DNA from: Acidobacteria bacterium UBA6911
Lineage (GTDB): Bacteria > Acidobacteriota > UBA6911 > RPQK01 > JAJDTT01
NCBI GenBank assembly: GCA_963579905.1
Contig: CAUZIZ010000007.1
Location: forward strand, 1,462 to 65,461
DNA length: 64,000 nt
Direction of reading: 5' to 3'
The translations under genes and the position numbers were made by a program. Numbering within the stretch: position 1 is the stretch's first letter; the number at the start of each line of letters is the position of its first letter. Of the stretch, positions 1-64,000 are shown one piece after another. The notes under the pieces are model-generated. The model did not search any database. It saw nothing but the letters and a program-made list of their open reading frames with translations, and was not told the DNA's origin.

Positions 1-327
1 GTTCTTGGTGTCGCGAAGGGACTTCCGATCCACGATTGCAGGGCGCTGTCCTTCGTAGGTTTGAATGTCTGGCTTGTAGTCGAAAGTGTCGACCTGAGAA
101 GGACCTCCCGGCATGAAGAGCTGAATCACACGCTTGGCCTTGGGAGCGAAATGGGGAGCCTTTGGATCCAGGGACGAGACAACCGACTGAGGCGTCGCAG
201 ATAGCGTCGACTGAGAACTTCCCAGCTCGGCCACGACACCCGCGAGTCCCAGGGTGCCGAATCCCGCACCGATACGGCGGAGCATCTCGCGGCGAGTCAA
301 CGGCGGAATAGGATTGTCATGGAACAT
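1..327 (-). CDS. DUF1501 domain-containing protein, 5' part (runs off the window start)
   Basis: Manual translation [28 protein letters not shown]...[26 protein letters not shown]: Tat-like signal and the typical DUF1501 N-terminus, directly downstream of a DUF1549/1553 gene. Confidence 0.85.
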
Positions 328-366
328 GGTTGCGAACTCCTCATCCACAAAATGGGATACCTGGTC

Positions 367-2720
367 CTATCTTACGTACATAAACTCGTTGGAGCTCATG
401 AGCACCTGGCCATACTGCTGCCAGGGTAACAACTTGGCACGGGACGAGGATCCCGATAGGAACTGGATCCCCATCTGCAATTCCTCTTCGCTTGGAGAAC
501 GGCTGAACAGGAGACGGTAGGCTCGCCCGATTCGCTCCTGGTCATTTTCTGCCTCGCGATGCAGTCTCTCGGAGAGCGCCTTGGCCCGCTCCACCATGAA
601 GGGACTGTTCATCAAGAAGAGAAACTGCTGAGGAACGATGCTGCTGGGACGCTTGGAGACCGTCGCTCTCATCGAAGGGAAGTCGAACAAGCGCAAAAAC
701 TCGTCGGACTCAAACTCGCTGCCGACCCGGCTGACCTTGGCGTAAAGTGTGCGCCGCTTGCTCTTGGTGATCTCCTCCACTGGCGGGCCGCCCCTTTCCG
801 AGTCCAGCTCTGCCGTCACCATCAATAGCGAATCCCGCCACGATTCGACGTCCATTCGCCTGGGATTCATCCGCCAGAGCAGCTCGTTGTCGCCGTCGAC
901 ACTGAAAGCAAGACTCTGGAAGCGGGTGCTCATCTGATAGGTGGCCGAGGCCATGATCAGCCGGTGCAGAGACTTGAGTGACCAGCCCGATTCGATGAAG
1001 GTCGCCGCCAGCCAGTCGAGCAATTCCGGATGGGTTGGTTTCAGACCGAGTGTCCCAAAGTTGCTGGGCGAGCGTACCAAGGCCTTGCCGAAGTGGTGCA
1101 TCCAAACCCGATTGACGATCACGCGTGCGGTCAGAGGATTCCGTGGGCTGGTGACGGCCTCGGCCAACTCGAGCCGGCCGCTTCCCTTGGCGAACGGCGG
1201 GGGATCTGCTCCAGCCACTATCTTCAGGAAACGACGAGGGGCCACCTCTCCTGGCTTTCTCAGGTCACCGCGAATCGCGACCGGCATGTCTTCGCTACCG
1301 GTCTCAGCCAGGACGTGCGCAAAGTCGTATTTTGGCGGGGACTCCTCTTTCAGTTCCTTGACCTGCTCTTCCCACTGTTTGTGCTGCTCTTCCTCCTGGT
1401 CGGTCAGCTCCCGCCCTTCGTCCTTGGCCAGTTTCCTGAAGTCGGTTCTCTTCTGCTCGATGTCCGTGATCTTCTGCTGGTGATCCTGGTAGACCTTGAC
1501 CACATCTTCGGGTGCCAGCGGTAGCTCACTCGCCTCCGTATTGTTGAAAACGCCGGCCAGCGAATAATAGTCCTGCTGTGGAATCGGATCGAACTTATGA
1601 TCGTGGCAGCGGGCACAGGAAACGGTGATCGCCATCAACCCGCGAGTCAGAGTGTCTATCCGGTCGTCAAGGGTCTCTCCCATTGCCTGGGAAACGCTAT
1701 CCGGGTCGCCCCCGTCCGAATGGTACTTGGGCCCCAGGGCGAAGAAGCCGGTTGCGAAGATATCTCGTCCCTCACCGATCAGGTCACCGCTGATCTGTAG
1801 CTTGATAAATCGGTTATACGGCACGTCACGGTTCAAGGCTTCTACGACCCAATCCCGGTAACGCCACGCTTGTGAAAGCTCCTGGTTGCGGTTGTCCAGG
1901 AATCCCCCGAATCCGTCACTGTAGCGTGCGATATCGAGCCAATGCCTTCCCCAGCGCTCACCATAGTGGGGTGAGTCCAGCAATTCCCCAACAACTTTCT
2001 CAATGGCAGCCCGCCTATTCCGCTGAGCCGCCTCGACAAACTTGTCTAGCTGCTGCGGCAGCGGCGGAAAGCCAACCAGATCGAGATAGACGCGCCGGAT
2101 GAGAACGTACAATTTAGCCGGAGGGGCAGGCTGCAAACCCGCTGCCGCAAGCCTCGAGTGGACGAACCGATCGATAGGATTGAGAATCCGAATTGTCGCG
2201 GGTAGATTTGGAGGAACGGGTTTCCGGATCGGGCGCCAAGCCCAATGTCCCCTTCTGAGGGCTGGCCAATCTAGCCTTCTCCCTTGGCCTGCGAGTCCGA
2301 AGCTTGCCTCGTTTCAGGCCAGGGGGGCCCCATTTCGACCCACTCCACCAGGTCCGCGATCTCGCGCTCCTCGAGCCTACCTCCCGGGGGCATCTTGAGT
2401 GACTGCCAGCGCACCGCCGCAACCAAGAGACTTTCTTCTGGCTTCCCCGGAACGATAGCTGGCCCCCGGGAACCTCCTTGCAGCAGCCCTGCCCGACTGT
2501 CGAGCCCCAGTTTGCTCTGCGGGACCTCGGTTTCAGCGCTGTGGCATTTGAAGCAGCGCTCGGCAAGCAGCGGCTTCACTCGCCGCTCAAAGAACTCAAT
2601 CTTGCTCCCCTGTTCGGATTCGGAGGCCAGAGACAGGCCCTCGGGAACAAAGGCCATCCCTACAACACAGAAGGCCACAAGAGCTTGCCCCAAAGAAATC
2701 TTCCAAAGACGCAAATACAT
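367..2720 (-). pseudogene. Planctomycete cytochrome c (PSCyt1)-DUF1549-DUF1553 protein, split by one frameshift near 2274
   Basis: ORF 2271-2720 has CFKCH and GGSRGPAIVPGKPEESLL. ORF 367-2136 has YGERWGRHWLD, CARCHDHKFDPI, HPELLDWLA. The second frame continues upstream as LDWPALRRGHWAWRPIRKP, joining at GGA GAA GGC TAG. Confidence 0.85.
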
Positions 2721-3054
2721 TATCCGGCCCGCCTACAGGACTAGCCGTTTTTCTGGCCAGCCGCAGGATCGACAGCAAAAGACCTCTGAAAATCGAGTTA
2801 TCGAAAGGATACTCCTTTCGCTCTCGGATAGAGAAGCAACAATAGATAGTATCTGGCCACAGTGCATCTCCAAGATAGTAAGCGACCCGTCAGACTCGAG
2901 TCTTCAAGGGCTAAGGACTGCGGGCGGCCCAAAAGCAAAGCATTGTTTGCCCTACGTCGGACTGCTGGACTCTTATCCAGACCGGGCTCCAATCAGGGTT
3001 TCTCATGGGAATCGGCTCTCACAAGCGTGTCCCCTTTGCCATCTAGGCCTAAAC

Positions 3055-3945
3055 ATGATCAGCCGACGCCAAGGCTTCAAGGCCTTTGCACAACTGCTGT
3101 TCTCTTCCCCGTTGCTGGCGGGACAGAAGCAGACCGCTGGGACCACCGAAGTCGGTCCTGGCGGTGAAGAACAACTTTACGATCTCATTAACGTGTTCGA
3201 CTTTGCCAAGCTGGCCCAGTCCAAGCTGGATCCGGTCGCCTGGGACTATATGGCCGAGGGATCGCAGGACGAGATATCCCTGCGCGACAATCGGAAGGCA
3301 TTCGAGCGCATCATCATCAGGCCGAAGATTCTGACTGATGTCCACAAGATCGACCTCTCCACCGACCTTCTGGGCCAGAAGCTCGACTTTCCGATTTTCG
3401 TCTGTCCGGCTGGCGGAAAGAACTGTTTCTTCCCCAATGGCGAAGAGGAGGTGGCAAAGGGAGCCGCACATTCCAAGACCCTAATGATCACCAATGGGGG
3501 AATCGACGACTACTTGACCTCGGGTCGCGGACCGTCCAACTGGTGGCAGGTCACCACCGGTGGTCGGTTCCGGAATAGGAACACGATGCTCAACTTCGTG
3601 GAAAAACTCGAAGGCGTGGGAGCTGCAGGCATCTGCTTCACAGTAGACAATATGCACGTCTCCCATCGGGAGAGGAACATTCGCAACCGTCTGGTCCGGC
3701 GCTGGTGCGAGACCGGGGTCCCGCGGGATGCCGATGGCAACCTGATCTACAAGGAAGAGGACCGACCCTGGCGCACGGGTCGCTATCCAGCGCGTCCCAC
3801 CCCCACCTGGGACACTGTTCGCCAATTGCGGGAAATGACCGATCTGTCGATTGTGATCAAGGGCGTCCTCACCGCCGAGGACACTGAGAAGTGTGTCGAG
3901 TACGGCATGTCGGCCGTCGTTGTATCCAACCACGGGGCCAGACAG
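3055..3945 (+). pseudogene. FMN-dependent alpha-hydroxy acid oxidase family, Tat signal, 3'-truncated
   Basis: MISRRQGFK..., AWDYMAEGSQDEISLRDN, VIKGVLTAED, VSNHGARQ. The sequence after HGARQ is transposase DNA and the C-terminal DGG.R.G.D motif is absent. Confidence 0.85.
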
Positions 3946-4406
3946 CAAGACCGCCTGGGCATATTGGCGCAGGCTGATCCAGGCTCAGCGACTGAGGGTG
4001 CCCAAGAGCTTGCGATCTTTTCGAAAGGTCGGGCGCAAGACCCGGGGAGGGTCCAGACGTACTGCCGATGGTCAGCCACTTCCAGGACTTCCTCAGTGAC
4101 CCACTCGACAAAGGCCGCCACCCGCTTGGCTTGGCATGAAGGACAAAAATATCTCGTTTTGCAAGAAAACGCTAAGAGCGCCTGGTGCGAACACTGCTGA
4201 CATTTCAGACGGGAAAAACCATGGCGCAAGCGGCCACACTCCAAGAAAAGGTCGACGGTCTTCTCTAGCACCGGCCGCCAGGGTCCGTACTCGGCCTCAT
4301 AGAAATAGGGGCAACTCTCCTTGAACTCTTGCCAATAGTCGTCCAGACACCGGCAGAAGGGGGTCTTCTCAGGATGGCGGGGCCGGTAGGGAGCCGTCCA
4401 GGACAT
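3946..4406 (-). mobile_element. IS91-like (Y2) transposase N-terminal zinc-binding fragment, decayed
   Basis: CGRLRHGFSRLKCQQC...AFSCKTRYFCPSCQAKR, HRQYVWTLP. After a frameshift it continues as VLRPTFRKDRKLLGTLSR*AWISLRQYAQAVL and then breaks off. Confidence 0.85.
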
Positions 4407-4981
4407 TCCCTACCGGAAGCGAATGCGTCGTCAAACCTACGGGGGCAATACCGGAACAACCTGAGAAATCAGCCACCGAGAGGAGCAGAGACGATAGGCG
4501 CCGGTGGGAAGGGGAAAACGGACGCTAGGGTATTGGAAGCCAACTGAAGAGCTCGACAACCTGAATGTCCGCTTTTAGGTGCGGTTTCAACCGATCGACG
4601 CAACACATAGGTCATTTCGGACGCTGTTTGTAAGATCGGGTGTCGACTATCACAACCCAAGTCGACAGGAACCCTCAATCTCAACGTCAAGCCGCTCACT
4701 TCCTCGTCTCTCCCGACATCACCCTTTCGAGGGGGTGGGGGGGGGCTTACCGCCGAAGCCTCCCCGAGACCGCCGTTTTCGGAACACCAGGTTGTTCGGC
4801 GATGTTCCGTTAAGCTCCCCAGCGGGGTTCGGTCTCGGGGCCCTTGCTGACCGGGCCTTTGCCGAAGGCGCTCATTCTTGACTGGAACCGGAACAATTCG
4901 CGAAGACTCGAGATGTTCGTGTTGCCGGCGTGGCGGACCGATCGAGTCCTTGCGCAGCTACGCGATCCGGGCCGAAAGGGG

Positions 4982-5736
4982 TTACTTGAATCGAAAGGAA
5001 TACAGGTCGGCATCCTGGATGACGAACCACAGGCGAACGGGTGTGTCAGGACCTGCATCGGATTCGCATCGGTATAACTCTTGGACCGCGCCCAGGTCAC
5101 GGTGGCTGCAATCTCGTCTCCGAAGAGGATCGGCGATTCCTGCAGGGTGAATCCAGGCAGGGGCTTCCCCGCTGCATTCAGGATTTCGACCCGGATGCTG
5201 CCGGCAGCTGATGTGGCGTAGTTGAGGATCAAGCTCTGGCCCCGGAAGCGCAACGGCCTGGTCACGATTCCCCCCTCGGGGTAGCCAGCGTGGGCCGAGG
5301 CGAAGCCGTCGACGCGGATCGCGTAGGCGTAGAAGTGCTCGGGGGGAGTGTCGCCGAACTCAAGTGGCACGGCCTCGGACCAGTGGATCAGGTCGGGCGA
5401 GATCGCCCGGATCATGGCGCGCACGCTCTGGTTGTTGAAGCGGAAGTAGCAGCCATAGCGCCCCTCGCTCGCGGACCAGAAGATGATCTTGCTCGAGTCG
5501 AAGGCGCCGGGGAGCGTGTTCGTGAACACCGGCGCCTCTCGCCACTTCCTCCAGTGCAGTCCGTCCCCCCCGGCTTCGATCAGGGCGTCGTCGATGAACA
5601 GCTCGAGCCGCGAGCCGATGTCGACAATCGTGTCCTTGACGGGGGCGGGCCCGGCGATCTGCGCCGGGAGCGTGAGGCCGCAGGCGGCGAGCGAGCCCGC
5701 AAAGGGGGCGAGGCGGCTGCAAGTCTTCATGGTCAT
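4982..5736 (-). pseudogene. Glycoside-hydrolase-like beta-propeller protein remnant (internal deletions plus C-terminal frameshift)
   Basis: DIGSRLELFIDDALIE, RVDGFASAHAG, NYATSAAGSIRVEI. The alternate frame ends PVRLWFVIQDADLYSFRFK* at 4982. Much shorter than the similar domain in 48779-52078. Confidence 0.7.
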
Positions 5737-5814
5737 CTTCCTCCCGATGGCATCGAGCGGCTCGACGACGGGTGCGTCCGGGGTTGTCGGAAATCTGCCT
5801 TGAGCCGGATTCAG

Positions 5815-6867
5815 CTAGTTCGCATCCGGCCAGATGAAATAGACATACTCGTTGGTGTCCCGCCCCTCGTAGATGATGCTGTACACTGCCATCAGCTCAT
5901 TGGGAACTTCGTCGTCGTACTTGTTGATGATGCAGTTTTGACTGTACCCGTCGGGGTGCTCCGTATCGCCACTGACGATGATTCCCTTTCCCCATCCCTC
6001 ACCGTCATTCGACTGATAGAGAACGAAGTGATGGCCCCCGTCTTTACCGTAGCCTGATCTTCCCTGCAGGTAGTACTTGCCGCTGAGATAGGCCAGCTCC
6101 GGGTCCCGGATCATCTTGTCCACATAGGCCTTCTGCTGCGGACCCCAGGTGTGGCCTTCGTCCTTGCTGATGCAGTAGTAGAAATGGTGCTCGTCCTTCT
6201 CTGTGTAGGCGCCGGCCAGCAATCGGCCGTCCGCCATGTTGGTCATGGTGCCATACCACTTGTCGTCGTCCAGACTCATGGCGCTCCGCTTGCTCCAGCG
6301 GCGTCCGTCGTCCCGGCTGGCGTACAGGACGTGGGGACCAGCATCCTGTTCCTCACCCACGTTGCTGTCGACCATAACGTAGTTGGTCTCGCCCGCCACC
6401 GCCGTGGAACAGGGATATCCGGTGAAATCCCCATCCAGGGTCTCGTAGGCCGTCCAGGTCGCACCGTTGTCGTAGCTCTTGATGGTTCCCAGCCGGATCC
6501 TGCTGGCGCTTCCGCCGGTTCTGAAGTGGGTGAGGAACAGGATGATGGTTCCCTTCTCTGTGACCAGTCCCTCCTCCACCCAGACGGGATACTTCTGGTC
6601 TTTCGCGTAGGCATCGAAGCTGTACTGCACCTTGTTGTAGCGCTTCCAGGTGCTACCGCCATCCTTGCTGAGGGCGTACTCGCTCCAGCCATCTAGATTG
6701 TGGTCGCTGGTGTTGGCATAGAACGCCGCGATGTCGCCGTTCGCATATTCCATGCACACCGGTCCTCCGTGGGAGCATCTCCCGGGAGTGTCGTTCTTGA
6801 AATCGGCAATGACGTCGCCGAAGATGTCGTCCCCGAGTTTGGTTGAAGGGTCGTGGTCGTAGATCAC
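5815..6867 (-). CDS. Sialidase-like BNR/Asp-box repeat protein, possibly N-terminally truncated
   Basis: Asp-boxes SKDGGSTW, SYDNGATW, SRDDGRRW, SKDEGHTW; no signal peptide at the GTG start. Confidence 0.75.
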   Translation of the reverse strand: MIYDHDPSTKLGDDIFGDVIADFKNDTPGRCSHGGPVCMEYANGDIAAFYANTSDHNLDGWSEYALSKDGGSTWKRYNKVQYSFDAYAKDQKYPVWVEEGLVTEKGTIILFLTHFRTGGSASRIRLGTIKSYDNGATWTAYETLDGDFTGYPCSTAVAGETNYVMVDSNVGEEQDAGPHVLYASRDDGRRWSKRSAMSLDDDKWYGTMTNMADGRLLAGAYTEKDEHHFYYCISKDEGHTWGPQQKAYVDKMIRDPELAYLSGKYYLQGRSGYGKDGGHHFVLYQSNDGEGWGKGIIVSGDTEHPDGYSQNCIINKYDDEVPNELMAVYSIIYEGRDTNEYVYFIWPDAN

Positions 6868-6900
6868 GGCGCCATCTCTTGCACTTTTTCGGGAAGACTA

Positions 6901-7200
6901 ACCTCTCTCCCAAGCAGCCTGCAACTGGAGTCAGGATTCGCCGCCGACCTTTCGTCCCTTCAAGCAGCATCCTACTGTTGCCACAGATTGCACCCACTGT
7001 CACGAACTGAGTCGACGCGGCCAATTCCGGTTCAAGGGGGGTGTTTCGACTGTCATGACAAGGAGGCCTTCGTCGAATCCCACCAGCATGCTCCTCACAT
7101 CCTGGAAGACTGCGGGAGATGCCACAATGCCCACGGATCGACCTCTGCCTCCCACTTGCTCCTGCCGCGGGAGCAGGCCTGTCGGCTCTGCCACAATTGA
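6901..7200 (+). pseudogene. Multiheme cytochrome c C-terminal remnant (4 CxxCH motifs)
   Basis: CTHCH in one frame, then a shift at the G run near 7035 to CFDCH, CGRCHNAHGS, CRLCH*; no start codon or signal peptide. Confidence 0.75.
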
Positions 7201-7224
7201 TTAGGAGGGCTACCGCGCAGACTC

Positions 7225-8010
7225 CTAGACCTTGATTCCGGCGTAGGAACAGCCCGGCACCAGAATGTCCGCACAAGTCTTGGTCGCGCGGTTCGAGCGA
7301 ATCAGGCGTAGAGCGAATCGATACACGCCCTGCCCTTCACTTTCACCGCGAAGCTCCCAGCGATCATAGGCCTGACTGAATCCATTCTTGCCAAAAAGCC
7401 TTCGGGCCTTGCTGGGTGTGAACCAATGCATGGCGGGTGTCCTGGTGTGACCTACCAAGTGTGGTCTCGCTTCCTTTACCCAAGACATGATTCGACGCTT
7501 CCATGGGTCTGGGTACCAACCAAAAAGAGGAAACCCCCGAATCTCATTCTGAAAAGGAGACATCGAGCTGGCCGTATTGAACCAAAAAGCGCCGCCAGGC
7601 CTGAGCACTCTCCGAACCTCTGCGAACGTCTTTTCCAGATCCTCGACATGTTCGATGCCCCCTGCGGCGTGAACGAGATCGAAAGTGTCACTGCTGCAGG
7701 GGATCGACTCCGCCCGGCCGGCGAACACTTCGATCGGAATCCTCAGATGTTCCGATAACCTGCTTGCGTTCTCTCGAGCCTCTTGCCAAGGCTCGACACC
7801 AATAGCCTTGTGACCGAAGCCATGGCAAACCGCGACAAAACTTCCAGCGGCAGCTCCCAGGTCGAGTATCTTGGCGTTCGCTGGTAGTCCGTAAGACTTT
7901 CCCAGCCGAGACAGGATGCTCTTTGCCCACGCCTTCTCACGGTCAAGGTCGGACAGAATCTCTTGAAATGAGCGTTGTTCGGTGGCTTTGCACTTACTGC
8001 GTCCAATCAT
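7225..8010 (-). CDS. Class I SAM-dependent methyltransferase (Methyltransf_11-like)
   Basis: ILDLGAAAG motif I, AESIP..SDTFDLV, EVRRVLRPGG. Confidence 0.85.
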   Translation of the reverse strand: MIGRSKCKATEQRSFQEILSDLDREKAWAKSILSRLGKSYGLPANAKILDLGAAAGSFVAVCHGFGHKAIGVEPWQEARENASRLSEHLRIPIEVFAGRAESIPCSSDTFDLVHAAGGIEHVEDLEKTFAEVRRVLRPGGAFWFNTASSMSPFQNEIRGFPLFGWYPDPWKRRIMSWVKEARPHLVGHTRTPAMHWFTPSKARRLFGKNGFSQAYDRWELRGESEGQGVYRFALRLIRSNRATKTCADILVPGCSYAGIKV

Positions 8011-8193
8011 GGTGGAACTGTTTCCTATACCCGATCAGGCAGATTTCTCCCGATCTTGTCCAGTAAGCGAGCCTTGATGCCTCAAACAGTCTCTGCCGCG
8101 AACAGATCCCCCAATAGTGAGGTTGGCAGCAATTGGATGTCAATGGTCCTACCTAGTGAGGCATGGCCTCAGACCAACAGGCAGCATGTCTAT

Positions 8194-8252
8194 TGTAGGA
8201 TGGGCACTCCTGCCCGTCGCGGATACTGGCGGGCAAGAGTGCCCATCCTACA
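8194..8252. repeat. REP-type palindrome TGTAGGATGGGCACTCCTGCCCG / CGGGCAAGAGTGCCCATCCTACA
   Basis: Near-perfect ~23-bp inverted repeat in an intergenic region. Confidence 0.8.
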
Positions 8253-8529
8253 GGTCACTGTTCTGTCAGATCTTATTTCTTAACGCCCCAAACCTGACTC
8301 AAATTCAACGAAGAACTTCAGACAAACCTTCCTAGCCCGAGGGCCACAGGCCTGGACACCTGGAGCCTACAGAATGTCAGGCACAGGTACTTGCGTATCT
8401 ATCCGGGAACCCTAGAGAATGGGATCGAGGGCCTTGACGATTGAGGAACTCCAGGGCTATCAAGAAGCGTGCATCTGCGGCGAAGAGACAGCCCTCGATC
8501 AGTCGGCCCGAAGTGATTAGGAGCACTGC

Positions 8530-9384
8530 ATGTCCATAGAAGACCGAATCCCTGACAACCTGGTGACGACCGACTGGGCCTCACTCAACACAGCCCAGAG
8601 AATCAAGCATTTAGAGATTGAGGGGTACGTCCTGATCCTAGATTTACTATCTAAGGATCAGGTAGCGACCATCAAAGAAGAGCTCGATCGACTTCCCACA
8701 ACCGCGACCGACTACAGCGAGAACCAGCGGGGATACTCCCACGTCCAGTGGACCGATTCCCCGAATGCAATTGACGTGATCGGCCTTCCGGCGATGGCGG
8801 ACTTCCTGGCCGCACTGTTCGGGGACGAAATCCTTTGCACTTCCTGCGTCTTTTCCGTTTCTAAACCGGGACATCCCGGCATTGCCATCCACACCGATTC
8901 CCAACCCTACGGATCCGCCATATTAGGCTTGCATGCCAGTGCTCCCAAGCTGGTACGGGTTCTCTACTACCTCGACGATCTCACCCCCGAGCGCTCGCCC
9001 CTGAAGATGATTCCGCACTCGCACCTGTCTCTACACGCGGACGCCAACCCCTATAACCGGTTCCTTAGCCACCCCGAGGAGGTGATGGTAACCTGTAAGG
9101 CAGGATCGGCGGCCATCATCAACCAGCAGGTCTTTCACGGCAACTATCCCAATCGCAGTCAGGAGGACCGACGCATGCTGGCCGTGGCATATCGTCCGGC
9201 CTGGGCAGGTCCGATCTTTGAAATACCCGATTGGGATCAAGAAAGCGTGGCCGCTCTACCAGATCACATCCGGCCCTTTTTCAAAAGTCTCAATACACGG
9301 AAGATCGACTTCAACGTGGGGAATCGACCTCCGAATATGGCGGAGGAGGCCCCGGGGATCAATCCCAGCCGCTGGGATGTCTGA
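8530..9384 (+). CDS. Phytanoyl-CoA dioxygenase family Fe(II)/2-oxoglutarate dioxygenase
   Basis: HTD...FHG facial triad, EIEGYVLILDLLS N-terminus, RRMLAVAYRPAWA. Confidence 0.85.
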   Translation: MSIEDRIPDNLVTTDWASLNTAQRIKHLEIEGYVLILDLLSKDQVATIKEELDRLPTTATDYSENQRGYSHVQWTDSPNAIDVIGLPAMADFLAALFGDEILCTSCVFSVSKPGHPGIAIHTDSQPYGSAILGLHASAPKLVRVLYYLDDLTPERSPLKMIPHSHLSLHADANPYNRFLSHPEEVMVTCKAGSAAIINQQVFHGNYPNRSQEDRRMLAVAYRPAWAGPIFEIPDWDQESVAALPDHIRPFFKSLNTRKIDFNVGNRPPNMAEEAPGINPSRWDV

Positions 9385-9414
9385 ATCGGAGCTGGCTGTT
9401 TGGGTCAGGGGGAA

Positions 9415-9966
9415 TCAACTTTGACCGGTATGATACGGCTCTCCGTAGTTGATCATCACGCTGCTCGCCGCGCCGTCCCTGCCGATCGTGACGATGTAGA
9501 GCCGATCGAACTCGTCCTCGTTGATCGCGGAGTTCGGTTCGCCGCCCAGCAGTTCGACCATCGATGGGGTGGTTGTGCTGTGACCAACCACTAAATGTCG
9601 GCTCCCTAACTTGCGCAGTATCTCGACTAGAGCAGGCAGATCTCGGGGATCATACAGCTCCACTTCCAGGCCGTACCCGGCAGCGGTGGGTGCGGCCGTC
9701 TCGCGCGTCCGGATGTAGTCGGAACTATGGATGTATTCGATCTTTGCGTTACGCAGAATGTTGGCCAGGATGACGGCCCGCTCGCGCCCGGCAACGGACA
9801 GCTGCGGATCCTTTCCGCGGTCGGATTTCTCGCCATGACGCACGAGGAATACAACCAGAGACTGACTTGTAGACGCGGGAAGAACGGTATCTGGAGTCGA
9901 TGAGCAGCCGATCGACGTGATTGTTAAGAGTAGCGTGGCAACCGTGGCCATGGACAGTCTTGTCAT
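9415..9966 (-). CDS. Histidine phosphatase (phosphoglycerate mutase/SixA-like), probable lipoprotein
   Basis: LVRHGEK, SSDYIRTRETA, LVVGHS; lipobox-like SIGC. Confidence 0.85.
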   Translation of the reverse strand: MTRLSMATVATLLLTITSIGCSSTPDTVLPASTSQSLVVFLVRHGEKSDRGKDPQLSVAGRERAVILANILRNAKIEYIHSSDYIRTRETAAPTAAGYGLEVELYDPRDLPALVEILRKLGSRHLVVGHSTTTPSMVELLGGEPNSAINEDEFDRLYIVTIGRDGAASSVMINYGEPYHTGQS

Positions 9967-10011
9967 GGTTGTGTCTCCCTCAAAGAGGCGAGCGCCAAGC
10001 AGAACGTTGTA

Positions 10012-10479
10012 CTAGCCAGTCTCAGCTCTATAGTTCTGCAATGCGTTGGGATGATCGAGGGTGCAGGTGTGGGCCCAGACCCTGCTTGTTCCCTTCCATT
10101 CCCAGGCTGACTTTATTGCCTGAGACAAGAAGTGGCCCCTAAAGCCTTGGCCGATGAACTTGGGCGCCAGACCGAAGGAGGCGATCTCTACATCGCCATC
10201 ACCTTGCTGTTGTAGCTCATAGTATCCAGCAGGGGATCCTCTGTAATAGGTGACCCACGTTCTACGGTAGTCGTTCTCTACGTAGGTTTCCCACTGTCCA
10301 TCTGACCAGGAGAGCCGATCCGTCCACTCCCAGGCTTCGCCTACCAGCTCATACAAGAACCGATTGAACTGAAACTGTTGGATGTCACATTCTTGCGTTC
10401 GCAATTCTTGAGATCCCTTCTTGCCTTTAAGCGAAGAGGAGAACTTCATTTCCAGGTAGTAAGTGGTGACTTCGTTCAT
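10012..10479 (-). CDS. GNAT family N-acetyltransferase (C-terminus possibly truncated)
   Basis: FGLAPKFIGQGFRG acetyl-CoA motif, WAHTCTLDHPNALQNY. Confidence 0.75.
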   Translation of the reverse strand: MNEVTTYYLEMKFSSSLKGKKGSQELRTQECDIQQFQFNRFLYELVGEAWEWTDRLSWSDGQWETYVENDYRRTWVTYYRGSPAGYYELQQQGDGDVEIASFGLAPKFIGQGFRGHFLSQAIKSAWEWKGTSRVWAHTCTLDHPNALQNYRAETG

Positions 10480-10496
10480 GATTCGGATGTTCGCAT

Positions 10497-11348
10497 TTAT
10501 AGTCGGCAATTATTGATCCGAGTTTCCAGAATCGCCGTTGCACCGATTGCTTCCAACCGGTCCATCACGGCAATGAGTTCCTTACGTTCGACCATGACCT
10601 GCACGGCACACCAGTCTTGGTCTTCTAGCGCATTGATCGTCGGCGAGTTGAAGCCTGGCGTGATCTTCTCGGCGTCGGGCAACTTGGCTCGGGGAACGTT
10701 GTATTCCAGCAAAGACCAGCCACGCGCGATCACCACCCCTTCTAATCGCCGCACGACGCGATCCGCAACGTCCGCTTGCCGCGCAGCACGGTTCTGGACG
10801 AGTACAGTTTCGTACTGACTGATATCGGTGAGAATGCGCAGGCAATTCGCCGCCAGCGTGCTGCCCGTCTGCACCAGATCGACGATCCCTTCCGCCACTC
10901 CCAGCGAAATCATGATCTCGACGGAGCCGGTCAACGGGACTAAATGGACATTCGTCCCGAACTGTTTAAAGAACCGTTCGGTCACGTGCGTGAAACTGGT
11001 CGCCACCCGACAACCGGCCAAATCGGCAGGCGTCTGAAATACCGAATCTTCCGGCACACACACCGACAGTCGACACTTGCCGAAGCCCAACGCCAGCCGC
11101 TCGGTCAGATCGACTCCAGCCTCTTCAACCAGGTCGCCGCCTGTAATTCCCATATCGATCGCGCCTTCGGCACACAGCACTGGGATGTCGTCGGCGCGGA
11201 GGAAAGTGATGTCTACCGGCAATTCGCTGATGCGGGCAAACAGACTCCGCGTTTGACGACGAAAGCTAAGTCCCGCTTGACTCAACAACTCGGCGGCGGC
11301 CTCAGCCAACCGCCCCTTGCTCGGCAACCCTATCCGCAGGTTACTCAT
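10497..11348 (-). CDS. hisG: ATP phosphoribosyltransferase, long form
   Basis: LRIGLPSKGRL, RADDIPVLCAEGAIDMGITG, GSVEIMISLGVAEGIVDLVQTGSTL, C-terminal regulatory domain GFNSPTI. Confidence 0.95.
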   Translation of the reverse strand: MSNLRIGLPSKGRLAEAAAELLSQAGLSFRRQTRSLFARISELPVDITFLRADDIPVLCAEGAIDMGITGGDLVEEAGVDLTERLALGFGKCRLSVCVPEDSVFQTPADLAGCRVATSFTHVTERFFKQFGTNVHLVPLTGSVEIMISLGVAEGIVDLVQTGSTLAANCLRILTDISQYETVLVQNRAARQADVADRVVRRLEGVVIARGWSLLEYNVPRAKLPDAEKITPGFNSPTINALEDQDWCAVQVMVERKELIAVMDRLEAIGATAILETRINNCRL

Positions 11349-11697
11349 CAGACACCCCTCTCGCGTCGCGCGCGGCCTTCTCGTCCAGGCCCGAGACCCC
11401 AAATCGCCGCTCTAGCTCCGCCTCGAGCTGCTCCAGAGGAATGCCACAATGGCCCAGCAAGACGAACAGGTGATAGATCAGATCGGCCGCCTCATGGACG
11501 ACATGTTGCTGCCGGGTATCGGCTGGCTCGGTGCCGGCTCCGACGACCTCGTTGGCCTCCTCGATGATCTTGCTGCCGATCTTGGCAACACCCCCTTGAA
11601 ACAGGCTCGCCGTGTATGAGCATGCAGGCGGATTCGCCTTGCGGGCTGTGATTACAGACATCAACTGCGAAAATACGCTGGAATTTGATATCGCCAT
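11341..11697 (-). CDS. hisE: Phosphoribosyl-ATP pyrophosphatase
   Basis: SYTASLFQGG, KIIEEANEVV, HEAADLIYHLFVLL; overlaps the hisG start. Confidence 0.9.
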   Translation of the reverse strand: MAISNSSVFSQLMSVITARKANPPACSYTASLFQGGVAKIGSKIIEEANEVVGAGTEPADTRQQHVVHEAADLIYHLFVLLGHCGIPLEQLEAELERRFGVSGLDEKAARDARGVSDE

Positions 11698-11815
11698 GTC
11701 GCTTTCTCCGGAACGGCCTTCATCGGGCAGAAAGCCAGGATACGAGGGGCAAGGAGCTCTAACACTTCCCTTGAGATTAACTGAGAATCGGGACCTTGAA
11801 ACCTGGCTCAGGAGT

Positions 11816-12772
11816 CTACCATGGCATGGATCGCTTGCTGTAGCGGCGTCCTTTATCCGCGGCTTTTTGATTTCCCGAGCCAATCATTACCCCTTCGTCT
11901 ATCATCCGCTCCACCGAGTCTGGAGCCACGCCGTTCAGAAAAGGGATCTTGGCGGCCTTGCAGGCGGAAAAGACACGCTCACGAGCTTCCTTCATCACCT
12001 TTACGTAGTTTTCGCCCTGGCGTCCGGGGAATCCCCAGGACATGCCCATGTCGCTGGGACCCCACTCGGCGAAACCTATGCCGGGTACCCTCACACTCGA
12101 CTCGGCATTCTGGAGTGCGTGGCGATCTTCGATCTTTAGACCCAGCAGGATCTCGCCTTCGGGATTCAGCGGCCAGGGATCGGCGATCTGGAGGTATCTG
12201 TTGGTGTCGATTCCCCAGATCTGGCTGGCGAAACCCTGTCCCCCACTGCCTCTCAAGCCTTCCTTGAGGCCGTTTCCTACACGGCCTTTGTGAAAGGGGT
12301 ATCGGGCTGCCTCCACAAACACGCGGATTGCCTCCGGGGAACGCGCGTGGCAGAGCAAGATCCCATGGGCTCCGGCCGCCAGGACCTGCTGCACCATCCA
12401 GTAGTTCGCCTTCATAGTCGCTTCGTCGATTCCGCCTACGGGCAGCGTGCAGATGACCGCAGGGGTTCGATGTCCACTGCGGGTGGGACCTCCATCTACC
12501 AGACCCTGCATGAATCTCCGCAGGAGAGTCACGTCGTAGGCTCCGTGCTCCATCTCGTAATTGATGTAGTCGGCCCAGGTTTGTGCCAATCGCTTGCCTT
12601 CCTCGTAGCCTCCGTGGGCACCCGTGTAATAGATGGGCTGCCCTTGCTCCAGGAGCTCGATCGCCTTGTTGACTCTTTTCGCCTCGGCGGATTTGCCTGA
12701 GGGATTGACAGTCGAAAGGCCGGCGGCGTAGGTTGAGACAATCAGAAGCGTAAGCAGTCTCGGCTTTTTCAT
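11816..12772 (-). CDS. HpcH/HpaI aldolase family protein with N-terminal signal peptide
   Basis: DYINYEMEHG, LAAGAHGILL, LKIED, FAEWGPSDMGMS; hydrophobic leader. Confidence 0.8.
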   Translation of the reverse strand: MKKPRLLTLLIVSTYAAGLSTVNPSGKSAEAKRVNKAIELLEQGQPIYYTGAHGGYEEGKRLAQTWADYINYEMEHGAYDVTLLRRFMQGLVDGGPTRSGHRTPAVICTLPVGGIDEATMKANYWMVQQVLAAGAHGILLCHARSPEAIRVFVEAARYPFHKGRVGNGLKEGLRGSGGQGFASQIWGIDTNRYLQIADPWPLNPEGEILLGLKIEDRHALQNAESSVRVPGIGFAEWGPSDMGMSWGFPGRQGENYVKVMKEARERVFSACKAAKIPFLNGVAPDSVERMIDEGVMIGSGNQKAADKGRRYSKRSMPW

Positions 12773-12955
12773 GATTTCTCCGTCGAGGAGGCTGTGGAAA
12801 ATTTTGCTGAGGGAACGTCAGAGACGAGTTCCCACGTCCCTCCAAACAAGCTTACATCGAACGGGAGAAACCTTGAAGCATGGGCAACAAGATTGTCCGG
12901 ATAGGCCGACTCTGCAGACTGGGGTTGGAGCCCCAACTAAACGAAGAAGAAAATC

Positions 12956-14002
12956 ATGAAGCCTCTCCAGAGACTCGGGATCTTCATCTCGATCAATATC
13001 TTTGTAGTCACCCTGGTCCAGAGTCCCTTGATGGCCTCGGACGTGAGAGTTCTGGTTTCCCCTGATCAGAAGAAGCAGCTTGCGGAATTGGAACGGAGCC
13101 TACCCAATCTGGAACTGGTCGCGGCGAAATCGGATCAAATACTGGATGTTATCGGCGATTGTGACGCCATCATCGGTCTGGGCTATGGCGGCGATCGTTC
13201 CCGTCAGATCATTCAAGCAGGGAAGAAGTTGCGGTGGGTGCACAGCACTAGCGCGGGTGTGGAAAACACCGTGTGGATTCCCGAGCTGAAAGACAGCGAT
13301 ATCATCCTGACCAATGCCAAGATCTTCCAGGGTCCGGAGATCGCCGACCATGCTTTCGGATTGCTGTTGACCCTGACCCGCAACCTGAAACAGTTCAACC
13401 GGCGGATGGATGAGGGCTGGGAAAGGATTACCCCAGATTTGCCCATCATCGAACTGCGACACAAGACCATTCTGATCGTTGGTCTTGGGGGGATTGGGAC
13501 TCAGATCGCCCAGCGGGCTTCCGCCTTCGACATGCGAGTTCTGGCCGTCGATCCCAAAGATATTCCTCTGATGCACATCGTAGAGCGCGTCGTCAGGCCA
13601 GATCAGCTGCACGAGGTACTTCCTCAGGCCGACGTCGTCGTCAGCTCGGTCCCCCATACCGCTGCGTCCGAGGGCATGTTCGGCAAGAACGAATTTGCCT
13701 TGATGAAGGACGGCGTCTATTTCGTCAACGTCTCACGTGGGAAGGTGGTCCAGACAGAGGCCCTGGTGGAGGCCTTGAGGTCGGGCAAGGTCCGGGCTGC
13801 AGGCCTGGACGTGACCAACCCCGAGCCGCTACCCAAGAACCATCAACTGTGGAAAATGAACAACGTCATCATTACACCCCATATTGCGACGGTTTCGATT
13901 CAATCCCGCACTCGACTTCTCGAACTGATTCGCAGCAATATCGAGCGCTTTGTCACCGGGCGACCCATGCTGAACGTCGTCAACAAGGCAGCCGGGTTCT
14001 AA
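12956..14002 (+). CDS. D-2-hydroxyacid dehydrogenase with signal-like N-terminus
   Basis: IVGLGGIG Rossmann motif, NVSRGKVV, GLDVTNPEPL, TPHIA. Confidence 0.9.
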   Translation: MKPLQRLGIFISINIFVVTLVQSPLMASDVRVLVSPDQKKQLAELERSLPNLELVAAKSDQILDVIGDCDAIIGLGYGGDRSRQIIQAGKKLRWVHSTSAGVENTVWIPELKDSDIILTNAKIFQGPEIADHAFGLLLTLTRNLKQFNRRMDEGWERITPDLPIIELRHKTILIVGLGGIGTQIAQRASAFDMRVLAVDPKDIPLMHIVERVVRPDQLHEVLPQADVVVSSVPHTAASEGMFGKNEFALMKDGVYFVNVSRGKVVQTEALVEALRSGKVRAAGLDVTNPEPLPKNHQLWKMNNVIITPHIATVSIQSRTRLLELIRSNIERFVTGRPMLNVVNKAAGF

Positions 14003-14003
14003 T

Positions 14004-14259
14004 CTAAGCTTGAAACTTCAAGAATTCGTCGCACGTCTGAACGTCGCACGTCTCCTGTCCTCCGAAGGTGCCGCCAACGGGTGAGCTACCAGCGTGCCGA
14101 AGCCAAGTCCGACAGAGCCGCGAACGACTTGAGCCGTTAGCAAAATGAGCCCAGGTTCCGAGGAGAGAGCCGGACAACAGCACAAATCCCCAGTAGCCGG
14201 AAGTTTCCTTCTCGAATGGGGCAGCACCGCTGGGGGGGACTGACCTGAAACTTCATTGG
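14004..14259 (+). repeat. Dispersed repeat family, long copy A
   Basis: CTAAGCTTGAAACTTCAAGAATTCGTCGCACGTC...AACGGGTGAGCTACCAGC...GAGCCGTTAGCAAAATGAGCCCAGGTTCCGAGGAGAGAGCCGGACAAC...TGAAACTTCATTGG, shared with copies at 52094 and 60158. Confidence 0.9.
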
Positions 14260-14288
14260 ATAGGAAATCATGCAGGAGCAGCCGTTTG

Positions 14289-14440
14289 ACAGAGCCGTGA
14301 CTGCGAAGGAGCGGCACCGGCATACCAATGCCGGTAAACAACGAACCTGGCAGACAGTGACCCGAGGACACTCTTCTTTTAGACTCGCCACACGCCCCGA
14401 TCGGTGATCGGGGCCCGCTCCCTCACGGTCACGGCTCTGT
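14289..14440. repeat. Inverted REP pair ACAGAGCCGTGACTGCGAAGGAGCGG / CCGCTCCCTCACGGTCACGGCTCTGT
   Basis: 26-bp imperfect inverted repeats at 14289-14314 and 14415-14440, resembling the AGAGCCGCGACCG.GAGGGAGCGG REP class. Confidence 0.75.
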
Positions 14441-14510
14441 AAGCACGCCGAAGCAACGGAGAGGCGGGATCTTCACCCTTGAGGAAGGCATCTGACGAAA
14501 GAGCAAAACA

Positions 14511-14626
14511 GCGCCGTGAACGGGTGAACTACCAGCGTTACAACGCTAAGTCCGTCAGAGCCGCGAACGACTTGAGCTGTTGGCGACATGAGCCCCGGTT
14601 TTGAGGAGAGAGCCGGACAACAGCAC
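14511..14626 (+). repeat. Dispersed repeat family, core-only copy
   Basis: AACGGGTGAACTACCAGCG...AGAGCCGCGAACGACTTGAGC...ATGAGCCCCGGTT..GAGGAGAGAGCCGGACAAC. Confidence 0.85.
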
Positions 14627-14834
14627 AATCTCCGCTATCCCGACCCCAAGTCAAGGCTCGCAGTTGGACGCTTCGTAGCTTGGGATGGGTTGGCCTTTCA
14701 TATCTCAGACCTCGACCCGGATCGAGCCTTGCCCTCTGGGGGCATTGGAGAACAATCCTGCCCAGGTGCTGTTCATTCCCTGCCTCCTGATGAGATCAAA
14801 CTTTCTTGTTGTGACGCCGACGAAGAAGTCTTTG

Positions 14835-15952
14835 CTACTGGGAGAGCCAGTAGGTGAGCGCCGCGAAGAGGGCAGCTAAAGGCAGGGTGATCAACCAGGA
14901 AATCAGGATCGCCTGGATTGTTCGACGCTTCCCCTGCCGGGTGGCTAGCCCGAGGCCAAAAAGGCTACTGCATGAAACGTGTGTGGTGGATACGGGAATT
15001 CCCCAGCGCGACTCCACTACGACCAGAAACGCAGTCACCAGATTGGCGGCGAACCCCTGCCCGTGGTTCATTCTGGTAATGCCGGTGCTCATGGTCAGGG
15101 CCACGCGGCGGGCGTTGAGGAGCCCCCCAATCGCCATCGTCACTCCCACTACCAAGAAGACTCGGGGCGAGGCTCATCCCGAGCCCTGAGGCCGCGATCA
15201 GCAGAGCAACTATCTTGGGTGCATCGTTGAGTCCTCGGGCAAAGCCAACCACTCCGGCAGAAAGGAAATGGAGATGGTCCAAGATCGATTGGGCATCAAT
15301 GCCAACCAAGCGGCCCTGATAGCGCTCCCTGCAAGACTCCATTTGTCCCACAATGACCCTCAAACCGGTTGACTGAAGCACTGCGCCTCCGCTCGGCTGA
15401 AGTTGAACCGGTTGAGGCTCTTCTCCTTCGACACAAAGGCACATGCGTCGCTCTACGCCCATCCGCAATCGCGCAGCTCGAAAGAGAGGGTAAACACCCG
15501 CCGCCAGAACCAGGCTCAGCAGAGGGCTCAAGCCAAGGGGAAGAAAGAAGCTCGTACCCAATCGGCTCAAGTCGACCGAACCGGCGGCAGTGAGCCCAGC
15601 ACACCTACCAAAGCTCCAGTCAGAGCGTGGGTGGTGGAGATGGGCCATCCTGTCAGGGTCACCAGCATCACCGTGATCGCCGCACCAAGGCCGACGGCGA
15701 ACAGAAACGAAGGGTCGTGCGTGAGCGTCTCTGGCACCAATCCCTTTCCGCTAAATGCCTTCACCAACCGGCCGGAGAGCAGCGCCGCTGCACAGGAACC
15801 CAGCAAGGTCGTCCCCGTTGCCCACCATAGGGCGTGGCGATAGTCGGTTGTACGACTGCCGAACAGAGTTGCCACGCCTTTGAAGTTGTCGTTGGCTCCG
15901 TTGCGTAGGCCAGAAAGAGCATCACGCAGATCAGCCCAAACATCATCGTCAT
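14835..15952 (-). pseudogene. PiT family inorganic phosphate transporter, three frameshifts
   Basis: FLAYA|NGANDNFKGVATLFGS, PISTTHAL.GALVG, GFARGLNDAPKI, PVSTTHVS spread over four ORFs. Confidence 0.9.
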
Positions 15953-16230
15953 CTGAAGTTACTCTACCCCAAGCTTACAAAAGCCAACAACATAAGCGAT
16001 CGAGCCTGTCGGGAATCATACCGGGTGCTCACAGACCGAACTTGCGCTGCTGGGAGCTGCTCGCCTAAACTTCTCCGGTTGCCCGTCCATCGTCGCATTT
16101 GTCATGTTGGGGACAGGGGTCCCAACCGCCGTTTCTCGGAGCGGATCATTGATCGAGGCGATCCTTTAATCGGGCACGATCCGGTGATGCCAGTTGCTAC
16201 CGAAGGGCAGGGCATCAGGACCAGCCGCCC

Positions 16231-17292
16231 ATGATACCAACCAGTGCCCTGACCTTCTGCGTAGCCCTGGTGATTGCGGCCATCTTGACCCCAATCGCCC
16301 GAAGCCTGGCGCTGCGACTAAAGATTCTCGATCAGCCCGACCCTCGCAAGATCCACTCGAGTCCGAAACCACTTCTTGGTGGAGTAGCCATCTATCTTTC
16401 GGTAGTTCTAAGCCTGCTTCTGGTAGTCGAGGCACCACTTCGGATCCAGATAATTTCCCTGGTAGCAGCTGCTACAGTGCTGGTCGCCGTTGGTTTGGCT
16501 GACGATTGCATTTCTCTGAGCGCCCGCCTGAAACTGTTTCTTGCCATCCCCATGGCGGGGTTGATCCTCGCAATCGGAGGATTTCGGGTCACCACGTTCC
16601 CCCTGGGCAGCCTCCTGGACAGCTTACCTGGGGTGGCGCTTGTCTTCAGCTATCTGCTCACAATTCTTTGGGTCGTTGCGATCACCAGCGCCTTCGCAAT
16701 CCTCGACCATATGGATGGACTGTGCGCTGGATTGGCTGCCCTGGCATCTTGCTTCTTCTTGCTTTTTTCTCTCATGCACGATCAGGTTCTGGCCAGCCTT
16801 CTGTCAGCAGCCATGCTGGGTGCCAGCCTGGGTTTCTTGAAGTGGAACTTCAAGCCGGCAACCATCTTCATGGGTGACAGTGGCGCCATGTTTGTGGGAT
16901 TGATGATGTCCGCCATGGGCATCATGCTTGGATTCAACGACATGACAATTCAAACCGGCTGGATGATTCCCATTCTAATTCTCGGCATTCCGATTTTCGA
17001 TAGCACGCTGGTTGTCATCTCCCGCTCCCGTAGAGGGCTCGCACCCTCGCAGTCTCCCGGCAAGGATCATACCGCCCATCGGTTGGCAGCTCTGGGTTTG
17101 GGCGAATACAAAGCGGTCCTTATTCTTTACGGGTGCGGCCTGGGTCTGGGAGGAGCTTCGCTATCGATCGCCTGGTTCACCACGATACAGAGCTGCCTCC
17201 TCTTTAGCGCACTCCTCCTCTGCTGGGTTCTGGCCGTAGTTTGGCTAGAGCGCACACCCTATGAGCGGCAGGAGTCGGGATTGAGCAAATGA
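16231..17292 (+). CDS. MraY/WecA family glycosyltransferase 4 (undecaprenyl-phosphate GlcNAc-1-P transferase)
   Basis: RKIHSSPKPLLGGVAI, GLADD, DHMDGL, FMGDSGA, DHTAHRL; multiple TM segments. Confidence 0.9.
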   Translation: MIPTSALTFCVALVIAAILTPIARSLALRLKILDQPDPRKIHSSPKPLLGGVAIYLSVVLSLLLVVEAPLRIQIISLVAAATVLVAVGLADDCISLSARLKLFLAIPMAGLILAIGGFRVTTFPLGSLLDSLPGVALVFSYLLTILWVVAITSAFAILDHMDGLCAGLAALASCFFLLFSLMHDQVLASLLSAAMLGASLGFLKWNFKPATIFMGDSGAMFVGLMMSAMGIMLGFNDMTIQTGWMIPILILGIPIFDSTLVVISRSRRGLAPSQSPGKDHTAHRLAALGLGEYKAVLILYGCGLGLGGASLSIAWFTTIQSCLLFSALLLCWVLAVVWLERTPYERQESGLSK

Positions 17293-17393
17293 CAGCCAGG
17301 GACTCTTCCAAAAAACCCGAATATTGCCTTGTTTTACATTGGGGGCTATAATTCGGAGATCTTCCGACGCATATCGAACCAAGAGGCTCAGCC

Positions 17394-18365
17394 ATGACCA
17401 AACTTCATCGACGTGATTTCTTGAAGGCACTCCCTGCCAGTGCTGCCGCGCTAGGACCGGCGACACAAGTTCTCTCCAAGCACCACCAGCAGAAGTTGGC
17501 TATTGGTCTTGGCTTCAGCCTGTACAACACCCGAAGCCTCCGCACCCCAGAGGCCATGAGGATGTGCAAACAGGTGGGCTACGATGATGTGGAGCCGGCA
17601 ATCTATCCTGGTTGGCAGGATGACCCCATGGTTCTTTCCAAATCCGCCCGCAGAGAGATCGCCCATCTCTTCGCCGAGTTGGGTTTAGGCCTGAGCGGAC
17701 TGGACGAGGACCTCAGAGTCGACGTGGACGACGCAACACATCGGGAGAATCTGGAACGAATCAAACGGGCGGCACAGCTCTGGCGTGACATCTACCCCTT
17801 CTGGGCTCGCACCCCGAGCCGCCGCAATCGTCTTCCGGTGCTGGTTTTGACCCTGGGCGGGAAGATGGCGGAATGGGAACAGGCGAAACATCGGATGGCT
17901 GAGCGACTGCGAGGGTGGGCCGAGGTGGGCGAGTCCCACCAGATCCTGCTAGCCATCAAACCCCACGTCGGCAACGCCCTGCACTCCCCTGAGGGAGCGC
18001 TCTGGCTGATGCAGCAGGCCGCAAACCCATGGGTCAAGATCACCTACGACTACAGCCATTTCAGGGCTATGAACTACGACATGGTGGACTCTATTCGGCT
18101 TCTGGGATCACACGCCGTTTTTACACACGCCAAAGATGCCACCACCGAAAATGGAAAGACGCGTTTCCTGATGCCGGGTGACGGAGACACCAATTACGTC
18201 ACCTATCTCAAGGAGCTTCAGGCTCAAGGATATCGGGGATCTGTCGTCCTTGAAGTGAGTGGACAGATCCACAGGAAGCCGGGATACGACCCGGTAGCGG
18301 CCGCCAGGCACTGCTATAAGAGCCTTTCCGCTGCCTTCGAAAAGGCCGGGGTCGCCAGGGCCTGA
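17394..18365 (+). CDS. Sugar-phosphate isomerase/epimerase (xylose isomerase-like TIM barrel), Tat signal
   Basis: MTKLHRRDFLK leader, YDYSHF, HAKD, VVLEVS. Confidence 0.85.
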   Translation: MTKLHRRDFLKALPASAAALGPATQVLSKHHQQKLAIGLGFSLYNTRSLRTPEAMRMCKQVGYDDVEPAIYPGWQDDPMVLSKSARREIAHLFAELGLGLSGLDEDLRVDVDDATHRENLERIKRAAQLWRDIYPFWARTPSRRNRLPVLVLTLGGKMAEWEQAKHRMAERLRGWAEVGESHQILLAIKPHVGNALHSPEGALWLMQQAANPWVKITYDYSHFRAMNYDMVDSIRLLGSHAVFTHAKDATTENGKTRFLMPGDGDTNYVTYLKELQAQGYRGSVVLEVSGQIHRKPGYDPVAAARHCYKSLSAAFEKAGVARA

Positions 18366-18485
18366 CAAGATCGCCTGAATCCCAGCTCATAGACCGGCGC
18401 CGCTCACGAGCCACGATTCCCAAGTGGCCGCGCCCTTTGAAACTCGGGATTTAGGATTCGTTTGTATCTTGGAACTCTCTTGGCC

Positions 18486-18782
18486 CTACTGAACTCTCTC
18501 AGATACGGGTTTCATTTGATTGAGAGTGACTGAAGCTTCTGCTGCGTACTGCTGGAGCTGGGTGTTCAGCTTTTCATTGAGTACGACCACAGAGCGGATA
18601 CTCTGGTAGTCCAGCGGCTCTTTCTCCCCTTTGTCATTGATCACGAAGGCGGGGTTGTTCTGGACTATGAAAGCCAGCAGCTGGATCAGAAAGTTGCACT
18701 CTCCTGCCAGGAACTCCCATCGAAACTCCTTGCTGAGGAACTCCTGGATCTTCCGATTCTGTTCTTCTTGAGTTTCATCCAT
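18486..18782 (-). CDS. Hypothetical protein
   Basis: 98-aa ORF co-oriented with its upstream neighbour, natural composition. Confidence 0.6.
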   Translation of the reverse strand: MDETQEEQNRKIQEFLSKEFRWEFLAGECNFLIQLLAFIVQNNPAFVINDKGEKEPLDYQSIRSVVVLNEKLNTQLQQYAAEASVTLNQMKPVSERVQ

Positions 18783-18812
18783 ACACTGCTCTCCGATTAA
18801 GTCGAGAACGCC

Positions 18813-19397
18813 TCACAGCTCTCGGTAGGATTCGGCATAGATTCGTTTGAGAGGGGCCAGACAATAATTCTCAATGAGATCGAATAGAAGGCCTCTCCGC
18901 TTCATCAAGCGTTCCCTGTGACTCGGATTGAGGGCAAAACCAAGCCTGATAATATCGGCTTTGTCCTTGCGAATGTCCAAGGATACGGAGTGGGACATTC
19001 GGGGGTCGAAGTGAACTAGGTCTGCATACGAAAAGTGGTCGAACTCTGGATCGGTCCATGGCTTCTCGTGACGGCTGCCCCAGTAGTAGGCTTTCAGCTT
19101 CTCGACGAAGAGGTCATAGTCGAATCCTGCAGACTTGTTGTTGACGCTGGCCTCGATCATCAGCATCCCATCCGTGCTGTAGGCCCCTAGACCATAGGTA
19201 ACATCGAGTTCCTTTCGCCGTGCGAACTTGACTCGATGGTTCCCCTTTCGATGGAAGCGTTTGACTTCGGGCTCAACACCGAGCTGAAGGCTGTCCTCCT
19301 GGGTTACATAGTTTTCCTTTGAACGTTCGTACCAGTCGTCGATGATTTCGTGAGCAATCTTGTCCAGGTGTTTGAGAGTGCCGTCGCGTGCGTCCAT
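18813..19397 (-). CDS. Hypothetical protein
   Basis: ~195-aa ORF, no recognised motif. Confidence 0.65.
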   Translation of the reverse strand: MDARDGTLKHLDKIAHEIIDDWYERSKENYVTQEDSLQLGVEPEVKRFHRKGNHRVKFARRKELDVTYGLGAYSTDGMLMIEASVNNKSAGFDYDLFVEKLKAYYWGSRHEKPWTDPEFDHFSYADLVHFDPRMSHSVSLDIRKDKADIIRLGFALNPSHRERLMKRRGLLFDLIENYCLAPLKRIYAESYREL

Positions 19398-19455
19398 GGT
19401 CCCGCGTATTGTCACAGAATTGTTTCGTGAAAGTAAATATTGTAAATTGGGTTAG

Positions 19456-20349
19456 ATGCGCGAGCTTCGCATTCTCCTCTGCTGTGGCTTCTGGTTTCTG
19501 AGTTCTTTCCAACAAGCTCCAATCCGGGTCGAGGTAGAAGCGGTCAACGTTCTGGTCTCTGTAACGGATCGAAAGAACAGGTTTGTTACCAATCTGGGTC
19601 AGAACCGATTTCATATCTACGAGAACGGGGTACGCCAGCGCATCACCAACTTCAAGCACGAAACCGAACTTCCTCTGCGGATCGCGCTCCTGATTGATAC
19701 CAGCTCCAGCGTCCGCCTGAAGCTAGACTTCGAGAAAAAGGCGGCCACCCACTTCCTGCGCATGGTTATGCGACCGCCAGACCGTGCCCTTTTGGTTGAA
19801 TTCGATTCCGGCGTGTCCTTGAGGCACGACTTCACTGCCAGTACCGGAGCGATTTCAAAAGAGATACGGGCACTTCGAGCGGGCGGTGGAACCGCTCTTT
19901 TGGATGCTCTTTATACCGTCTCGCGGGAAAAGATGACGGATCCCGGGTCTCGTCAGGCGATCGTGATCCTCTCTGACGGTGTCGATCAGAACAGTCAGCA
20001 CACACTGGAAAACATCGTCGAAGCGGTCCACCGTTCAGGCGCAATGATCTATGCCATCGGGACCACCCGCTTCGGCGCTGAAGTTCAAGAGGTGGGTGAA
20101 AAGACGCTCGAGAAGCTGGCTGATGAGACTGGCGGCAGAGCCTTCTTTCCCTACTCCACCGAAACGCTAACACGTGCTTTCGAGGTGCTCAACGAGGAGC
20201 TGAGAAGCCAATACAGCTTGACTTACGTTCCCAGAAATATGGCCAAGGATGGCACTTTCCGCAAGTTCGAGGTCAAGCTGATCAAGGGGAGAGGGCTCTC
20301 TATTCGTCACCGGAAGGGATACTACGCCGCTACCGCCGAGTCCGACTAA
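19456..20349 (+). CDS. VWA domain protein (Acidobacterial VWFA-related)
   Basis: IRVEVEAVNVLVSVTD, LLIDTSSS MIDAS, GGTALLDA, SDGVD, ELRSQYSLTY. Confidence 0.9.
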   Translation: MRELRILLCCGFWFLSSFQQAPIRVEVEAVNVLVSVTDRKNRFVTNLGQNRFHIYENGVRQRITNFKHETELPLRIALLIDTSSSVRLKLDFEKKAATHFLRMVMRPPDRALLVEFDSGVSLRHDFTASTGAISKEIRALRAGGGTALLDALYTVSREKMTDPGSRQAIVILSDGVDQNSQHTLENIVEAVHRSGAMIYAIGTTRFGAEVQEVGEKTLEKLADETGGRAFFPYSTETLTRAFEVLNEELRSQYSLTYVPRNMAKDGTFRKFEVKLIKGRGLSIRHRKGYYAATAESD

Positions 20350-20487
20350 GAGTCTGCGCGGCAGGAATGATCATAGCGAGAAAGCAGGGGAATCGAGGCC
20401 AGATGTTCTCGATTTCGAGATGCATAGTTGTTCTATTCGTCGAAAAATCGGGGAAATATAGGCTGATTCTACCGTTTTCTCCGCAGA

Positions 20488-21243
20488 TCAGTTCCTACCG
20501 CGATCCACAATGTCTAACAGCGCGGGGAGACTGCGGATGATCCAGCGTGGCGGTCGAAGCGGAGCTTCCTGATTCCTTCGTTCTGAAAGCCAGGCCACCT
20601 GAAACCCTGCCTCCACCGCACCGACCACGTCGGCGTCGGGATCATCTCCCACAAACAAGCACCGTTTCGGATCGAATCCTGTCTCTCGAATCAGAATCTC
20701 GAAGAACTTCTTGGCCGGCTTTCGCCATCCCATCTCATCCGAGATAAAAACCGATTGGAAGTACGGCTCCATCTCGAATTTTAGCAATGCCCGGCGCAGC
20801 GTAGGTGCATCGTCGAAGTTGGAGGCCAGAATCAGCTTCTGGGTCTTCAGCTCTTCCAATACTGCCCGTCGCTCTTCCGGGAGGAACATGGCACTGAAGA
20901 CCTGCTCCATGTGAACCTGTGACATCAATCCTGAAGCCTCCCGATCGAGCCCAAGGCTCCGGCCCAGGACTTCGAATCGCTGCAGGCAGGAGTACTCGCG
21001 ATGATCTCGGCTTCTCAGCTCCCCCATTAGACGCTGCGACTCAAGATATTCCTGATGGAAGCGAACGAAATCACACTCGGTCGGATACTCTTCCCGCAGC
21101 CGACGGAAGACTTCCGGACTGGTGCTGTAGCTCTGTTTCCCCTCGAATTCCAGCCGGGGAAGACAGCTGCGGTCGAAGAGAATAAGAGTGTTGAAGAGAT
21201 CGAAGAAGATCGCTTGGCGGGAAAACCCTCCAATTGGGGTCAC
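20488..21243 (-). CDS. HAD family hydrolase
   Basis: FFDLFNTL, ASNFD, WRKP, FVGDDPDADVVGA. Confidence 0.9.
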   Translation of the reverse strand: MTPIGGFSRQAIFFDLFNTLILFDRSCLPRLEFEGKQSYSTSPEVFRRLREEYPTECDFVRFHQEYLESQRLMGELRSRDHREYSCLQRFEVLGRSLGLDREASGLMSQVHMEQVFSAMFLPEERRAVLEELKTQKLILASNFDDAPTLRRALLKFEMEPYFQSVFISDEMGWRKPAKKFFEILIRETGFDPKRCLFVGDDPDADVVGAVEAGFQVAWLSERRNQEAPLRPPRWIIRSLPALLDIVDRGRN

Positions 21244-21650
21244 AAGAGGAGCTCTCTCAATCGCTGCGGCACCAACTTCTTCGAATCGGTTCGGTAGTCC
21301 CAGGCGACCTGGATCGTTTGTGCGGTCGCGATCAGACGTCCGGAATTCTCGTCCGTGATCTCGTAATCGAAGTCGAAGCTGGATGTTCCCACCCGGGATA
21401 CCCAGATTCGGGCGAGGAGTCGGTCATTCCAAGTGGCCGGAGAGCGGAATTCGCAAGTAGCCTTTGCCGCGATCATCTCCAGATCTTGGATCTGGGTGGC
21501 TCCCATGAAATGCCGATAAAAGGCTACCCGAGCCATTTCCAGGTAGGTGAAGTAGACGGCATTGTTCACATGCCCCATGCTGTCCATGTCCCGAAATCGA
21601 ACTTCGATCGGGACTCCGAGTATCTTGGGGCTGGATGTTTCGGGATTCAT
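21240..21650 (-). CDS. Acyl-CoA thioesterase (4HBT/YbgC/FadM family)
   Basis: VRFRDMDSMGHVNNAVYFTYLE. Confidence 0.9.
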   Translation of the reverse strand: MNPETSSPKILGVPIEVRFRDMDSMGHVNNAVYFTYLEMARVAFYRHFMGATQIQDLEMIAAKATCEFRSPATWNDRLLARIWVSRVGTSSFDFDYEITDENSGRLIATAQTIQVAWDYRTDSKKLVPQRLRELLL

Positions 21651-21705
21651 CTCCCTTTCCTCGGCAGGTCGGTCGAACTCAAAGCGTCTCTTCTGGTTGT
21701 CCAGG

Positions 21706-22263
21706 CTAGCCGACCGCAGCCGAAGTCTCCTTCAACTGTGGCTCGAGCTCGACTTGCAGCGCCAATACCAGGCGGTTGACCAAGTTGAAGAAACCAATCA
21801 GGGTGATCAGCTCAACTACCTGGTCCGAAGTGTAGTGGTTGTTCAACTGGGTCCAGAACTCGTCTGAAATGTCGTCAGGTCGGGAGGTGATCAGTTCAGC
21901 CAACTCCAAGGTTTCCTTCTCGTAGTAGACAAACAGCTCACTCTCGGCGTATGTCTCCATGGCATCGATATGCTCTTGACTCCAACCCGAGTCCAGGGCT
22001 TTTGGGGTGTAGTGGGCAATCGTGTAGGGACATTTGTCCAACTTGCAGGTCTTTAAGATGACCAACTGCCGAATCTTTTCGCTCAAACTCGTTTCGCCGG
22101 TGACCGTCTTATAAAGATCCGCCACCGCCCCAACGAAGTTCTCGCTGTGGGCCCATGTGCCGATGAAGTTGGGCACGAAGCCAGCGGTACCTTCGACCTC
22201 CGCATAGATGGTCTTGACCTTCTCACTGGCGGCAACTAATGGAACGGGAAGATACCTGGGCAT
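21706..22263 (-). CDS. Carboxymuconolactone decarboxylase/AhpD-like protein
   Basis: GFVPNF, CKLDKCPYTIAH, QVVELITLIGFFNLVNR. Confidence 0.8.
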   Translation of the reverse strand: MPRYLPVPLVAASEKVKTIYAEVEGTAGFVPNFIGTWAHSENFVGAVADLYKTVTGETSLSEKIRQLVILKTCKLDKCPYTIAHYTPKALDSGWSQEHIDAMETYAESELFVYYEKETLELAELITSRPDDISDEFWTQLNNHYTSDQVVELITLIGFFNLVNRLVLALQVELEPQLKETSAAVG

Positions 22264-22315
22264 ATTTCTTTCTTCCTCCTTACGACAACGGGGCTTTCAC
22301 GATTTGCTACCCCAA

Positions 22316-22401
22316 GGGCTCTGTGAACTTTTCATCGGCGACCAAGGGACTCTAGCGCAAAGCTGAGCGCCAACTCTGCGAAGTTATTCATGCACCAGCC
22401 C
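22316..22401. mobile_element. Internally deleted copy of the IS5-like MITE, overlapping the lipA 3' end
   Basis: Minus strand GGGCTGGTGCATGAATAACTTCGCAGAGTTGGCGCTCAGCTTTGCGC matches the MITE at 48483; other end ...CACAGAGCCC. Confidence 0.75.
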
Positions 22402-23278
22402 TAAACGAAGCAAACTGTCGATCGGCCAGGTAGCTCGAGCGTACCAGGGGACCACTTTCAACGTGCTCGAACCCCATATCCTGTCCCACCTGCTTCCAGT
22501 GCTGAAATTCCTCTGGATGATAGAATCGGTCGACCGGCAGGTGCCAGGAAGAGGGCCGAAGATACTGCCCCAGGGTCAGGATACCGACTCGGCGGTTCAC
22601 TAGGTCCGCCATGACACTCCGGATCTCGTCTTCCTTCTCTCCCAGGCCCAGCATCATTCCGGTCTTGGTCACGACATCGGCAGAGATCTCACGCGCCTGT
22701 GACAACACATTCAATGACAGCGCGTAATCGCCGCCGCCACGGGCCGAAGGGTAAAGTCGGGGAACCGTCTCGATATTGTGGTTGAGAATGTGGGGACGCG
22801 AGTCGAGCACGACCCGAAGCGCGTGCTCAGATCCCTTGAAGTCGGGAATCAGCACCTCGACAACACAGTCCGGGTGGAGCCGTCTAATCTCCGAAACAGT
22901 CTCAGCAAAGGCCGCGGAACCCCCATCTTCGAGGTCGTCTCGATCGACAGAGGTAATGACGGCGTGCTGAAGTCCCATGACGCGCACTGCCTCGGCCACC
23001 CGCCGAGGCTCCTGGCGATCCAGTTCCCGGGGTGCCCCCTTGGAAACAGCACAGTAGCGACACCCGCGAGTGCAGATCTTCCCCAGGATCATGAAGGTTG
23101 CGACCCCGTGATCCCAGCACTCTCCCATGTTGGGACAGTGAGCCTCCTCACACACGGTGTGCAGTTTGAGGTCAGCCAACAACCGCTTGAGGTCGTGCAC
23201 TCCCTCGCCAAATGGCGCCCGCACCTTGAGCCAGGGAGGGTGTCGTGGGGAAGCTGATTTCTGGCTAGTTTTCTCCAT
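22388..23278 (-). CDS. lipA: Lipoyl synthase
   Basis: CEEAHCPNMGEC, CTRGCRYC radical-SAM motif, GPLVRSSY. Confidence 0.97.
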   Translation of the reverse strand: MEKTSQKSASPRHPPWLKVRAPFGEGVHDLKRLLADLKLHTVCEEAHCPNMGECWDHGVATFMILGKICTRGCRYCAVSKGAPRELDRQEPRRVAEAVRVMGLQHAVITSVDRDDLEDGGSAAFAETVSEIRRLHPDCVVEVLIPDFKGSEHALRVVLDSRPHILNHNIETVPRLYPSARGGGDYALSLNVLSQAREISADVVTKTGMMLGLGEKEDEIRSVMADLVNRRVGILTLGQYLRPSSWHLPVDRFYHPEEFQHWKQVGQDMGFEHVESGPLVRSSYLADRQFASFRAGA

Positions 23279-23333
23279 AATAGCGATTACATTAACAGAT
23301 TTGTTTTGCCCCTGCAGAAGGCGGTTGATAGCC

Positions 23334-23478
23334 CCAACTCTTTCCCTTTCTCTTGCCCTTGCCTTTGCCTTTGCCTTTTCCTTTTCGAAATCATGTCAAT
23401 ACTGATCGGGAGATCAAGAGCCTTGAAGCAACCAAAGGGTGAGGGCAGAGCAAGGGCAGAGGCAAGGACAAGAGTTGG
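23334..23478. repeat. Inverted hexamer-repeat tracts (CTTGCC-like / GGCAAG-like) around a short spacer
   Basis: Pyrimidine tract 23334-23387 and purine tract 23436-23478, with CCAACTCTT/AAGAGTTGG outer inverted repeat. Confidence 0.75.
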
Positions 23479-23496
23479 AGAAAGTAAGGATAAGAC

Positions 23497-24714
23497 TCAG
23501 CCGGGAAGCTTGATTTCGAAAATGGTCATGAGCTGTGCCAGCACTTTGTGAATCTCGAATGCCTTTCCAGCGGTCCGGTTTTCGGTCGCGATCCTTTCGC
23601 GGCGAGGTCCATCTTGAAACAGAGCGGCGATCGCTTCGGGCCAGGATTCAACGTCGGGCAGCGATTCACACCAGCGAAGGTTCTCATTCCCCACCGCCTC
23701 GGCGATACCACCTGAGCGAGGGCCGGCACCGAAGAGAACCGGAGTTCCCAGCGCAGCAAAGGTAACCGTCGAACTGCTGATGGCTTCAGTGAAGTTCGTT
23801 CCCTCTTCCAAACCAGAACCCATCACCATCAGATCGGTCCTTGTGGCCAGTGCCAGCACCCTGGGGAAGGTAAGCGCGCCCACCCAGGCGCGACCGTTCG
23901 CGGCGTGGGCCGCAAGGACCTGCTCTACCTTCGATCGCTCGGGACCGGAGCCGGCCATGACGGCGAGGAAGGATGAGTCCAGGTTCAGAAGCTTATCAAT
24001 CACGTTCGCGACCTTGAGGGCACCCTTCTCGGCTGCCATCCTACCCGCAAAGATAACCAGTTTCTGGCCCGCGTTATTTGAGCGTGGGAAAAGCCCCTTG
24101 ATCAGTTCCTCGGCGTCGGCATCGAAGGTCTCCGACGCGAAGGGATGGAAGGTCACCGGCGCCACCACACCCGTTACGGGAATATCGAGCTCGACCGCCA
24201 GATCGAGAAGCCAATGGGACACGGTGTAGATCCCGTTACATGCGTCCAAAGCTCGGCGGTAGCGCTGACCTGCAGCCGTGCTTCCCCACAACTGCGTCAG
24301 GACCAGGGTGTCAGTACCGCGCAGCAAGCTGACCACTGGCGTTCTGCTAGGCAGACAGACGTTCACAACGTCAGCAAGGTAGCTGAGTGGTGAAATGGCA
24401 AGTACCCCACAAACGCCCTCCGGGTTCTCCTGAAGCACGGCGTCTACCGCGTCGGCGACAGAGCAGGAGCTGAGGCTATGGGGGACCTTTTCCATGGCCT
24501 CGTACTCAACCTCTATCCGTCGATACAGGGGAGTGGACACAGGAGGCGTGATGTCGACGCTGTGGCGGGGACCCTCATCGGTAGTGTGGGTGATGTGTAC
24601 CACCGGCACCTGGGCTCTGCCACCCAGAAACTCGGATAGCTGCCAGGCGAAGATACTGTGTCCTGAAAGATAAGAGGCGGGATTCCGGGAGATGATGATC
24701 AGGGGTCTGCTCAT
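23497..24714 (-). CDS. Divergent glycosyltransferase family 4 protein
   Basis: IFAGRMAAEKG, MAGSGPER, C-terminal GT-B fold pattern; overlaps the upstream GT stop. Confidence 0.75.
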   Translation of the reverse strand: MSRPLIIISRNPASYLSGHSIFAWQLSEFLGGRAQVPVVHITHTTDEGPRHSVDITPPVSTPLYRRIEVEYEAMEKVPHSLSSCSVADAVDAVLQENPEGVCGVLAISPLSYLADVVNVCLPSRTPVVSLLRGTDTLVLTQLWGSTAAGQRYRRALDACNGIYTVSHWLLDLAVELDIPVTGVVAPVTFHPFASETFDADAEELIKGLFPRSNNAGQKLVIFAGRMAAEKGALKVANVIDKLLNLDSSFLAVMAGSGPERSKVEQVLAAHAANGRAWVGALTFPRVLALATRTDLMVMGSGLEEGTNFTEAISSSTVTFAALGTPVLFGAGPRSGGIAEAVGNENLRWCESLPDVESWPEAIAALFQDGPRRERIATENRTAGKAFEIHKVLAQLMTIFEIKLPG

Positions 24715-25937
24715 GGAGACGCCTCATCGATCAGCTCCCGGTATAATTCCACATGGTCACGGGCATATCGGCCCAACGTCAGACGCTCCGCCACCGCCCG
24801 GCCTGCGGCTGTCAGCCTGCCTCGAAATTCATCCGAGAGCAGTAGCGATTCGAGGCCTCCAACCAATTCCTCTATCGAGTCTGGGGAGAAAGTAATTCCG
24901 TTGACCCCACCCTGTAAGTATTCGACCAGGCCTCCGTCGTTTGCCACCGCCGCACAACAACCAAGCAGCATGCCCTCGAGATGGCAACGCCCCGCTCCTT
25001 CGTTGCGAGCCGGATAAATAACGACGTGGGAAGCAGCATAGAGTGAGCGCAGAGCCGCCGGAGCGAGGTTGCCGAGGAAGGATATCCGCTCCGCCACACC
25101 CAACCGCTCCGCCATCGCTTCGAGACTCTTCCGGTAACCGTGACGCTCTGGGAGCGTGGGACCCGGTAAGGCGAGATGCGGGACCAGACCGGAGTCCTGG
25201 ATGGCCTGCCGCTGGATCAGCCAGTAAATCCCCTGGATTAGAAACGCGTGGTTCTTTCTGGGGATGAATCGGGCAGGATAGACTAGGAGTCTGTGTCCTG
25301 TGTCAGGTGCCAACTCCCGGCGCCACCTCTGGACTTGGTCGACATCGACCTCGGCGGGATTCCAGAAATCCCGATCCACAAAGAAACCCTGATAGTCTAC
25401 CGGTCCCCCAGGAAGGGCCGCTGCGGAAAAACCACTGATCGCACAGGTTCGGTCCACCAGCTGGGTGGCCTCGCGGAGGATCTCCACCATCTCGGATTTG
25501 GCGGGCATCCCATCATGATGGGTGAGAACGCTGGGAAGCCCGTGCCGACGCGCCACGCGCAGCGCCACCACCTGTACCCAATGCCGGACGATATGGACGT
25601 GTAGAAGGTCCGGCTGCTCTCGCTCCAGCAGTTTCTCCAGATGCCGCTCGAAGGAAGCCAGAGCTTCCTCAGAATCCATCTCCGTCCGTCCCTTGCTGCG
25701 CATGGGAACCACACAGGGAAAAAGACGAATTCCGGTATCGGACTGGATCCATTCCTGCCCCCTCCGCTCGACCTGCCCAGACGCTTCCAACTCTCCCATA
25801 TGCGATGTTCCAACCAGGAACGTCTGGATTACCTCTACGCTGCTGATCTTCACCAGGGCAGCATTCAAGGCCTGAAGATGAGCCATCATGCCGCCCGTGT
25901 TGACCAGATAGTCGTGGGAAAAGCGAAGGATCTTCAC
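24711..25937 (-). CDS. Glycosyltransferase family 4 protein
   Basis: PARFIPRKNH, ALYAASHVVIYPARNEGAG, LEGMLLG..AVANDGGLVE, GVNG. Confidence 0.85.
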   Translation of the reverse strand: MKILRFSHDYLVNTGGMMAHLQALNAALVKISSVEVIQTFLVGTSHMGELEASGQVERRGQEWIQSDTGIRLFPCVVPMRSKGRTEMDSEEALASFERHLEKLLEREQPDLLHVHIVRHWVQVVALRVARRHGLPSVLTHHDGMPAKSEMVEILREATQLVDRTCAISGFSAAALPGGPVDYQGFFVDRDFWNPAEVDVDQVQRWRRELAPDTGHRLLVYPARFIPRKNHAFLIQGIYWLIQRQAIQDSGLVPHLALPGPTLPERHGYRKSLEAMAERLGVAERISFLGNLAPAALRSLYAASHVVIYPARNEGAGRCHLEGMLLGCCAAVANDGGLVEYLQGGVNGITFSPDSIEELVGGLESLLLSDEFRGRLTAAGRAVAERLTLGRYARDHVELYRELIDEASP

Positions 25938-26064
25938 GAGGGGACCGTCACGGCAAAGCAGACAGAGGCTGGACCCTGACAGTGCATGGCTGCAATGTAA
26001 TCGGCCCACTTCCGGAAATCAAGGCTGAGCGTAGTCTCGGATGAACCCATCGTCTAGGTTCTTA

Positions 26065-26245
26065 GGGTCTGCGCAAAAATAACTTGGCATTTTGGCATCT
26101 CATCTTCACACCATCTTCGGCCGCTCCTCAATCGCGAAATCCTCAACGTAGACCCCGCTACGCCTGCGGTTTCGCTCAATCGTTCGCGGCCACATCTGGT
26201 GCAAATCTGAGCGCCAATTCTACCAAGCTATTCTTGAGCAGACCC
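26065..26245. mobile_element. IS5-like MITE, 181 bp, TTA target duplication
   Basis: TIR GGGTCTGCGCAAAAATAACTT vs reverse complement of right end GGGTCTGCTCAAGAATAGCTT; TTA at 26062-64 and 26246-48; inverted copy at 48483. Confidence 0.9.
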
Positions 26246-26317
26246 TTAACAAACTTGCAAACTCTATCGCGAGGGGTCTACGATGGCCGGCAAAGGTAAC
26301 TCGTCAAGGACGGTGAC

Positions 26318-27451
26318 ATGCCCTCTCTCTCAGGAAAATCTACCCTTGCGCTGGGACTGCTGGCTACGATGAGCCTCACCATCGCAATTGGGGCTGCCGA
26401 CACACCCATTCCCGACCTCTCAGGAAAGATCTTGACGGTAAAGGGACCCATAGAGCCCAACCTACTGGGGCCCACCATCATGCACGAGCACGTCTTGATC
26501 GACTACCGGGGACGACCCAAGAAACGGATCAAGAGCGCTACAGATGCGAGTTTTTACGAGGAATCTGTCTCCCTCGGCAACCTCAGCAAGATTCGGACCT
26601 GGGCGGTCGAAAACCAGGACAATCTCCTGCTGAGCGACATCGATCTGGCTCTCCGCGAAGTCCTGGGCTTCAAGCGCTGGGGAGGTAGTGGGATCGTCGA
26701 CTGTACCAGCATCGGTCTGGGAAGGGACCCCTCGGGACTCCTCCAGGTCTCAAACGCCAGCGGTCTGCACCTGATCATGGGCTCGGGATTCTACCTGGAG
26801 AGCTTCCACCCGCCGGACATGGATCAGCGAACCGTAGGTGATCTAGCCGACATAATCATCCGCGACGTCACCGTCGGAGTCGCCGGGACCCCGATCCGCG
26901 CCGGCATCATCGGTGAGGTTGCGGTAGCCGGCGGATTGAAGGCAAGCGAGCTGAAGGGTGCCCGAGCAGCGGCCAGAGCCAGCCGCGCCACCGGTGCCGC
27001 GATCTCCTTTCACCATGGGGGAGCCGGAGAGGAGAAGTTCACTACTCTCGATCTGGTCGCCTCGGAGGGAGCGGACCTGAATCGGGTCATCATCGGCCAC
27101 GCCAACCACATAGCGACCGATATTCCCTACATGAAGCGGTTGCTCGAGCGGGGCGTGTATCTCCAGTTTGATCTCTTCGGAGAGGTGATTCCGAGGCTGG
27201 GCCGTATCCACGACTACGAGGTCGCGCAATCCATCGTCCAACTGGTGAAGGACGGCCATGCCAATCGGCTGCTCCTTTCCCAGGACGTATGCGCCAAGTC
27301 CATGCTCAAGACCTACGGGGGCATGGGTTTCTCCTACGTCATGGAATTCGTGCTACCCGAGCTGCGCAGGTTGGGGGTAGCAGAGAACGCCCTCAGGCTG
27401 ATCATGGTGGAGAATCCACAGCGGGTCCTGACCTTCGCCAAGCCCGGCTAA
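26318..27451 (+). CDS. Phosphotriesterase-related protein (amidohydrolase fold) with signal peptide
   Basis: TIMHEHV, IVDCTSIGLGRDP, GIIGEV, ISFH, IIGHA, LSQDVC. Confidence 0.9.
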   Translation: MPSLSGKSTLALGLLATMSLTIAIGAADTPIPDLSGKILTVKGPIEPNLLGPTIMHEHVLIDYRGRPKKRIKSATDASFYEESVSLGNLSKIRTWAVENQDNLLLSDIDLALREVLGFKRWGGSGIVDCTSIGLGRDPSGLLQVSNASGLHLIMGSGFYLESFHPPDMDQRTVGDLADIIIRDVTVGVAGTPIRAGIIGEVAVAGGLKASELKGARAAARASRATGAAISFHHGGAGEEKFTTLDLVASEGADLNRVIIGHANHIATDIPYMKRLLERGVYLQFDLFGEVIPRLGRIHDYEVAQSIVQLVKDGHANRLLLSQDVCAKSMLKTYGGMGFSYVMEFVLPELRRLGVAENALRLIMVENPQRVLTFAKPG

Positions 27452-27540
27452 TTCCCAAGATACAAGACGCAAGACACCCGAAACCTTACGCTGGATGGTG
27501 TCGCTGCTACTTATTGTTAGACCGCAAATCTACAGGCCGG

Positions 27541-28524
27541 CTAGGCAGCTGACACCCTGGTATTGGCCGGGAAACCGCCGATGGAGCCAAAAAAACAGGG
27601 GTTCCCGGATGAGAACTGCTTAGGGTCTGTCTCAGTATGCAGCCACGTGCGCTTCTGCTTTGCCATCTCGGTCCGGAACGCTTCCTCTTTGGCTGCAACG
27701 TACTTCCTGTAGCCTTTCCGATCGATGAAAGGTGTCTGAGCTCCCTCTTTGAGCCGCGCGTATTTCGTTTCCAGATCGAAGTAACCGCCGTGCGCTCCCA
27801 GAAAGATGTCGCACGGCAGAGATTTCAAGACCCGAAACATGTGTTCATAGTCAGACGCGATCTGTGGATACAGCGCGTTGTTGACGAGCTGGTAGCCAGG
27901 ATTCACGTTGGGGCTGCCGATGATCACGACATCGTAGGTTCTTCCGGCCTCCTGCACCTTCATCGTCCACGTTGTACAACCCTTCGTATGCCCCGGAGTG
28001 AGGCGCGCGACGAGTACGGAGCCTCCCACTTTCACTTCGTCACCCTCCTGCAGCACGCGATCGACCTTTGTAGGCGGATAGAGCGACGTCGCTACGTTGC
28101 CGTACTGGAAGTCAGTCGTACCGCCCGATTCGACAACCGACACATCGCCATCCATGACCATATATGTCGCACCGGTAAGCGCCTTGATCGCCGCGCTGCC
28201 CGCGTTGTGGTCAGCGTGCGCGTGACTGATCAAGCGAATCTTCAAGTCACTCAATTTGAATCCGAGTTGCTCAACGCTGCTCCGAATGAGCGGAACGTTC
28301 GCCTCGAGATCGCTGTTGATAAGGATGTGCCCCTGTGAAGTCGTGATCAGATAATTCGCCAACCCCTTGCTTCCAACGTAGTAGAGATTCTCCGCGATGC
28401 GGAACGGGGGAAATGGCTCGGTCCAATCAGGGTTCTCCTGCGCACGCAAGGTGCCGGAAAAACCGAAGACTACAGCAAGCATGCCCAACAGAATGATCCA
28501 GATCTTTCGCCACCGGTGCCACAT
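27541..28524 (-). CDS. Subclass B3 metallo-beta-lactamase; C-terminus extended by read-through
   Basis: WTEPFPPFRIAENLYYVG, SHAHADHNAG (HxHxDH), TPGHTKG, LGAHG; signal peptide. Confidence 0.9.
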   Translation of the reverse strand: MWHRWRKIWIILLGMLAVVFGFSGTLRAQENPDWTEPFPPFRIAENLYYVGSKGLANYLITTSQGHILINSDLEANVPLIRSSVEQLGFKLSDLKIRLISHAHADHNAGSAAIKALTGATYMVMDGDVSVVESGGTTDFQYGNVATSLYPPTKVDRVLQEGDEVKVGGSVLVARLTPGHTKGCTTWTMKVQEAGRTYDVVIIGSPNVNPGYQLVNNALYPQIASDYEHMFRVLKSLPCDIFLGAHGGYFDLETKYARLKEGAQTPFIDRKGYRKYVAAKEEAFRTEMAKQKRTWLHTETDPKQFSSGNPCFFGSIGGFPANTRVSAA

Positions 28525-28555
28525 GCTTACACCTCCACTCAATCTGTGTGCGCGT

Positions 28556-29338
28556 TCACTCTGTCCGCAGCATGCCAATTAGTCCTTCGAGGCAGTCTAG
28601 TATCAACACTCCGTCCCACGGATCTTTCGTCTCAGTCGACGTCGCGTCCGAATCTCCGCTTCTGAAGTCAAGAGTTTCAGGATCTGTCCCCTGGTAGGGA
28701 CGTCGTAACAGGATAGGGAGGATTCCTGCCGCCTGGGCTCCCGCAATGTCATCCGCCGTGTCTCCAATATAGACGACTTCAGAAGACGACAATCCAGTCT
28801 GTTCCAGCGCCAATTCGAAGATTCATGGGTCAGGCTTCTTGATCCCCACTGCGCCTGAGACGACGATGGTCTCAAAAAAGCTGGATAAGCGGTGCTCCGT
28901 CAACACTCGATGGACGTGACGGGGATGCTCAAAGTTGGAAATAAGACCTAGGATCCTGCCCTTACACAAGGTTGCTAGAGTCTTATGGCTAGCTGGGTCA
29001 AGGGCGACATACTGCTGCCAAGCTTCAACGGAAAGATCGGCAATTTCCTTCAATTTGCTCCTTCGAAAAGTCACAGCACACTGCTGGGCCAGGCATTGAA
29101 TCCGACGCTCAAATACGGTGAGAGCGCTTTCTGTTTCGGGGGGCTCTTCCTTGCTAAAGAATCCATCGCATTGCTGGGCGAACTCCCTCTCCGAGAGCGA
29201 GAAGTTGGATGAGCAGAAGCAAGAATAAAGGGTCTTGAAGCACACACTCCAGGTGGATTTCATGTCTCCTTAGATCAGCAGAGTGCCGTACAGATCGAAG
29301 AATACTCCCTTTGTTTGCTGACTGATTGACGGTTTCAT
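28556..29338 (-). pseudogene. HAD family hydrolase with two in-frame stops
   Basis: MKPSISQQTKGVFFDLYGTLLI*GDM... (TAA 29270-72) and KKPDP*IFELAL (TGA 28823-25), all in one frame. Confidence 0.85.
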
Positions 29339-29467
29339 GATCGCATTGGCAGCCAAGCAAGATAGCCTCACTGGCGAAGATCATTTGGAATCTGGTGTTT
29401 TGTTGTTTGGAGCTTGTTTATCTCTGTGTGTCCTGGACCTTGCGATTCAAGAAACCAGGTCAATCTC

Positions 29468-31389
29468 CTAGAGTGTCGACAGAAAGGCGATGAGATCCGC
29501 GATCTCGGTCGGCGGGATCTGCCGATCCGGGTGTCGGTGGACTTCGAACACCTCCTTCAGGCTTCGGGCGCGGCCGTCGTGGAAGAAGGAAGAGCGCAGA
29601 CCGACCCCGCGCAGGGAGGGAGGGTTGAATTGGCGATTTCCGACTTCGTCGGCAAGACCTACGTCGCGTGAAGTCTTCGCTGTATACGAGGGAGGCGTGT
29701 GGCAGTGTTGGCAGCCGCTGCTGACGAACACTTCCTGGCCCTTCCGAACGGAAACTCCAGAGCCGATGGTGGGTAACTGAGGTGGCTGCAGCGTGCGCAA
29801 GAATGTGGCCAGGGCCCGGACCTTATCCGCTGAGACATCCCGCGCGTGCAGAGTAGTCCGAAGCGACTTGTGGATCTGGTCTTCGAGCGCGGACATGCTG
29901 CCATTCCATGCCCAGGGGCCGCTTTCACCCACGCCGAGTAAGGAAGGAACGCGTTTGGGTGCACCGTAGTTCCCGTCGCCAAGAGTGTCGACGAGGAGCC
30001 CGTTGCTGTGTCCGTCCGAATGGCAACTGTGACGACTCATCCAACCACGTAGCGAAAGCGACGCATCGTAAAAGAGCAGCTCACCCTTATCTGCCTCAGT
30101 GAGAGCGGCCTGAACCCCGAGAGAGATCTCCTTTACAGGTTTGCGAGAACGGATGTCGATCACGGAGATCGAGTCCGAGAGCGTGTTGGCCACGTACAGA
30201 TGTCCGTCGGAGCCAGAGGCAAGAGCCCCGGGACGGCGGCCCACCCTGACGTGATCCAGTCGCGGCCAGGTGCGCTTGCCTATGGCAACTCGGCCAACGC
30301 CGCCGATGCTCACGATCACCTCACCACTGTCGGACACGATCACCTTTTGGGGGTCGCCTGAAGGGGTACTGAAATCTCCCAGATCCAGCGTCCGCATGGC
30401 TGCAAGCATGTTCCCGGTTGGCGAACGGATATCCTCCAGCCTCAGGGAGACCAGACTATTGGAGATCAGTCCGCCCCACACGATATCGTTTCGGTTGGCG
30501 CGGGCGAAGGGGTCGATCCTTTGTCTTGCTACCAACAGTTGTGAGCCGTCGTTGGTAACTGCTAGACCACGAATATTGTGGGCAGGTAGTTCCAAGACCC
30601 GCTCGACCTGGTTTCGTGAGAGATCGATCAGTGCCAGCTTCCCACCGAAAGAGTCCGCCACCAGCAAACGATCATCACCCGGCAGAACCACCTGCTCTCG
30701 GGGTGCGAAGGGCAACTCCAGTGAACTCCGCAAGCGGGACCGGTAGAGGGAGCCAGTTCGATCAGGTCCAACCGCCTGGACCAAAGGCAGGCGACGAAGC
30801 AGCGGCTACTATCTGCGCTGACCGTGACACTGACCGGATAACGACTGACCGGCACGCGATCCAGCACCTGAACGTCCCAGACATCAGGGCCAGGGAGGGA
30901 GAGTACCAGGAGTTCGTCAGCTCCTTCATCCACGGCCAAGAGGCGCCTCTCGATCGAGTCTCGGTTGGGCAGGAAAACCAGGTCTCCGAGTGTTCTACCC
31001 AGCCTGGTCTCGAACTGCACGGTCAGTTCATTGGTGTCGATCACTGAAAGGGTTCCGCTTCGGCGGTTGGACACGAAGAGCCGATGTTCCATCTCGTCCA
31101 GGGCAAGAGCCACCGGATGTCGCAGCAGGGCCTGCCCATGCAGAAAATCGGACTCCCTCTTATCGAGATCAGATACTTGCTTTGAGTCGTCGAAGGGCAC
31201 GGCAAGAGAGGCGCGCTGAGCGCAGGTCCCCTGGCACCAAAAGCCGAACAACGCCAGGACGGAGGCGAGAAATCTCAATATAAGGACGTGGACACCTCTC
31301 CATTCTAGGATTAACGGGGGCGACAGTCCAAGAGGTCTCTTCTTCGTGCTCTCGAGCGGCTGGCCAGGCCTTGTAGTGGTCCCCACCAC
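29468..31389 (-). pseudogene. YVTN-type beta-propeller plus di-heme cytochrome c peroxidase-like protein, frameshifted near 30750
   Basis: LFVSNRRSGTLSVID, LYVANTLSDSISVID, PKRVPSL.GV...PWAWNG, CQHCH, FFHDGRARSL; first heme motif reads SRHSCH. True start uncertain. Confidence 0.8.
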
Positions 31390-31415
31390 CAGGCATACTC
31401 GGACTACTTCTTCAA

Positions 31416-32327
31416 ATGACGGAGGATGCTCTGATGTTCACAGGTTTTGAGAAGACCCAGATCAAGGCGAACGGTATTTTGATCAACCTGGTCCACGGTG
31501 GCACTGGGCCCCCTCTCTTGCTGCTGCACGGGTACCCTCAAACCCACGCGGAGTGGCACAAAATGGCACCTCGCTTAAGCCAGGACTATACGGTGGTTGC
31601 GCCCGACTTACGGGGTTATGGAGACAGCGAGAAGCCTCCGGCGAGTCCCGGGGACCTGAGCGTCTATTGCAAGCGGACGACGGCTCAGGATCAAGTGGAG
31701 CTAATGTCCATCCTGGGTTTCGACTCCTTTCACGTGGTGGGTCACGATCGCGGCGTCCGGGTCGGCCATCGGATGGCTCTGGACCATCCTGCCAGGGTCA
31801 GGAGCCTTACTTCTCTGGACGTGGTCCCTTCTCAAGCTGCCTTCGACAATATGGATCAACAACTCTCGTTCGCCTGGTTCCACTGGCACTTGATGCGCCA
31901 ACCTCACCCTTTTCCCGAAACCATGATCGGAACCAACGCCAAATTCTATCTGGATTTCTTACTAGAGCGGTGGTGTGCTATTGAGGGTTCTATAAGCGAA
32001 GAAGCCTATACCGAATACCTGCGATGTTTCGACAATCCCGAAACCATTCGCGCCACCTGCCTGGATTACCGGGCGATCGAACTGGACCTGGCGCATGACG
32101 AGGAAGACCGCGGTCGCAAGTTGACGTGTCCTGTGCTGGTTCTCTGGGGCAACAACACTGTGAAGCGTCCCGGCTGGCAAACGGGGTCGAGTCTCGAGAT
32201 GCTTGAAGTCTGGTCGGAGCAGGCCACCGCTGTACGAGGCAAGGCTCTAGAATGCGGCCATTTCCTTCCCGAAGAACAACCGGGCGAGATCGTCGCTGAG
32301 CTACTCGGCTTTCTATCTTCCATCTAG
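31416..32327 (+). CDS. Alpha/beta hydrolase, haloacetate (fluoroacetate) dehalogenase-like
   Basis: LLLHGYPQTH, GHDRG nucleophile motif, FHWH, CGHFLPEE. Confidence 0.9.
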   Translation: MTEDALMFTGFEKTQIKANGILINLVHGGTGPPLLLLHGYPQTHAEWHKMAPRLSQDYTVVAPDLRGYGDSEKPPASPGDLSVYCKRTTAQDQVELMSILGFDSFHVVGHDRGVRVGHRMALDHPARVRSLTSLDVVPSQAAFDNMDQQLSFAWFHWHLMRQPHPFPETMIGTNAKFYLDFLLERWCAIEGSISEEAYTEYLRCFDNPETIRATCLDYRAIELDLAHDEEDRGRKLTCPVLVLWGNNTVKRPGWQTGSSLEMLEVWSEQATAVRGKALECGHFLPEEQPGEIVAELLGFLSSI

Positions 32328-32436
32328 ACCGAGTTTCCCACCACCCGTAGCAGAGTGCCCGTCCTACAGGCCATGACTCTGTCAGACGCCGATTCTTGCA
32401 TCTACTCTTTGTCGATGAAGTTCAGGCTTAAAATGC

Positions 32437-33171
32437 TCAATCTGCTGCCAGATTCTCGAGAAGCTTTCCGAAACCCAGCACTGGCTGCCGGATTCCCAGA
32501 GCACAAAAGGCCGACCAGATCGTGGCCTGATTCGAGGTCACCACGGGTTTCCCCGTGGTCTTTTCCAGTGCCTCAGCTGCCTCCATCGCTCTCCATGCGG
32601 TGCAGGAGCAGAAGAGCGCATCTGCTTCGGGTCGACATACCGAAGTGGCAAACTCGACAACGGCTTCGGGCTCTTGATCATTGATCCCCTGCTGACCCGC
32701 AACCGCCGCTACCGGCTCCGCTTCCACATTGAGCACCGAGAACCCAGCCGCCTCTAGATAGCTACGCAGTTTCCGGTTGCCCCAATCCGAATAGGGACTG
32801 GCTACCGAAATCTTCCTGGCTCCAATCGAGTTCAATGCCTCCACTGCCGCAGGGCTCGTCACTACAGCCGGAACTCCTGCCGTCCTCTCTATGAGGTCGA
32901 TCATCTCCCGGTCCCATCCGGCTCCTCTATAGAAACTGCCAGTAGTACAAGCGTAGGCAATGATGTCGACTCTGGCAGTGGCCAGATAGCGAGCACCGCT
33001 CTCTATATCTTCGTTCATTCGCCCCATGCCGTCTTCACTCCGGGTCTCGTCGGTGAGCCAAAGACGCTGGCCATGGACGGTCACACCTGCAGTGACTGCC
33101 ATCTGGAAGTCCGCCTCGCAGGTGGTGTTCGTGGAGGGGACCAGCAGACCTATGCGCTTTCGAATACTCAT
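32437..33171 (-). CDS. Maleate isomerase / arylmalonate decarboxylase (Asp/Glu racemase family)
   Basis: GLLVPSTNTT, ACTTGS, SCTAW, PVVTSNQAT. Confidence 0.9.
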   Translation of the reverse strand: MSIRKRIGLLVPSTNTTCEADFQMAVTAGVTVHGQRLWLTDETRSEDGMGRMNEDIESGARYLATARVDIIAYACTTGSFYRGAGWDREMIDLIERTAGVPAVVTSPAAVEALNSIGARKISVASPYSDWGNRKLRSYLEAAGFSVLNVEAEPVAAVAGQQGINDQEPEAVVEFATSVCRPEADALFCSCTAWRAMEAAEALEKTTGKPVVTSNQATIWSAFCALGIRQPVLGFGKLLENLAAD

Positions 33172-33392
33172 CTGTCCACTCCTTGGAGAAATGGGAGAAA
33201 TCAGGATTCAGTATAGAAGGGCGGCTACACCCAGGCAACGGATACCTTGAAGACGATGCCGATCCTTGGATGCGCCGACTCTCAAGCTTGCCCCTTGCCA
33301 GTGAGTCCAGTTGTGGCTAAGGTGGCCCCACGGGTAGCGGAAGGCGGGGACAGTATTGATCAAGATGCTTTAGCTGTGAAGGAGAGTTCATA

Positions 33393-34433
33393 ATGGGTGA
33401 TCTGAATGTGGGAGTCGTCGGTCTTGGATGGGTAGCAGGAGCACATATCGATGCCTTCAAATCGGTCGAGGGTGCCAATGTAACGGCGGTCTGCTCTCGG
33501 CGGCAGCTAGATGAATCGGAGTTGGCGCTCCAGTACGGGACTCCGCTCAAGGCGTACCAGGACCTGGACGATATGCTTAGAGATCCCTCCATCGATATCG
33601 TCGACATCTGTACTCCCCATCCTCTTCACCCCCAACAGTCGATCGCGGCAGCTAAGGCGGGGAAACATCTCATCATCGAGAAACCGATTTCCCTGACCTT
33701 CGAGGACGCGAAATCGATGGGGCAGGCCATCCAGGATGCCGGAGTGGGTTCGTGCGTGTGTTTCGAAGTACGCTACAGCCAGCACGGCAACATGATCCGT
33801 TCGGTGCTGGATCAGGGTCTTCTAGGCTCTATCCACTACGCCGAGGTCGACTACTACCATGGGATCGGTCCCTGGTATGGCCAGTACGGTTGGAACGTGA
33901 AGCGCGACATTGGAGGAAGCAGTCTCCTGACGGCGGGCTGTCATGCCGTCGATCTACTCCTCTGGCTGATGGACGGGGAAGTGGAGGAAATCACCAGTTA
34001 CAGCAACCGGTCCAGTAGCGAGATCTTTGCGCCCTACGAGTACGACGGGACCTCGGTTAGCCTCCTCAAATTCAAAGACGGAAAACTGGCGAAGGTTGCC
34101 TCGGTTATCGACTGCCTGCAACCCTATTATTTCCACATCCATCTGGTGGGTAGCGAGGGAAGTCTTCTGGACAACCGCTTCTATAGTCACAAACTGAAGG
34201 GCCAGACCAAGGACAGATGGAGCACTTTGGAAACCGCGCTTATTGATTCGGGAGACGTCGCTGACCACCCCTACCTGCCTCAGTTTCAGGCGTTCGTGGA
34301 CAGCCTCGAGAAGGGCGAGCCCATGCCGCTGACCGACTTCGCAACCGCCTTCGAGACCCATCGGGTGGTTTTCGCGGCGGATCGCTCAGCCGCAGAAGGG
34401 AGAACCGTGAGGCTCGCTGAGCTGGAAGGGTAA
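33393..34433 (+). CDS. Gfo/Idh/MocA family oxidoreductase
   Basis: [25 protein letters not shown]. Confidence 0.9.
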
Positions 34434-34503
34434 GTGAAGGCCAAGATACAAGCCATTTGGAACGGGAGATTTGCTCGTAGCCTGCAACCTGGGTTTTTCC
34501 TGA

Positions 34504-34770
34504 TTACGTGAAACGCTTGCCCGTGCGGGCACGAGCTTTCTCTGCTTCTTGTTCTCGGTTCCGGGGCGAGGCGTTGGTCGAAAGCGAGTCGATCAGCGTG
34601 CGTGCGATCTGCGAGACTTCCAAAACGGCTCGCTCGAAGGCCGCCTGATTCGCTCGGAAGGGCTGGGTGAATCCGCTCAACTTCCGCACGAATTGAATCG
34701 AGGCAGCTCGCACCTCCCCGTCGGTTGCAGGTGGGTCGAAATTGAACAGTGTCTTGATGTTTCTACACAT
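34504..34770 (-). CDS. DUF2277 domain protein
   Basis: MCRNIKTLFNFDPPAT..EVRAASIQFVRKLSG. Confidence 0.9.
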   Translation of the reverse strand: MCRNIKTLFNFDPPATDGEVRAASIQFVRKLSGFTQPFRANQAAFERAVLEVSQIARTLIDSLSTNASPRNREQEAEKARARTGKRFT

Positions 34771-34773
34771 GGC

Positions 34774-35709
34774 TCACCGGGTTCCTGCGAGGGACTCCGC
34801 TGACGATGCTAGCAGCCCCGAAACCGAAGTCGTGTGCCAATCCTCCGCACGCTTCGCCCAATAAAGATCACGCAGTGTGCAGGAAATCTGACCGGGTGTG
34901 CCGTCCCCGATCGCTCGCTCGCTGACGCGCGTCACTGGGACAATTCCACCGCCGGTGGTAGATATGAAGGCTTCTTCGGACTTCTGAAGATCTTCTGCTG
35001 TGAGATTGGCGGTAGTCGCTTCGAGATCCAGCAGTGAACAGAGCTCGAAGACGGTACGGCGGGTAATCCCTTCAAGCATGTTGTCCCCTGGGGTCAATAC
35101 CCTGCCGTCCTTGACTATCCACAGGTTGAAGCCTGGACCTTCGGTCAAGAAGCCATCGGTGGAAGGCAGTACCGGAGCATCGGCCCCTGCATCCAGAGCT
35201 TCGAACTGGGCCCGCGTCAGGTCCATTCGATTGAAGCTCTTGGTTTTCTGGTTGATGGCGGAGTTGGGCGCCCGACAGGTCTCGGCCAGCCACAGGTGGA
35301 CCCCGGTCTTAACCCGCTCTCGGGGCACTACCCAATAATAGGGGTGCGAATAAGCAATGAACTCGTTCTCACAGCTTCGCGGATCGCCGATCGCTCCTCC
35401 CCCGGTGTAGCTGCCGCGGGTGCAGAGCATGTACACCATCGCCTCGCTGAGGCCAGCACGGTCCACGCACTGTGCCAGGATCTGCTTCATCTCGTCTTCG
35501 GAATACGGGGACTTCATCCGCACATACTCGCGAGACTCCCGGAAGCGCCTCAAATGGTCTTCCAGCCGGAAGAATCTTCCATCCCAGACGGACACCACGT
35601 CGAACACGACGTCGCTCTTGCTGAAGGCCGGGTCCAGGATTGAGACGTTTACCTCCTCGACTGGCAAAAAACGTCCCCGTTGATATGCAATTCCATTTGA
35701 ATCTTCCAT
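34774..35709 (-). CDS. Class IV aminotransferase (BCAT/D-amino-acid aminotransferase-like)
   Basis: FFRLEDHLRRF, TEGPGFN, LEGITRRTV, EAFISTTGGG. Confidence 0.9.
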   Translation of the reverse strand: MEDSNGIAYQRGRFLPVEEVNVSILDPAFSKSDVVFDVVSVWDGRFFRLEDHLRRFRESREYVRMKSPYSEDEMKQILAQCVDRAGLSEAMVYMLCTRGSYTGGGAIGDPRSCENEFIAYSHPYYWVVPRERVKTGVHLWLAETCRAPNSAINQKTKSFNRMDLTRAQFEALDAGADAPVLPSTDGFLTEGPGFNLWIVKDGRVLTPGDNMLEGITRRTVFELCSLLDLEATTANLTAEDLQKSEEAFISTTGGGIVPVTRVSERAIGDGTPGQISCTLRDLYWAKRAEDWHTTSVSGLLASSAESLAGTR

Positions 35710-35735
35710 TTGAATTCCTCCGATGATCGGCTACC

Positions 35736-37708
35736 TCAAATAATGCCCTTCTGGTGCAGAGTCGTGACAGTCGAGAGCAAAGCCACTGCGAGAAAGAAAA
35801 GACCGGCCAGAAACAGACCTATCCGTGCAACCCAGCCGGGTCGCAATTGCGCCGGCAGTAGAACTAGGTTGACAGCCAAGGTGTGCCAACAGCTGAAGCC
35901 GAGCGCGAAATTCATGAGCAGGGTCGCGATGAAGAGCAGAGTTACCGGCGGTTCCAAGAGCAGTAAGATGATCCCAAGAACCGCGTAGGCCGCAAGCGCC
36001 GAGAAATAGACATAGCGAATGGACCTGGGGTCGAAGGTCCTGGCCTTGCGGCTGGCAATCCAGAAGACGTCAACCCAGCGCCGAAGGAATCCGTCGGTGG
36101 CGGGAGTGACCCCGCTTCCCAGAACCAAAAAGGCACACAAGAGCGTAAAGATCCAGAACAGATTTCCCCACTCGGAACCAACACCATCGCGTACCCCATT
36201 GGCCGTAATCAGAGCAGTCTGCCACTGGTCTTCGAGGAAAAAGCCCCGAGGCAGGAACATAAGAGACAACATCGCCGGCAACGCGATGCCAACGAAGCAA
36301 CTGGGCATCCAGACGGCCCACTGGTCACGAACCACGAATCGAAACCACTTGCGCCAGAGGGGGAGCGTATCGGTGCCCGGCTCGAAGACCATTCCCCCGT
36401 GTGAAAGCTGAAATTCTCTTCCCCCGATGATGCTGGGAATGGCACCGACATGAGCCCCCATCCCCCAGCCCTGCTCACGGGTATAGTTACTGGTTGAAGA
36501 GTTCCCCAGGCCTCCGTTTCCGGAAATGGCTACTAAAGCACCTAAAAACATCAAGATACTGAGGTCAACTTCCGGTAGAGGACGCCCTTGGATCAAGGCA
36601 GCGAATACGTTGTCCAGGTTGTCACCGTCGCGGATCTCATCACCGTCGATGTCCAGAAATGCGTCGAGCCTGCCGTCCCCGTCCCGATCGAAGGAGACTG
36701 TCCGATCGGGATTGCCGTCACCGGTGGAGTCGACGGCCAGACTCTGGTCTGGCTTTCCGTCACCGTCAAAATCAGGCCAGAATCCAGAACCGCCTCCGAC
36801 ACTGGGAACCATCGGATCTGGCCGCCCGTCCTGGTCCGCGTCGGTGGCATCCGGTTTGCCGTCGCCGTCCGTATCGAACTGAAGCTGGAGTGTGGGCTCC
36901 TTGACGTCCAGGTTGCCGTCGCCATCCCAATCCTCTCCCTGGTCGAGAAGGCCATTGAGGTTTGCGTCTTCGCTGCGCCGAATGGGAACGTTGCCGAACT
37001 TGAAGAACCCACTGGTAATTTCGGCCCACGTCTCCAGAGTGGAGAACATGCCCGCCAACAGCAGCAAGAATCCCATCACCAGGACGATCTTCGTGGTCAT
37101 GAGGACTCGGATCGAGTTGTAGATTTCCCCCCCAAAGACCAGAGGAATCATCGCCGCTAGAAAAATACCAATAGATAGGCCTCTGATTGCGAACTCATCC
37201 GCGGGGTTGCTGGCGGGATCGGGAATCGCAACTCGCAAAAGGGCCAACAGCGGAATTGCGCCGCTGGCAGCAAGGTACGGGAAAAACGACGCGGCATCGA
37301 ACATCAGGTAAACCGGCACCCAGAAGGCTGGTCCGGGAAGGGTGCGGAGCTTGCCCGCAAAGATGGGCTCACCGGTATAGAGGGCGTAGCGGCTTACCTC
37401 CACGTTGTAGAGGGCCTGGCCGAGGATACTGAGGGTGGCAGCCAAAGCAGTCCTCCCCCATAGCGAGCTGTGACCACAGGCCCCGTCAGCCATTCGCCAC
37501 CGCCAATCGCCGCCCCCGCCATGAAGAGTCCGGGTCCCAGCATAGCCACCCAGTTCCTCACTGTGAAGGCGGGCGGATGGGGTAATTGTCCGATCCCCCA
37601 GGCCGGCATCCGCCTCGAACCAGGCGTTGGGGCTTTCCCAGTGTCGACAACCTCACCGTCGTCGCTATTCGCGATCACTTGCAGCTCTTGGCTATCTGGA
37701 TTTTTCAT
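35736..37708 (-). pseudogene. Nramp-like membrane transporter with DxDxDG-repeat insert, one frameshift near 37440
   Basis: LGPGLFMAGAAIGGGEWL.GP..TARYGGGLLW|LATLSILGQALYNVE.SRY.LYTGE; a single missing base restores the frame. Confidence 0.85.
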
Positions 37709-37863
37709 ATCTGGCCCGCTGCGACCAACTCGACATCGGCGGTACAGTTGTCTCGACGACCCTCTCTAGCGTATCCAGAGGGTAAGCACTGCTACATCAG
37801 GGATCAAGTTTCCGACCACACAGGCAGACCATTTCCCAACCCTTTCCGCTCCAACAGTGCTGC

Positions 37864-37965
37864 GAACGTGTGAACTTCCGGCACTACGAAGTCGAGTCCG
37901 GCAGATTCGCGGGCGACTTGACTTATCAGCAATATGAGCCCAAATTTCCGAGGAGAGACCAGAAG
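37864..37965 (+). repeat. Dispersed repeat family, degenerate core copy
   Basis: GAACGTGTGAACTTCCGGC..ACGAAGTCGAGTCCG..GGCGACTTGA..AGCAATATGAGCCCA..TTCCGAGGAGAGA. Confidence 0.65.
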
Positions 37966-38114
37966 TCTGCGCGGCAAAAAACGGATCCGATGAGGGTACT
38001 GCCCTGAAAGGACTTGGGGAAAGAATATCGCGTCGCAAGTGGGTCGCCGCCTCGGCCTGCCTGGGACTTGCAGGATCAGGGCAGAATGCTATCTGGGGGA
38101 GGACGAAAAAGGAG

Positions 38115-38971
38115 TTGAGGATCGTCGACGCGCACGTTCACGTCTGGAGCTCCGATACCGAAAAGTATCCCTTAGCCGCAGGTTTTCGAAAGGAGAATCT
38201 GTGGTTTCCCAGCTTCTCTATCGAGGAGTTGCTTGCACTTTTCCGTCCCACTGGGATCCGCCGTGTGAACCTTATCCAGACGACGTGGTATGGCCTGGAT
38301 CACAGTTATATCCTCGATGCCATCGCCTCGAGTCCGAGGCAGTTCGTGGGGACAGGGATCGTGCCGGCCATCACCGACGTCTCAATTGCGAGTCCCGACC
38401 GAACCATGGTTGCTTTGGCGGAAGGTGGTATCTACGCCTTCCGCATTCGAGGTCAGAGCACGCGTCCTCCCCTCGACGACGGTCCTCAGTGGATGGACCA
38501 TTCGGGCTTCGAGAAGATGTTTTCCGCCGGAGCCGAGCACAATCTGGCCCTCAGCTTTCTCATGACTCCGGAGGATCTGCCCGAACTGGAGCGGATGTGT
38601 AGTCGTCATCCCGAATGTCCCGTGATCATCGATCACTTTTGTCTCATCGGACGAAAGGGCCGGGTTATCGAGTCCGAGGTTCAGGCCCTGTGTAGAATGG
38701 CCCGCTACAAGCGAGTGATGGTCAAGATCGGAGCCTTCTACGCCCTGGGAGCCAAGCGCCCCCCCTATCTCGACATGCTTCCATTTATTGAGCGTGTCGT
38801 CGAAGCCTTTGGTCCCGAGCGTTGTATGTGGGAAAGCGATGCTCCTCTGCAGGCCAGGACGCCCACAGCTTCGAAGCTGCCATGAGCGTCATCCGTGACC
38901 ACTCGGATTTCCTTTCCGCGACCGATAAGAATCAGATTCTGGTGAAGACTTCCGAAGACTTCTTTTTTTAA
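38115..38971 (+). pseudogene. Amidohydrolase_2 family protein, frameshift near 38850
   Basis: MRIVDAHVHVW, IIDHF, AFGPERCMWESD; the shifted frame continues HSFEAAMSVIRDHSDFLSATDKNQILVKTSEDFFF*. Confidence 0.8.
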
Positions 38972-38994
38972 TCGTTAGCAACGAGGGGCCCACC

Positions 38995-39939
38995 ATGCGC
39001 GAGCAGCTGAGTCGCCGCAGGTTCTTTCAGTCAATGAGTGCTGTGGCCACCGCAGGCACGGCTGCGGCTCCCCGCGGAGAACTGGGGACGTTGCCTTTCT
39101 CCACTCCAGCGATGACCCGCCCGGGGATGCCCTTCGTCAATCCCAAGAAGGTGCTGCTTTGGGAGAATACGCGGAAGGAGATTCGTGAGTCCTTGGCAAG
39201 TGGTCGGGTGAAGGCCGCGATTCTTCCCACGGGATCGGTCGAGCAGCACAACGAGCACATGGCCCTGATCGCCGACGTTGCCATCTCGACGCTGATCTCG
39301 AAACAGGTGGCACTGCAGCTCTATCCAAGCGTCCTGGTCGCTCCCCCGAGTCCCTGCGGGTACGCCCCCTATCACATGGCTCGCAAGGGCACGATTACCC
39401 TGCGCAAGGAGACCTTCCAAGCCTACGTACTCGATGTCCTCGACAGTCTGAAAGCCCACGGTATCCGCAATATCCTTGTCTTGAACGGACACGGGGGAAA
39501 TCATCAGCCGCTCCTGGAGATGTTGCCCGTCTAGCGCCAGCAGCTGGGGATCAATCTCGACGCCGATTCCTATTGGAGCGCGATCCCGAAGGAGACTATG
39601 GATCAGATTATCAAATCCGAGAACCGGACATCCCATGCCGGAGAGTTCGAGACCTCGATTTACCTGGCCGCGTTTCCAGACCGGCTGCGCGCTTTTACGA
39701 TGGAGGCTTACGACCGGGCCGGCTTGAACTATGAGTCGCAGTTCGCCCCCGACATCGAGAAGTTTCTTGCCCACGATCGGCGATCCCGAGATGGGGGTCT
39801 AAAAGGCGAGAACACACGCGACCGGGCACGCCAGAAAGAAGCGCTGCTTGCGACTGCGGAGAAAGGCGAGACTATCGTGGCTACGGCTACGCGGTTCTTT
39901 GCGAAAAGGCTTAAAAAGATGATCGCCAAGGCGGAGTGA
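38995..39939 (+). pseudogene. Creatininase family protein, Tat signal, in-frame TAG at 39532-34
   Basis: PTGSVEQHNEHM..AD, LNGHGGN, SHAGEFETS; the two ORFs are in the same frame. Confidence 0.85.
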
Positions 39940-40549
39940 AGTCTGGACGTCGACGACGCGGTGCCCAAAGTGTCAACACACTCTCCGCCGTTTGTGGCTA
40001 CAGGGCTGGGCTCACGGGCGCTCAGATTCTCCAGGTCCTGAGGGCGGTAGGCCCTTTTCGTTCAGGGAGGACTCGCTTGGAGCGGAAACTCGCCTCTCAC
40101 GCGACGGCGTTTTCTGGGCAGACAATCGCGCCCGGTAGGTCGGAATTTAAGATTCTCTCGTCTTCATCGCTGCTCTCCGCAGGCATCACAGCCTGGCGCA
40201 GCATCGTTGGACTTGGGTTCGTGCTATTACCAGTTCTGGTCTTTGTAGTCCTGTTTGACCGGAAACCTGAAACCCTCATTCGGCCTGTAAAAATTCAAGT
40301 GTCACCTTAGTCCCGCTCCAGAAGCCCTGGCCCCATTCGAGAACGAAACTTTGCAATTGATGGAAGCCTGAAGCGCGAGCGAGGGGTCGGGGACCAGTGC
40401 AAATGTTCCCGACTCGTTTGCTTGCCTTCGCTACAAAGTCCGTTTGTTGACGTACGCCGCCGCGGCCCAACCCCTGGCTTTCGCTTCAGGATTCCCTGAC
40501 CTAAAGATCGATTAATAAACGGGTTATACCTTTGTTCCTCAGGGAAATC

Positions 40550-41064
40550 CCAATGAAGTGTGAGGTTAGTCCCGCCCCCAGGAAGCACTGGCCCCATTCG
40601 AGAAGGAAACTTCGGTCGAGGATAGGCGATATCGTGCGTCACTCCGTGGGGAAGAGTTGTCCAGCTCTCTCCTCGGAATCTGGCCTCATGTTGCTAACGG
40701 GTCGAGTCGTTCGCGGCTCTGACGGACTTGGCTTTGTAATACTGGTAGTTCGCCCTCAGGTCGTGACAAGAGTCTGGGGAGTCTAGTCTTGGTGAAGTGG
40801 GTTGATGCTGTCGGCAAACAGGTCCCGTTCGACGCGCTGTCCGGGGACTAGCCCGGATTTCTCATCGCTTGTCGTAGCGAGGCGCCGCAAGGGCCGTCCT
40901 GGCAAGGCTTGCGACCGAGGCCGCCGCAGTCGTGCTTTGACAGTACGTCGAGGCGGCCGACCGAGCGCAACGCAGCCAGGGCGGATGATTGCGGCGGCGC
41001 AGTAGACCAGCGATGAGAAATGCGGGCTAGCGACGTGGGACGTATTCTTGAAGTTTTAGCTTAG
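40550..41064 (-). repeat. Dispersed repeat family, long copy B (inverted, interrupted by a MITE)
   Basis: Minus strand starts CTAAGCTAAAACTTCAAGAATACGTCCCACGTC at 41064 and the core resumes at ~40755; a second partial 3' end lies at ~40299-40352. Confidence 0.8.
40848..41030. mobile_element. 183-bp MITE with CTAG ends and 22-bp terminal inverted repeats
   Basis: CTAGCCCGGATTTCTCATCGCT ... AGCGATGAGAAATGCGGGCTAG (1 mismatch). Confidence 0.9.
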
Positions 41065-41090
41065 GCTTTGAGAGGTGAGGCTTGATTCGG

Positions 41091-42623
41091 TTACAGGGGA
41101 TTTCTCAGCTGCAAAAGGAGCTCGAGCATGGTTTCTATATGGACGGTCTCCTGAGTGGCTGTCTTGGGGCGGGTGCGGATAATCATGTCCTCCAGGGTGG
41201 CAATGGCTGACTCCGTTCTCTTCTCCAAGCTCGCTTGCAGGTTGAGTCTGAGGGCGGCTCTGGAATCCTCGTCCAAATCGAGCTGGTCCAGCCGTGCCAG
41301 CGATTTCTCCAGTTCCTTCACCCCGTTGACGGCACAGTAGGCGGCGGCCAGAAAGAGGCTCACGGCTCTTTTAGGCTCCTCTTCGTCGTTGATGAGTCCG
41401 AGCCGATAGTAGGCATCGCAAATCTCACCGGTTCTGGTTGCATCCTCAAACTCGGCTTCGGCACTCTCGGGGGAGTAGTCCCTCAGGTGGATCAGACCGG
41501 AGACGTAGCTCACCATCTCGGATTTTGGCTGATACTGCTTGGCCTTATCGATCCACTCGCGCGCCTCGCCCAGTGCGCCGATGAGATAGTGGTTGTACCC
41601 CTGGTAGTAGGGGATCTGGTCGCGGTAGTAGGAGGTCAATTCTTGTCCGAAATCGCCCCATCGGTCCTGGTTCGCCAGCAGACGATCCAGCGCTATGTTG
41701 GACTCGATGTTCTTCTCCAGGTAATGCAGGGCTACCGCCTTTCCGAAGAGTGCAGCGGGATTCTCCGGATCGAAGGACAGCGCGCGCTCGAAGTTTGTAA
41801 TCGCTTTCTCACTGTCCAGGACTATGAAGAGCCAGAAATCTCCCAGCGCCGTGTGGGCCTTGGTGTAGTCGGGCACCAGCTCGATGGCCCTGGCCAGGGA
41901 CTCGATTCCGTCTGCATACCTGGTTTTCTCCAGAAGGAAACCTCCTCGATAGAGAAAGTGTTCGGCGAAACGAGGGTCCGGCTCTGGCAGACCCTCGACG
42001 TCCGGACGTCCCTCCTTCTGCACGATGTACAAGGTCAGGGGAGAGGACGGGAAATCCTGGATGAACTGATCGCGAAATTCTTCGCAGGCAGCTGGGTTGT
42101 CCGCACCGATAGCGAGCAGGTCGAGATAGGCGCTGAGAACCGGTTCTGCCTCGCCTGGTGAGAGAACAGATCCAAGGAATTCGTACTTGGCATCGCCTCG
42201 CTCTTTGGCACTGAGGTAGGCATCGGCCAATCCGCATAACCTGAATGGACCTTCCGGCGCCTTCCCACACAGCTCGTCCAGCACTTCCAAAACGGACGCG
42301 TCTGGGATGTTTTCCTGCCTCTCTCGGATGATTCGAAGAATCCCCGTCAAGAGGAGTTTGTCAGTGAGCTCGTTGGTCTCCTTGACTAGCCGGGCCTTTT
42401 TGTAGAAGCTCTCCGCCTTCCTCCAACCGTAGAGGTGCTGTTGGCGAAAGTAGGTATCGGCCTCGGCCACACGAGCCTGAAACTCAGGTTCCCTGGGGTC
42501 TTCTACACGAACCTCGATCTGCCTTTTTATGCAGCTCAGAAGCAGAGCACCGACTACCAGGAGAGTCGCGGCCCAAAGCCCGGCGACCACAAGAGAGCGC
42601 TGCCGGCATAGGGTCTGAAGCAT
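41091..42623 (-). CDS. Tetratricopeptide repeat protein with N-terminal membrane anchor
   Basis: LARAIELVPDYTKAHTALG, FERALSFDPENPAALFGKA. Confidence 0.8.
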   Translation of the reverse strand: MLQTLCRQRSLVVAGLWAATLLVVGALLLSCIKRQIEVRVEDPREPEFQARVAEADTYFRQQHLYGWRKAESFYKKARLVKETNELTDKLLLTGILRIIRERQENIPDASVLEVLDELCGKAPEGPFRLCGLADAYLSAKERGDAKYEFLGSVLSPGEAEPVLSAYLDLLAIGADNPAACEEFRDQFIQDFPSSPLTLYIVQKEGRPDVEGLPEPDPRFAEHFLYRGGFLLEKTRYADGIESLARAIELVPDYTKAHTALGDFWLFIVLDSEKAITNFERALSFDPENPAALFGKAVALHYLEKNIESNIALDRLLANQDRWGDFGQELTSYYRDQIPYYQGYNHYLIGALGEAREWIDKAKQYQPKSEMVSYVSGLIHLRDYSPESAEAEFEDATRTGEICDAYYRLGLINDEEEPKRAVSLFLAAAYCAVNGVKELEKSLARLDQLDLDEDSRAALRLNLQASLEKRTESAIATLEDMIIRTRPKTATQETVHIETMLELLLQLRNPL

Positions 42624-42760
42624 TCCGGATTCCGAAAGAGCCGAGGCGGGCAGTAAAGCCTTCTCCTATCTTGTCTCAGGACCTCATCCTGAAGTCTGCA
42701 CTAGCCTGATTCTCATAAATTTCCTACTATGTCGGTGCAATAATTCGGGCTCTCCTTCCC

Positions 42761-44293
42761 TTACTGTTGGGGCTCTTTCAGTTCTTTGACGTACACCTTC
42801 TCCACTCCGGCTCGCTTCAGTAGTTCAACTGTCTCTTTCACGTACTGACTCGGGGTTCCCGGTTTCGCGACAATCATGATCGGTTGGCCCGCAACCTCGG
42901 CCACCCAGTCAAAGAGCTTCTCGCCTTTCAGGCGCGTCTTACCCTCCCAGAGAATGCCGGCCTCGTCCATTAGGAGCGCCAGGTTACCCACCGCTGTTTC
43001 CCCTGCTCTCACGAAATTGATTGCGACATTACTCACGACGGAGACGGGTTTCCCATTAAGTGTCGTGGGGCCATAGCGCCATTCCCATACGGCCTCCAGA
43101 GCAGCGTCGTTGAGGAGGGGATGCCCTCTCAGTACCTTGAGATCCTGAACTTCACCTGCTTCGTCGACGAGCACTTACAGCATCACCAAGCCGATAACCC
43201 GCGCGGCACGAGCCATTTCCGGATAGACAGGCTCCACACGGTGGACCAGCTTCGACGCCTGCATATTGTTGCCAACCCGAATTGGACCCCCGGGAGCCTC
43301 GGCAGACTGCAGTGTCTCCTCTTCGGCTGGAGACGGGCTCTCCAAGGGGAACGCTTCGGCCACACCCCATCCGATTGCGCCGAGGAGCAGCGTGCAGACC
43401 AACAATGAAACTACCTGTCGACTCTTGGACATGGAAACCTCCTTTAGCATCAACTGAACCCGCTGATTGAGCTGACACTCTTGTAAGAATAGGGGGGCCG
43501 GTACCCTACGATCTGATATCCCGGAACTGGCCACCTTGACCAGCGATTCAAGGTAGAGCTTGCGTGCGCCCGTCATTTGAACGAGTTCCTGGTCGACCAC
43601 CTGCTCGCGGCTGAGCTGGATTCGGTTGATCAGCCAACGGATGGCCGGGTGAAACCAGAAAAGAGAGCGAAGGATCTCTTCGACCGTGTTGAAAAGCCAA
43701 TCCTGGCGCCTGACGTGGAGAAGTTCATGACAAACAATCGGCTGCTGAAACTTCTCGTCCAGATCCTCGAAGTACTCCGGCAAGAGCACGAGTGGACGAA
43801 AAAAGCCGAAGGCTACGGGTCCCTTGATATCTGGGGAAAGATAGATCTGCGGAGAAACTTCGATGCGCGACTGCAGTGCTTGCAGTTCAGGAGAAAGGGG
43901 AAACAACTCGCGGCGATTCCGTCTTCACTCCCGCAACCGGAAGAAGCCGGATCCAAGCCGGCCCAGCCGAATCAGGATTACAACCAGCACCAGAATGAGA
44001 ATCACCTCTGACGTCGGGAAACGATAGCCAATACTTCCAGCAGCGACAGGACCATCGAATTGGGAAAGGTCGGTCAACCCCTCGACCGAGAGTGGCACCG
44101 CTACCTCGGTCGAGTTCTAGGGCTGTAGTAGAGAAAAGAACACACCAAGGAAGAGGAGAAGTCGCCAGCAAGGGTGGACGACCTTGGCGACCTGGATCCG
44201 GAAGATCCAGGCCAAGATTCCCCCAGCCAATACCAACCCAAGCAGCTGCAGGCTATAGGAAAGAAGGTTTTCCAGCCATAGTTCAGGGTTCAT
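42761..44293 (-). pseudogene. BlaR1-like M56 peptidase-TonB C-terminal fusion, decayed
   Basis: MNPELWLENLLSYSLQ, frameshift, LLQP*, LRE*RR, HELLHVRRQD, FWFHP, REQVVD, VEPVYPEMARAARV.G.VML*VLVDEAG, YGPTTLNGKPV. Confidence 0.9.
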
Positions 44294-44658
44294 TCGCTCG
44301 CCTCAATCGCTTTCTCGATCTCCTTCAGGTTCTGACTGGACAGATCGAGTTGCTTTATCAGATGTACTACCAGCGCCTCACCCGATCCGTTGAAGACGCG
44401 CCCCACGAAGTCCTCCACCAAACCCAAGACCACCTGCTCCTTGGCCCGAGTGGGCTGATACACGTAGGCTCTGCCGTCTTCCCACTTGGTTAGGAACCCT
44501 TTCTGCTCCAAGGTCCGCATGGTGCTCATGACCGAGGTGTAGGCAATTGTGCGCCGTTCTCGCAGTGCCTCGTAGACATCCCTAACCGTGGCCGTTCCCG
44601 ATTCGGACCGCCAGATGAGCTTCATAACCTCGAGTTCTTGCTTTGCTAAGGTCAACAT
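44290..44658 (-). CDS. BlaI/MecI/CopY family transcriptional repressor
   Basis: LAKQELEVMKLIW, TVRDVYE, AYTSVMSTMRTLEQKG, GRAYVY, FNGS. Confidence 0.93.
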   Translation of the reverse strand: MLTLAKQELEVMKLIWRSESGTATVRDVYEALRERRTIAYTSVMSTMRTLEQKGFLTKWEDGRAYVYQPTRAKEQVVLGLVEDFVGRVFNGSGEALVVHLIKQLDLSSQNLKEIEKAIEASE

Positions 44659-44679
44659 ACTACTGTTACTATAGTATGT
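44655..44679. promoter_or_regulatory. Putative BlaI-type operator palindrome overlapping the blaI-like start codon
   Basis: ACATACTA-ctgttacta-TAGTATGT inverted repeat, reminiscent of ACTAC/GTAGT operators. Confidence 0.6.
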
Positions 44680-44758
44680 ATTTTCCCTTAGGCAAAGAGA
44701 TTTTTCAAGGATTTCCGGAGAAAGGGAACCTCGTCTAGGCACCTGGGTTCCGAACCGT

Positions 44759-45346
44759 CTAGAAACTATATCCGACGCTGCTGGTAATCATCAGCAAGGG
44801 ATTCCAGCCTACCCGAACCTCAGGCGATTTGAAAAGCCGGTCGTTGAGCATTACTTTGAATCCCACTCCTCCGCTGTACGCTAGGCCGTTTCCCGAAAAC
44901 GACTGGGAGACGAATCGGATGCGGTTCCGGTGGTGGAGCAGGCCCACGCCGCCGATTAAGTAGGGTCTCAGGCGTGAGTCAGGCCGGAAATCCAGCCCAC
45001 AGTTCAGGTTCAACACCAGGTCCCGGTCGAAACCCGGACCCTGCATGTATAGGACCTCGGGTCCAACACTGCACCGATGCGTCAGGTAGAATCGAGACCC
45101 TCCGCCAGCAACGAAGTGATTGATGGGGGCTTCGTCCGGAAAAGTGGAGTAGCCGAATTTGGCGCTCACCACTCCGCGATTTTGTTTGGGCTCGGAGCCT
45201 GTCGAAGCGAGACTCCCGTCGGCTCGTTGCTGCACCACAAACCCTTCAACATCCTCTCGCCGGGCGCCACCGTCCTGAGCATTCAGCGTGAATGTGAAGA
45301 TCAAGAGAACCGCGACCATACCTTTCATCAACGATCCTGCCACCAT
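44759..45346 (-). CDS. Outer membrane beta-barrel protein (OmpA-like membrane domain)
   Basis: Signal peptide, LRPYLIGGVG, GGVGFKV, C-terminal aromatic VGYSF. Confidence 0.8.
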   Translation of the reverse strand: MVAGSLMKGMVAVLLIFTFTLNAQDGGARREDVEGFVVQQRADGSLASTGSEPKQNRGVVSAKFGYSTFPDEAPINHFVAGGGSRFYLTHRCSVGPEVLYMQGPGFDRDLVLNLNCGLDFRPDSRLRPYLIGGVGLLHHRNRIRFVSQSFSGNGLAYSGGVGFKVMLNDRLFKSPEVRVGWNPLLMITSSVGYSF

Positions 45347-45529
45347 GGAATTCTCCTCCTTTTGCTTTTTGAAGACATGACTGTTCCGGCCGTACTCCCG
45401 GCTGAGCTTCCTCTTTGCAAGCCCTGCGAATTCCTCTCCCCAATCGGGTCAATCGACCCCGATTGATTTATGGGTCCTGCGTCAACGGAGGCTTATACTG
45501 GTGGCAAACAAACGGAGGAGGTGTCGAAC

Positions 45530-46051
45530 ATGAGCAGCATTCTTTCCTCGATTAAATCTGAATTCCGCAGGTACAGAACCCTGGGTGAAGGAGCTATCTC
45601 GCAGCTCCTGTAAGGTGAGTCGTCGGAGCCGGGGGCTGGGGGAGGCAATTCCGTGGCCACTCTCGTCTGCCATATGGCCGGGAATCTGAAGTCGCGCTTT
45701 ACCGACTTTCTGAGTTCGGATGGAGAGAAGCCCTGGCGCAAAAGGGACTCGGAGTTCGTGTCCCGGAAAGTCAGCCGTTCTGAACTACGGGAGAAGTGGA
45801 ATGACGGCTGGGACTGCCTGTTTGCGTCTCTTGAAGACCTCTCAGACGGCAACCTGGGGGATCGGGTGTCAATCCGGTGTCAGCAGTTGACGGTGCATGA
45901 AGCACTCCACAGATCGCTGGCCCATGTCAGCTATCACGTCGGTCAGATCGTCTACATCGCCAAATCATTTCGAGGAGACTCCTGAAGATTCTTGAGTATC
46001 CCTCCCGGAGAGTCGGAGAAATACAATCTCAATCCCAGCAGTGAGCAGTGA
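45530..46051 (+). pseudogene. DUF1572 / DinB-like protein with two in-frame stops
   Basis: MSSILSSIKSEFRRYRTLGE.AI.QL* (TAA 45611), NS.A..V.H.AGNL.SRFTDFL.SDGEKPWR.RD.EF, HVGQIVY, GDS*RFLSIPPG (TGA 45983). Confidence 0.9.
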
Positions 46052-46072
46052 GCGGAAGCAGCTAATCCGACA

Positions 46073-46184
46073 GCGCCGCCAACGGGTGCACTAGCAGTAT
46101 GACGAAGCCAGGTTGGGCAGAGAACGACTTGAATCGCCAGCAGAATGAGCCCCGGTTCCGAGGAGAGGGCCGGACAGCAGCACT
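46073..46184 (+). repeat. Dispersed repeat family, degenerate core copy
   Basis: CGCCGCCAACGGGTGCACTAGCAG..ACGAAGCCA..GAACGACTTGA..AATGAGCCCCGGTTCCGAGGAGAGGGCCGGACAGC. Confidence 0.75.
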
Positions 46185-46209
46185 CACTGCTTCACTGCTC
46201 ACTATTCCG

Positions 46210-47571
46210 CTAAAGCCCTTGCCACACGGGTCCATCACCCGTCTCTCTCCATACCTTTCGGAACTCCGGGCTGCCATCGTCGTCCCAATGGTCGGTCCGA
46301 ATGGGATTGCCGTACCCGGGAACGGGTCCCGGGAGAGTGGAGGAGCCGGTGTGAAGGGCGTGTCTCTTCTGGTCGGGTCGCAGATAGAGGGTGGGACCGT
46401 TCCCATATCGGACCCGAAACAGGAATCGTCCCGGATCGGGCCTGGAAGCGGCAGCATACTGCTCGCACTTCTGCTGATCCAGACTCAACCCGAGTCCTGG
46501 GCCCTCTGGAACCTGAACGCTTCCAGCCACGACGGGAATTGACTCGACGGTAACGTCGTCCTTCCAGAGGTTGGCCAGGGGAATTCCGGGAAGCGTCGCC
46601 ATCTTGTAGACGGCCGCCTGGTGAGCCAGGAAGGCCATGCTGAGGTTGCCTCCCGGCAGCTGCAGGATAAAGGGCATGCGTGTGCTCTCGGCCAACGCCG
46701 CCAGTCTCATGTTTGTGCCCACCGGGAAACGTGAGGCGACGAAGCCATCGCAAAGTCCATGGCGGACATAGAACTCGGTGGAATCCAACGCATGGTGAAA
46801 GATCAGGGGCAGGCCACACTTTGTACGAAGGGCCTTCCAGGCTTCATGGTCCTCGATGTTGATGGGATCCTCGATCTCTCCTGCCACCGGGAATTTCTCA
46901 AGCTCCCTCAAGACTGGGTAGACAGCGGCCAATTCCGAATCGGCATTGAAGTCATAGTGGATCTTGAAGCCTGGCGGAGCGGCGTCCTGCATGGCAGCGG
47001 TCTGATCGATGGCGTTCTGAAACACATCCACGTGATACTTGAGCCAGCGGTAGCCACGGGCCGAGACCTGCCGGACCTCCTCGGCCATGGCCTCGGGAGG
47101 CTGGGAGACCGTCCAGGCAGCCACCGGTACCCACTTGCGAACCTGTGGGCCCAACAGCTTCCAAAGGGGGACGCCCAAGATCTTTCCCATCAGATCGTAC
47201 AAGGCCATGCTCATGGGCATGTTGTGGGTAGTGGCGAACCAGTCGAACGGAGTGGTCCCAAGATATTGTGACAAGTCTTCGCCTGGCGTCTTGAGTGCCC
47301 ATTTCTCGCCGTAGCCCTCCAAACCCGTGTCCGTACGGACGATGTAGATGGTCCGAACCGGGATATCGGATTGGCTTCGGAAGAGGGCCCTAGCGTTGTA
47401 ATCGTGGAGCGGCGAGATAATCTCCTGCACCTCGACTTCAGTAATTCTGGGCTGGCGGGAGGGAGCCTGCTGGAAATACCGGGCGCTGCCCCACAAAGGC
47501 ATCCCCGAGGCAATTCCGGCCGTACTTGCGGTGAACATCTTCAGGGCGTGGCGGCGATTGAGCAATTTCAT
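46210..47571 (-). CDS. Mandelate racemase/muconate lactonizing enzyme (enolase superfamily), Tat signal
   Basis: NRRHALK leader, TDTGLEGYGE, MALYDLMGK.LGVP..KLLG, WLKYH, DFN, EDP. Confidence 0.9.
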   Translation of the reverse strand: MKLLNRRHALKMFTASTAGIASGMPLWGSARYFQQAPSRQPRITEVEVQEIISPLHDYNARALFRSQSDIPVRTIYIVRTDTGLEGYGEKWALKTPGEDLSQYLGTTPFDWFATTHNMPMSMALYDLMGKILGVPLWKLLGPQVRKWVPVAAWTVSQPPEAMAEEVRQVSARGYRWLKYHVDVFQNAIDQTAAMQDAAPPGFKIHYDFNADSELAAVYPVLRELEKFPVAGEIEDPINIEDHEAWKALRTKCGLPLIFHHALDSTEFYVRHGLCDGFVASRFPVGTNMRLAALAESTRMPFILQLPGGNLSMAFLAHQAAVYKMATLPGIPLANLWKDDVTVESIPVVAGSVQVPEGPGLGLSLDQQKCEQYAAASRPDPGRFLFRVRYGNGPTLYLRPDQKRHALHTGSSTLPGPVPGYGNPIRTDHWDDDGSPEFRKVWRETGDGPVWQGL

Positions 47572-47729
47572 GATGAGAGCGCTGGAATTGGCATCGACTG
47601 GGTCCGTCCTGAGAAGGATCCTTCTCTCCACACTCGGTGTCAAGGGAAGACTGTATTCGCGGTCGAGCAGAGGCTGCACACTTTTCAAGCAATTTGAGCA
47701 GGCAACCCGTAAGGTGGTGTAATGATCTT

Positions 47730-48482
47730 GTGAGGAGGCGCTCTTTCTTCCAGGTCGTCCTGACCCTCGTGGGTTCTACCTTGGTGTTTGCAGCCGGTCT
47801 ATACTTCGTTCGCGCCCCACTCTTGAATCGGTTGGGACAGATCCTGGTTCATCAGGATGCCTTGAGTCGTGCCGATGCCGTTACTGTCATCCCCGGCCCT
47901 GGCAGGGAGAGAATGAGGACTGGGATACGGCTCTTCAAAGAAGGATTTGCCGAGAGACTTATACTCTCAGGATCTTGGCCGGATTCACTGGTTCAAACGG
48001 CACTCAACGCCGGCGTTCCGGCTTCCAGAATCGTGTACCAGAAATCGACTCCGAAAGACTATCTCTGTTCGAAATGCTCAGCCCCTATCAGTGGTACGGA
48101 CGGGGATGCTCAGGTTATCGTGCGACTGATGGAGGAATCAGGGATGGCCAGCATCATCGTGGTTACCTCAGATTATCATAGCGCTCGGACCGCTTCGGCG
48201 TTCCGCCAGGTTCTCAGGGGCACCCCAATCGAGTTGATGCTCCAACCCACCAAGGAGCAGTTTCCCGACCTCCAATACTGGTGGAGAGACCGGAACAGCG
48301 CCTGGCTGATCACTGGGCAGCTGCAAAAAACCGTGTTTTCACTTTTCTCCGAACAGCTGCCCGATTGTCTTTTGCATCCGCTGCAGGCCCCTGTGTCTGA
48401 CATCGCCTACAAGCTCCAATCCATACTCTTGCCGCATCCCGACTTCATGAGGCTGAGACGGGGCGCACAAGGTCAGGACTAA
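47730..48482 (+). CDS. YdcF / DUF218 family protein
   Basis: N-terminal TM, LILSG, IIVVTSDYHSAR. Confidence 0.85.
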   Translation: MRRRSFFQVVLTLVGSTLVFAAGLYFVRAPLLNRLGQILVHQDALSRADAVTVIPGPGRERMRTGIRLFKEGFAERLILSGSWPDSLVQTALNAGVPASRIVYQKSTPKDYLCSKCSAPISGTDGDAQVIVRLMEESGMASIIVVTSDYHSARTASAFRQVLRGTPIELMLQPTKEQFPDLQYWWRDRNSAWLITGQLQKTVFSLFSEQLPDCLLHPLQAPVSDIAYKLQSILLPHPDFMRLRRGAQGQD

Positions 48483-48664
48483 GGGTGCGTTCAAGAATAA
48501 ACTTTGCAGAGTTAGCGCTCAGCTTTGCGCCAGATTTGGTCGCGAACGATTGAGCGAAACCGCAGGCGCAGCCGGGTCAACATTGAGGATTTCGCGATTG
48601 AGGAGCGGCCGAAGATGGTGTGAAGATGAGATGCCAAAATGCAAAGTTATTTTTGCGCAGACCC
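48483..48664. mobile_element. IS5-like MITE, second full copy (inverted), TAA target duplication
   Basis: Reverse complement of 26065-26245; TAA at 48480-82 (the YdcF stop codon) and 48665-67. Confidence 0.9.
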
Positions 48665-48778
48665 TAAGTTAGCCTCCGAAGCGGGGAAACAGCCTGCCAG
48701 TCCGGTGCTGAAGCCTAACCCTATACCAACATCGAAGTTATCGCTATCATTGGGGAGTCCCATCTAGTAGGGGTATTT

Positions 48779-51700
48779 ATGATGAAAGATTGGCTGGCCC
48801 GGCGAGTTCTTCTAGCTGTCTCGCTTTTCTGCGCGTCGACCGCTTTCTTCATTACCGGGATTGCAGCGCCCAAGTCTCTGGGCGACTTAACGGGACCCTG
48901 GCAGCTGTGCCTGGACGATTACCTCATCCAGGAAAAATCCGGAGTGGTTCGGCGCTATCACCCCTTCGAAAAGCATGCCTCCAATCCCGTGCTGAAACCG
49001 GATCAGCCCTGGGAAGGGGAGGTTGCCTACCTGTTCGGCTCCGTTCTTCCAAACGAGAGCAGGACTGGTTATCGGATGTGGTATCACACCCATCGCGGCT
49101 ATCGGAATCTATACGCTACCAGCAAGGATGGGGTCCATTGGGTCAAGCCCGAGCTAGGCATCGCGGAGTTCAACGGCTCTCGCGCAAACAACATCTTCAT
49201 CGAGAGGCCGAAGGAGAGCCATCTTCCTATCATCATCCATACGCCCTGGGAAACAGACCCAAACCGCGGCTACAAACTGATCTACTACGATTACGGGCGC
49301 ACGGACGCGAAGCATCCTGTCAGCGGATTCTACGGGGCCTACTCACCCGACGGGATACATTGGAGCAAGGAGTTGCCGGAGCCGATTCTTCCCGATCCCG
49401 GCGACGTCGGGAACTTCGTCTGGGATCCCAACCGAAGCCGCTACATCGGCTACGCCAAGATCTTTGCGGCAGTTCGTGGATTCCGTCGTCGCAGCATCGG
49501 CTTCACCTCGACCAGCGACTTCGAGCACTGGCCTCCGACGGAGTTGGTCCTGACGCCCGACGAAGTCGATGACCGCTGGGTCGAGAGCGACCGGCAGCAC
49601 ACCGATTTCTATGGACTGGCGGCGTTCCCCTACGAGTCCATGTACCTGGGCTTCCTCTGGGTATTCCGCATCACCGAAGGGACCAACGATGGCCCCATCC
49701 ACCTGGAGCTGGTCAGCAGCCGTGACGGGATTCGTTGGAAGCGGCAAGAAGGAGACCGGCCCCCGATGCTGGCCCTGGGTTCCGCCGGACGCTGGGATGG
49801 GGGGATGCTCCATACCGCGACTCAACCCCTGGTCAGCGGCGATACCATCAATCTATTCTATGGAGCTTCCGATCAGACCCACTCGAGTTCCATAGCCGGT
49901 GGTTGGGGAAACTGCGCCATTGGGCTGGCTACCCTGAGAAAAGATGGTTTCGCCTCTTTGGATGCCGGAGCCGAAATAGCGACGATCACAACTCGGCCCA
50001 TCGATAATCTTCAAGGACGACTCTACCTTAACGCCGACGCCAGGAATGGTTGGATCAAGGTTGAAATCCTGGATGACGCCGGCAAGGTCGTACCAGGCTT
50101 TGGATTGGATGAATGCCAACCCCTCAAGGAGGATGCTGTAAAACAGGGGGTCAGTTGGGGACAACTGCAAGCTCTGCCGCCAGCGAAGGCTCCTCGGAGA
50201 GTTCGCTTCCAGCTTCAAAATGCCTCCCTCTACGCTTTCCGTGCGGATCAGCCGGTCTCCCTGGCCACAGCACCGGAGCCCCTGAAGATCCTTCTCGACT
50301 TCGAGGACGATGGCGACAGCCCTATCGCTGACAAGGCGGTCGCGGACGGTCGGCAGAAGACACGTCTTTACCACTCCGCCAGGGTCATCCAGGACCAGGG
50401 CAAAGCCGCCAGAGGCACGGGTGCCCTGGAATTCGGAGGTAGCGGTATCACCCATGACGCCCTGGAGATTCTGGACACGAAGGATCTAGGTGAGCAATTT
50501 ACGCTGGCAGTGAGGCTGAATGCCCAACAGCGAAAGGGCCAGCGCCGTTCTTTCACAGCCCGCCCCATGCGCCTTTTCAGCTCCTATAGGGGAAGCGGCA
50601 AGCCCACTTCGGGCGAGCTCATCTTCGATTTTGACGCCAGGGCTGGAAGTCTGCGGTTCATTTGGAACGGGCAGACGGTCACTTCTCGATCAGGATGGAT
50701 TCAGAAGAACCAGTATTACCACCTGGCTGCCACCTATGATCGGGGACACGTCGAGCTCTTCCTGGATGGCGAGAACGTAGGCGAGGGAGATCTATTGCCC
50801 GGCACCGCCCACCTCTACTACGACGGCACTGTCCTCAGGCATCTCTCCTCAGCCAGCAACACACCTCAGGTGGGCGTGCATTTAGGCTCCAACCTGCGAG
50901 TGGGTCAAGACCTGGAGGGAGTCTTCGTCACCCACAAGAATCTGGACCAGAGCAGCTCCGAAAATCAGCTGTTCGGTCTCGTAGACGACATTCTCGTACA
51001 GCAGGGTCCTCCTGAGTTCCCACTCAGTGGGCGTCTTGCCGAAGACTCCGATTTTGTCCAAGCGATCGGGGAAATACAGACGTACGGAGTCGGCGGGGCC
51101 ATGGGCAAGGGCGGCTGGGCTCGATCCTTTCAGGGTCTCGATGGAACCATCTTCCTGCAGGGAGAGAAGAAGTCAACCGATGGCGGCAAGACCTTTGTCG
51201 ATCACAGTGGGCCCTCTTTCGAGGAAATCCTTAGGATCCCGGAGGGGGTGATCCACAATCGTTCTGGACTCTTCTATGCCGTCGATGGCCCGGTCGATCT
51301 CAAGTCGCAAGGGGTCTACTCGGTTAAAGCCTGGCGCTCGACGAATGGGTTCCGGACCCTCGAGACAGAAGAATCGACTGTGAGGATTCCAGGAGGGCCG
51401 GGTCGACAGAGGAAACCGGACGAATGGTACGGGTTCTACTTCTACCGAAACATGGTGGAACTGCCTAATGGGACGTTCTTGACCACCATGGAGGGGAATC
51501 TCGAGAAGGACAAGCTCCCACCCAACGACCGCCGCAGCGCCAGTGAGGCCCTCTACATGCAAAGAACCATTGTGGTGACCTCCCAGGACCAGGGGCGAAC
51601 CTGGGACTACCTCTCGACAGTGGCGGTGCCGGTGCCTGGAGATCCCGTGGGCGAGGGATTCGATGAGCCCACCATCCTGCGGCTACCCGATGGGCAGATC

Positions 51701-52078
51701 CTGTGCGTCATGCGGACAGGCCACTTCTCGCCGTTGTATGCATCCTGGAGCAACGATGATGGAAGGACCTGGAGCGAGCCCCGGTACACCGGTTTGGATC
51801 GTGGATGCGATCCCCAACTGCTGATGCTGGAAGACGGGAGGATCCTCCTCAGCTATGGCGAGCGATTCCCAGCCGGTTCCTATTTGCAACCCAAAAAGAG
51901 AGGCGCACTCGTGAAATTCGCGCTCAGCGAAGACGCAGGAGCAAGCTGGCGGGTCGCCACAATCGCTGAGAACATGGGCTCCTCCTACTCGACCGTCATC
52001 GAGGTGGAACCCAATCTGATCTTCTGCCAGGCGGATGGTAAATTCTGGAGAGTGCAGCTAAAACCTCGCAGCTTCTGA
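48779..52078 (+). CDS. Secreted multidomain protein: GH32/43/130-like propeller, LamG-like domain, Asp-box sialidase-like domain
   Basis: LCLDDYLI, ATSKDGVHW, SRDGIRW, LRKDGFASL; LAATYDRGHVELFLDG..GLVDDI (LamG); SQDQGRTW, SNDDGRTW, SEDAGASW. Confidence 0.8.
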   Translation: MMKDWLARRVLLAVSLFCASTAFFITGIAAPKSLGDLTGPWQLCLDDYLIQEKSGVVRRYHPFEKHASNPVLKPDQPWEGEVAYLFGSVLPNESRTGYRMWYHTHRGYRNLYATSKDGVHWVKPELGIAEFNGSRANNIFIERPKESHLPIIIHTPWETDPNRGYKLIYYDYGRTDAKHPVSGFYGAYSPDGIHWSKELPEPILPDPGDVGNFVWDPNRSRYIGYAKIFAAVRGFRRRSIGFTSTSDFEHWPPTELVLTPDEVDDRWVESDRQHTDFYGLAAFPYESMYLGFLWVFRITEGTNDGPIHLELVSSRDGIRWKRQEGDRPPMLALGSAGRWDGGMLHTATQPLVSGDTINLFYGASDQTHSSSIAGGWGNCAIGLATLRKDGFASLDAGAEIATITTRPIDNLQGRLYLNADARNGWIKVEILDDAGKVVPGFGLDECQPLKEDAVKQGVSWGQLQALPPAKAPRRVRFQLQNASLYAFRADQPVSLATAPEPLKILLDFEDDGDSPIADKAVADGRQKTRLYHSARVIQDQGKAARGTGALEFGGSGITHDALEILDTKDLGEQFTLAVRLNAQQRKGQRRSFTARPMRLFSSYRGSGKPTSGELIFDFDARAGSLRFIWNGQTVTSRSGWIQKNQYYHLAATYDRGHVELFLDGENVGEGDLLPGTAHLYYDGTVLRHLSSASNTPQVGVHLGSNLRVGQDLEGVFVTHKNLDQSSSENQLFGLVDDILVQQGPPEFPLSGRLAEDSDFVQAIGEIQTYGVGGAMGKGGWARSFQGLDGTIFLQGEKKSTDGGKTFVDHSGPSFEEILRIPEGVIHNRSGLFYAVDGPVDLKSQGVYSVKAWRSTNGFRTLETEESTVRIPGGPGRQRKPDEWYGFYFYRNMVELPNGTFLTTMEGNLEKDKLPPNDRRSASEALYMQRTIVVTSQDQGRTWDYLSTVAVPVPGDPVGEGFDEPTILRLPDGQILCVMRTGHFSPLYASWSNDDGRTWSEPRYTGLDRGCDPQLLMLEDGRILLSYGERFPAGSYLQPKKRGALVKFALSEDAGASWRVATIAENMGSSYSTVIEVEPNLIFCQADGKFWRVQLKPRSF

Positions 52079-52093
52079 GTTCCCCTGCACACC

Positions 52094-52378
52094 CTAAGCT
52101 GAAACTTCAAAGAATTCGTCGCACGTCCGAACGTCTAAACGTCGCACGTCTCCTGTCCCCCGAAGGTGCCGCCAACGGGTGAACTACCAGCGTTACGAAG
52201 TCAAGTCCGACAGAGCCGCGAACGACTTGAGCCGTTAGCAAAATGAGCCCAGGTTCCGAGGAGAGAGCCGGACAACTCTTCCCCACGCAGTGACGCACAA
52301 ATCCCCAGTAGCCGGGAGTTTCTTTCTCGAATGGGGCCAGCGCTTCCTGGGGGCGGGATTGACCGGAAACTTCATTGG
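52094..52378 (+). repeat. Dispersed repeat family, long copy C
   Basis: Highly similar to 14004-14259 with small insertions. Confidence 0.9.
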
Positions 52379-52578
52379 CAAATGTAGCTTCGGCCTCTAG
52401 TCCAAAGTATTTTTTCGAGCCTTTGGCTCGGATGGCGCCCTGGAGCCCACCACGACTCCGGACCCAAAGTTTTCTTGTAAAATGATACGGCTCGCAGCCG
52501 GGGGAGGGGCCGAGCTGAATCCGAGGCAGATTGATCGAGCCCTTTATGGTAGAAACATTGGCACCAAGGAGATTCTCT

Positions 52579-54009
52579 ATGAAGCTATCGTTTCTGCTCT
52601 TGAGCGCGGCGTTCATCTTTCAATCTTTTCCGCTTCTCGGCGAGGAAGCGTGGTCCCGGTTCAGAGGCCCTAATGGAAGCGGTGTATCCCAGTCTGGCAG
52701 ATTGCCAACCAAGTTCGGACCCGAGGAAGGCGTCTCGTGGAAGACCGACCTGCCTCCCGGACATTCGTCCCCCGTTTTCTCCGGCGACTCTATTTTCTTG
52801 ACTGGATTCGGTGACGATCAAGTCATGACGCTGGCGCTGGATCGGAGGACAGGGATAGTTCGCTGGAAGAGCGAGACCCCGAAAATCCACCGCGGAAATC
52901 TTCACGAAGTCAACTCTCCGGCCTCGCCGAGTCCTGTGACGGACGGTAGCAACGTCTACGTCTTCTTCCAAGACGTGGGACTGCTTTCCTACGACTCCAA
53001 GGGTAGGGAACGTTGGCGGGTCCCGTTAGGCCCCTACAACACACCCTTCGGAATCGCAGCCTCTCCGGTTCTGGCTGGCAGCCAGATTGTGCAGGTCTGC
53101 GACGGCGAGTCCGGTTCCTTCATAGTAGCCGTCGACAAGGACACGGGTCGGCTGAGCTGGCGCGATGAGCGGCCCGGTGTAAGGCGGGGGTTCTCAACCC
53201 CTGTGTTGTATCAACCAGAGGACGATAGTGGGGTTCAGGTCCTAGTGCCCGGAACCAACCGGCTGATTGCCTATGAGGCCCAATCAGGCCAGAAGGTCTG
53301 GTGGGTTGATGGACTTACCTGGCAGATGAAGCCTACACCCGTAATGGACGAGGACTCAATCTACGTGCTGGGCTGGGCCGGTGGGACCAACCTGAGCCGT
53401 AAAGATGCGAACTTCCAGCAAGTTCTGGTGCTACTGGACGGGGATAGCGACGGGAGGATCTCCAAGGAAGAGGCCGATAAAGGCACCGATCCCAAGATTC
53501 TGAAAGGGTGGAAGGATGTCGAGGATCTTGACGGGAGCGGCTATTTCGAAGAGAGAGACTGGGATCTGCATCAGCGAAAGCGCACCTCGGTCAACTCTAT
53601 CCAGAAGATTCGTCTGGGCGGGAAGGGGAATATGACGGTGCAGTCGGCCGGCTGGAGATACCAGAAGAGCCTCCCCAACGTGCCCTCCCCGCTTCTCTAC
53701 CAGGACGTCATCTACATGGTGAAGGATGGAGCCATCGTGACCTCCCTGGATCCGTCCAATGGTGAAGTCCTGAAACAGGGGCGGTCCAAAGAGGCGATGA
53801 GTCGCTACTTCGCCTCTCCGGTGGGTGGGGATGGAAAGGTTTATCTGGTGAGCGAGGCCGGCGAGGTGTCGGTGCTCAAGGCAGCCCCAGAGTGGGAAGT
53901 GCTCCAGGTAAACCGTATGGGCGAACCCTGTTATTCCACGCCCGCTCTGGTGGATGGCAAGATCTACCTGCGCACCGAGAGCGCGCTGTATTGCTTTGAC
54001 CAGGATTGA
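52579..54009 (+). CDS. PQQ-binding-like (BamB-type) beta-propeller protein with EF-hand-like insert
   Basis: WSRFRGPNGSG, GHSSPV, ASPSPVTDG, FASPV, YSTPA; DGDSDGRISKEE and DLDGSGYFEERD. Confidence 0.88.
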   Translation: MKLSFLLLSAAFIFQSFPLLGEEAWSRFRGPNGSGVSQSGRLPTKFGPEEGVSWKTDLPPGHSSPVFSGDSIFLTGFGDDQVMTLALDRRTGIVRWKSETPKIHRGNLHEVNSPASPSPVTDGSNVYVFFQDVGLLSYDSKGRERWRVPLGPYNTPFGIAASPVLAGSQIVQVCDGESGSFIVAVDKDTGRLSWRDERPGVRRGFSTPVLYQPEDDSGVQVLVPGTNRLIAYEAQSGQKVWWVDGLTWQMKPTPVMDEDSIYVLGWAGGTNLSRKDANFQQVLVLLDGDSDGRISKEEADKGTDPKILKGWKDVEDLDGSGYFEERDWDLHQRKRTSVNSIQKIRLGGKGNMTVQSAGWRYQKSLPNVPSPLLYQDVIYMVKDGAIVTSLDPSNGEVLKQGRSKEAMSRYFASPVGGDGKVYLVSEAGEVSVLKAAPEWEVLQVNRMGEPCYSTPALVDGKIYLRTESALYCFDQD

Positions 54010-54038
54010 AATAGTGAGCAGTAAGCAGTCCCAGATAA

Positions 54039-54388
54039 TGAAGGGGGTCCAATGGCAACCTGGAAACCCTGGATTGGCCGATACCTCCTGGTGCGAGACT
54101 AAGGGGAAAAGAATTCCGGAGTGGTGGCCCGCGGTCGTTTTCGGATGGCCTGCAGTAATTGTTTCTCTGCTTCTAGCCGGATATGGGGTCAGAGCGGGAC
54201 GTCCTATTCTGCCTCTCATATCAGCTGTCTTGATGGCGCCGCTTGGTTACTACCTGGCCGGGGCACAGAGCTGGCTGGGGTTTGCAGGGCCCGGCATCCT
54301 GCTTAGCCTCGTTGCTTGCTGCCTACGTCATCAGACGGGGTCTGACCTGGTTGGCCTGGTGTTTGGCTCCTTCCCTTCACCGCTGTGA
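54039..54388 (+). pseudogene. Small multi-TM membrane protein, possibly frameshifted near 54310
   Basis: Hydrophobic WWPAVVFGWPAVIVSLLL...; the hydrophobic continuation LLAAYVIRRGLTWLAW is in another frame. Confidence 0.4.
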
Positions 54389-54677
54389 TGGTTTGGCTGG
54401 CGCTCAGTGTAATTCGAGAGTGAAGACATTGAAGTGCATCTGGCCCCGCTGGCGGCACTGTCGAACCACAACTGCAAGCCGGTTCACTCGAGAACGTGGA
54501 GCTTCTCTGATCGCCCAAGCGTCTTCTGCAGAGGGAGTGGTTGGGATGGTAGAATCGATAGGTTCGTTACGATTTGGGAGGAGCCTTAGAGAAGCTCGTT
54601 GCTGGAAGTCGTGAGTTCGTGCTCACTCTTCACAGTACCATGACTCAGGCCGGACCACTTCACCACTAGGCTGGAAT

Positions 54678-55385
54678 ATGCATTATCTTTTTCTGTTCAT
54701 CGGTGTGTGTCTCTTTCTGGAAACCTTAGGCGCACAGCAAGTCTGGAAGATCTCGGATCAGGAACGGGACATTCAGATTGACGGGTTCACAGATGATTGG
54801 CAGGGGGTTCCTGCTCTCACGCTTTCTCCGGAGTCGTCGGGTTTGAGGGTGACGGGCGAGTTCGAAGCCGACGATGTGAAGGTTGGGTTGAGAGGCCTGT
54901 GGAACCGAGACAATCTATATATTGCCGTTCACTGGCAGGACAATATCTGGGACATCACGCAGGTGACCCGGCGAGAGGCAGTGTGGGTAACTCCGGACCG
55001 CCGCCGCCGCGACCGGATGCTTTTCTTTGACTATCTCAAGTTCCATATCAGAGAAGCAGACTACGACTTTACGTTCTGGCTTACTCCTCGGATGGATGAC
55101 CGAGGACCGTTCCAGTGGCACCGCTTGCTGGAAGGCTTGAAGGGTATGGAGAGAGCCAGCACCTCTCCGGTAATCACAGGTCGCTATGGAGACGAAGGAG
55201 CCACGCTCGAAATCATGCTTTCCTGGAGGGAGCTCAAGATCAAGCCAAAGCCCGGGACGCAGATTCCTCTGGTCTTGATTCTGGCAGACAGTGATCTCCT
55301 CGGCACTGCCCTTGAGTTTAAGTTGGACCGGTTGAAGTCGCTGGAATGGCAGGGGCGATTGGTTCTCGAGGGTGTTCCTCGGTAG
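54678..55385 (+). CDS. Secreted CBM9/sugar-binding-like domain protein
   Basis: Signal peptide, IQIDGFTDDW, WNRDNLYIAV...D, TLEIMLSW. Confidence 0.7.
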   Translation: MHYLFLFIGVCLFLETLGAQQVWKISDQERDIQIDGFTDDWQGVPALTLSPESSGLRVTGEFEADDVKVGLRGLWNRDNLYIAVHWQDNIWDITQVTRREAVWVTPDRRRRDRMLFFDYLKFHIREADYDFTFWLTPRMDDRGPFQWHRLLEGLKGMERASTSPVITGRYGDEGATLEIMLSWRELKIKPKPGTQIPLVLILADSDLLGTALEFKLDRLKSLEWQGRLVLEGVPR

Positions 55386-55536
55386 GCTGCCGAAACAGAT
55401 GGAGCTGGCGTAGCAATAAGCCAAGCCGGACCAGATCGGAGGGACCGTCTCATGTTTGTCCACTGTACCCTTCTGGGAACATCTTGATCCGCGTTTTGAA
55501 TCCTGATCTGCGATCCGCTGGCTGACTCCGTTCGAC

Positions 55537-56346
55537 ATGTCAATCCTCAAGAAGATCCTTATCACAGGAGCATCTTCGGGTATTGGAGAAGCTGCAGCCT
55601 ATGCTTTCTCGAACCTGGGTTGGGGGTTGTTTCTGGTGGCGCGCAGGAGCGACCGCCTGGATGAAGTTGCCTCAGAATGTGAAAGACGTGGTGCCGCCCG
55701 GACGGTCTGCAAGGAGACCGACTTGAGTGTTTCCGGTGCAGGCGCCACGATCGTAGGCGACTGCCTCGAAGCGCTCGGCGGGCTAGAGGTCACACTCTGT
55801 AACGCGGGCTATGGAATCATAGGGCCGGTCTCTGAAGTTCCAGCAACCGACATGTCCCGGATCTGGCAGGTCAACTTCCAGTCTGCCTATGAGACCATCC
55901 ACGCAGCTCTGCCACACCTGCTTGGCCAGAAGCGAGGCCATATCGTTATGGTGAGCAGTGTGCTGGGTAAGAAGGCGATGCCTTTCTCGGCGGCCTACAG
56001 CGTGACCAAGTTTGCTCAAGTGGCTCTGGGAGAATCTCTTTGGGGAGAACTCAGGGGTAGTGGCGTGGGAGTCAGCGTTATCTGTCCTGGCTATACCGCT
56101 ACAGAATTTCACCAGGCTGCCAAGCGAACCGAGACCATGGCGAAGCTGTCTCGACCCTTCCAGGGACAGAGCTCCGATCGCGTAGCCGAAGTTATCGTCG
56201 AGGCAGTGCTTCGAGGTAAGCGTGAAGTCCACCTGACCTTTCCGGGCCGAATGATCTGCGGGATCGAGCGCCTCTCCCCGGAACTGAGTACGCGGATCAT
56301 GGCCTGGGTGGGTGCGAAACAGAAGAAGCGTTCCGAGATCAATTAG
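55537..56346 (+). CDS. Short-chain dehydrogenase/reductase
   Basis: ITGASSGIG, CNAG, YSVTK. Confidence 0.93.
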   Translation: MSILKKILITGASSGIGEAAAYAFSNLGWGLFLVARRSDRLDEVASECERRGAARTVCKETDLSVSGAGATIVGDCLEALGGLEVTLCNAGYGIIGPVSEVPATDMSRIWQVNFQSAYETIHAALPHLLGQKRGHIVMVSSVLGKKAMPFSAAYSVTKFAQVALGESLWGELRGSGVGVSVICPGYTATEFHQAAKRTETMAKLSRPFQGQSSDRVAEVIVEAVLRGKREVHLTFPGRMICGIERLSPELSTRIMAWVGAKQKKRSEIN

Positions 56347-56671
56347 GGCGGCAGCTGACACAGGAGCAGAGGCCCCTCAGAAACTCGAAGGTGTAGATCC
56401 CACTCGAGTGGCCGTCGTCCCACCAGACCCGAATCGCGTATCTTCCGACCAACTCGACGGATTTGGGACTAACCGTGTTCGAAACCTGTTCATCCTGCAA
56501 GACTCGCTGGCCCGTCATTTCGTCTACGCAGGAGGCACAGGGGCACTGCAGGCGTAAAAAGCAAGCCTCGAAAAGGCTTTCGTGCCCATCGTTCCAAATG
56601 ATATGCACATCACGTTCGCCGGACCGGGAGACTTTCCGGGGGATCGGTTTGTTCTGGGGACTCGCTGGCAT
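56339..56671 (-). CDS. DUF971 (GBBH-like N-terminal) protein
   Basis: WNDGHES, LRLQCPCASC, VGRYAI...WDDGHSSGIYTFE.L. Confidence 0.9.
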   Translation of the reverse strand: MPASPQNKPIPRKVSRSGERDVHIIWNDGHESLFEACFLRLQCPCASCVDEMTGQRVLQDEQVSNTVSPKSVELVGRYAIRVWWDDGHSSGIYTFEFLRGLCSCVSCRPN

Positions 56672-56733
56672 TTCCAACCGCTCTGATCGACTACCCGTTT
56701 TGCTTGTCGTCAGGAAGACCCAGTCGAGTTGGA

Positions 56734-57819
56734 TCAAAAGGAAATCTGGATTTCCTGCTCGACTTGCCCCGACATATTCTTAATGCTGATCTGGGCAGCC
56801 ATATTCTCGGCAACACTCTGGAACGCCTCGGCCTGCTGCGACTCGGGATCGGCCAGCACAATCGGTTTGCCTTCGTCGGACTGCACTCGAATAGAAGTAG
56901 AAAGCGGGATCTCTCCAAGGTAGGGTGTCTCCAGTTGATCCGCCAGTCTGCGAGTTCCCCCGCTCCCGAAGATATCGTCACGCTCGCCACAATGTGGGCA
57001 GGTGTAATAACTCATGTTCTCAACCATGCCCAGAATAGGACAATTCAGCTGGTTGAACATGGCGATGGCTTTCTGGGCTACGTTCAGTGCTACATCCTGG
57101 GGTGTTGAGACGACCACCGCTCCCGTGAGGGAAATCTTCTGGCATAGGCTCAACTGAATGTCACCGGTTCCGGGGGGAAGGTCGATGATCAAGTAGTCCA
57201 GACTGCCCCACTGAACACCCCCAAGAAACTGGGAGATCATCTTGTCCAGCATCGGTCCTCGCCAGATCACGGCCTTCTCCTGGGGCAGGAAGAACCCCAT
57301 CGAGATGACTTTGACACCATAACGGTTTACAGGAATCATCTGCTTGTTGGGGCCCATCACGGGCTGTTCAGCAATCCCCATAAGGGTGGGAATACTGGGG
57401 CCGTACACATCGGCATCCATCAGTCCGACGCTGGCTCCGGTACGGGCCAGCGCCAGTGCCAGGTTTGCGCTAACTGTTGACTTGCCGACTCCTCCTTTGC
57501 CACTGGCCACCGGTACGACGTTTTTTACCTCAGGAAGGAGAGCCGCAGCCTTCTGGTTCATGGTGGAGCGAACCTGCGCGGTCATATGGACATCGACCTG
57601 TTCGAACTGCGGCAAGGACAGGATGGCTTGTCGAGCCTGCTCCTTCAGCTGATCCTTCACAGGACAGGCAGGAGTCGTAAGCTCGATTGTCACCGACGCG
57701 GCGGCGCCACAGACCTTGATGTCCTTGACGAATCCGAGTGAGACGATGTCCCGGCGAAGATCCGGATCTTGCACGCTCTTCAGCACGCCCAGAATTGCAA
57801 CCTTTTCAGCTTCTTTCAT
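56734..57819 (-). CDS. mrp: Mrp/NBP35 Fe-S cluster carrier ATPase with N-terminal DUF59 domain
   Basis: VQDPDLRRDIVSLGFV, LTTPACP, ASGKGGVGKST, WRGPM, DLPPGTGD, CPHC. Confidence 0.95.
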   Translation of the reverse strand: MKEAEKVAILGVLKSVQDPDLRRDIVSLGFVKDIKVCGAAASVTIELTTPACPVKDQLKEQARQAILSLPQFEQVDVHMTAQVRSTMNQKAAALLPEVKNVVPVASGKGGVGKSTVSANLALALARTGASVGLMDADVYGPSIPTLMGIAEQPVMGPNKQMIPVNRYGVKVISMGFFLPQEKAVIWRGPMLDKMISQFLGGVQWGSLDYLIIDLPPGTGDIQLSLCQKISLTGAVVVSTPQDVALNVAQKAIAMFNQLNCPILGMVENMSYYTCPHCGERDDIFGSGGTRRLADQLETPYLGEIPLSTSIRVQSDEGKPIVLADPESQQAEAFQSVAENMAAQISIKNMSGQVEQEIQISF

Positions 57820-57820
57820 T

Positions 57821-58339
57821 TTATAGACTCCGACTTTTTTTCCAGTACAACCAAAAAATTGCCACCAACGTCTTGGCATCTACGATCTGGCCTGACTGGC
57901 ACAGTTCAAGCGCTTCCTCCAACCGATACATTTCGATGGATATATCTTCGTCGAACTCAGGGTTGGGTTCCACCACCTGCATCTGGTTGCAATAGTATAA
58001 ATGCAGAATCTCGTCGCAGAAGCCCGGCGTCGAATAGAAGCTGAAGAGGTGCTCCAGCTGTCCGGGACGTAGACCGGTTTCCTCTTCCAGCTCTCTAGCT
58101 GCCGCCGCTGCGGGCTTCTCACCGCCATCCAGTTTACCTGCTGGAAGCTCCAGCAGCTGCCTCTGCATAGGATACCGAAGTTGCCGAACGAAGGGGATCC
58201 TGCCATCAGGGAACTCGGCCAGTATGACGACGCCACCCGGATGGCGAACCACTTCCCGAAGGCACTCCTCACCCTGGATTTCGATCTGATCGACAATGAG
58301 TTCAACGATTTTTCCGGAGTAGATGTGCTTGCGTAGCAC
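57821..58339 (-). CDS. NUDIX hydrolase (ADP-ribose pyrophosphatase-like)
   Basis: PAGKLDGGEKPAAAAARELEEETG Nudix box; QLRYP; IVDAKT. Confidence 0.92.
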   Translation of the reverse strand: MLRKHIYSGKIVELIVDQIEIQGEECLREVVRHPGGVVILAEFPDGRIPFVRQLRYPMQRQLLELPAGKLDGGEKPAAAAARELEEETGLRPGQLEHLFSFYSTPGFCDEILHLYYCNQMQVVEPNPEFDEDISIEMYRLEEALELCQSGQIVDAKTLVAIFWLYWKKSRSL

Positions 58340-58342
58340 CTA

Positions 58343-59311
58343 TTAGCTGACCTCGATGAAAATCTTACCCGGAATCTTTCGGGTATACATCTTCACCTCT
58401 CGGGCAGATTCTCGATCTTCCGATCCCGACTGGTAGAACATCACATAGTGGCTCTTCATCTCTCGGATGATGTCAGTGTAGATCTCGTTGAGGTCCTGGA
58501 ATTCCTGGGAAAAGATGGTGCGCCCGCCGAAGCGCAAGGTCTGATCTACGAAGCGGTTCTGCAAGACGATGAAGTTGTGGAACTCACGACTGATGGACCG
58601 TCGGATCGGCGACTCTCGCTTGCCCAACTTCTTCCGATAGCGCTGGATGAACCGGTTGGTATAGATGATGGGATAGATAGTGATACCCGTTTGGCGAGCT
58701 TCCGAAATCATGTCTTCGAAGTTCGCCTTGCTCGTGGTGTCTATCCCGTCCGTGATCAGCATTATCAGCTTCTTTCCCGACCGTTCCTTGAGCACGTTCT
58801 GGGCAACCCAGATCACCGAATCATGCAGGGCAGTCTGTCCGTCTGTCCTCAGATCCTCAAAGTAGGATGAGAGACTGGCAGGCTTTTCTTCCCAGTCCAG
58901 AATGACGCGTGGAGTTCTTGAGAACGCCACAAATGCCGCTTGCTCCTGCTCCAATCCAGCGAAGAAGTCCAGCGCCGTACCAAGAGCATCATCGAGGTAA
59001 TTTTCGATGCTCCAGCTGGTGTCCAACATGACTACAGCGCTGATAAGTACCTCCTGCTCTTTGAGCACTGCGATATTTTGAGGCTTCCCATTCTCCAAGA
59101 TGACGACGTCCTCCATGGATAGGTCGCGAATGAAGCTGCCCTCCGAATCGCGAACCAGGAAGCTGACCTGGATGTGCTCCAACTCCATGGTCACCTGGAT
59201 GTTTTCAATCTGGAAATCGCCTTGATCCTTAGGGTCTTTCTCGGTGGGAACGGCAGATACGCCTTGAAAAATCAGACCCCAGAGAACTACACAGATGCCC
59301 CATTCTCTCAT
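58343..59311 (-). CDS. VWA domain protein (Acidobacterial VWFA-related)
   Basis: LDTSWS MIDAS, GQTALHDSV, ITDGID, EMKSHY. Confidence 0.85.
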   Translation of the reverse strand: MREWGICVVLWGLIFQGVSAVPTEKDPKDQGDFQIENIQVTMELEHIQVSFLVRDSEGSFIRDLSMEDVVILENGKPQNIAVLKEQEVLISAVVMLDTSWSIENYLDDALGTALDFFAGLEQEQAAFVAFSRTPRVILDWEEKPASLSSYFEDLRTDGQTALHDSVIWVAQNVLKERSGKKLIMLITDGIDTTSKANFEDMISEARQTGITIYPIIYTNRFIQRYRKKLGKRESPIRRSISREFHNFIVLQNRFVDQTLRFGGRTIFSQEFQDLNEIYTDIIREMKSHYVMFYQSGSEDRESAREVKMYTRKIPGKIFIEVS

Positions 59312-59592
59312 GACAAACCTCATCCCGCAGACGAACCTGAGATTACCCCATGCTAAGGCCAAGCAGTGTCAAAGACAAGTTCGATTGTGGACTGTGAGCA
59401 GCCTCGAAGACGTGACGGAAGAGTACTCCATTCTTGCAAGTGGATCACCTATCTTCGTTGGGCCCTTCCGGACGGCGCTCAGCGACCAGGCATCGGTTTG
59501 AATAGAAAGCCACATCTACGTTAAGCTTTCAGAAGGCAACCAGCCCGCATCCAATGTGAAACATTGCGCTGTGAAGTAGGTCCGACGGTCAA

Positions 59593-60147
59593 ATGAAGTA
59601 TTTCAATTCACTCAACATCCTGCTGGCTGGCCTCTCTGTCTTGTTGGTAGGGTATGCGATGATCCAGACCATCTGGAAGCCTGAAGCAAAACCGCAGCTA
59701 AACATTCCGAGTCAATCCAGCGAACCGCGTAGCTCCTCAAGGCCGACCGGTTCGCTTTCTCCGGCCACCGAGCGGAGAAATCTGGGTGCTCGACGGATCT
59801 CTGCCCCTGGTACGAGGCCACGCGACCCCATCCAGGCTCCAGGCCAGGCCGTGGCACCTGCTCCTTCGGCCAGTATCCCTGTTGGGGTGCCTCCTCGTTC
59901 TGAGACCACGAGCGTAATCTCGACTTCAGGTGCGCCCACCAACACAGGACGGGAAGCCAAGGACTCGCCCTCAGCGCAGCCTCGTCCCCAGGCCGTGGGA
60001 AAGAGCCGTCCCGCGCGTCAGACCCGTCCCCTCTCTCGACCTTATTCAGGGCGCCCGGGCTTTGCTGGAGAGGCGAAAAGAGGCAGTCAAGACGGGCCTG
60101 CGTCTCCGCCGGTGCGCTCGTCCTTTCCTGCCCAGCGCTTGCCCTGA
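59593..60147 (+). CDS. Membrane-anchored Pro/Ser/Arg-rich low-complexity hypothetical protein
   Basis: N-terminal TM helix followed by a disordered tail. Confidence 0.6.
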   Translation: MKYFNSLNILLAGLSVLLVGYAMIQTIWKPEAKPQLNIPSQSSEPRSSSRPTGSLSPATERRNLGARRISAPGTRPRDPIQAPGQAVAPAPSASIPVGVPPRSETTSVISTSGAPTNTGREAKDSPSAQPRPQAVGKSRPARQTRPLSRPYSGRPGFAGEAKRGSQDGPASPPVRSSFPAQRLP

Positions 60148-60157
60148 TCTAGCTATT

Positions 60158-60427
60158 CTAAGCTGGAACTTCAAGAATTCGTCGCACGTCTGAACGTCGC
60201 ACGTCTCCTGTCCTCCGAAGGTGCCACCAACGGGTGAACTACCAGCGTTACGAAGCCAAGTCCAACAGAGCCGAGAACAACTTGAGCCGTTAGCAAAATG
60301 AGCCCAGGTTCCGAGGAGAGAGCCGGACAACTCTTCCCCACGCAGTGACAGCACGATATCGCCTATTCTCGACCAAAGTTTCGCTCTCGAATGGGGCAGC
60401 GTAGCGGAGAGGGAACTGACCTGAAAC
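60158..60427 (+). repeat. Dispersed repeat family, long copy D
   Basis: Highly similar to copies A and C; the 3' module matches copy B. Confidence 0.9.
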
Positions 60428-60443
60428 TGCTCACTAATTCCAG

Positions 60444-61784
60444 CTACCCCTGACGTAGGGCCTCGACGGGATCGACGCGGGCCGCTCGGTTGGCGGGAAG
60501 AACCCCAGAAAGGAGGCTGAAGAGCACCGCGAACGCGACTGCACCCGCTAGCAGCCACACCGGATAAGCGAAGAGCTCGGGGACCTCTAAAATACCATTC
60601 CTCGCAAAATAGCGGACGATAAAAACGGAGGCTATTCGGGTCAAACCCCATCCTGCAAGAAGTCCCAACAGGCCTCCCAGCAGCCCAGCGAGGCTTGCCT
60701 CTACCAGAAAGATCCTTCGCACGTCGGCGTCCGTTCCTCCGATCGCCTTCATGATGCCGATGACCTTTCTACGCTCGAGGACAGACATCACGAGGACATT
60801 CGCGATGCCCAATGAAGCAACCACCAGTGCGATCGTTCCCAACACCGACAGAATAACCTCCAGGATCATGAAGGCCTCCTGTATCCGCTTCATCTCGTCT
60901 GCGATGGCAAAGGTCGTCAGACCCCATGACTCGACTTCCTTGCGGACGTTCTCCAGGCTCACAAGGTCCTTGACTCGGACGTCCACGCTATCGAACTCGC
61001 GTCCTCTGCCCTGTTCCTGCGATATGACGGCGGTTAAGGCAGACCTTCCACTCAGACTCTGTTTCCACAGCGGCCTTGCTTCATCCAGTGGAATCACCAC
61101 GCCTCGGTAGAAAGGATTGCGTTGGGTGACCAGCAAGCGGGGCAGGACCCCGACCACATCGAAGGGGATACGGACGGTTTCGAAGGGGAGCTCGTCTTCC
61201 GACTCGACCCGGCGCAGACGATCCGTGAGCACGTCGATGGTCTGGCCCAGTGAGGTCTCCGGAGGATCGAATCCAAGTCTGCGGGCGACCCGGACGGTCA
61301 GCACGATCTCGCGCCCCTGCGTCCCAGTGAGGAACCGTCCCTGGGTGATCTTTGAGTAGGGTGACAGTGGAGCTACATGGGGACCGGCTCCTCGGATTCG
61401 GGTGAGATAGCTCTTTCCATTGCGCTCCAGGCGAGCTGGAAAACGAATGTCCTCCTGGACACTGACAACGCCTGCTAACTGTGAAACGCGCTTCACCAAG
61501 GACTCGTTCAGCGAGGGCCGTTCGGTTTGATTCGTTTCGCTTGATTCTTCTTCACGGTAATCTCTCAGAGTTTGTGCTCGCCCCGAACCCAGAATCTGGA
61601 AGGAGGTGAAGACCTCCCTGACCTCGAGGTTACCTACGGTCTGCTCACGCAGACCTGCGCCGAAGCTCACCATCGCTACCAGCGTGGCAATGGCGATCAA
61701 GACTCCTAGACAAGTCAACGTGAAGCGCAGGCGAGCCTGCCCCACACTCCGAAAGGCAATCTGGAAAACATCACGCCAGGGCAT
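60444..61784 (-). CDS. ABC transporter permease (MacB/FtsX family)
   Basis: LTCLGVLIAIA, GIANVLVMSVLERRKVIGIMKAIG, PANRAARVDPVEALR. Confidence 0.93.
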   Translation of the reverse strand: MPWRDVFQIAFRSVGQARLRFTLTCLGVLIAIATLVAMVSFGAGLREQTVGNLEVREVFTSFQILGSGRAQTLRDYREEESSETNQTERPSLNESLVKRVSQLAGVVSVQEDIRFPARLERNGKSYLTRIRGAGPHVAPLSPYSKITQGRFLTGTQGREIVLTVRVARRLGFDPPETSLGQTIDVLTDRLRRVESEDELPFETVRIPFDVVGVLPRLLVTQRNPFYRGVVIPLDEARPLWKQSLSGRSALTAVISQEQGRGREFDSVDVRVKDLVSLENVRKEVESWGLTTFAIADEMKRIQEAFMILEVILSVLGTIALVVASLGIANVLVMSVLERRKVIGIMKAIGGTDADVRRIFLVEASLAGLLGGLLGLLAGWGLTRIASVFIVRYFARNGILEVPELFAYPVWLLAGAVAFAVLFSLLSGVLPANRAARVDPVEALRQG

Positions 61785-62506
61785 CAGAGAAGCGCACTCT
61801 CATTCTTTGAAGCACTCTCTACATTCTCTTCAGAGTCCAGCCTGCCATCGCTTAGCCGAATGAACCGGTCAACGTAGCTCGAGAACAGCTCCTTTTCATG
61901 GGTGACGCAGATGAGGGTATGTCCCTGCGCGTGGAGATTCTGGAAGATTCCGAGTATCTCCTCCGCGGTGGAGCTGTCAAGGTTGCCAGTCGGCTCATCC
62001 GCCAACAGGAACCCAGGGCTGTTGGCGAGGGCTCGGGCGATTGCAACCCGCTGCTGCTCACCCCCTGACAGCTCGGCCGGAAGATGAGTGGCTCGGTCAG
62101 CGAGACTCACAGTATCCAGTAGATCAGACGCCCGGGCAGCACGTTGACCGCTTCCCACTCCGGCGAAGGCCATGGCAAGTTCGACGTTTTCCCTGGCGGT
62201 CATCGTAGGGACTAAATGAAAAGACTGGAACACAATACCCACCGTGCGTTGTCGATGCCAGGCCAGTTCAGCAGGCGTCATCTCGCCCAGATTCCTATCA
62301 TCGATCCACAGGAATCCCGAGGTTGGACGGTCAAGTCCCGCCAATAGATTCAGCAAGGTCGACTTACCGGAACCAGAGCGTCCCACTATGCCCAGAAATT
62401 CTCCGGACCGGACCTCGAAAGACACGCCGTCCAACGCGTTGATCGTATTCCCACCCAGGGTATAGCTTCTGGTCAAGTTCTCAGCCCGCAGTCCAGTCAC
62501 GTGCAA
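61784..62506 (-). CDS. ABC transporter ATP-binding protein (LolD/MacB type)
   Basis: [34 protein letters not shown]. Confidence 0.95.
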
Positions 62507-62715
62507 GACCTCATCAATTCAGCCGGTGCGCCAGTGGTCTTCCGGTAGCCATAGCTCCCCCTCATTGTCACTCATTTGTGACTGCCACCGCCAGTACCCG
62601 TTTCTCATTCGATCGCTCTCCCTTCAGAGTTTGGCATCACTCCCGAATCAAGGTGGTCGCTACGCTTCCCCGGTCGATCTTGAAAGATCACGCTATTTGC
62701 GTAATGATCCCGGTC

Positions 62716-63552
62716 ATGACGTCGATTTTATGCTCCCTTCTGCTTGCTCTGGCGGTCTTGGCCCCAGACGTTCAGGAGAAGCAAGACCTACGTTACTACG
62801 AGGGCTCGGGATCCCACTCGAAAAAACACCTTCTCAATCTTTATCTTCCAGTGGACAGGAAGGATCCTCCAATCGTGATCTTTGTACACGGAGGATCTTG
62901 GAAGCGCGGAGATAAGGATGCATACGGCGGCGCCTATGCGAGGTTGGGTCGGAGCCTGGCAGGAACCGGCCTTGCCGTGGCGATTATCAACTACCGCCTT
63001 TCTCCTGGAGTACGCCACCCAGAGCACGCGCGCGATGTTGCCAGAGCGCTGGCCTGGGTTCACAAGCAGTCGAATGTCTATGGCTGGAATCAGAAGAAGA
63101 TATTCTTGATGGGCCATTCGGCCGGAGCACACCTAGCTTCCCTCGTAGCTGTGGATCCCTTCTACCTGGCCGAGCAGGGACTGAAGCCGAACGTGGTTCG
63201 GGGAGTCGTAGCGATCAGTGGGGTCTATGATCTGGAACTTACCGGCATCTCGGGTCAGTTTTTGTACGAATCGGTGTTTAGCACCGAGCGCCAGATGCTG
63301 CGGAAGGCTTCCCCGACTTCGCAGGTGGGGACCCGGCCCGCTCCTTTCCTTCTGCTCTATGCCGAAGAGGACTATGTAACAGCCGACTTCCAGGCCCGCC
63401 GATTCGAGAAGGCATTGAAAGCGGCTGGAGGCAAGGCCACCACCCACGCTGTTGCTGACCGCAACCATGTGAACATCGTCGTGGGAGTGGCAAAAAAGGG
63501 AGATCCGGTACAGGAAAAAGTCTTGGCCTTCATCAATCGCCTGGCTCCCTAG
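62716..63552 (+). CDS. Secreted alpha/beta hydrolase (HSL/BD-FAE-like esterase)
   Basis: VHGGSW, NYRLSP, GHSAGAHL. Confidence 0.9.
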   Translation: MTSILCSLLLALAVLAPDVQEKQDLRYYEGSGSHSKKHLLNLYLPVDRKDPPIVIFVHGGSWKRGDKDAYGGAYARLGRSLAGTGLAVAIINYRLSPGVRHPEHARDVARALAWVHKQSNVYGWNQKKIFLMGHSAGAHLASLVAVDPFYLAEQGLKPNVVRGVVAISGVYDLELTGISGQFLYESVFSTERQMLRKASPTSQVGTRPAPFLLLYAEEDYVTADFQARRFEKALKAAGGKATTHAVADRNHVNIVVGVAKKGDPVQEKVLAFINRLAP

Positions 63553-63582
63553 GATTCAATTTGAAACGGAACACATAGCTGC

Positions 63583-64000
63583 ATGTCTTCCTCCGACCCT
63601 ATCCTCCAGGGGAAGCTTATCTGGGCGGGAGAACACTGGATCAATTATCTGCGACCAGCTGGTGCGGACACCGATAGCGCTCAGCTGAGCCTGTATCACA
63701 GCAGTTACAGTCCAGCGGGGGAAGGAAACGTCGCCTTCGTCATCATCCCAGGCGTCCTGGAAGCGGTATGTACCGACAACCGGGATCTTGTGGAATTCAT
63801 TCTCGAAACCATGATCCGAGGCAAGAACGCATCCCTCGACCGAGAACTTGCCGTCTTCGATGCAGCGTTTCGGCGTGGTGGAGATATTTGCCAGGCGCCT
63901 TCCTGGCGCATCGAGCTTCCCGAGCATCTTCTTGAGGCTTCCTGGAGCGAGCTCGGCGAGCCCGTCATGGTCTATCGTTCGGACCGTACGATCCAGCGGC
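63583..64000 (+). CDS. Hypothetical protein, runs off the window end
   Basis: Manual translation MSSSDPILQGKLIWAGEHWINYLRPAG... stays open to 64000. Confidence 0.6.
   Translation, partial: MSSSDPILQGKLIWAGEHWINYLRPAGADTDSAQLSLYHSSYSPAGEGNVAFVIIPGVLEAVCTDNRDLVEFILETMIRGKNASLDRELAVFDAAFRRGGDICQAPSWRIELPEHLLEASWSELGEPVMVYRSDRTIQR

Follow-up and report, generated by a model that had tools for sequence, protein, structure and literature searches.

A lineage-specific mosaic of non-coding repeat modules with a shared short junction motif in marine Acidobacteriota

The window analyzed here is a 64,000-nt stretch of DNA from Acidobacteria bacterium UBA6911, and it carries a dispersed repeat family whose copies lie 6 to 23 kb apart, among housekeeping genes and on both strands. 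All seven copies reported in an earlier sequence-only reading are present. A profile search recovers exactly seven copies of the core (coreR) and exactly five of the 3′ block (B3), with a chance expectation of about 0 for both. An 18-nt probe for the 5′ part of the core and a 34-nt probe for its 3′ part each gave six matches, versus 0.02 and 0.00, respectively, expected from shuffled sequences. The probe spans are 14070-14185, 14513-14628, 37859-37974, 46070-46185, 52168-52283, and 60223-60338 on the plus strand and 40638-40755 on the minus strand. The unit consists, in order, of a junction motif (J), a variable left module, a conserved 70-nt core, zero to three copies of a 19-nt unit (ins19), and B3 with a second J (J′). 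The features in the window are as follows.

14004-14265 (+): full GTC-type copy with J (14004-14018, 1 nt past the TAA stop codon of a 2-hydroxyacid dehydrogenase gene), GTC tandem (14026-14055), coreL (14060-14107), coreR (14107-14185), and B3 (14199-14265, with J′ at 14240-14253)
14266-14450 (+): "H" hairpin module, 3′ of J′, with 41-nt inverted arms at 14289-14329 and 14400-14440
14513-14631 (+): core-only copy (coreL and coreR), in tandem with the 14004 copy in the same 832-nt intergenic spacer
37859-37974 (+): core-only copy, the most degenerate, with 63% identity to the reference
40353-40286 (−): solo B3 following the P module, with a degenerate J′ at 40310-40297
About 40366-40490, within 40286-40500 (−): "P" hairpin module
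40548-41064 (−): long copy with J (41064-41051, 26 nt past the stop codon of the minus-strand open reading frame [ORF] 41091-41513), coreL/coreR (40755-40656), ins19 (40656-40638), and B3 (40614-40548, with a degenerate J′ at 40569-40556)
40848-41030: MITE of 183 bp nested in the long copy, with 26-bp terminal inverted repeats (TIRs) and a CTAG duplication
46037-46185 (+): copy with an AGTGA-rich (typeC-like) left module and then the core (coreR, 46111-46185)
46180-46209 (−): remnant of a typeC left module (GAATAGTGAGCAGTGAAGCAGTGAG), with J reduced to CTTTAGCG
52094-52385 (+): full GTC-type copy with J (52094-52107, 15 nt past the stop codon of a 1,099-aa BNR/Laminin_G gene), GTC tandem, coreL, coreR (52205-52276), ins19 (52276-52294), and B3 (52316-52385, with J′ at 52359-52372)
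52384-52470 (+): degenerate GTAG-tagged REP dimer (T module), directly past J′
60158-60430 (+): full GTC-type copy with J (60158-60171, 10 nt past the stop codon of ORF 59593-60147), GTC tandem, coreL, coreR (60260-60331), ins19 (60331-60349), and B3 (60374-60430, with J′ at 60416-60429)

The order of modules (T5/J, left module, coreR, ins19, and B3/J′) is kept in 73 copies drawn from the window and from 58 loci of four metagenome-assembled genomes (MAGs). J has a consensus of about 14 nt, CTRAS-CTGAAACTT, whose 5′ pentamer differs systematically by end (CTRAG on the left and CTRAC on the right). Element-bearing loci totaling 497 kb contain 49 occurrences of J, versus one in 520 kb of unrelated loci, and J punctuates many different modules. 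The modular 5′ block (a GTCGCACGTC tandem) and the modular 3′ blocks described earlier are both real, and about 55% of copies carry unrelated modules in place of the 5′ half of the core. The number of GTC units varies from one to three per copy, and the tandem shows a 23-nt indel at the strain level: the 52094 copy has three units, and 23 nt are missing in a 99%-identical strain. In the long minus-strand copy, the start of a GTC block follows J. The arrangement of core, B3, and H found at the 14004 locus is seen again in a second locus (L012). The T module represents a separate REPIN-like family that is commonly found directly 3′ of J; its palindrome (GTAGCTTTGGCCTCCAGGCCGAAG and inverted GTAGCGGTGGCCTCCAGGCCGCC) also exists in versions that are intact, besides the degenerate copy in the window. 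Within coreR, two blocks are near-invariant across 61 distinct copies from five genomes, and in one orthologous pair of loci (L046 and L049), both blocks match exactly despite divergence of the intervening spacer. The earlier reader overlooked that the junction motif stands at both ends and that, as described below, copies are anchored to stop codons in the sense orientation.

The family is present in at least four marine Acidobacteriota MAGs and absent from 0.5 Mb of unrelated metagenome loci. A phage or plasmid origin was rejected, as searches of phage and plasmid collections matched two viral contigs by chance and no plasmid, and a search for a tRNA or tmRNA origin found none. A literature search for the repeat sequences themselves found no paper. 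The repeat family is lineage specific, non-coding, and mosaic.

Copies of the repeat are closely associated with the ends of genes, starting 0 to 35 nt past a stop codon in the sense orientation. A co-oriented upstream ORF of at least 100 codons is found at 26 of 34 left ends, and in 23 of these 26, a stop codon lies within −35 to +6 nt of J; in seven left ends, the TRA of J is itself the stop codon. Among the 63 copies that could be scored in the loci, 41 are co-oriented with the upstream gene and 22 are not, counts that rest on crude ORF-based gene calls. Real gene calls in the window agree with stop-codon anchoring for five of six loci, and the remnant at 46180-46209 also begins 4 nt past the TAG stop codon of an MR_MLE gene (46210-47679, minus strand). 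Only the 37859 copy occupies a divergent intergenic region, where it lies upstream of an Amidohydro_2 gene. Cassettes sit in the sense orientation between the stop codon of a gene and GTAG-REP or terminator-like palindromes and are therefore presumably cotranscribed with the upstream gene as a 3′ untranslated region (UTR). Neither sigma-70 promoters nor intrinsic terminators were found above background inside the copies. The sense bias and the strict cross-species conservation of the two blocks also fit a function for the host at the RNA or protein level.

One such function, which we consider possible but doubtful, would be that of a host 3′-UTR element, in which unstructured purine-rich core blocks, e.g., CCGAGGAGAGAGCCGGACAAC with its two GGA motifs, bind a protein or a trans-acting RNA and tune the fate of the mRNA. 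The core would then be under purifying selection, with mobility secondary. The placement of copies in the sense direction, with the stop codon on one side and terminator-like REP dimers on the other, the near invariance of the two blocks (including their identity in L046 and L049 despite spacer divergence), and the low level of predicted structure, which suits a single-stranded binding site, are all consistent with this role. However, homogenization among hundreds of copies explains the identity of the blocks equally well, the 37859 copy lies upstream of a gene, and the 22 copies noted above are not downstream of a co-oriented ORF.

A peptide encoded within the core is very unlikely to be the basis of its conservation. 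The invariant ATG of coreR, present in nearly all copies, could start a micro-ORF (M-S/R-P-G/S-S-E-E-R-A-G-Q...) with a modal length of 16 aa; differences from the consensus fall 30/28/65 by codon position, four of the five most variable sites are third positions, and two unrelated downstream sequences each yield 16-aa products. However, no Shine-Dalgarno sequence lies upstream, the C termini vary, with lengths from 16 to 64 aa, and the 19-nt unit shifts the frame. Furthermore, block 1 (CAGAGCCGCGAACGACTTGA) is as conserved although it lies upstream of an in-frame TGA, GAGGAGAGAG has almost no synonymous change, and the copies are not independent samples. Transcription of the copies as independent small-RNA genes has almost no likelihood in our judgment. 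In GTC-type copies, J and the GTC block can be read directly as an extracytoplasmic function (ECF) sigma factor-type promoter (TGAAAC-N17-CGTC or AAACTT-N17-TCTGA) resembling the sigmaE/AlgU- and sigmaW-type consensus sequences. However, the match was noticed post hoc and is confined to the GTC subtype, whereas no −10-like element is present where the same J precedes a typeB, typeC, REP, or H module; a terminator-like REP dimer often lies directly 3′ of J, and the sigma-70 scan was empty. A sigma-54 promoter on the reverse strand, considered by eye, was rejected, with its spacing off by one.

The sequence-only reading had also proposed a nested-hairpin core, with an outer AACGG/CCGTT stem and an inner CAAGTC/GACTTG stem, and structured RNA as one identity for the copies. 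The complementary segments exist, and 89% of cells are paired across 29 copies; some one-sided changes yield G-U pairs, and the C/T polymorphism in GCYGGA preserves a G-C or G-U pair. However, the pairing is no better than that of shuffled sequences and is thus a property of the conserved sequence rather than evidence of folding: core pairing and covariation are equaled by 223 and 292, respectively, of 500 shuffles. The z-scores for the minimum free energy of the core are +1.34, +0.96, and +0.06, and in RNAalifold, the covariation term is −0.17 and the number of compensatory pairs is 0. Furthermore, approximately 55% of copies lack the 5′ half of the core, and the typeB copies and the typeC copies that lack coreL are wholly without the 5′ partner strands. 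Rfam has no match at gathering scores anywhere in the window and only noise at E ≤ 10. The structured-RNA reading is thus largely refuted, and a functional fold built on these two stems appears highly improbable. Three other structures were considered and rejected. An 8-nt closing stem of B3 (GAAGTTTC/GAAACTTC, between J and the B3 start) is uncompensated in the AAAGTTCC subfamily, six ACGTG variants leave a bulged hairpin around the hypervariable spacer, GAA(CGA)CUUG/CARGUUC, uncompensated, and a resemblance to group II intron domain V was dismissed by eye.

Comparison of one orthologous gene end shows that what follows J differs between related genomes. Downstream of the 2-hydroxyacid dehydrogenase gene, the window has J followed by a GTC-type core, the H module, and a second core. 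Sister genomes have one of three core variants after J or have J with a GTAG-REP dimer only: J and a typeB core in L147 (91% amino acid identity), J and a typeC core in L146 and L152 (92%), and J and a REP dimer with nothing else in L150 (92%) and in L148 and L149 (89%), with a spacer of 82 nt in L148. No J is found in L151 (68%). At the site syntenic with the 46037 copy in another locus (L009), there is only approximately 85 nt of unrelated or remnant sequence. The earlier description of the copies as a non-autonomous mobile element thus holds in the broad sense that the family is dispersed, is absent from distant relatives, and has variant cores or no core at one orthologous gene end. No excision or insertion event was captured as a pair of empty and filled sites whose flanks were otherwise the same: the core-less dehydrogenase sites retain J and REP, and protein identity between the species compared is only about 90%. 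In two further empty-site comparisons, synteny ended at the stop codon (L013 and L016) or the element was common to both loci and the far flank was not (L046 and L049), and a search of metagenomes with a PQQ_2 protein returned one close relative (99%) and others at ≤58%.

The window contains no gene for a transposase, recombinase, or reverse transcriptase, in line with the earlier reader's statement that it holds no cognate enzyme, and no mobilizing enzyme was tied to the cassettes. An IS110-family element of the IS1111 group interrupts J at one and the same point in all of its 11 copies. Every copy has ...CTAAGCTGA| as its left flank, the right flank is |(T/C)GAAACTT in eight of the nine with a readable end, and the independent copies share the nucleotide position and orientation within J. 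The element has a recombinase of 341 aa, a short left end (LE), a right end (RE) of approximately 545 nt, and 13- to 16-bp subterminal inverted repeats; it has no sequence in common with the cassettes. The known IS110 mechanism duplicates only a 2-nt core rather than J. A search of the RE for a guide found 7- to 8-mers that match the junctions (AAGCTGAT on the left and ATAGATG on the right), but because about six such matches are expected by chance, no guide is claimed. This resident, J-specific IS110-family recombinase is the only candidate enzyme seen.

IS110-family elements are known to land on REP elements, IS621 in Escherichia coli and ISPpu10 in Pseudomonas putida (PMC11208160; bioRxiv 10.64898/2026.03.19.712850). 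These cases likewise involve a high-copy intergenic repeat with one fixed position and orientation for the insertion, although the target there is a REP stem-loop, whereas here it is the 14-nt non-palindromic J, and the insertion sequence (IS) here belongs to the IS1111 group with a short LE and an approximately 545-nt RE. RNA-guided recombinases of the IS110/IS1111 bridge type could conceivably use J as a natural recombination site, with segments between direct J copies circularizing and reintegrating at other J sites by a "half-match" of J with J′, a scenario that we regard as unlikely. If it is true, the family would be a cassette-shuffling system for 3′-UTR modules such as cores, REP dimers, and hairpins. 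The 11 insertions also make this a clean natural case of an IS1111-group element with a single, readily recognizable chromosomal target, which is of use in deriving the guide-target rules of bridge recombinases.

Among known repeats, the family resembles the E. coli bacterial interspersed mosaic elements (BIMEs) more than a MITE or an RNA gene. The BIMEs of enterobacteria are intergenic, non-coding mosaics of a few motifs and REP palindromes. Like them, the family has motifs in a fixed order with REPs, is intergenic and mostly downstream of genes, varies in unit number, and has no enzyme encoded nearby. In contrast to BIMEs, to which it has no sequence relation, its core cassette is non-palindromic, keeps to a fixed sense orientation, and has at its boundaries direct J copies that often include the stop codon. 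A REP/REPIN is a 20- to 40-bp palindrome with a GTAG or CGTC tag, usually present as an inverted dimer (PMC3733652). No such palindrome occurs in the core cassette, and one is found in the neighboring T module; GTAG-tagged REP dimers adjoin the cassettes (REP features are as described in PMC3733652 and PMC3116915). The element-bearing loci examined have no RAYT gene.

BOX elements of Streptococcus pneumoniae are modular (boxA-boxB(n)-boxC), intergenic, and variable in the number of internal units, and they are not known to have an associated transposase. This internal variation parallels that of ins19 and the GTC units, but BOX elements have a predicted stable fold, no tie to stop codons or a junction motif, and no sequence similarity to the family. 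The MIRUs of mycobacteria are comparable in being oriented with transcription, in having ends that overlap stop codons, in containing short ORFs, and in showing tandem copy-number polymorphism; however, they are simple tandem 40- to 100-bp units inside operons, whereas the family studied here is dispersed and combines unrelated modules and junction motifs into a mosaic.

MITEs, like the family, are small, non-autonomous, dispersed, and lineage specific. However, the absence of flanking TIRs noted in the sequence-only reading was borne out by an inverted-repeat search of the window, with only the 8-nt GAAACTTC/GAAGTTTC pair between J and the B3 start, and there is no target-site duplication that varies from copy to copy, because J serves as the flanking direct repeat throughout. 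No parent IS with cassette ends was found in approximately 0.5 Mb of flanks, where the ISs seen (IS110, IS1380-like, IS1182-like, and IS1595) have unrelated ends, and the genuine MITE nested in the long copy contrasts with the cassette. Integron attC sites are imperfect inverted repeats (R″-L″...L′-R′) that follow each short cassette in arrays next to intI; this identity was rejected, as the copies are dispersed, more than half lack the 5′ arm, and no integrase is encoded in the window. Derivation from IS200/IS605 (a PATE) was also rejected: a small CCAGC/GCTGG hairpin occurs near the right end only, and none was found near the left end of GTC, typeB, or typeC copies.

The data show a fixed module order, stop-codon anchoring, turnover of cargo between sister genomes at one orthologous J, strain-to-strain differences in the number of tandem units, and J as the exact insertion point of an IS1111-group IS110 element. 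The copies are probably BIME-like, non-autonomous cassettes turned over at J, i.e., DNA-level, non-coding mosaic repeats of a marine Acidobacteriota clade. The unit would be a cassette bounded by two direct J copies and inserted in the sense orientation after a stop codon, and we infer that recombination at J accounts for the gain, loss, and exchange of cassettes. This recombination could be carried out by a site-specific enzyme acting in trans or could reflect slippage or gene conversion involving the directly repeated J copies. The two core blocks may be retained as a cis requirement, such as a binding site for a protein or recombinase, or may be homogenized among copies; they are unlikely to be retained for folding.

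The family documents an undescribed high-copy repeat system of an uncultured marine Acidobacteriota clade with unusual rules, in that it starts at or just past a stop codon, has a fixed sense orientation, and has modules punctuated by one short motif. It raises the testable question of whether recombinases can use short junction motifs to shuffle non-coding cassettes from one gene end to another. The repeat also accounts for the breaks in the assemblies of these genomes at these points. In one locus (L060), the same gene and element are joined to a different downstream gene, an arrangement that may be an assembly chimera at the repeat.

The seven dispersed copies proposed by the sequence-only reading are borne out by three kinds of search. 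Each of two probes from the proposed core gives 6 matches in the window (0.02 and 0.00 expected), repeat finding places six copies on the plus strand (14004, 14511, 37864, 46073, 52094, and 60158) and one on the minus strand (40550), as that reading had them, and profile searches give exactly 7 copies of the 3' half of the core (coreR) and exactly 5 of a 3' block (B3). The copies are intergenic by the gene calls, and the window has a G+C content of 55 to 60%. Scanning species-representative genomes with an exact pattern yielded at least 58 loci, all in four Acidobacteriota MAGs. The window also matches marine metagenome contigs (ENA ERZ27247690; JGI 3300031802 and 3300031803) that stop inside repeats, at window positions ~52270 and ~60396. 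No copy of the family was seen in 79 unrelated metagenome loci (0.52 Mb) or in the plasmids searched, phage contigs gave two chance matches and nothing more, and the searchable literature holds no mention of it. The family is real and undescribed. One contig (L060) matches the window at 99.98% identity for 11.3 kb, departs from it within B3 (from L060 11266 and window 14221 onwards), and runs into a pantothenate kinase gene; the cause is either rearrangement at the repeat or a chimeric assembly.

Aligned copies from the window and the 58 loci (73 core instances) give a module map of a mosaic cassette with an invariant order, as follows.

J, position 1: junction motif of ~14 nt, C-TRA-S-CTGAAACTT, then C or G, then A
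Left module, GTC type: GTCGCACGTC-type tandem plus the 5' half of the core (coreL); the window's long copies
Left module, typeB: ACAAG-rich, with a GATCGCC hairpin at its end
Left module, typeC: AGTGA-rich, with or without coreL
coreR: ~70 nt, the sole universal part
19-nt unit: CTCTTCCCCACGGAGTGAC, zero to three in tandem 3' of coreR
B3: AAGTTTCnTTCTCGAATGGGGC, a small CCAGC/GCTGG hairpin, then GGGG..ACTRAC, with a second J at its end

The modular blocks described earlier are real and their order is fixed, and what had been taken as a 110-nt core is coreL plus coreR, with coreL missing in more than half of all copies. The several kinds of left module are unrelated to one another. Within coreR, a spacer of ~10 nt, hypervariable in sequence and nearly constant in length, lies between two blocks that hardly vary, CAGAGCCGCGAACGACTTGA and ATGAGsCCArGTTCCGAGGAGAGAGCyGGACAAC. 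A small perfect palindrome, GCTAGTACGCTGT TACAGCGTACTAGC, sits in the spacer of one coreR (L001 ~5990-6015) and stands alone at L009 ~5975-6005, a site orthologous to window copy 46073; it has the look of one more mobile unit of REP type. In 497 kb of element-bearing DNA the 14-mer J is found 49 times; 520 kb of control loci hold it once, and that single match belongs to the window's own population. J also punctuates other repeated modules, among them a GTAG-tagged REP dimer and long hairpins (H and P).

The core had also been read as a nested hairpin and candidate structured RNA, and this is not supported, because folding, pairing, and covariation are no better than in shuffles and there are no compensatory pairs. 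Single-copy folds have z values of +1.34 (sense), +0.96 (antisense), and +0.06 (core alone). RNAalifold on 29 copies with both halves gives -7.3 kcal/mol; its covariation term is -0.17, and no pair is compensatory. The two proposed stems pair in 89.0% of cells, compared with 88.8% in shuffles (223 of 500 at least as high), and their covariation score is 0.146 (0.148 shuffled). On its own, coreR reaches -2.7 kcal/mol, and neither the B3 closing stem nor a bulged hairpin around the coreR spacer shows compensation. Whole-window searches found no tRNA and, in the suggested Rfam check, no Rfam feature. A folded RNA is very improbable. A micro-ORF (MSPGSEERAGQ...) would account for the third-position bias of variation (30/28/65) and a modal length of 16 aa, but it has no ribosome-binding site, its C termini are not stable, and it does not explain block 1, making it improbable. 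An sRNA driven by an ECF promoter would be confined to the GTC subtype and is scarcely credible.

Copies lie preferentially behind genes. Five of six window loci are just 3' of a co-oriented gene by real gene calls, with J starting 1, 15, 10, and 26 nt past the stop codon in the four long copies, and a minus-strand left module (46209-46180) begins 4 nt past the stop of a convergent gene. Across loci, 34 left ends border unique sequence, and 26 of them are preceded by a co-oriented ORF of 100 codons or more; for 23 of these 26 the stop falls between -35 and +6 nt relative to J, and for 7 the TRA of J serves as the stop codon. Crude ORF calls put the upstream gene in the same orientation in 41 cases versus 22 otherwise. 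The DUF1572 gene has TGA at window 45983-45985 where the L009 orthologue has TGG. This TGA shortens the ORF, so the ancestral stop would have lain right next to where copy 46037 begins.

Upstream of copy 14004 lies a 2-hydroxyacid dehydrogenase gene with orthologues at 89 to 95% identity on long contigs, and the sequence 3' of its stop codon differs among loci.

Window (reference): J, GTC-type core, B3, H, and second core; 832 nt to the convergent PHO4 gene
L147 (91% protein identity): J and typeB core
L146 and L152 (92%): degenerate J and typeC core, then IS1595
L150 (92%): J and REP dimer only, then a group II intron
L148 and L149 (89%): J and short REP module only; in L148, 82 nt to an intact PHO4
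L151 (68%): no J

Sister loci keep J with differing cargo, so J is old at this gene end, with the cassette varying by lineage. A comparison of empty and filled sites had been proposed as a check: the core is present, absent, or swapped for another subtype among sisters, and core-less relatives still carry J and REP or, in L151, have no J. The core subtype at this site is the dominant one of the genome concerned. The PHO4 phosphate transporter homologue (window 14835-15950, minus strand), which adjoins the 832-nt repeat-filled spacer, is split over three frames relative to the intact 371-aa L148 orthologue and is probably a pseudogene, or else reflects assembly errors. The GTC tandem has a 23-nt indel relative to a 99%-identical strain. 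In a second orthologous pair (flank 89% identical), both coreR blocks are identical and the spacer is altered at ~8 of 14 positions, which indicates either purifying selection or homogenization. Such block conservation, like the orientation bias, is compatible with a host 3'-UTR sequence element, putatively bound by protein or RNA, although we consider this unlikely.

J is also recognized with nucleotide precision by a family of RNA-guided recombinases. A 1.69-kb element interrupts a J in L009, a locus syntenic with window 41.4-48.2 kb; the element has the junctions ...CTAAGCTGA|TCTCATAAGAACACGG...CCGTGTTCTTATAGA|TGAAACTTCA and encodes a 341-aa protein (DEDD_Tnp_IS110 plus Transposase_20). A transposase 89% identical to it is on 23 contigs of one assembly. 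The left junction is identical in 10 of 10 further insertions examined, and the right junction matches in 7 of the 8 that are readable.

IS110 element, IS1111 group: L009 3035-4720 and L153-L162 (~1099-2772 each); ~1670 bp, at least 23 contig copies in one assembly; insertion point in J always CTAAGCTGA|...|TGAAACTT
Nested MITE: window 40848-41030, within the minus-strand copy; 183 bp, 26-bp TIRs (CTAGCCCGnATTTCTCATCGCT), CTAG flanks

The short left end, the right end of ~545 nt, and the 13- to 16-bp subterminal inverted repeats place the L009 element in the IS1111 group by the definition of PMC11208160. Targeting of REP-type repeats by the IS110 family is documented (PMC11208160; bioRxiv 10.64898/2026.03.19.712850). 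A search of the long right end for a guide gave 7- to 8-mers matching both junctions that were not statistically significant, and the element and the cassettes have no sequence in common.

The cassette is bounded by direct J motifs, between a stop codon and REP/terminator modules; its content differs between sister genomes, and its tandem subunits slip. We infer that cassettes are swapped by recombination at J, which could proceed through an enzyme acting in trans or through slippage or gene conversion that uses J next to the gene and the longer B3/REP homology at the opposite side. The gap between stop codon and terminator may be a safe harbor, so that copies would be carried in 3' UTRs. A general model of J-bounded mosaic cassettes turned over at J is, in our judgment, moderately probable. 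That bridge-type recombinases do the shuffling of J-flanked cassettes is doubtful; one report describes "half-match" recombination at donor sites (bioRxiv 10.64898/2026.08.31.748434). There is no mobilizing enzyme in the window and none tied to the family in the flanks. The earlier suggestion of a nonautonomous mobile element agrees, in a broad sense, with cassette turnover at orthologous J and with the enzyme-free window.

The family belongs with intergenic mosaic repeats of the BIME/REP kind and not with structured RNAs. Its closest analogues are BIMEs, which combine motifs and REPs in mosaics 3' of genes; REP elements in their role as landing pads for the IS110 family; BOX elements, which are modular and vary in their internal units; and MIRUs (sense oriented, overlapping stop codons, polymorphic in tandem number). 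We could find no described counterpart for the direct J at both ends, the stop-codon anchoring, the strict module order, or the lineage-specific swapping at one orthologous J. MITE, REPIN, attC, PATE, and Rfam family were each tried as a class, and the repeat fails the defining tests of each, for MITE on terminal inverted repeats and target-site duplication and for REPIN on the tagged palindrome.

Other mobile elements lie close to the copies. The nested MITE has ends resembling those of an IS1380-like IS (DDE_Tnp_1_4, 465 aa), which at L026 1828-3530 is inserted in a coreR spacer with a TTAG duplication. An IS of 1.77 kb that carries a 530-aa transposase-like ORF occurs near copies at L005 5107-6854 and L055 2034-3799 (98.9% identical), and an IS1595-family transposase lies directly 3' of a typeC copy (L146 4320-5243; L152 3106-4028). 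Some bacterial group II introns insert after terminator-like stem-loops, and the position of the L150 intron (3048-3150 and onwards; RVT_1 plus GIIM ORF, 5' end GTGCG), directly after the GTAG-REP dimer that follows J, fits this.

Two further repeat families are present.

GTAG-tagged REP dimer (REPIN-like, a separate family): window 52384-52470 (degenerate); also L005, L009, L016, L023, L034, L045, L050, and others
Second repeat family, 167 nt: 48502-48668 (plus), 26061-26227 (minus), and 22351-22385 (minus)

The REP dimer reads GTAGCTTTGGCCTCCAGGCCGAAG ... GAGCCTTTGGCTC ... inverted GTAGCGGTGGCCTCCAGGCCGCC, is terminator-like (9-bp stem and T-rich tail, fold z = -3.4), and is directly preceded by J in about half of cases. 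The second family has no Rfam match. Its two long copies are 92% identical and lie ~110 nt 5' of the start codon at 48779 and ~50 nt 5' of that at 26009 (minus strand), and its 35-nt fragment, with a J-like TGAATAACTTCG, begins immediately past the TGA that ends the lipoyl synthase gene. The second family and coreR block 1 have CGCGAACGAyTTGAGC in common.

Follow-up and report, generated by a model that had tools for sequence, protein, structure and literature searches.

An array of putative calcium-binding loops in the TM5-TM6 connector of a Nramp-fold transporter from Planctomycetota and Acidobacteriota

A secondary transporter of Nramp fold was found to carry, between transmembrane helices TM5 and TM6, an inserted ectodomain made up of loops of the Dx[DN]xDG type. 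The gene lies in a 64,000-nucleotide stretch of DNA (the window), and the clade of insert-bearing transporters occurs mainly in Planctomycetota and Acidobacteriota. In the literature searched, the combination of a Nramp-shaped transporter with a Ca-loop ectodomain has no precedent; its parts are known. The explanation preferred here, to which somewhat better than even odds are given, is that the periplasmic TM5-TM6 connector of this clade was expanded into a Ca-stabilised structural cap.

The whole transporter gene occupies 35736..37708 on the minus strand and encodes 657 aa on read-through. It is divided between two minus-strand open reading frames. ORF 37394..37708 (104 aa) supplies the N-terminus and TM1, and ORF 35736..37493 (585 aa) supplies the rest of the transporter, including the Dx[DN]xDG-type motifs; the first 90 codons, with TM1, are read in the frame of the former. 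The gene is interrupted in the window because one G (plus-strand reading) is absent between 37439 and 37440 (minus-strand gene), where homologs read ...GGGLLWL|ATLSILGQ.... Addition of a G behind 37439 gave a single uninterrupted 657-aa ORF. Logan contigs of runs X1-X3 agreed with the window at this site at 10-14x depth, and contigs of runs X4, X5, X6 and X8 contained the extra G. A sequencing error is unlikely, since independent contigs of three runs show the same deletion at that depth. Programmed frameshifting was rejected because the site has no slippery heptamer and closely related populations have one more G. The window copy of the transporter is a pseudogene: a 1-nt deletion within the sequence that encodes TM1 has inactivated it. 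The runs containing the window sequence were seawater or marine metagenomes, and the intact allele is present in other seawater metagenomes. The transporter and its insert, placed at 36560-36990 by the first-pass annotation, are real; the interruption of the gene, only hinted at there, is added here as a caveat.

The 657-aa read-through protein matched the NCBIfam model NF037982 ("Nramp_1") with 116.9 bits against a curated cutoff of 50 bits, the insert dividing the match into two parts. NCBI names this family a divalent metal transporter of the Nramp family. An AF2 model of the full transporter (pLDDT 83.8, pTM 0.86) showed interrupted helices at aa 68-70 and beyond aa 395. Together with Foldseek it placed the protein in the LeuT-type fold, with its 5+5 inverted repeat and its breaks in TM1 and TM6. 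The top Foldseek match of the full model was KCC1. KCC/NKCC transporters were matched besides DraNramp, EleNRMT and YcsG (TM-scores of approximately 0.7), and target-normalised TM-scores ranged from 0.57 to 0.74 across DraNramp, EcoDMT and EleNRMT. Pfam PF01566 (Nramp) gave no match to the read-through protein at E ≤ 1 in hmmscan. A PDB sequence search with the full-family profile returned a marginal match over TM1-TM2 to the B. fragilis Nramp (E = 0.008) and weak matches to uL4.

At the TM1 break (37493..37504, minus strand; aa 69-72) the sequence GGGE stands in place of the Nramp DPGN, as seen when the family was aligned by HMM with B. fragilis Nramp 10ky and by hhalign with E. coli MntH. 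In the family alignment G69, G70 and G71 are invariant, E72 is nearly invariant, and Glu-Trp at the break is invariant. The TM6 break (36456..36530, minus strand; aa 394-418) reads AISGNGGLGN followed by NYTR[DE]QGWGMG, with G397, G399, G400, L401, N403, S407-R411 and W415-G418 as invariant columns. AF2 assigned pLDDT <50 to aa 404-417, within the NYTR[DE]QGWGMG region; this motif is common to an insert-less sister family. The Nramp TM6 motif A-x-x-M-P-H is absent from this segment, and the family has G[NS]GGL as the counterpart of MPH. The transporter is thus "Nramp-like", as first described, in its fold and in its NCBIfam assignment, and departs from that description in PF01566, DPGN and MPH; it is a LeuT-fold secondary transporter of NF037982 and not a canonical Nramp. 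With GGGE and G[NS]GGL in place of DPGN and MPH, a metal substrate cannot, judging from the motifs, be assumed for the insert-bearing NF037982 transporter, and the earlier proposal of cation capture is weakened. The automatic names "Nramp family divalent metal transporter" and "MntH" lack backing from metal-site residues.

The inserted ectodomain comprises aa 235-382 (36564..37007, minus strand; DSSP of the AF2 model). It is flanked by the TM5 helix (aa 196-222) with a short helix (aa 225-234) on one side and by the TM6a helix (aa 383-395) on the other; in insert-less paralogs the same connection is 6 residues long. The regular expression D.[DNST].[DN]G found 7 motifs (DANLNG, DWDGDG, DTDGDG, DADQDG, DFDGDG, DSTGDG and DRDGDG), and an eighth, DIDGDE, corresponds to DIDGDG in 79% of homologs. 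DANLNG begins at nt 36968 and DIDGDE finishes at nt 36636, both within 36560-36990; the distance from first to last motif is 111 aa within an entire TM5-TM6 loop of approximately 148 aa. By strict and relaxed definitions 6 and 8 motifs were counted, each with Asp at position 9, so that the insert has both the linear motif and the downstream acidic ligand that define the Dx[DN]xDG loop class. The description of a loop of approximately 120 aa with about eight such motifs, set between TM helices, was therefore accurate, and the AF2 model places it on the TM5-TM6a connector. Motif density in the insert is not due to chance. The strict pattern D.[DN].[DN]G occurred 6 times in the 143-aa loop, against a mean of 0.31 and a maximum of 4 in 20,000 shuffles of the same D/G-rich loop. 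In six-frame ORFs of at least 100 aa from the window (43,716 aa) it occurred 8 times, of which 6 fell in the insert.

Three sections can be distinguished in the insert, all on the minus strand. Loops 1 and 2 (36897..36968; aa 248-271; DANLNGLLDQGE and DWDGDGNLDVKE) are back-to-back 12-residue loops of EF-hand type that form a conserved base; they abut directly, E259 being followed by D260. Loops 3-7 (36654..36875; aa 279-352) form a variable middle, in which loops 5-7 follow a 14-aa period, x-x-D-x-D-G-D-G-x-P-D-x-x-V. The terminal loop 8 (36609..36653; aa 353-367; DIDGDEIRDGDNLDN) continues into a short helix and then into TM6a. No tandem repeat was detected at the DNA level in the insert (loops 3-7), so the repeats are taken to be old. 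DSSP of the AF2 model assigned mostly loops, with short strands, at pLDDT 79-94 within the full model, and on this model the insert is folded and not disordered. An isolated model of the insert was of moderate confidence (pLDDT 76) and gave nothing below E = 7 in a Foldseek search of the PDB; its domain architecture therefore lacks independent support and its fold is left unclassified.

Conservation at the ligand positions was counted over 91 homologs. In loops 1-2, positions 1, 3, 5, 9 and 12 were conserved in 94-100%, the Gly at position 6 in 85-93% and the Leu at position 8 in 85-95%. Positions 1, 3, 5, 9 and 12 held D, N or E in 99-100%, against approximately 4% at other positions, and loop 2 contains five carboxylates (D1, D3, D5, D9 and E12). 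W261, in loop 2, is invariant. The loop 1-2 pair was recovered by the strict regular expression in 89/91 aligned members and in 74/79 locus proteins. In loop 8, D355, D361 and G362 are invariant, and D353, D357 and N367 are conserved in at least 96%. The invariant residues at ligand positions hold in homologs down to 34% identity. This pattern matches what would be expected for the metal-ligand positions of EF-hand-type loops. In loops 3-7 the motif positions were 36-96% conserved, and in other lineages the middle was absent, shortened or replaced.

An expanded loop was present in 78/80 of the best genome loci, and the best 120 relatives (90% identity clusters) were all 522-753 aa long. Distribution and copy number, proposed at the outset as a check, thus showed an insert conserved across the clade, with 0-10 motifs in a TM5-TM6 loop of 67-250 aa; the ectodomain measures 73-170 aa in most members. 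Other beta-rich modules are nested in the variable middle at loci L053, L076 and L080. The motifs were lost in lineage L077, and lineage L074 has a different insert of 182 aa at the same site, so the Ca loops are dispensable for the transporter core.

Insert-less paralogs of the same family provide the comparison for the insertion itself. At locus L058 an insert-less and an insert-bearing gene stand side by side in one MAG. The insert-less paralog (L058a, 483 aa) has the 6-residue connector YLPQQV and matched NF037982 with 150.1 bits in one continuous stretch. Its best 120 relatives, out of 1741 hits, were 392-571 aa long and hence insert-less. These paralogs (P0121-P0240 and the L058 gene) share with the insert clade IGGGEWL at the TM1 break, G[SN]GG(I/L)xN at TM6, 11 helices, an NY/WxRDxGxGMG...VGAIPS..GG segment, the same NCBIfam model and the same phyla. 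They differ in the connector, which is 6 residues long (FGYLPxxxDW) versus 67-250 aa, and they form a separate clade. In an NJ tree built on the TM core, sequences with 6-aa loops separated from those with loops of 67-212 aa. By these comparisons the acidic TM5-TM6 loop is a true insertion. Tandem pairs of this kind were rare (2/80 loci). Clustering of 1,937 ORFs from the 80 loci revealed no conserved partner gene; apparent neighbour clusters were antisense ORFs within the transporter gene itself. The gene contexts of P0004, P0075 and P0133 were all unlike each other, and neither these nor the 80 loci offered a clue to the substrate from a conserved gene neighbourhood.

The insert loops were compared with known calcium-binding modules. 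Loops 1-2 have the features of the canonical EF-hand loop: each is 12 residues long, has oxygen ligands at positions 1, 3, 5, 9 and 12, carries Gly at position 6 and is hydrophobic at position 8. The flanking E and F helices of an EF-hand are absent, as DSSP of the AF2 models showed no helix in aa 245-362. The sole PDB sequence match of the insert profile was a weak one, to an EF-hand-derived lanthanide-binding tag construct (E = 0.26). In hmmscan of the inserts of 40 members, FG-GAP_3 was reported in 15/40, FG-GAP in 14/40 and EF-hand_5 in 10/40. An FG-GAP beta-propeller was rejected, since it requires seven blades of approximately 60 aa, for which 143 aa are too short, and Foldseek found no propeller. 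Thrombospondin type 3 repeats, RTX beta-rolls, dockerin and Calx-beta domains were likewise rejected, none being found by hmmscan of the 40 inserts at E ≤ 1; the insert has no Cys and no GGxGxD nonapeptides. A double-loop unit, EDxNGNGxLDPGED, occurs in 10-21 tandem copies in giant beta-helix surface proteins of 1.5-6.4 kaa, where it is employed extracellularly. The FG-GAP "calcium blades" and these units have the same linear motif and ligand spacing as the insert, from which they differ in that the insert loops sit in a membrane transporter. The Dx[DN]xDG motif class has been reviewed with no transporter context given (Rigden et al., PMC3123361). Each loop of the insert is inferred to bind Ca2+, with the residues at positions 1, 3, 5, 9 and 12 contributing side-chain ligands.

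Among known transporters, Nramp/SLC11 (MntH, DMT1) and the NRMT Mg2+ transporters have the LeuT-type fold in common with the insert-bearing transporter (Foldseek TM 0.65-0.74, target-normalised), and their TM1-TM2 can be aligned to it. They differ in having DPGN instead of GGGE, in the A..MPH of TM6, which is absent here, and in PF01566, which is unmatched; the insert-bearing transporter has in addition approximately 50 conserved residues after TM6 and an ectodomain without counterpart. In KCC1, a LeuT-fold transporter, an extracellular domain of approximately 120 aa arises from the TM5-TM6 loop and makes homotypic contacts (PMC9271165). KCC1-4 thus have an extracellular domain at the same site, but it has no sequence relationship to the insert, is eukaryotic, glycosylated and rigidified by disulfides, and contains no Ca loops. 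Ca-binding modules grafted onto secondary transporters are also familiar: NCX has the regulatory Calx-beta domains CBD1/CBD2 between TM5 and TM6, and EF-hand domains are found on the Ca-regulated SLC25 carriers (aralar/citrin, SCaMC). Those modules are cytosolic, sense signalling Ca2+ and are built as Ig-like Calx-beta domains or as helix-loop-helix EF pairs, whereas Pfam hmmscan of the whole protein and of 40 inserts found no Calx-beta or paired EF-hand domain here. A literature search covering Planctomycetes, EF-hand, FG-GAP and DxDxDG contexts found no Nramp-fold transporter with an insert of Dx[DN]xDG loops. The statement that no example had been characterised consequently holds for this fold and site, while the principle is known from NCX, SLC25 and KCC1.

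From homology with Nramp topology, the ectodomain is predicted to face the periplasm. Under the preferred explanation, a short periplasmic connector, 6 residues long in the sister clade, has grown in this clade into an ectodomain whose base is conserved and whose middle varies. That base consists of the two EF-hand-type loops at the N-terminal end and the DxDGDGxRDGDN loop that enters the gating helix TM6a. In the Planctomycetaceae lineage of the window gene, the middle adds five further DxDGDGxPD loops with short beta-strands between them; other lineages have a different middle. Because the ectodomain would face a Ca-rich periplasm, its Ca2+ sites would normally be occupied. Ca2+ would then serve as structural glue, in the role that disulfides have in the KCC extracellular domain, and would turn the acidic loop into a rigid cap that spans from TM5 to TM6a over the outer vestibule.

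A rigid ectodomain that stays loaded with Ca at all times is favoured over a Ca2+ sensor, in which loop occupancy would track external Ca2+ and open or close the outer gate through the loop 8-TM6a and loop 1-TM5 connections. The insert is attached at both ends to helices that are mobile during the LeuT/Nramp cycle, the loops adjacent to these helices (1, 2 and 8) are the invariant ones, and NCX, through CBD1/2 in the same loop, and the SLC25 EF-hand carriers are precedents for regulation. Sensing is nevertheless thought unlikely, given the predicted periplasmic position and the marine origin of the source runs, as seawater Ca2+ of approximately 10 mM would saturate EF-type sites; a set of eight or more sites that varies freely in number also suits scaffolding over a tuned sensor. 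With periplasmic Ca abundant, a structural role seems likelier than the Ca-regulated transport suggested by the first-pass annotation. The loops might instead be an antenna that concentrates the transported di- or trivalent cation (Ca2+, Mg2+, Mn2+ or a lanthanide) over the vestibule and passes it to the transport site. The NCBI family name, the invariant Glu at the TM1 break, the five carboxylates of loop 2 and the lanthanide-binding tag match (E = 0.26) point that way. That match, a weak one, mirrors no more than the general consensus of EF loops, and the reading is distinctly unlikely: the Nramp metal site is not kept (DPGN replaced by GGGE, no MPH), Pfam Nramp is unmatched, ion release from EF-type sites is slow compared with transport, and the sister family without the insert shares the TM1 and TM6 motifs yet does without an antenna. 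Equally doubtful is a broader version, in which the ectodomain would be a metal-handling device, either a Ca2+ lid or a selective antenna, feeding a GGGE / G-N-G-G carrier; the five-carboxylate loops bring a trivalent or rare metal into consideration. If true, this would be the first case of a bacterial LeuT-fold carrier that an extracellular array of EF loops gates or feeds, and would mean a new substrate class.

The ectodomain could also be an interaction platform, stabilised by Ca, which oligomerises or docks a periplasmic partner much as the KCC extracellular domain takes part in dimer contacts. The homotypic contacts of the KCC1 domain at the same site (PMC9271165) argue for this, as do the tandem pair at L058 and the variable middle with its nested beta-rich modules (L053, L076 and L080), which resembles a partner-evolving surface. 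The lack of a conserved neighbour gene in the 80 loci and the presence of tandem pairs in only 2 of them count against a platform, which is considered very unlikely. A neutral origin, in which a loop that tolerates change grew by acidic low-complexity sequence that neither binds metal specifically nor has a function, would accommodate the 67-250 aa range of loop length, the loss of motifs in L077 and their replacement in L074, and Asp-rich runs easily yield Dx[DN]xDG motifs (PMC3123361). Ligand residues invariant down to 34% identity, high AF2 confidence and a motif count well above composition-matched shuffles make such drift highly improbable.

The analysis defines a widespread LeuT/Nramp-fold subfamily in Planctomycetota and Acidobacteriota. 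Natural controls are available within it, comprising the insert-less sister clade (sometimes adjacent), members with 3 to 10 loops, degenerate loops and an alternative module at the same site. An intact ortholog (Pla110_11580; P0075) occurs in a cultured organism, Polystyrenella longa Pla110. The question opened is what effect a TM5-TM6 extracellular domain has on the LeuT-fold transport cycle, and it applies to KCC too.

The motifs listed in the first-pass annotation, from DANLNG (starting at nt 36968) to DIDGDE (ending at nt 36636), are encoded on the minus strand in an ORF of 585 aa (35736..37493). The N-terminus and TM1 are encoded in another frame by a minus-strand ORF of 104 aa (37394..37708; ...LGPGLFMAGAAIGGGEWLTGPVVTARYGGGLLWL). 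Homologs read uninterrupted across this split (...GGGLLWLATLSILGQ...), and the two ORFs therefore represent one transporter gene of 657 codons, whose frame is interrupted where a single G has been lost behind plus-strand position 37439. The same one-G lesion was found in Logan contigs from three seawater metagenomes of 2019 (runs X1-X3) at a depth of 10-14x, and a sequencing artefact was judged unlikely on this basis. The extra G was present in contigs approximately 99% identical to the window from runs X4 and X5 (2024), X6 (2025) and X8 (2017), which led to the rejection of a programmed frameshift. Because these contigs hold the G, and its insertion in silico gave exactly the 657-aa ORF, the copy in the window is a pseudogene of recent origin, and the gene is otherwise intact. 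X5 and X8 carried a second, independent null allele, in which the restoring G was present but 16 nt were absent at 37500 (window 37500-37515), within the TM1 coding region and between GGCGG-type short repeats, giving a stop at codon 69. The X4 and X6 alleles were intact over the stretch covered by their contigs (37306/37316 onward, TM1 included). Loss of the transporter gene seems to be recurrent in this marine lineage.

The read-through protein scored 116.9 bits against NCBIfam NF037982 ('Nramp_1'; cutoff 50), in two stretches with the insert between them. An AF2 model, made with 91 homologs as input, had a mean pLDDT of 83.8 and a pTM of 0.86, with broken TM1 and TM6 helices. Foldseek searches of the PDB with this model returned DraNramp, EcoDMT, B. 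fragilis Nramp, EleNRMT, YcsG and KCC/NKCC carriers, with target-normalised TM-scores up to 0.74. The protein is thus a LeuT/Nramp-fold member of NF037982, and to this extent its initial description as Nramp-like was upheld. The description did not extend to the defining features of Nramp/SLC11 proteins, with which the family shares the fold: the Nramp domain was not found in a Pfam scan, profile alignments placed GGGE (aa 69-72) at the position of the metal-binding DPGN, and the TM6 break read AISGNGGLGN, not A..MPH. Since these three features fail, a divalent-metal substrate cannot be assumed.

Within the read-through protein, aa 401-473 (minus strand, ~36291-36509 of the window; NYTR[DE]QGWGMGxHVGAIPSxxGG...H.G.VF...W[RK]xW) formed the most conserved segment of the family, which the insert-less clade shares. 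This segment is probably cytoplasmic and was poorly modelled by AF2 (pLDDT <50 to 66). It weakly resembled residues ~62-138 of eukaryotic/archaeal ribosomal protein uL4 (E = 0.02-0.5); this likeness is probably due to chance, though the pattern match is striking.

Placement of the motif module between TM helices, as originally proposed, was borne out by insert-less relatives. In locus L058, from a Pirellulales MAG, a 483-aa paralog (7323-8774) lies immediately upstream of a 603-aa insert-bearing paralog (8927-10738). Both share the TM1 and TM6 motifs; TM5 and TM6 are joined by FGYLPQQVDW in the short paralog versus 91 residues in the long one, and the short paralog matched NF037982 in a single stretch of 150 bits. 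The insert-less family is large and occupies the same phyla (1741 matches, the best 120 of which were all 392-571 aa). A neighbour-joining tree of 474 well-aligned core columns separated a clade with 6-aa loops from one with loops of 67-212 aa. The insert is therefore a real insertion. Tandem family pairs were rare (2/80 loci), the other being L019, where an insert-bearing gene (8019-9791) is followed by a second family ORF (9886-10788) truncated by the contig end. Heteromer formation or subfunctionalisation could lie behind such pairs.

Six strict D.[DN].[DN]G motifs were counted in the 143-aa loop, against a mean of 0.31 and a maximum of 4 in 20,000 shuffles of the same Asp/Gly-rich segment; only eight, these six included, occurred across the whole 64-kb window when all six-frame ORFs of 100 aa or more were counted. 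With relaxed positions the loop count was eight, in agreement with the number first reported. Inserts were compared among 91 full-length relatives and the family proteins of 80 species-level genomes, mainly Planctomycetaceae, Pirellulales and Acidobacteriota (including Luteitalea, Vicinamibacteraceae and Terriglobia), plus 'Ca. Versatilivorator'. This check on distribution and copy number revealed conserved ends within TM5-TM6 loops of 67 to 250 aa containing 0 to 10 strict motifs. The N-terminal base (E-D-x-N-x-N-G-x-L-D-x-G-E-D-W-D-x-D-G-x-L-D-x-x-E) comprises two abutting 12-residue EF-hand loops, matched by strict regex in 89/91 aligned members and 74/79 locus proteins. Conservation among the sequences was 94-100% at EF-loop positions 1, 3, 5, 9 and 12, against 85-93% for Gly6 and 85-95% for Leu8; the remaining positions were mostly free, apart from conserved G at position 11 of loop 1 and W at position 2 of loop 2. 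The other nearly invariant part, the C-terminal loop D-x-D-G-D-G-x-R-D-G-D-N-x-x-N, leads into a short helix and TM6a, with D355, D361 and G362 invariant.

The middle of the insert was lineage-specific. It was absent from forms of 72-76 aa, comprised one or two DxDGDGxPD loops in forms of 90-92 aa, which are typical of Pirellulales and Acidobacteriota, and comprised five loops with a 14-aa period in the 142-148 aa forms of the Planctomycetaceae lineage of the window gene. Other beta-rich segments were nested between the conserved ends in L053 (8016-10283; a duplicated unit of ~75 aa between the EF loops) and in L076 and L080 (a different middle of ~100 aa). Motifs were degenerated in L077, and L074 (2218-4257) carried 182 aa of unrelated sequence without Dx[DN]xDG motifs at this site. 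No DNA-level repeat was found in the insert, so loop expansion is old. L009 and L021 have near-identical transporter cores with inserts of 143 aa versus 95 aa, which points to ~3 loops having been gained or lost recently, or to paralogs having recombined.

Scanned singly, 40 inserts gave Pfam matches to DUF6802 (25), FG-GAP_3 (15; best E = 2.8e-7), FG-GAP (14) and EF-hand_5 (10), and none to TSP_3, RTX, dockerin or Calx-beta. In the full AF2 model the insert was confidently predicted between TM5 and TM6a (pLDDT 79-94), as short strands alternating with loops and without flanking helices. Modelled alone (pLDDT 76), it had no Foldseek match in the PDB (best E-value 7). An insert profile searched against 1.84 billion representative proteins returned only 357 hits; besides fragments of the transporter family, the strongest were giant proteins of 1.5-6.4 kaa with beta-helix regions and 10-21 tandem copies of EDxNGNGxLDPGED. 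These included P0244 (1599 aa), P0245 and P0246, with a Beta_helix match in both of those scanned (P0244 and P0245). The double-loop units were recognised by no Pfam model and look like an extracellular repeat of Ca-loops that has not been described. From the Pfam, Foldseek and profile searches, the building block of the insert is therefore a linear Ca-loop motif, also found in large repeat proteins, rather than any mobile globular domain with a known fold. By its motif pattern it falls in the Dx[DN]xDG class, for which the review of Rigden et al. lists no transporter context (PMC3123361).

No conserved neighbour gene was found among the 80 loci or in the contexts of homologs P0004, P0075 (Pla110_11580 of Polystyrenella longa Pla110) and P0133. 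In the window, the transporter gene is followed after 27 bp by a class IV aminotransferase gene and sits among genes for amidohydrolase_2, creatininase, an arylmalonate-decarboxylase-like protein and a Gfo/Idh/MocA oxidoreductase; this context was not found at an 84%-identical ortholog. We speculate that a substrate bigger than a bare transition-metal ion, either cationic or zwitterionic, would suit the Gly-rich break of TM6 and the invariant Glu-Trp at that of TM1. The creatininase-family gene (PF02633; window 38995-39940, plus strand), ~1.3 kb beyond the transporter start, has an in-frame TAG at 39532-39534, past which creatininase-like sequence is recognisable in frame. Contigs of X1 (2019) and of X5 (2024) both showed the TAG, and the gene is either a second decaying gene of the neighbourhood or a stable split.

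The Nramp N-terminus is cytoplasmic, as established for MntH and DraNramp, and homology with Nramp places the TM5-TM6 connector in the periplasm. The metagenome runs holding this sequence were seawater or marine; since seawater Ca2+ is ~10 mM, EF-type sites are expected to be permanently filled. The predicted sites of the insert would thus stay occupied, and Ca2+ would make the ectodomain a rigid bridge from TM5 to the gating helix TM6a that perhaps caps the vestibule. The insert might instead act as a Ca2+ sensor, gather cations as an antenna, offer an interaction platform or represent a neutral acidic expansion. A Ca2+-rigidified ectodomain is the reading we prefer.

No paper describing the transporter family or its architecture was found in the literature, and the early statement that no characterised example exists holds for the architecture. 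It does not hold for the principle: NCX and the SLC25 EF-hand carriers are secondary transporters that carry Ca-binding modules. Among LeuT-fold carriers, KCC has an ectodomain at the TM5-TM6 site; in KCC1 this extracellular domain measures ~120 residues and is stabilised by disulfides (PMC9271165). It would be a functional analogue of the insert, in which Ca2+ is the proposed rigidifying element. What is new is the combination, a helix-less array of EF-type loops as the predicted periplasmic domain of a bacterial carrier with the Nramp fold, in a family that brings unusually good natural controls.
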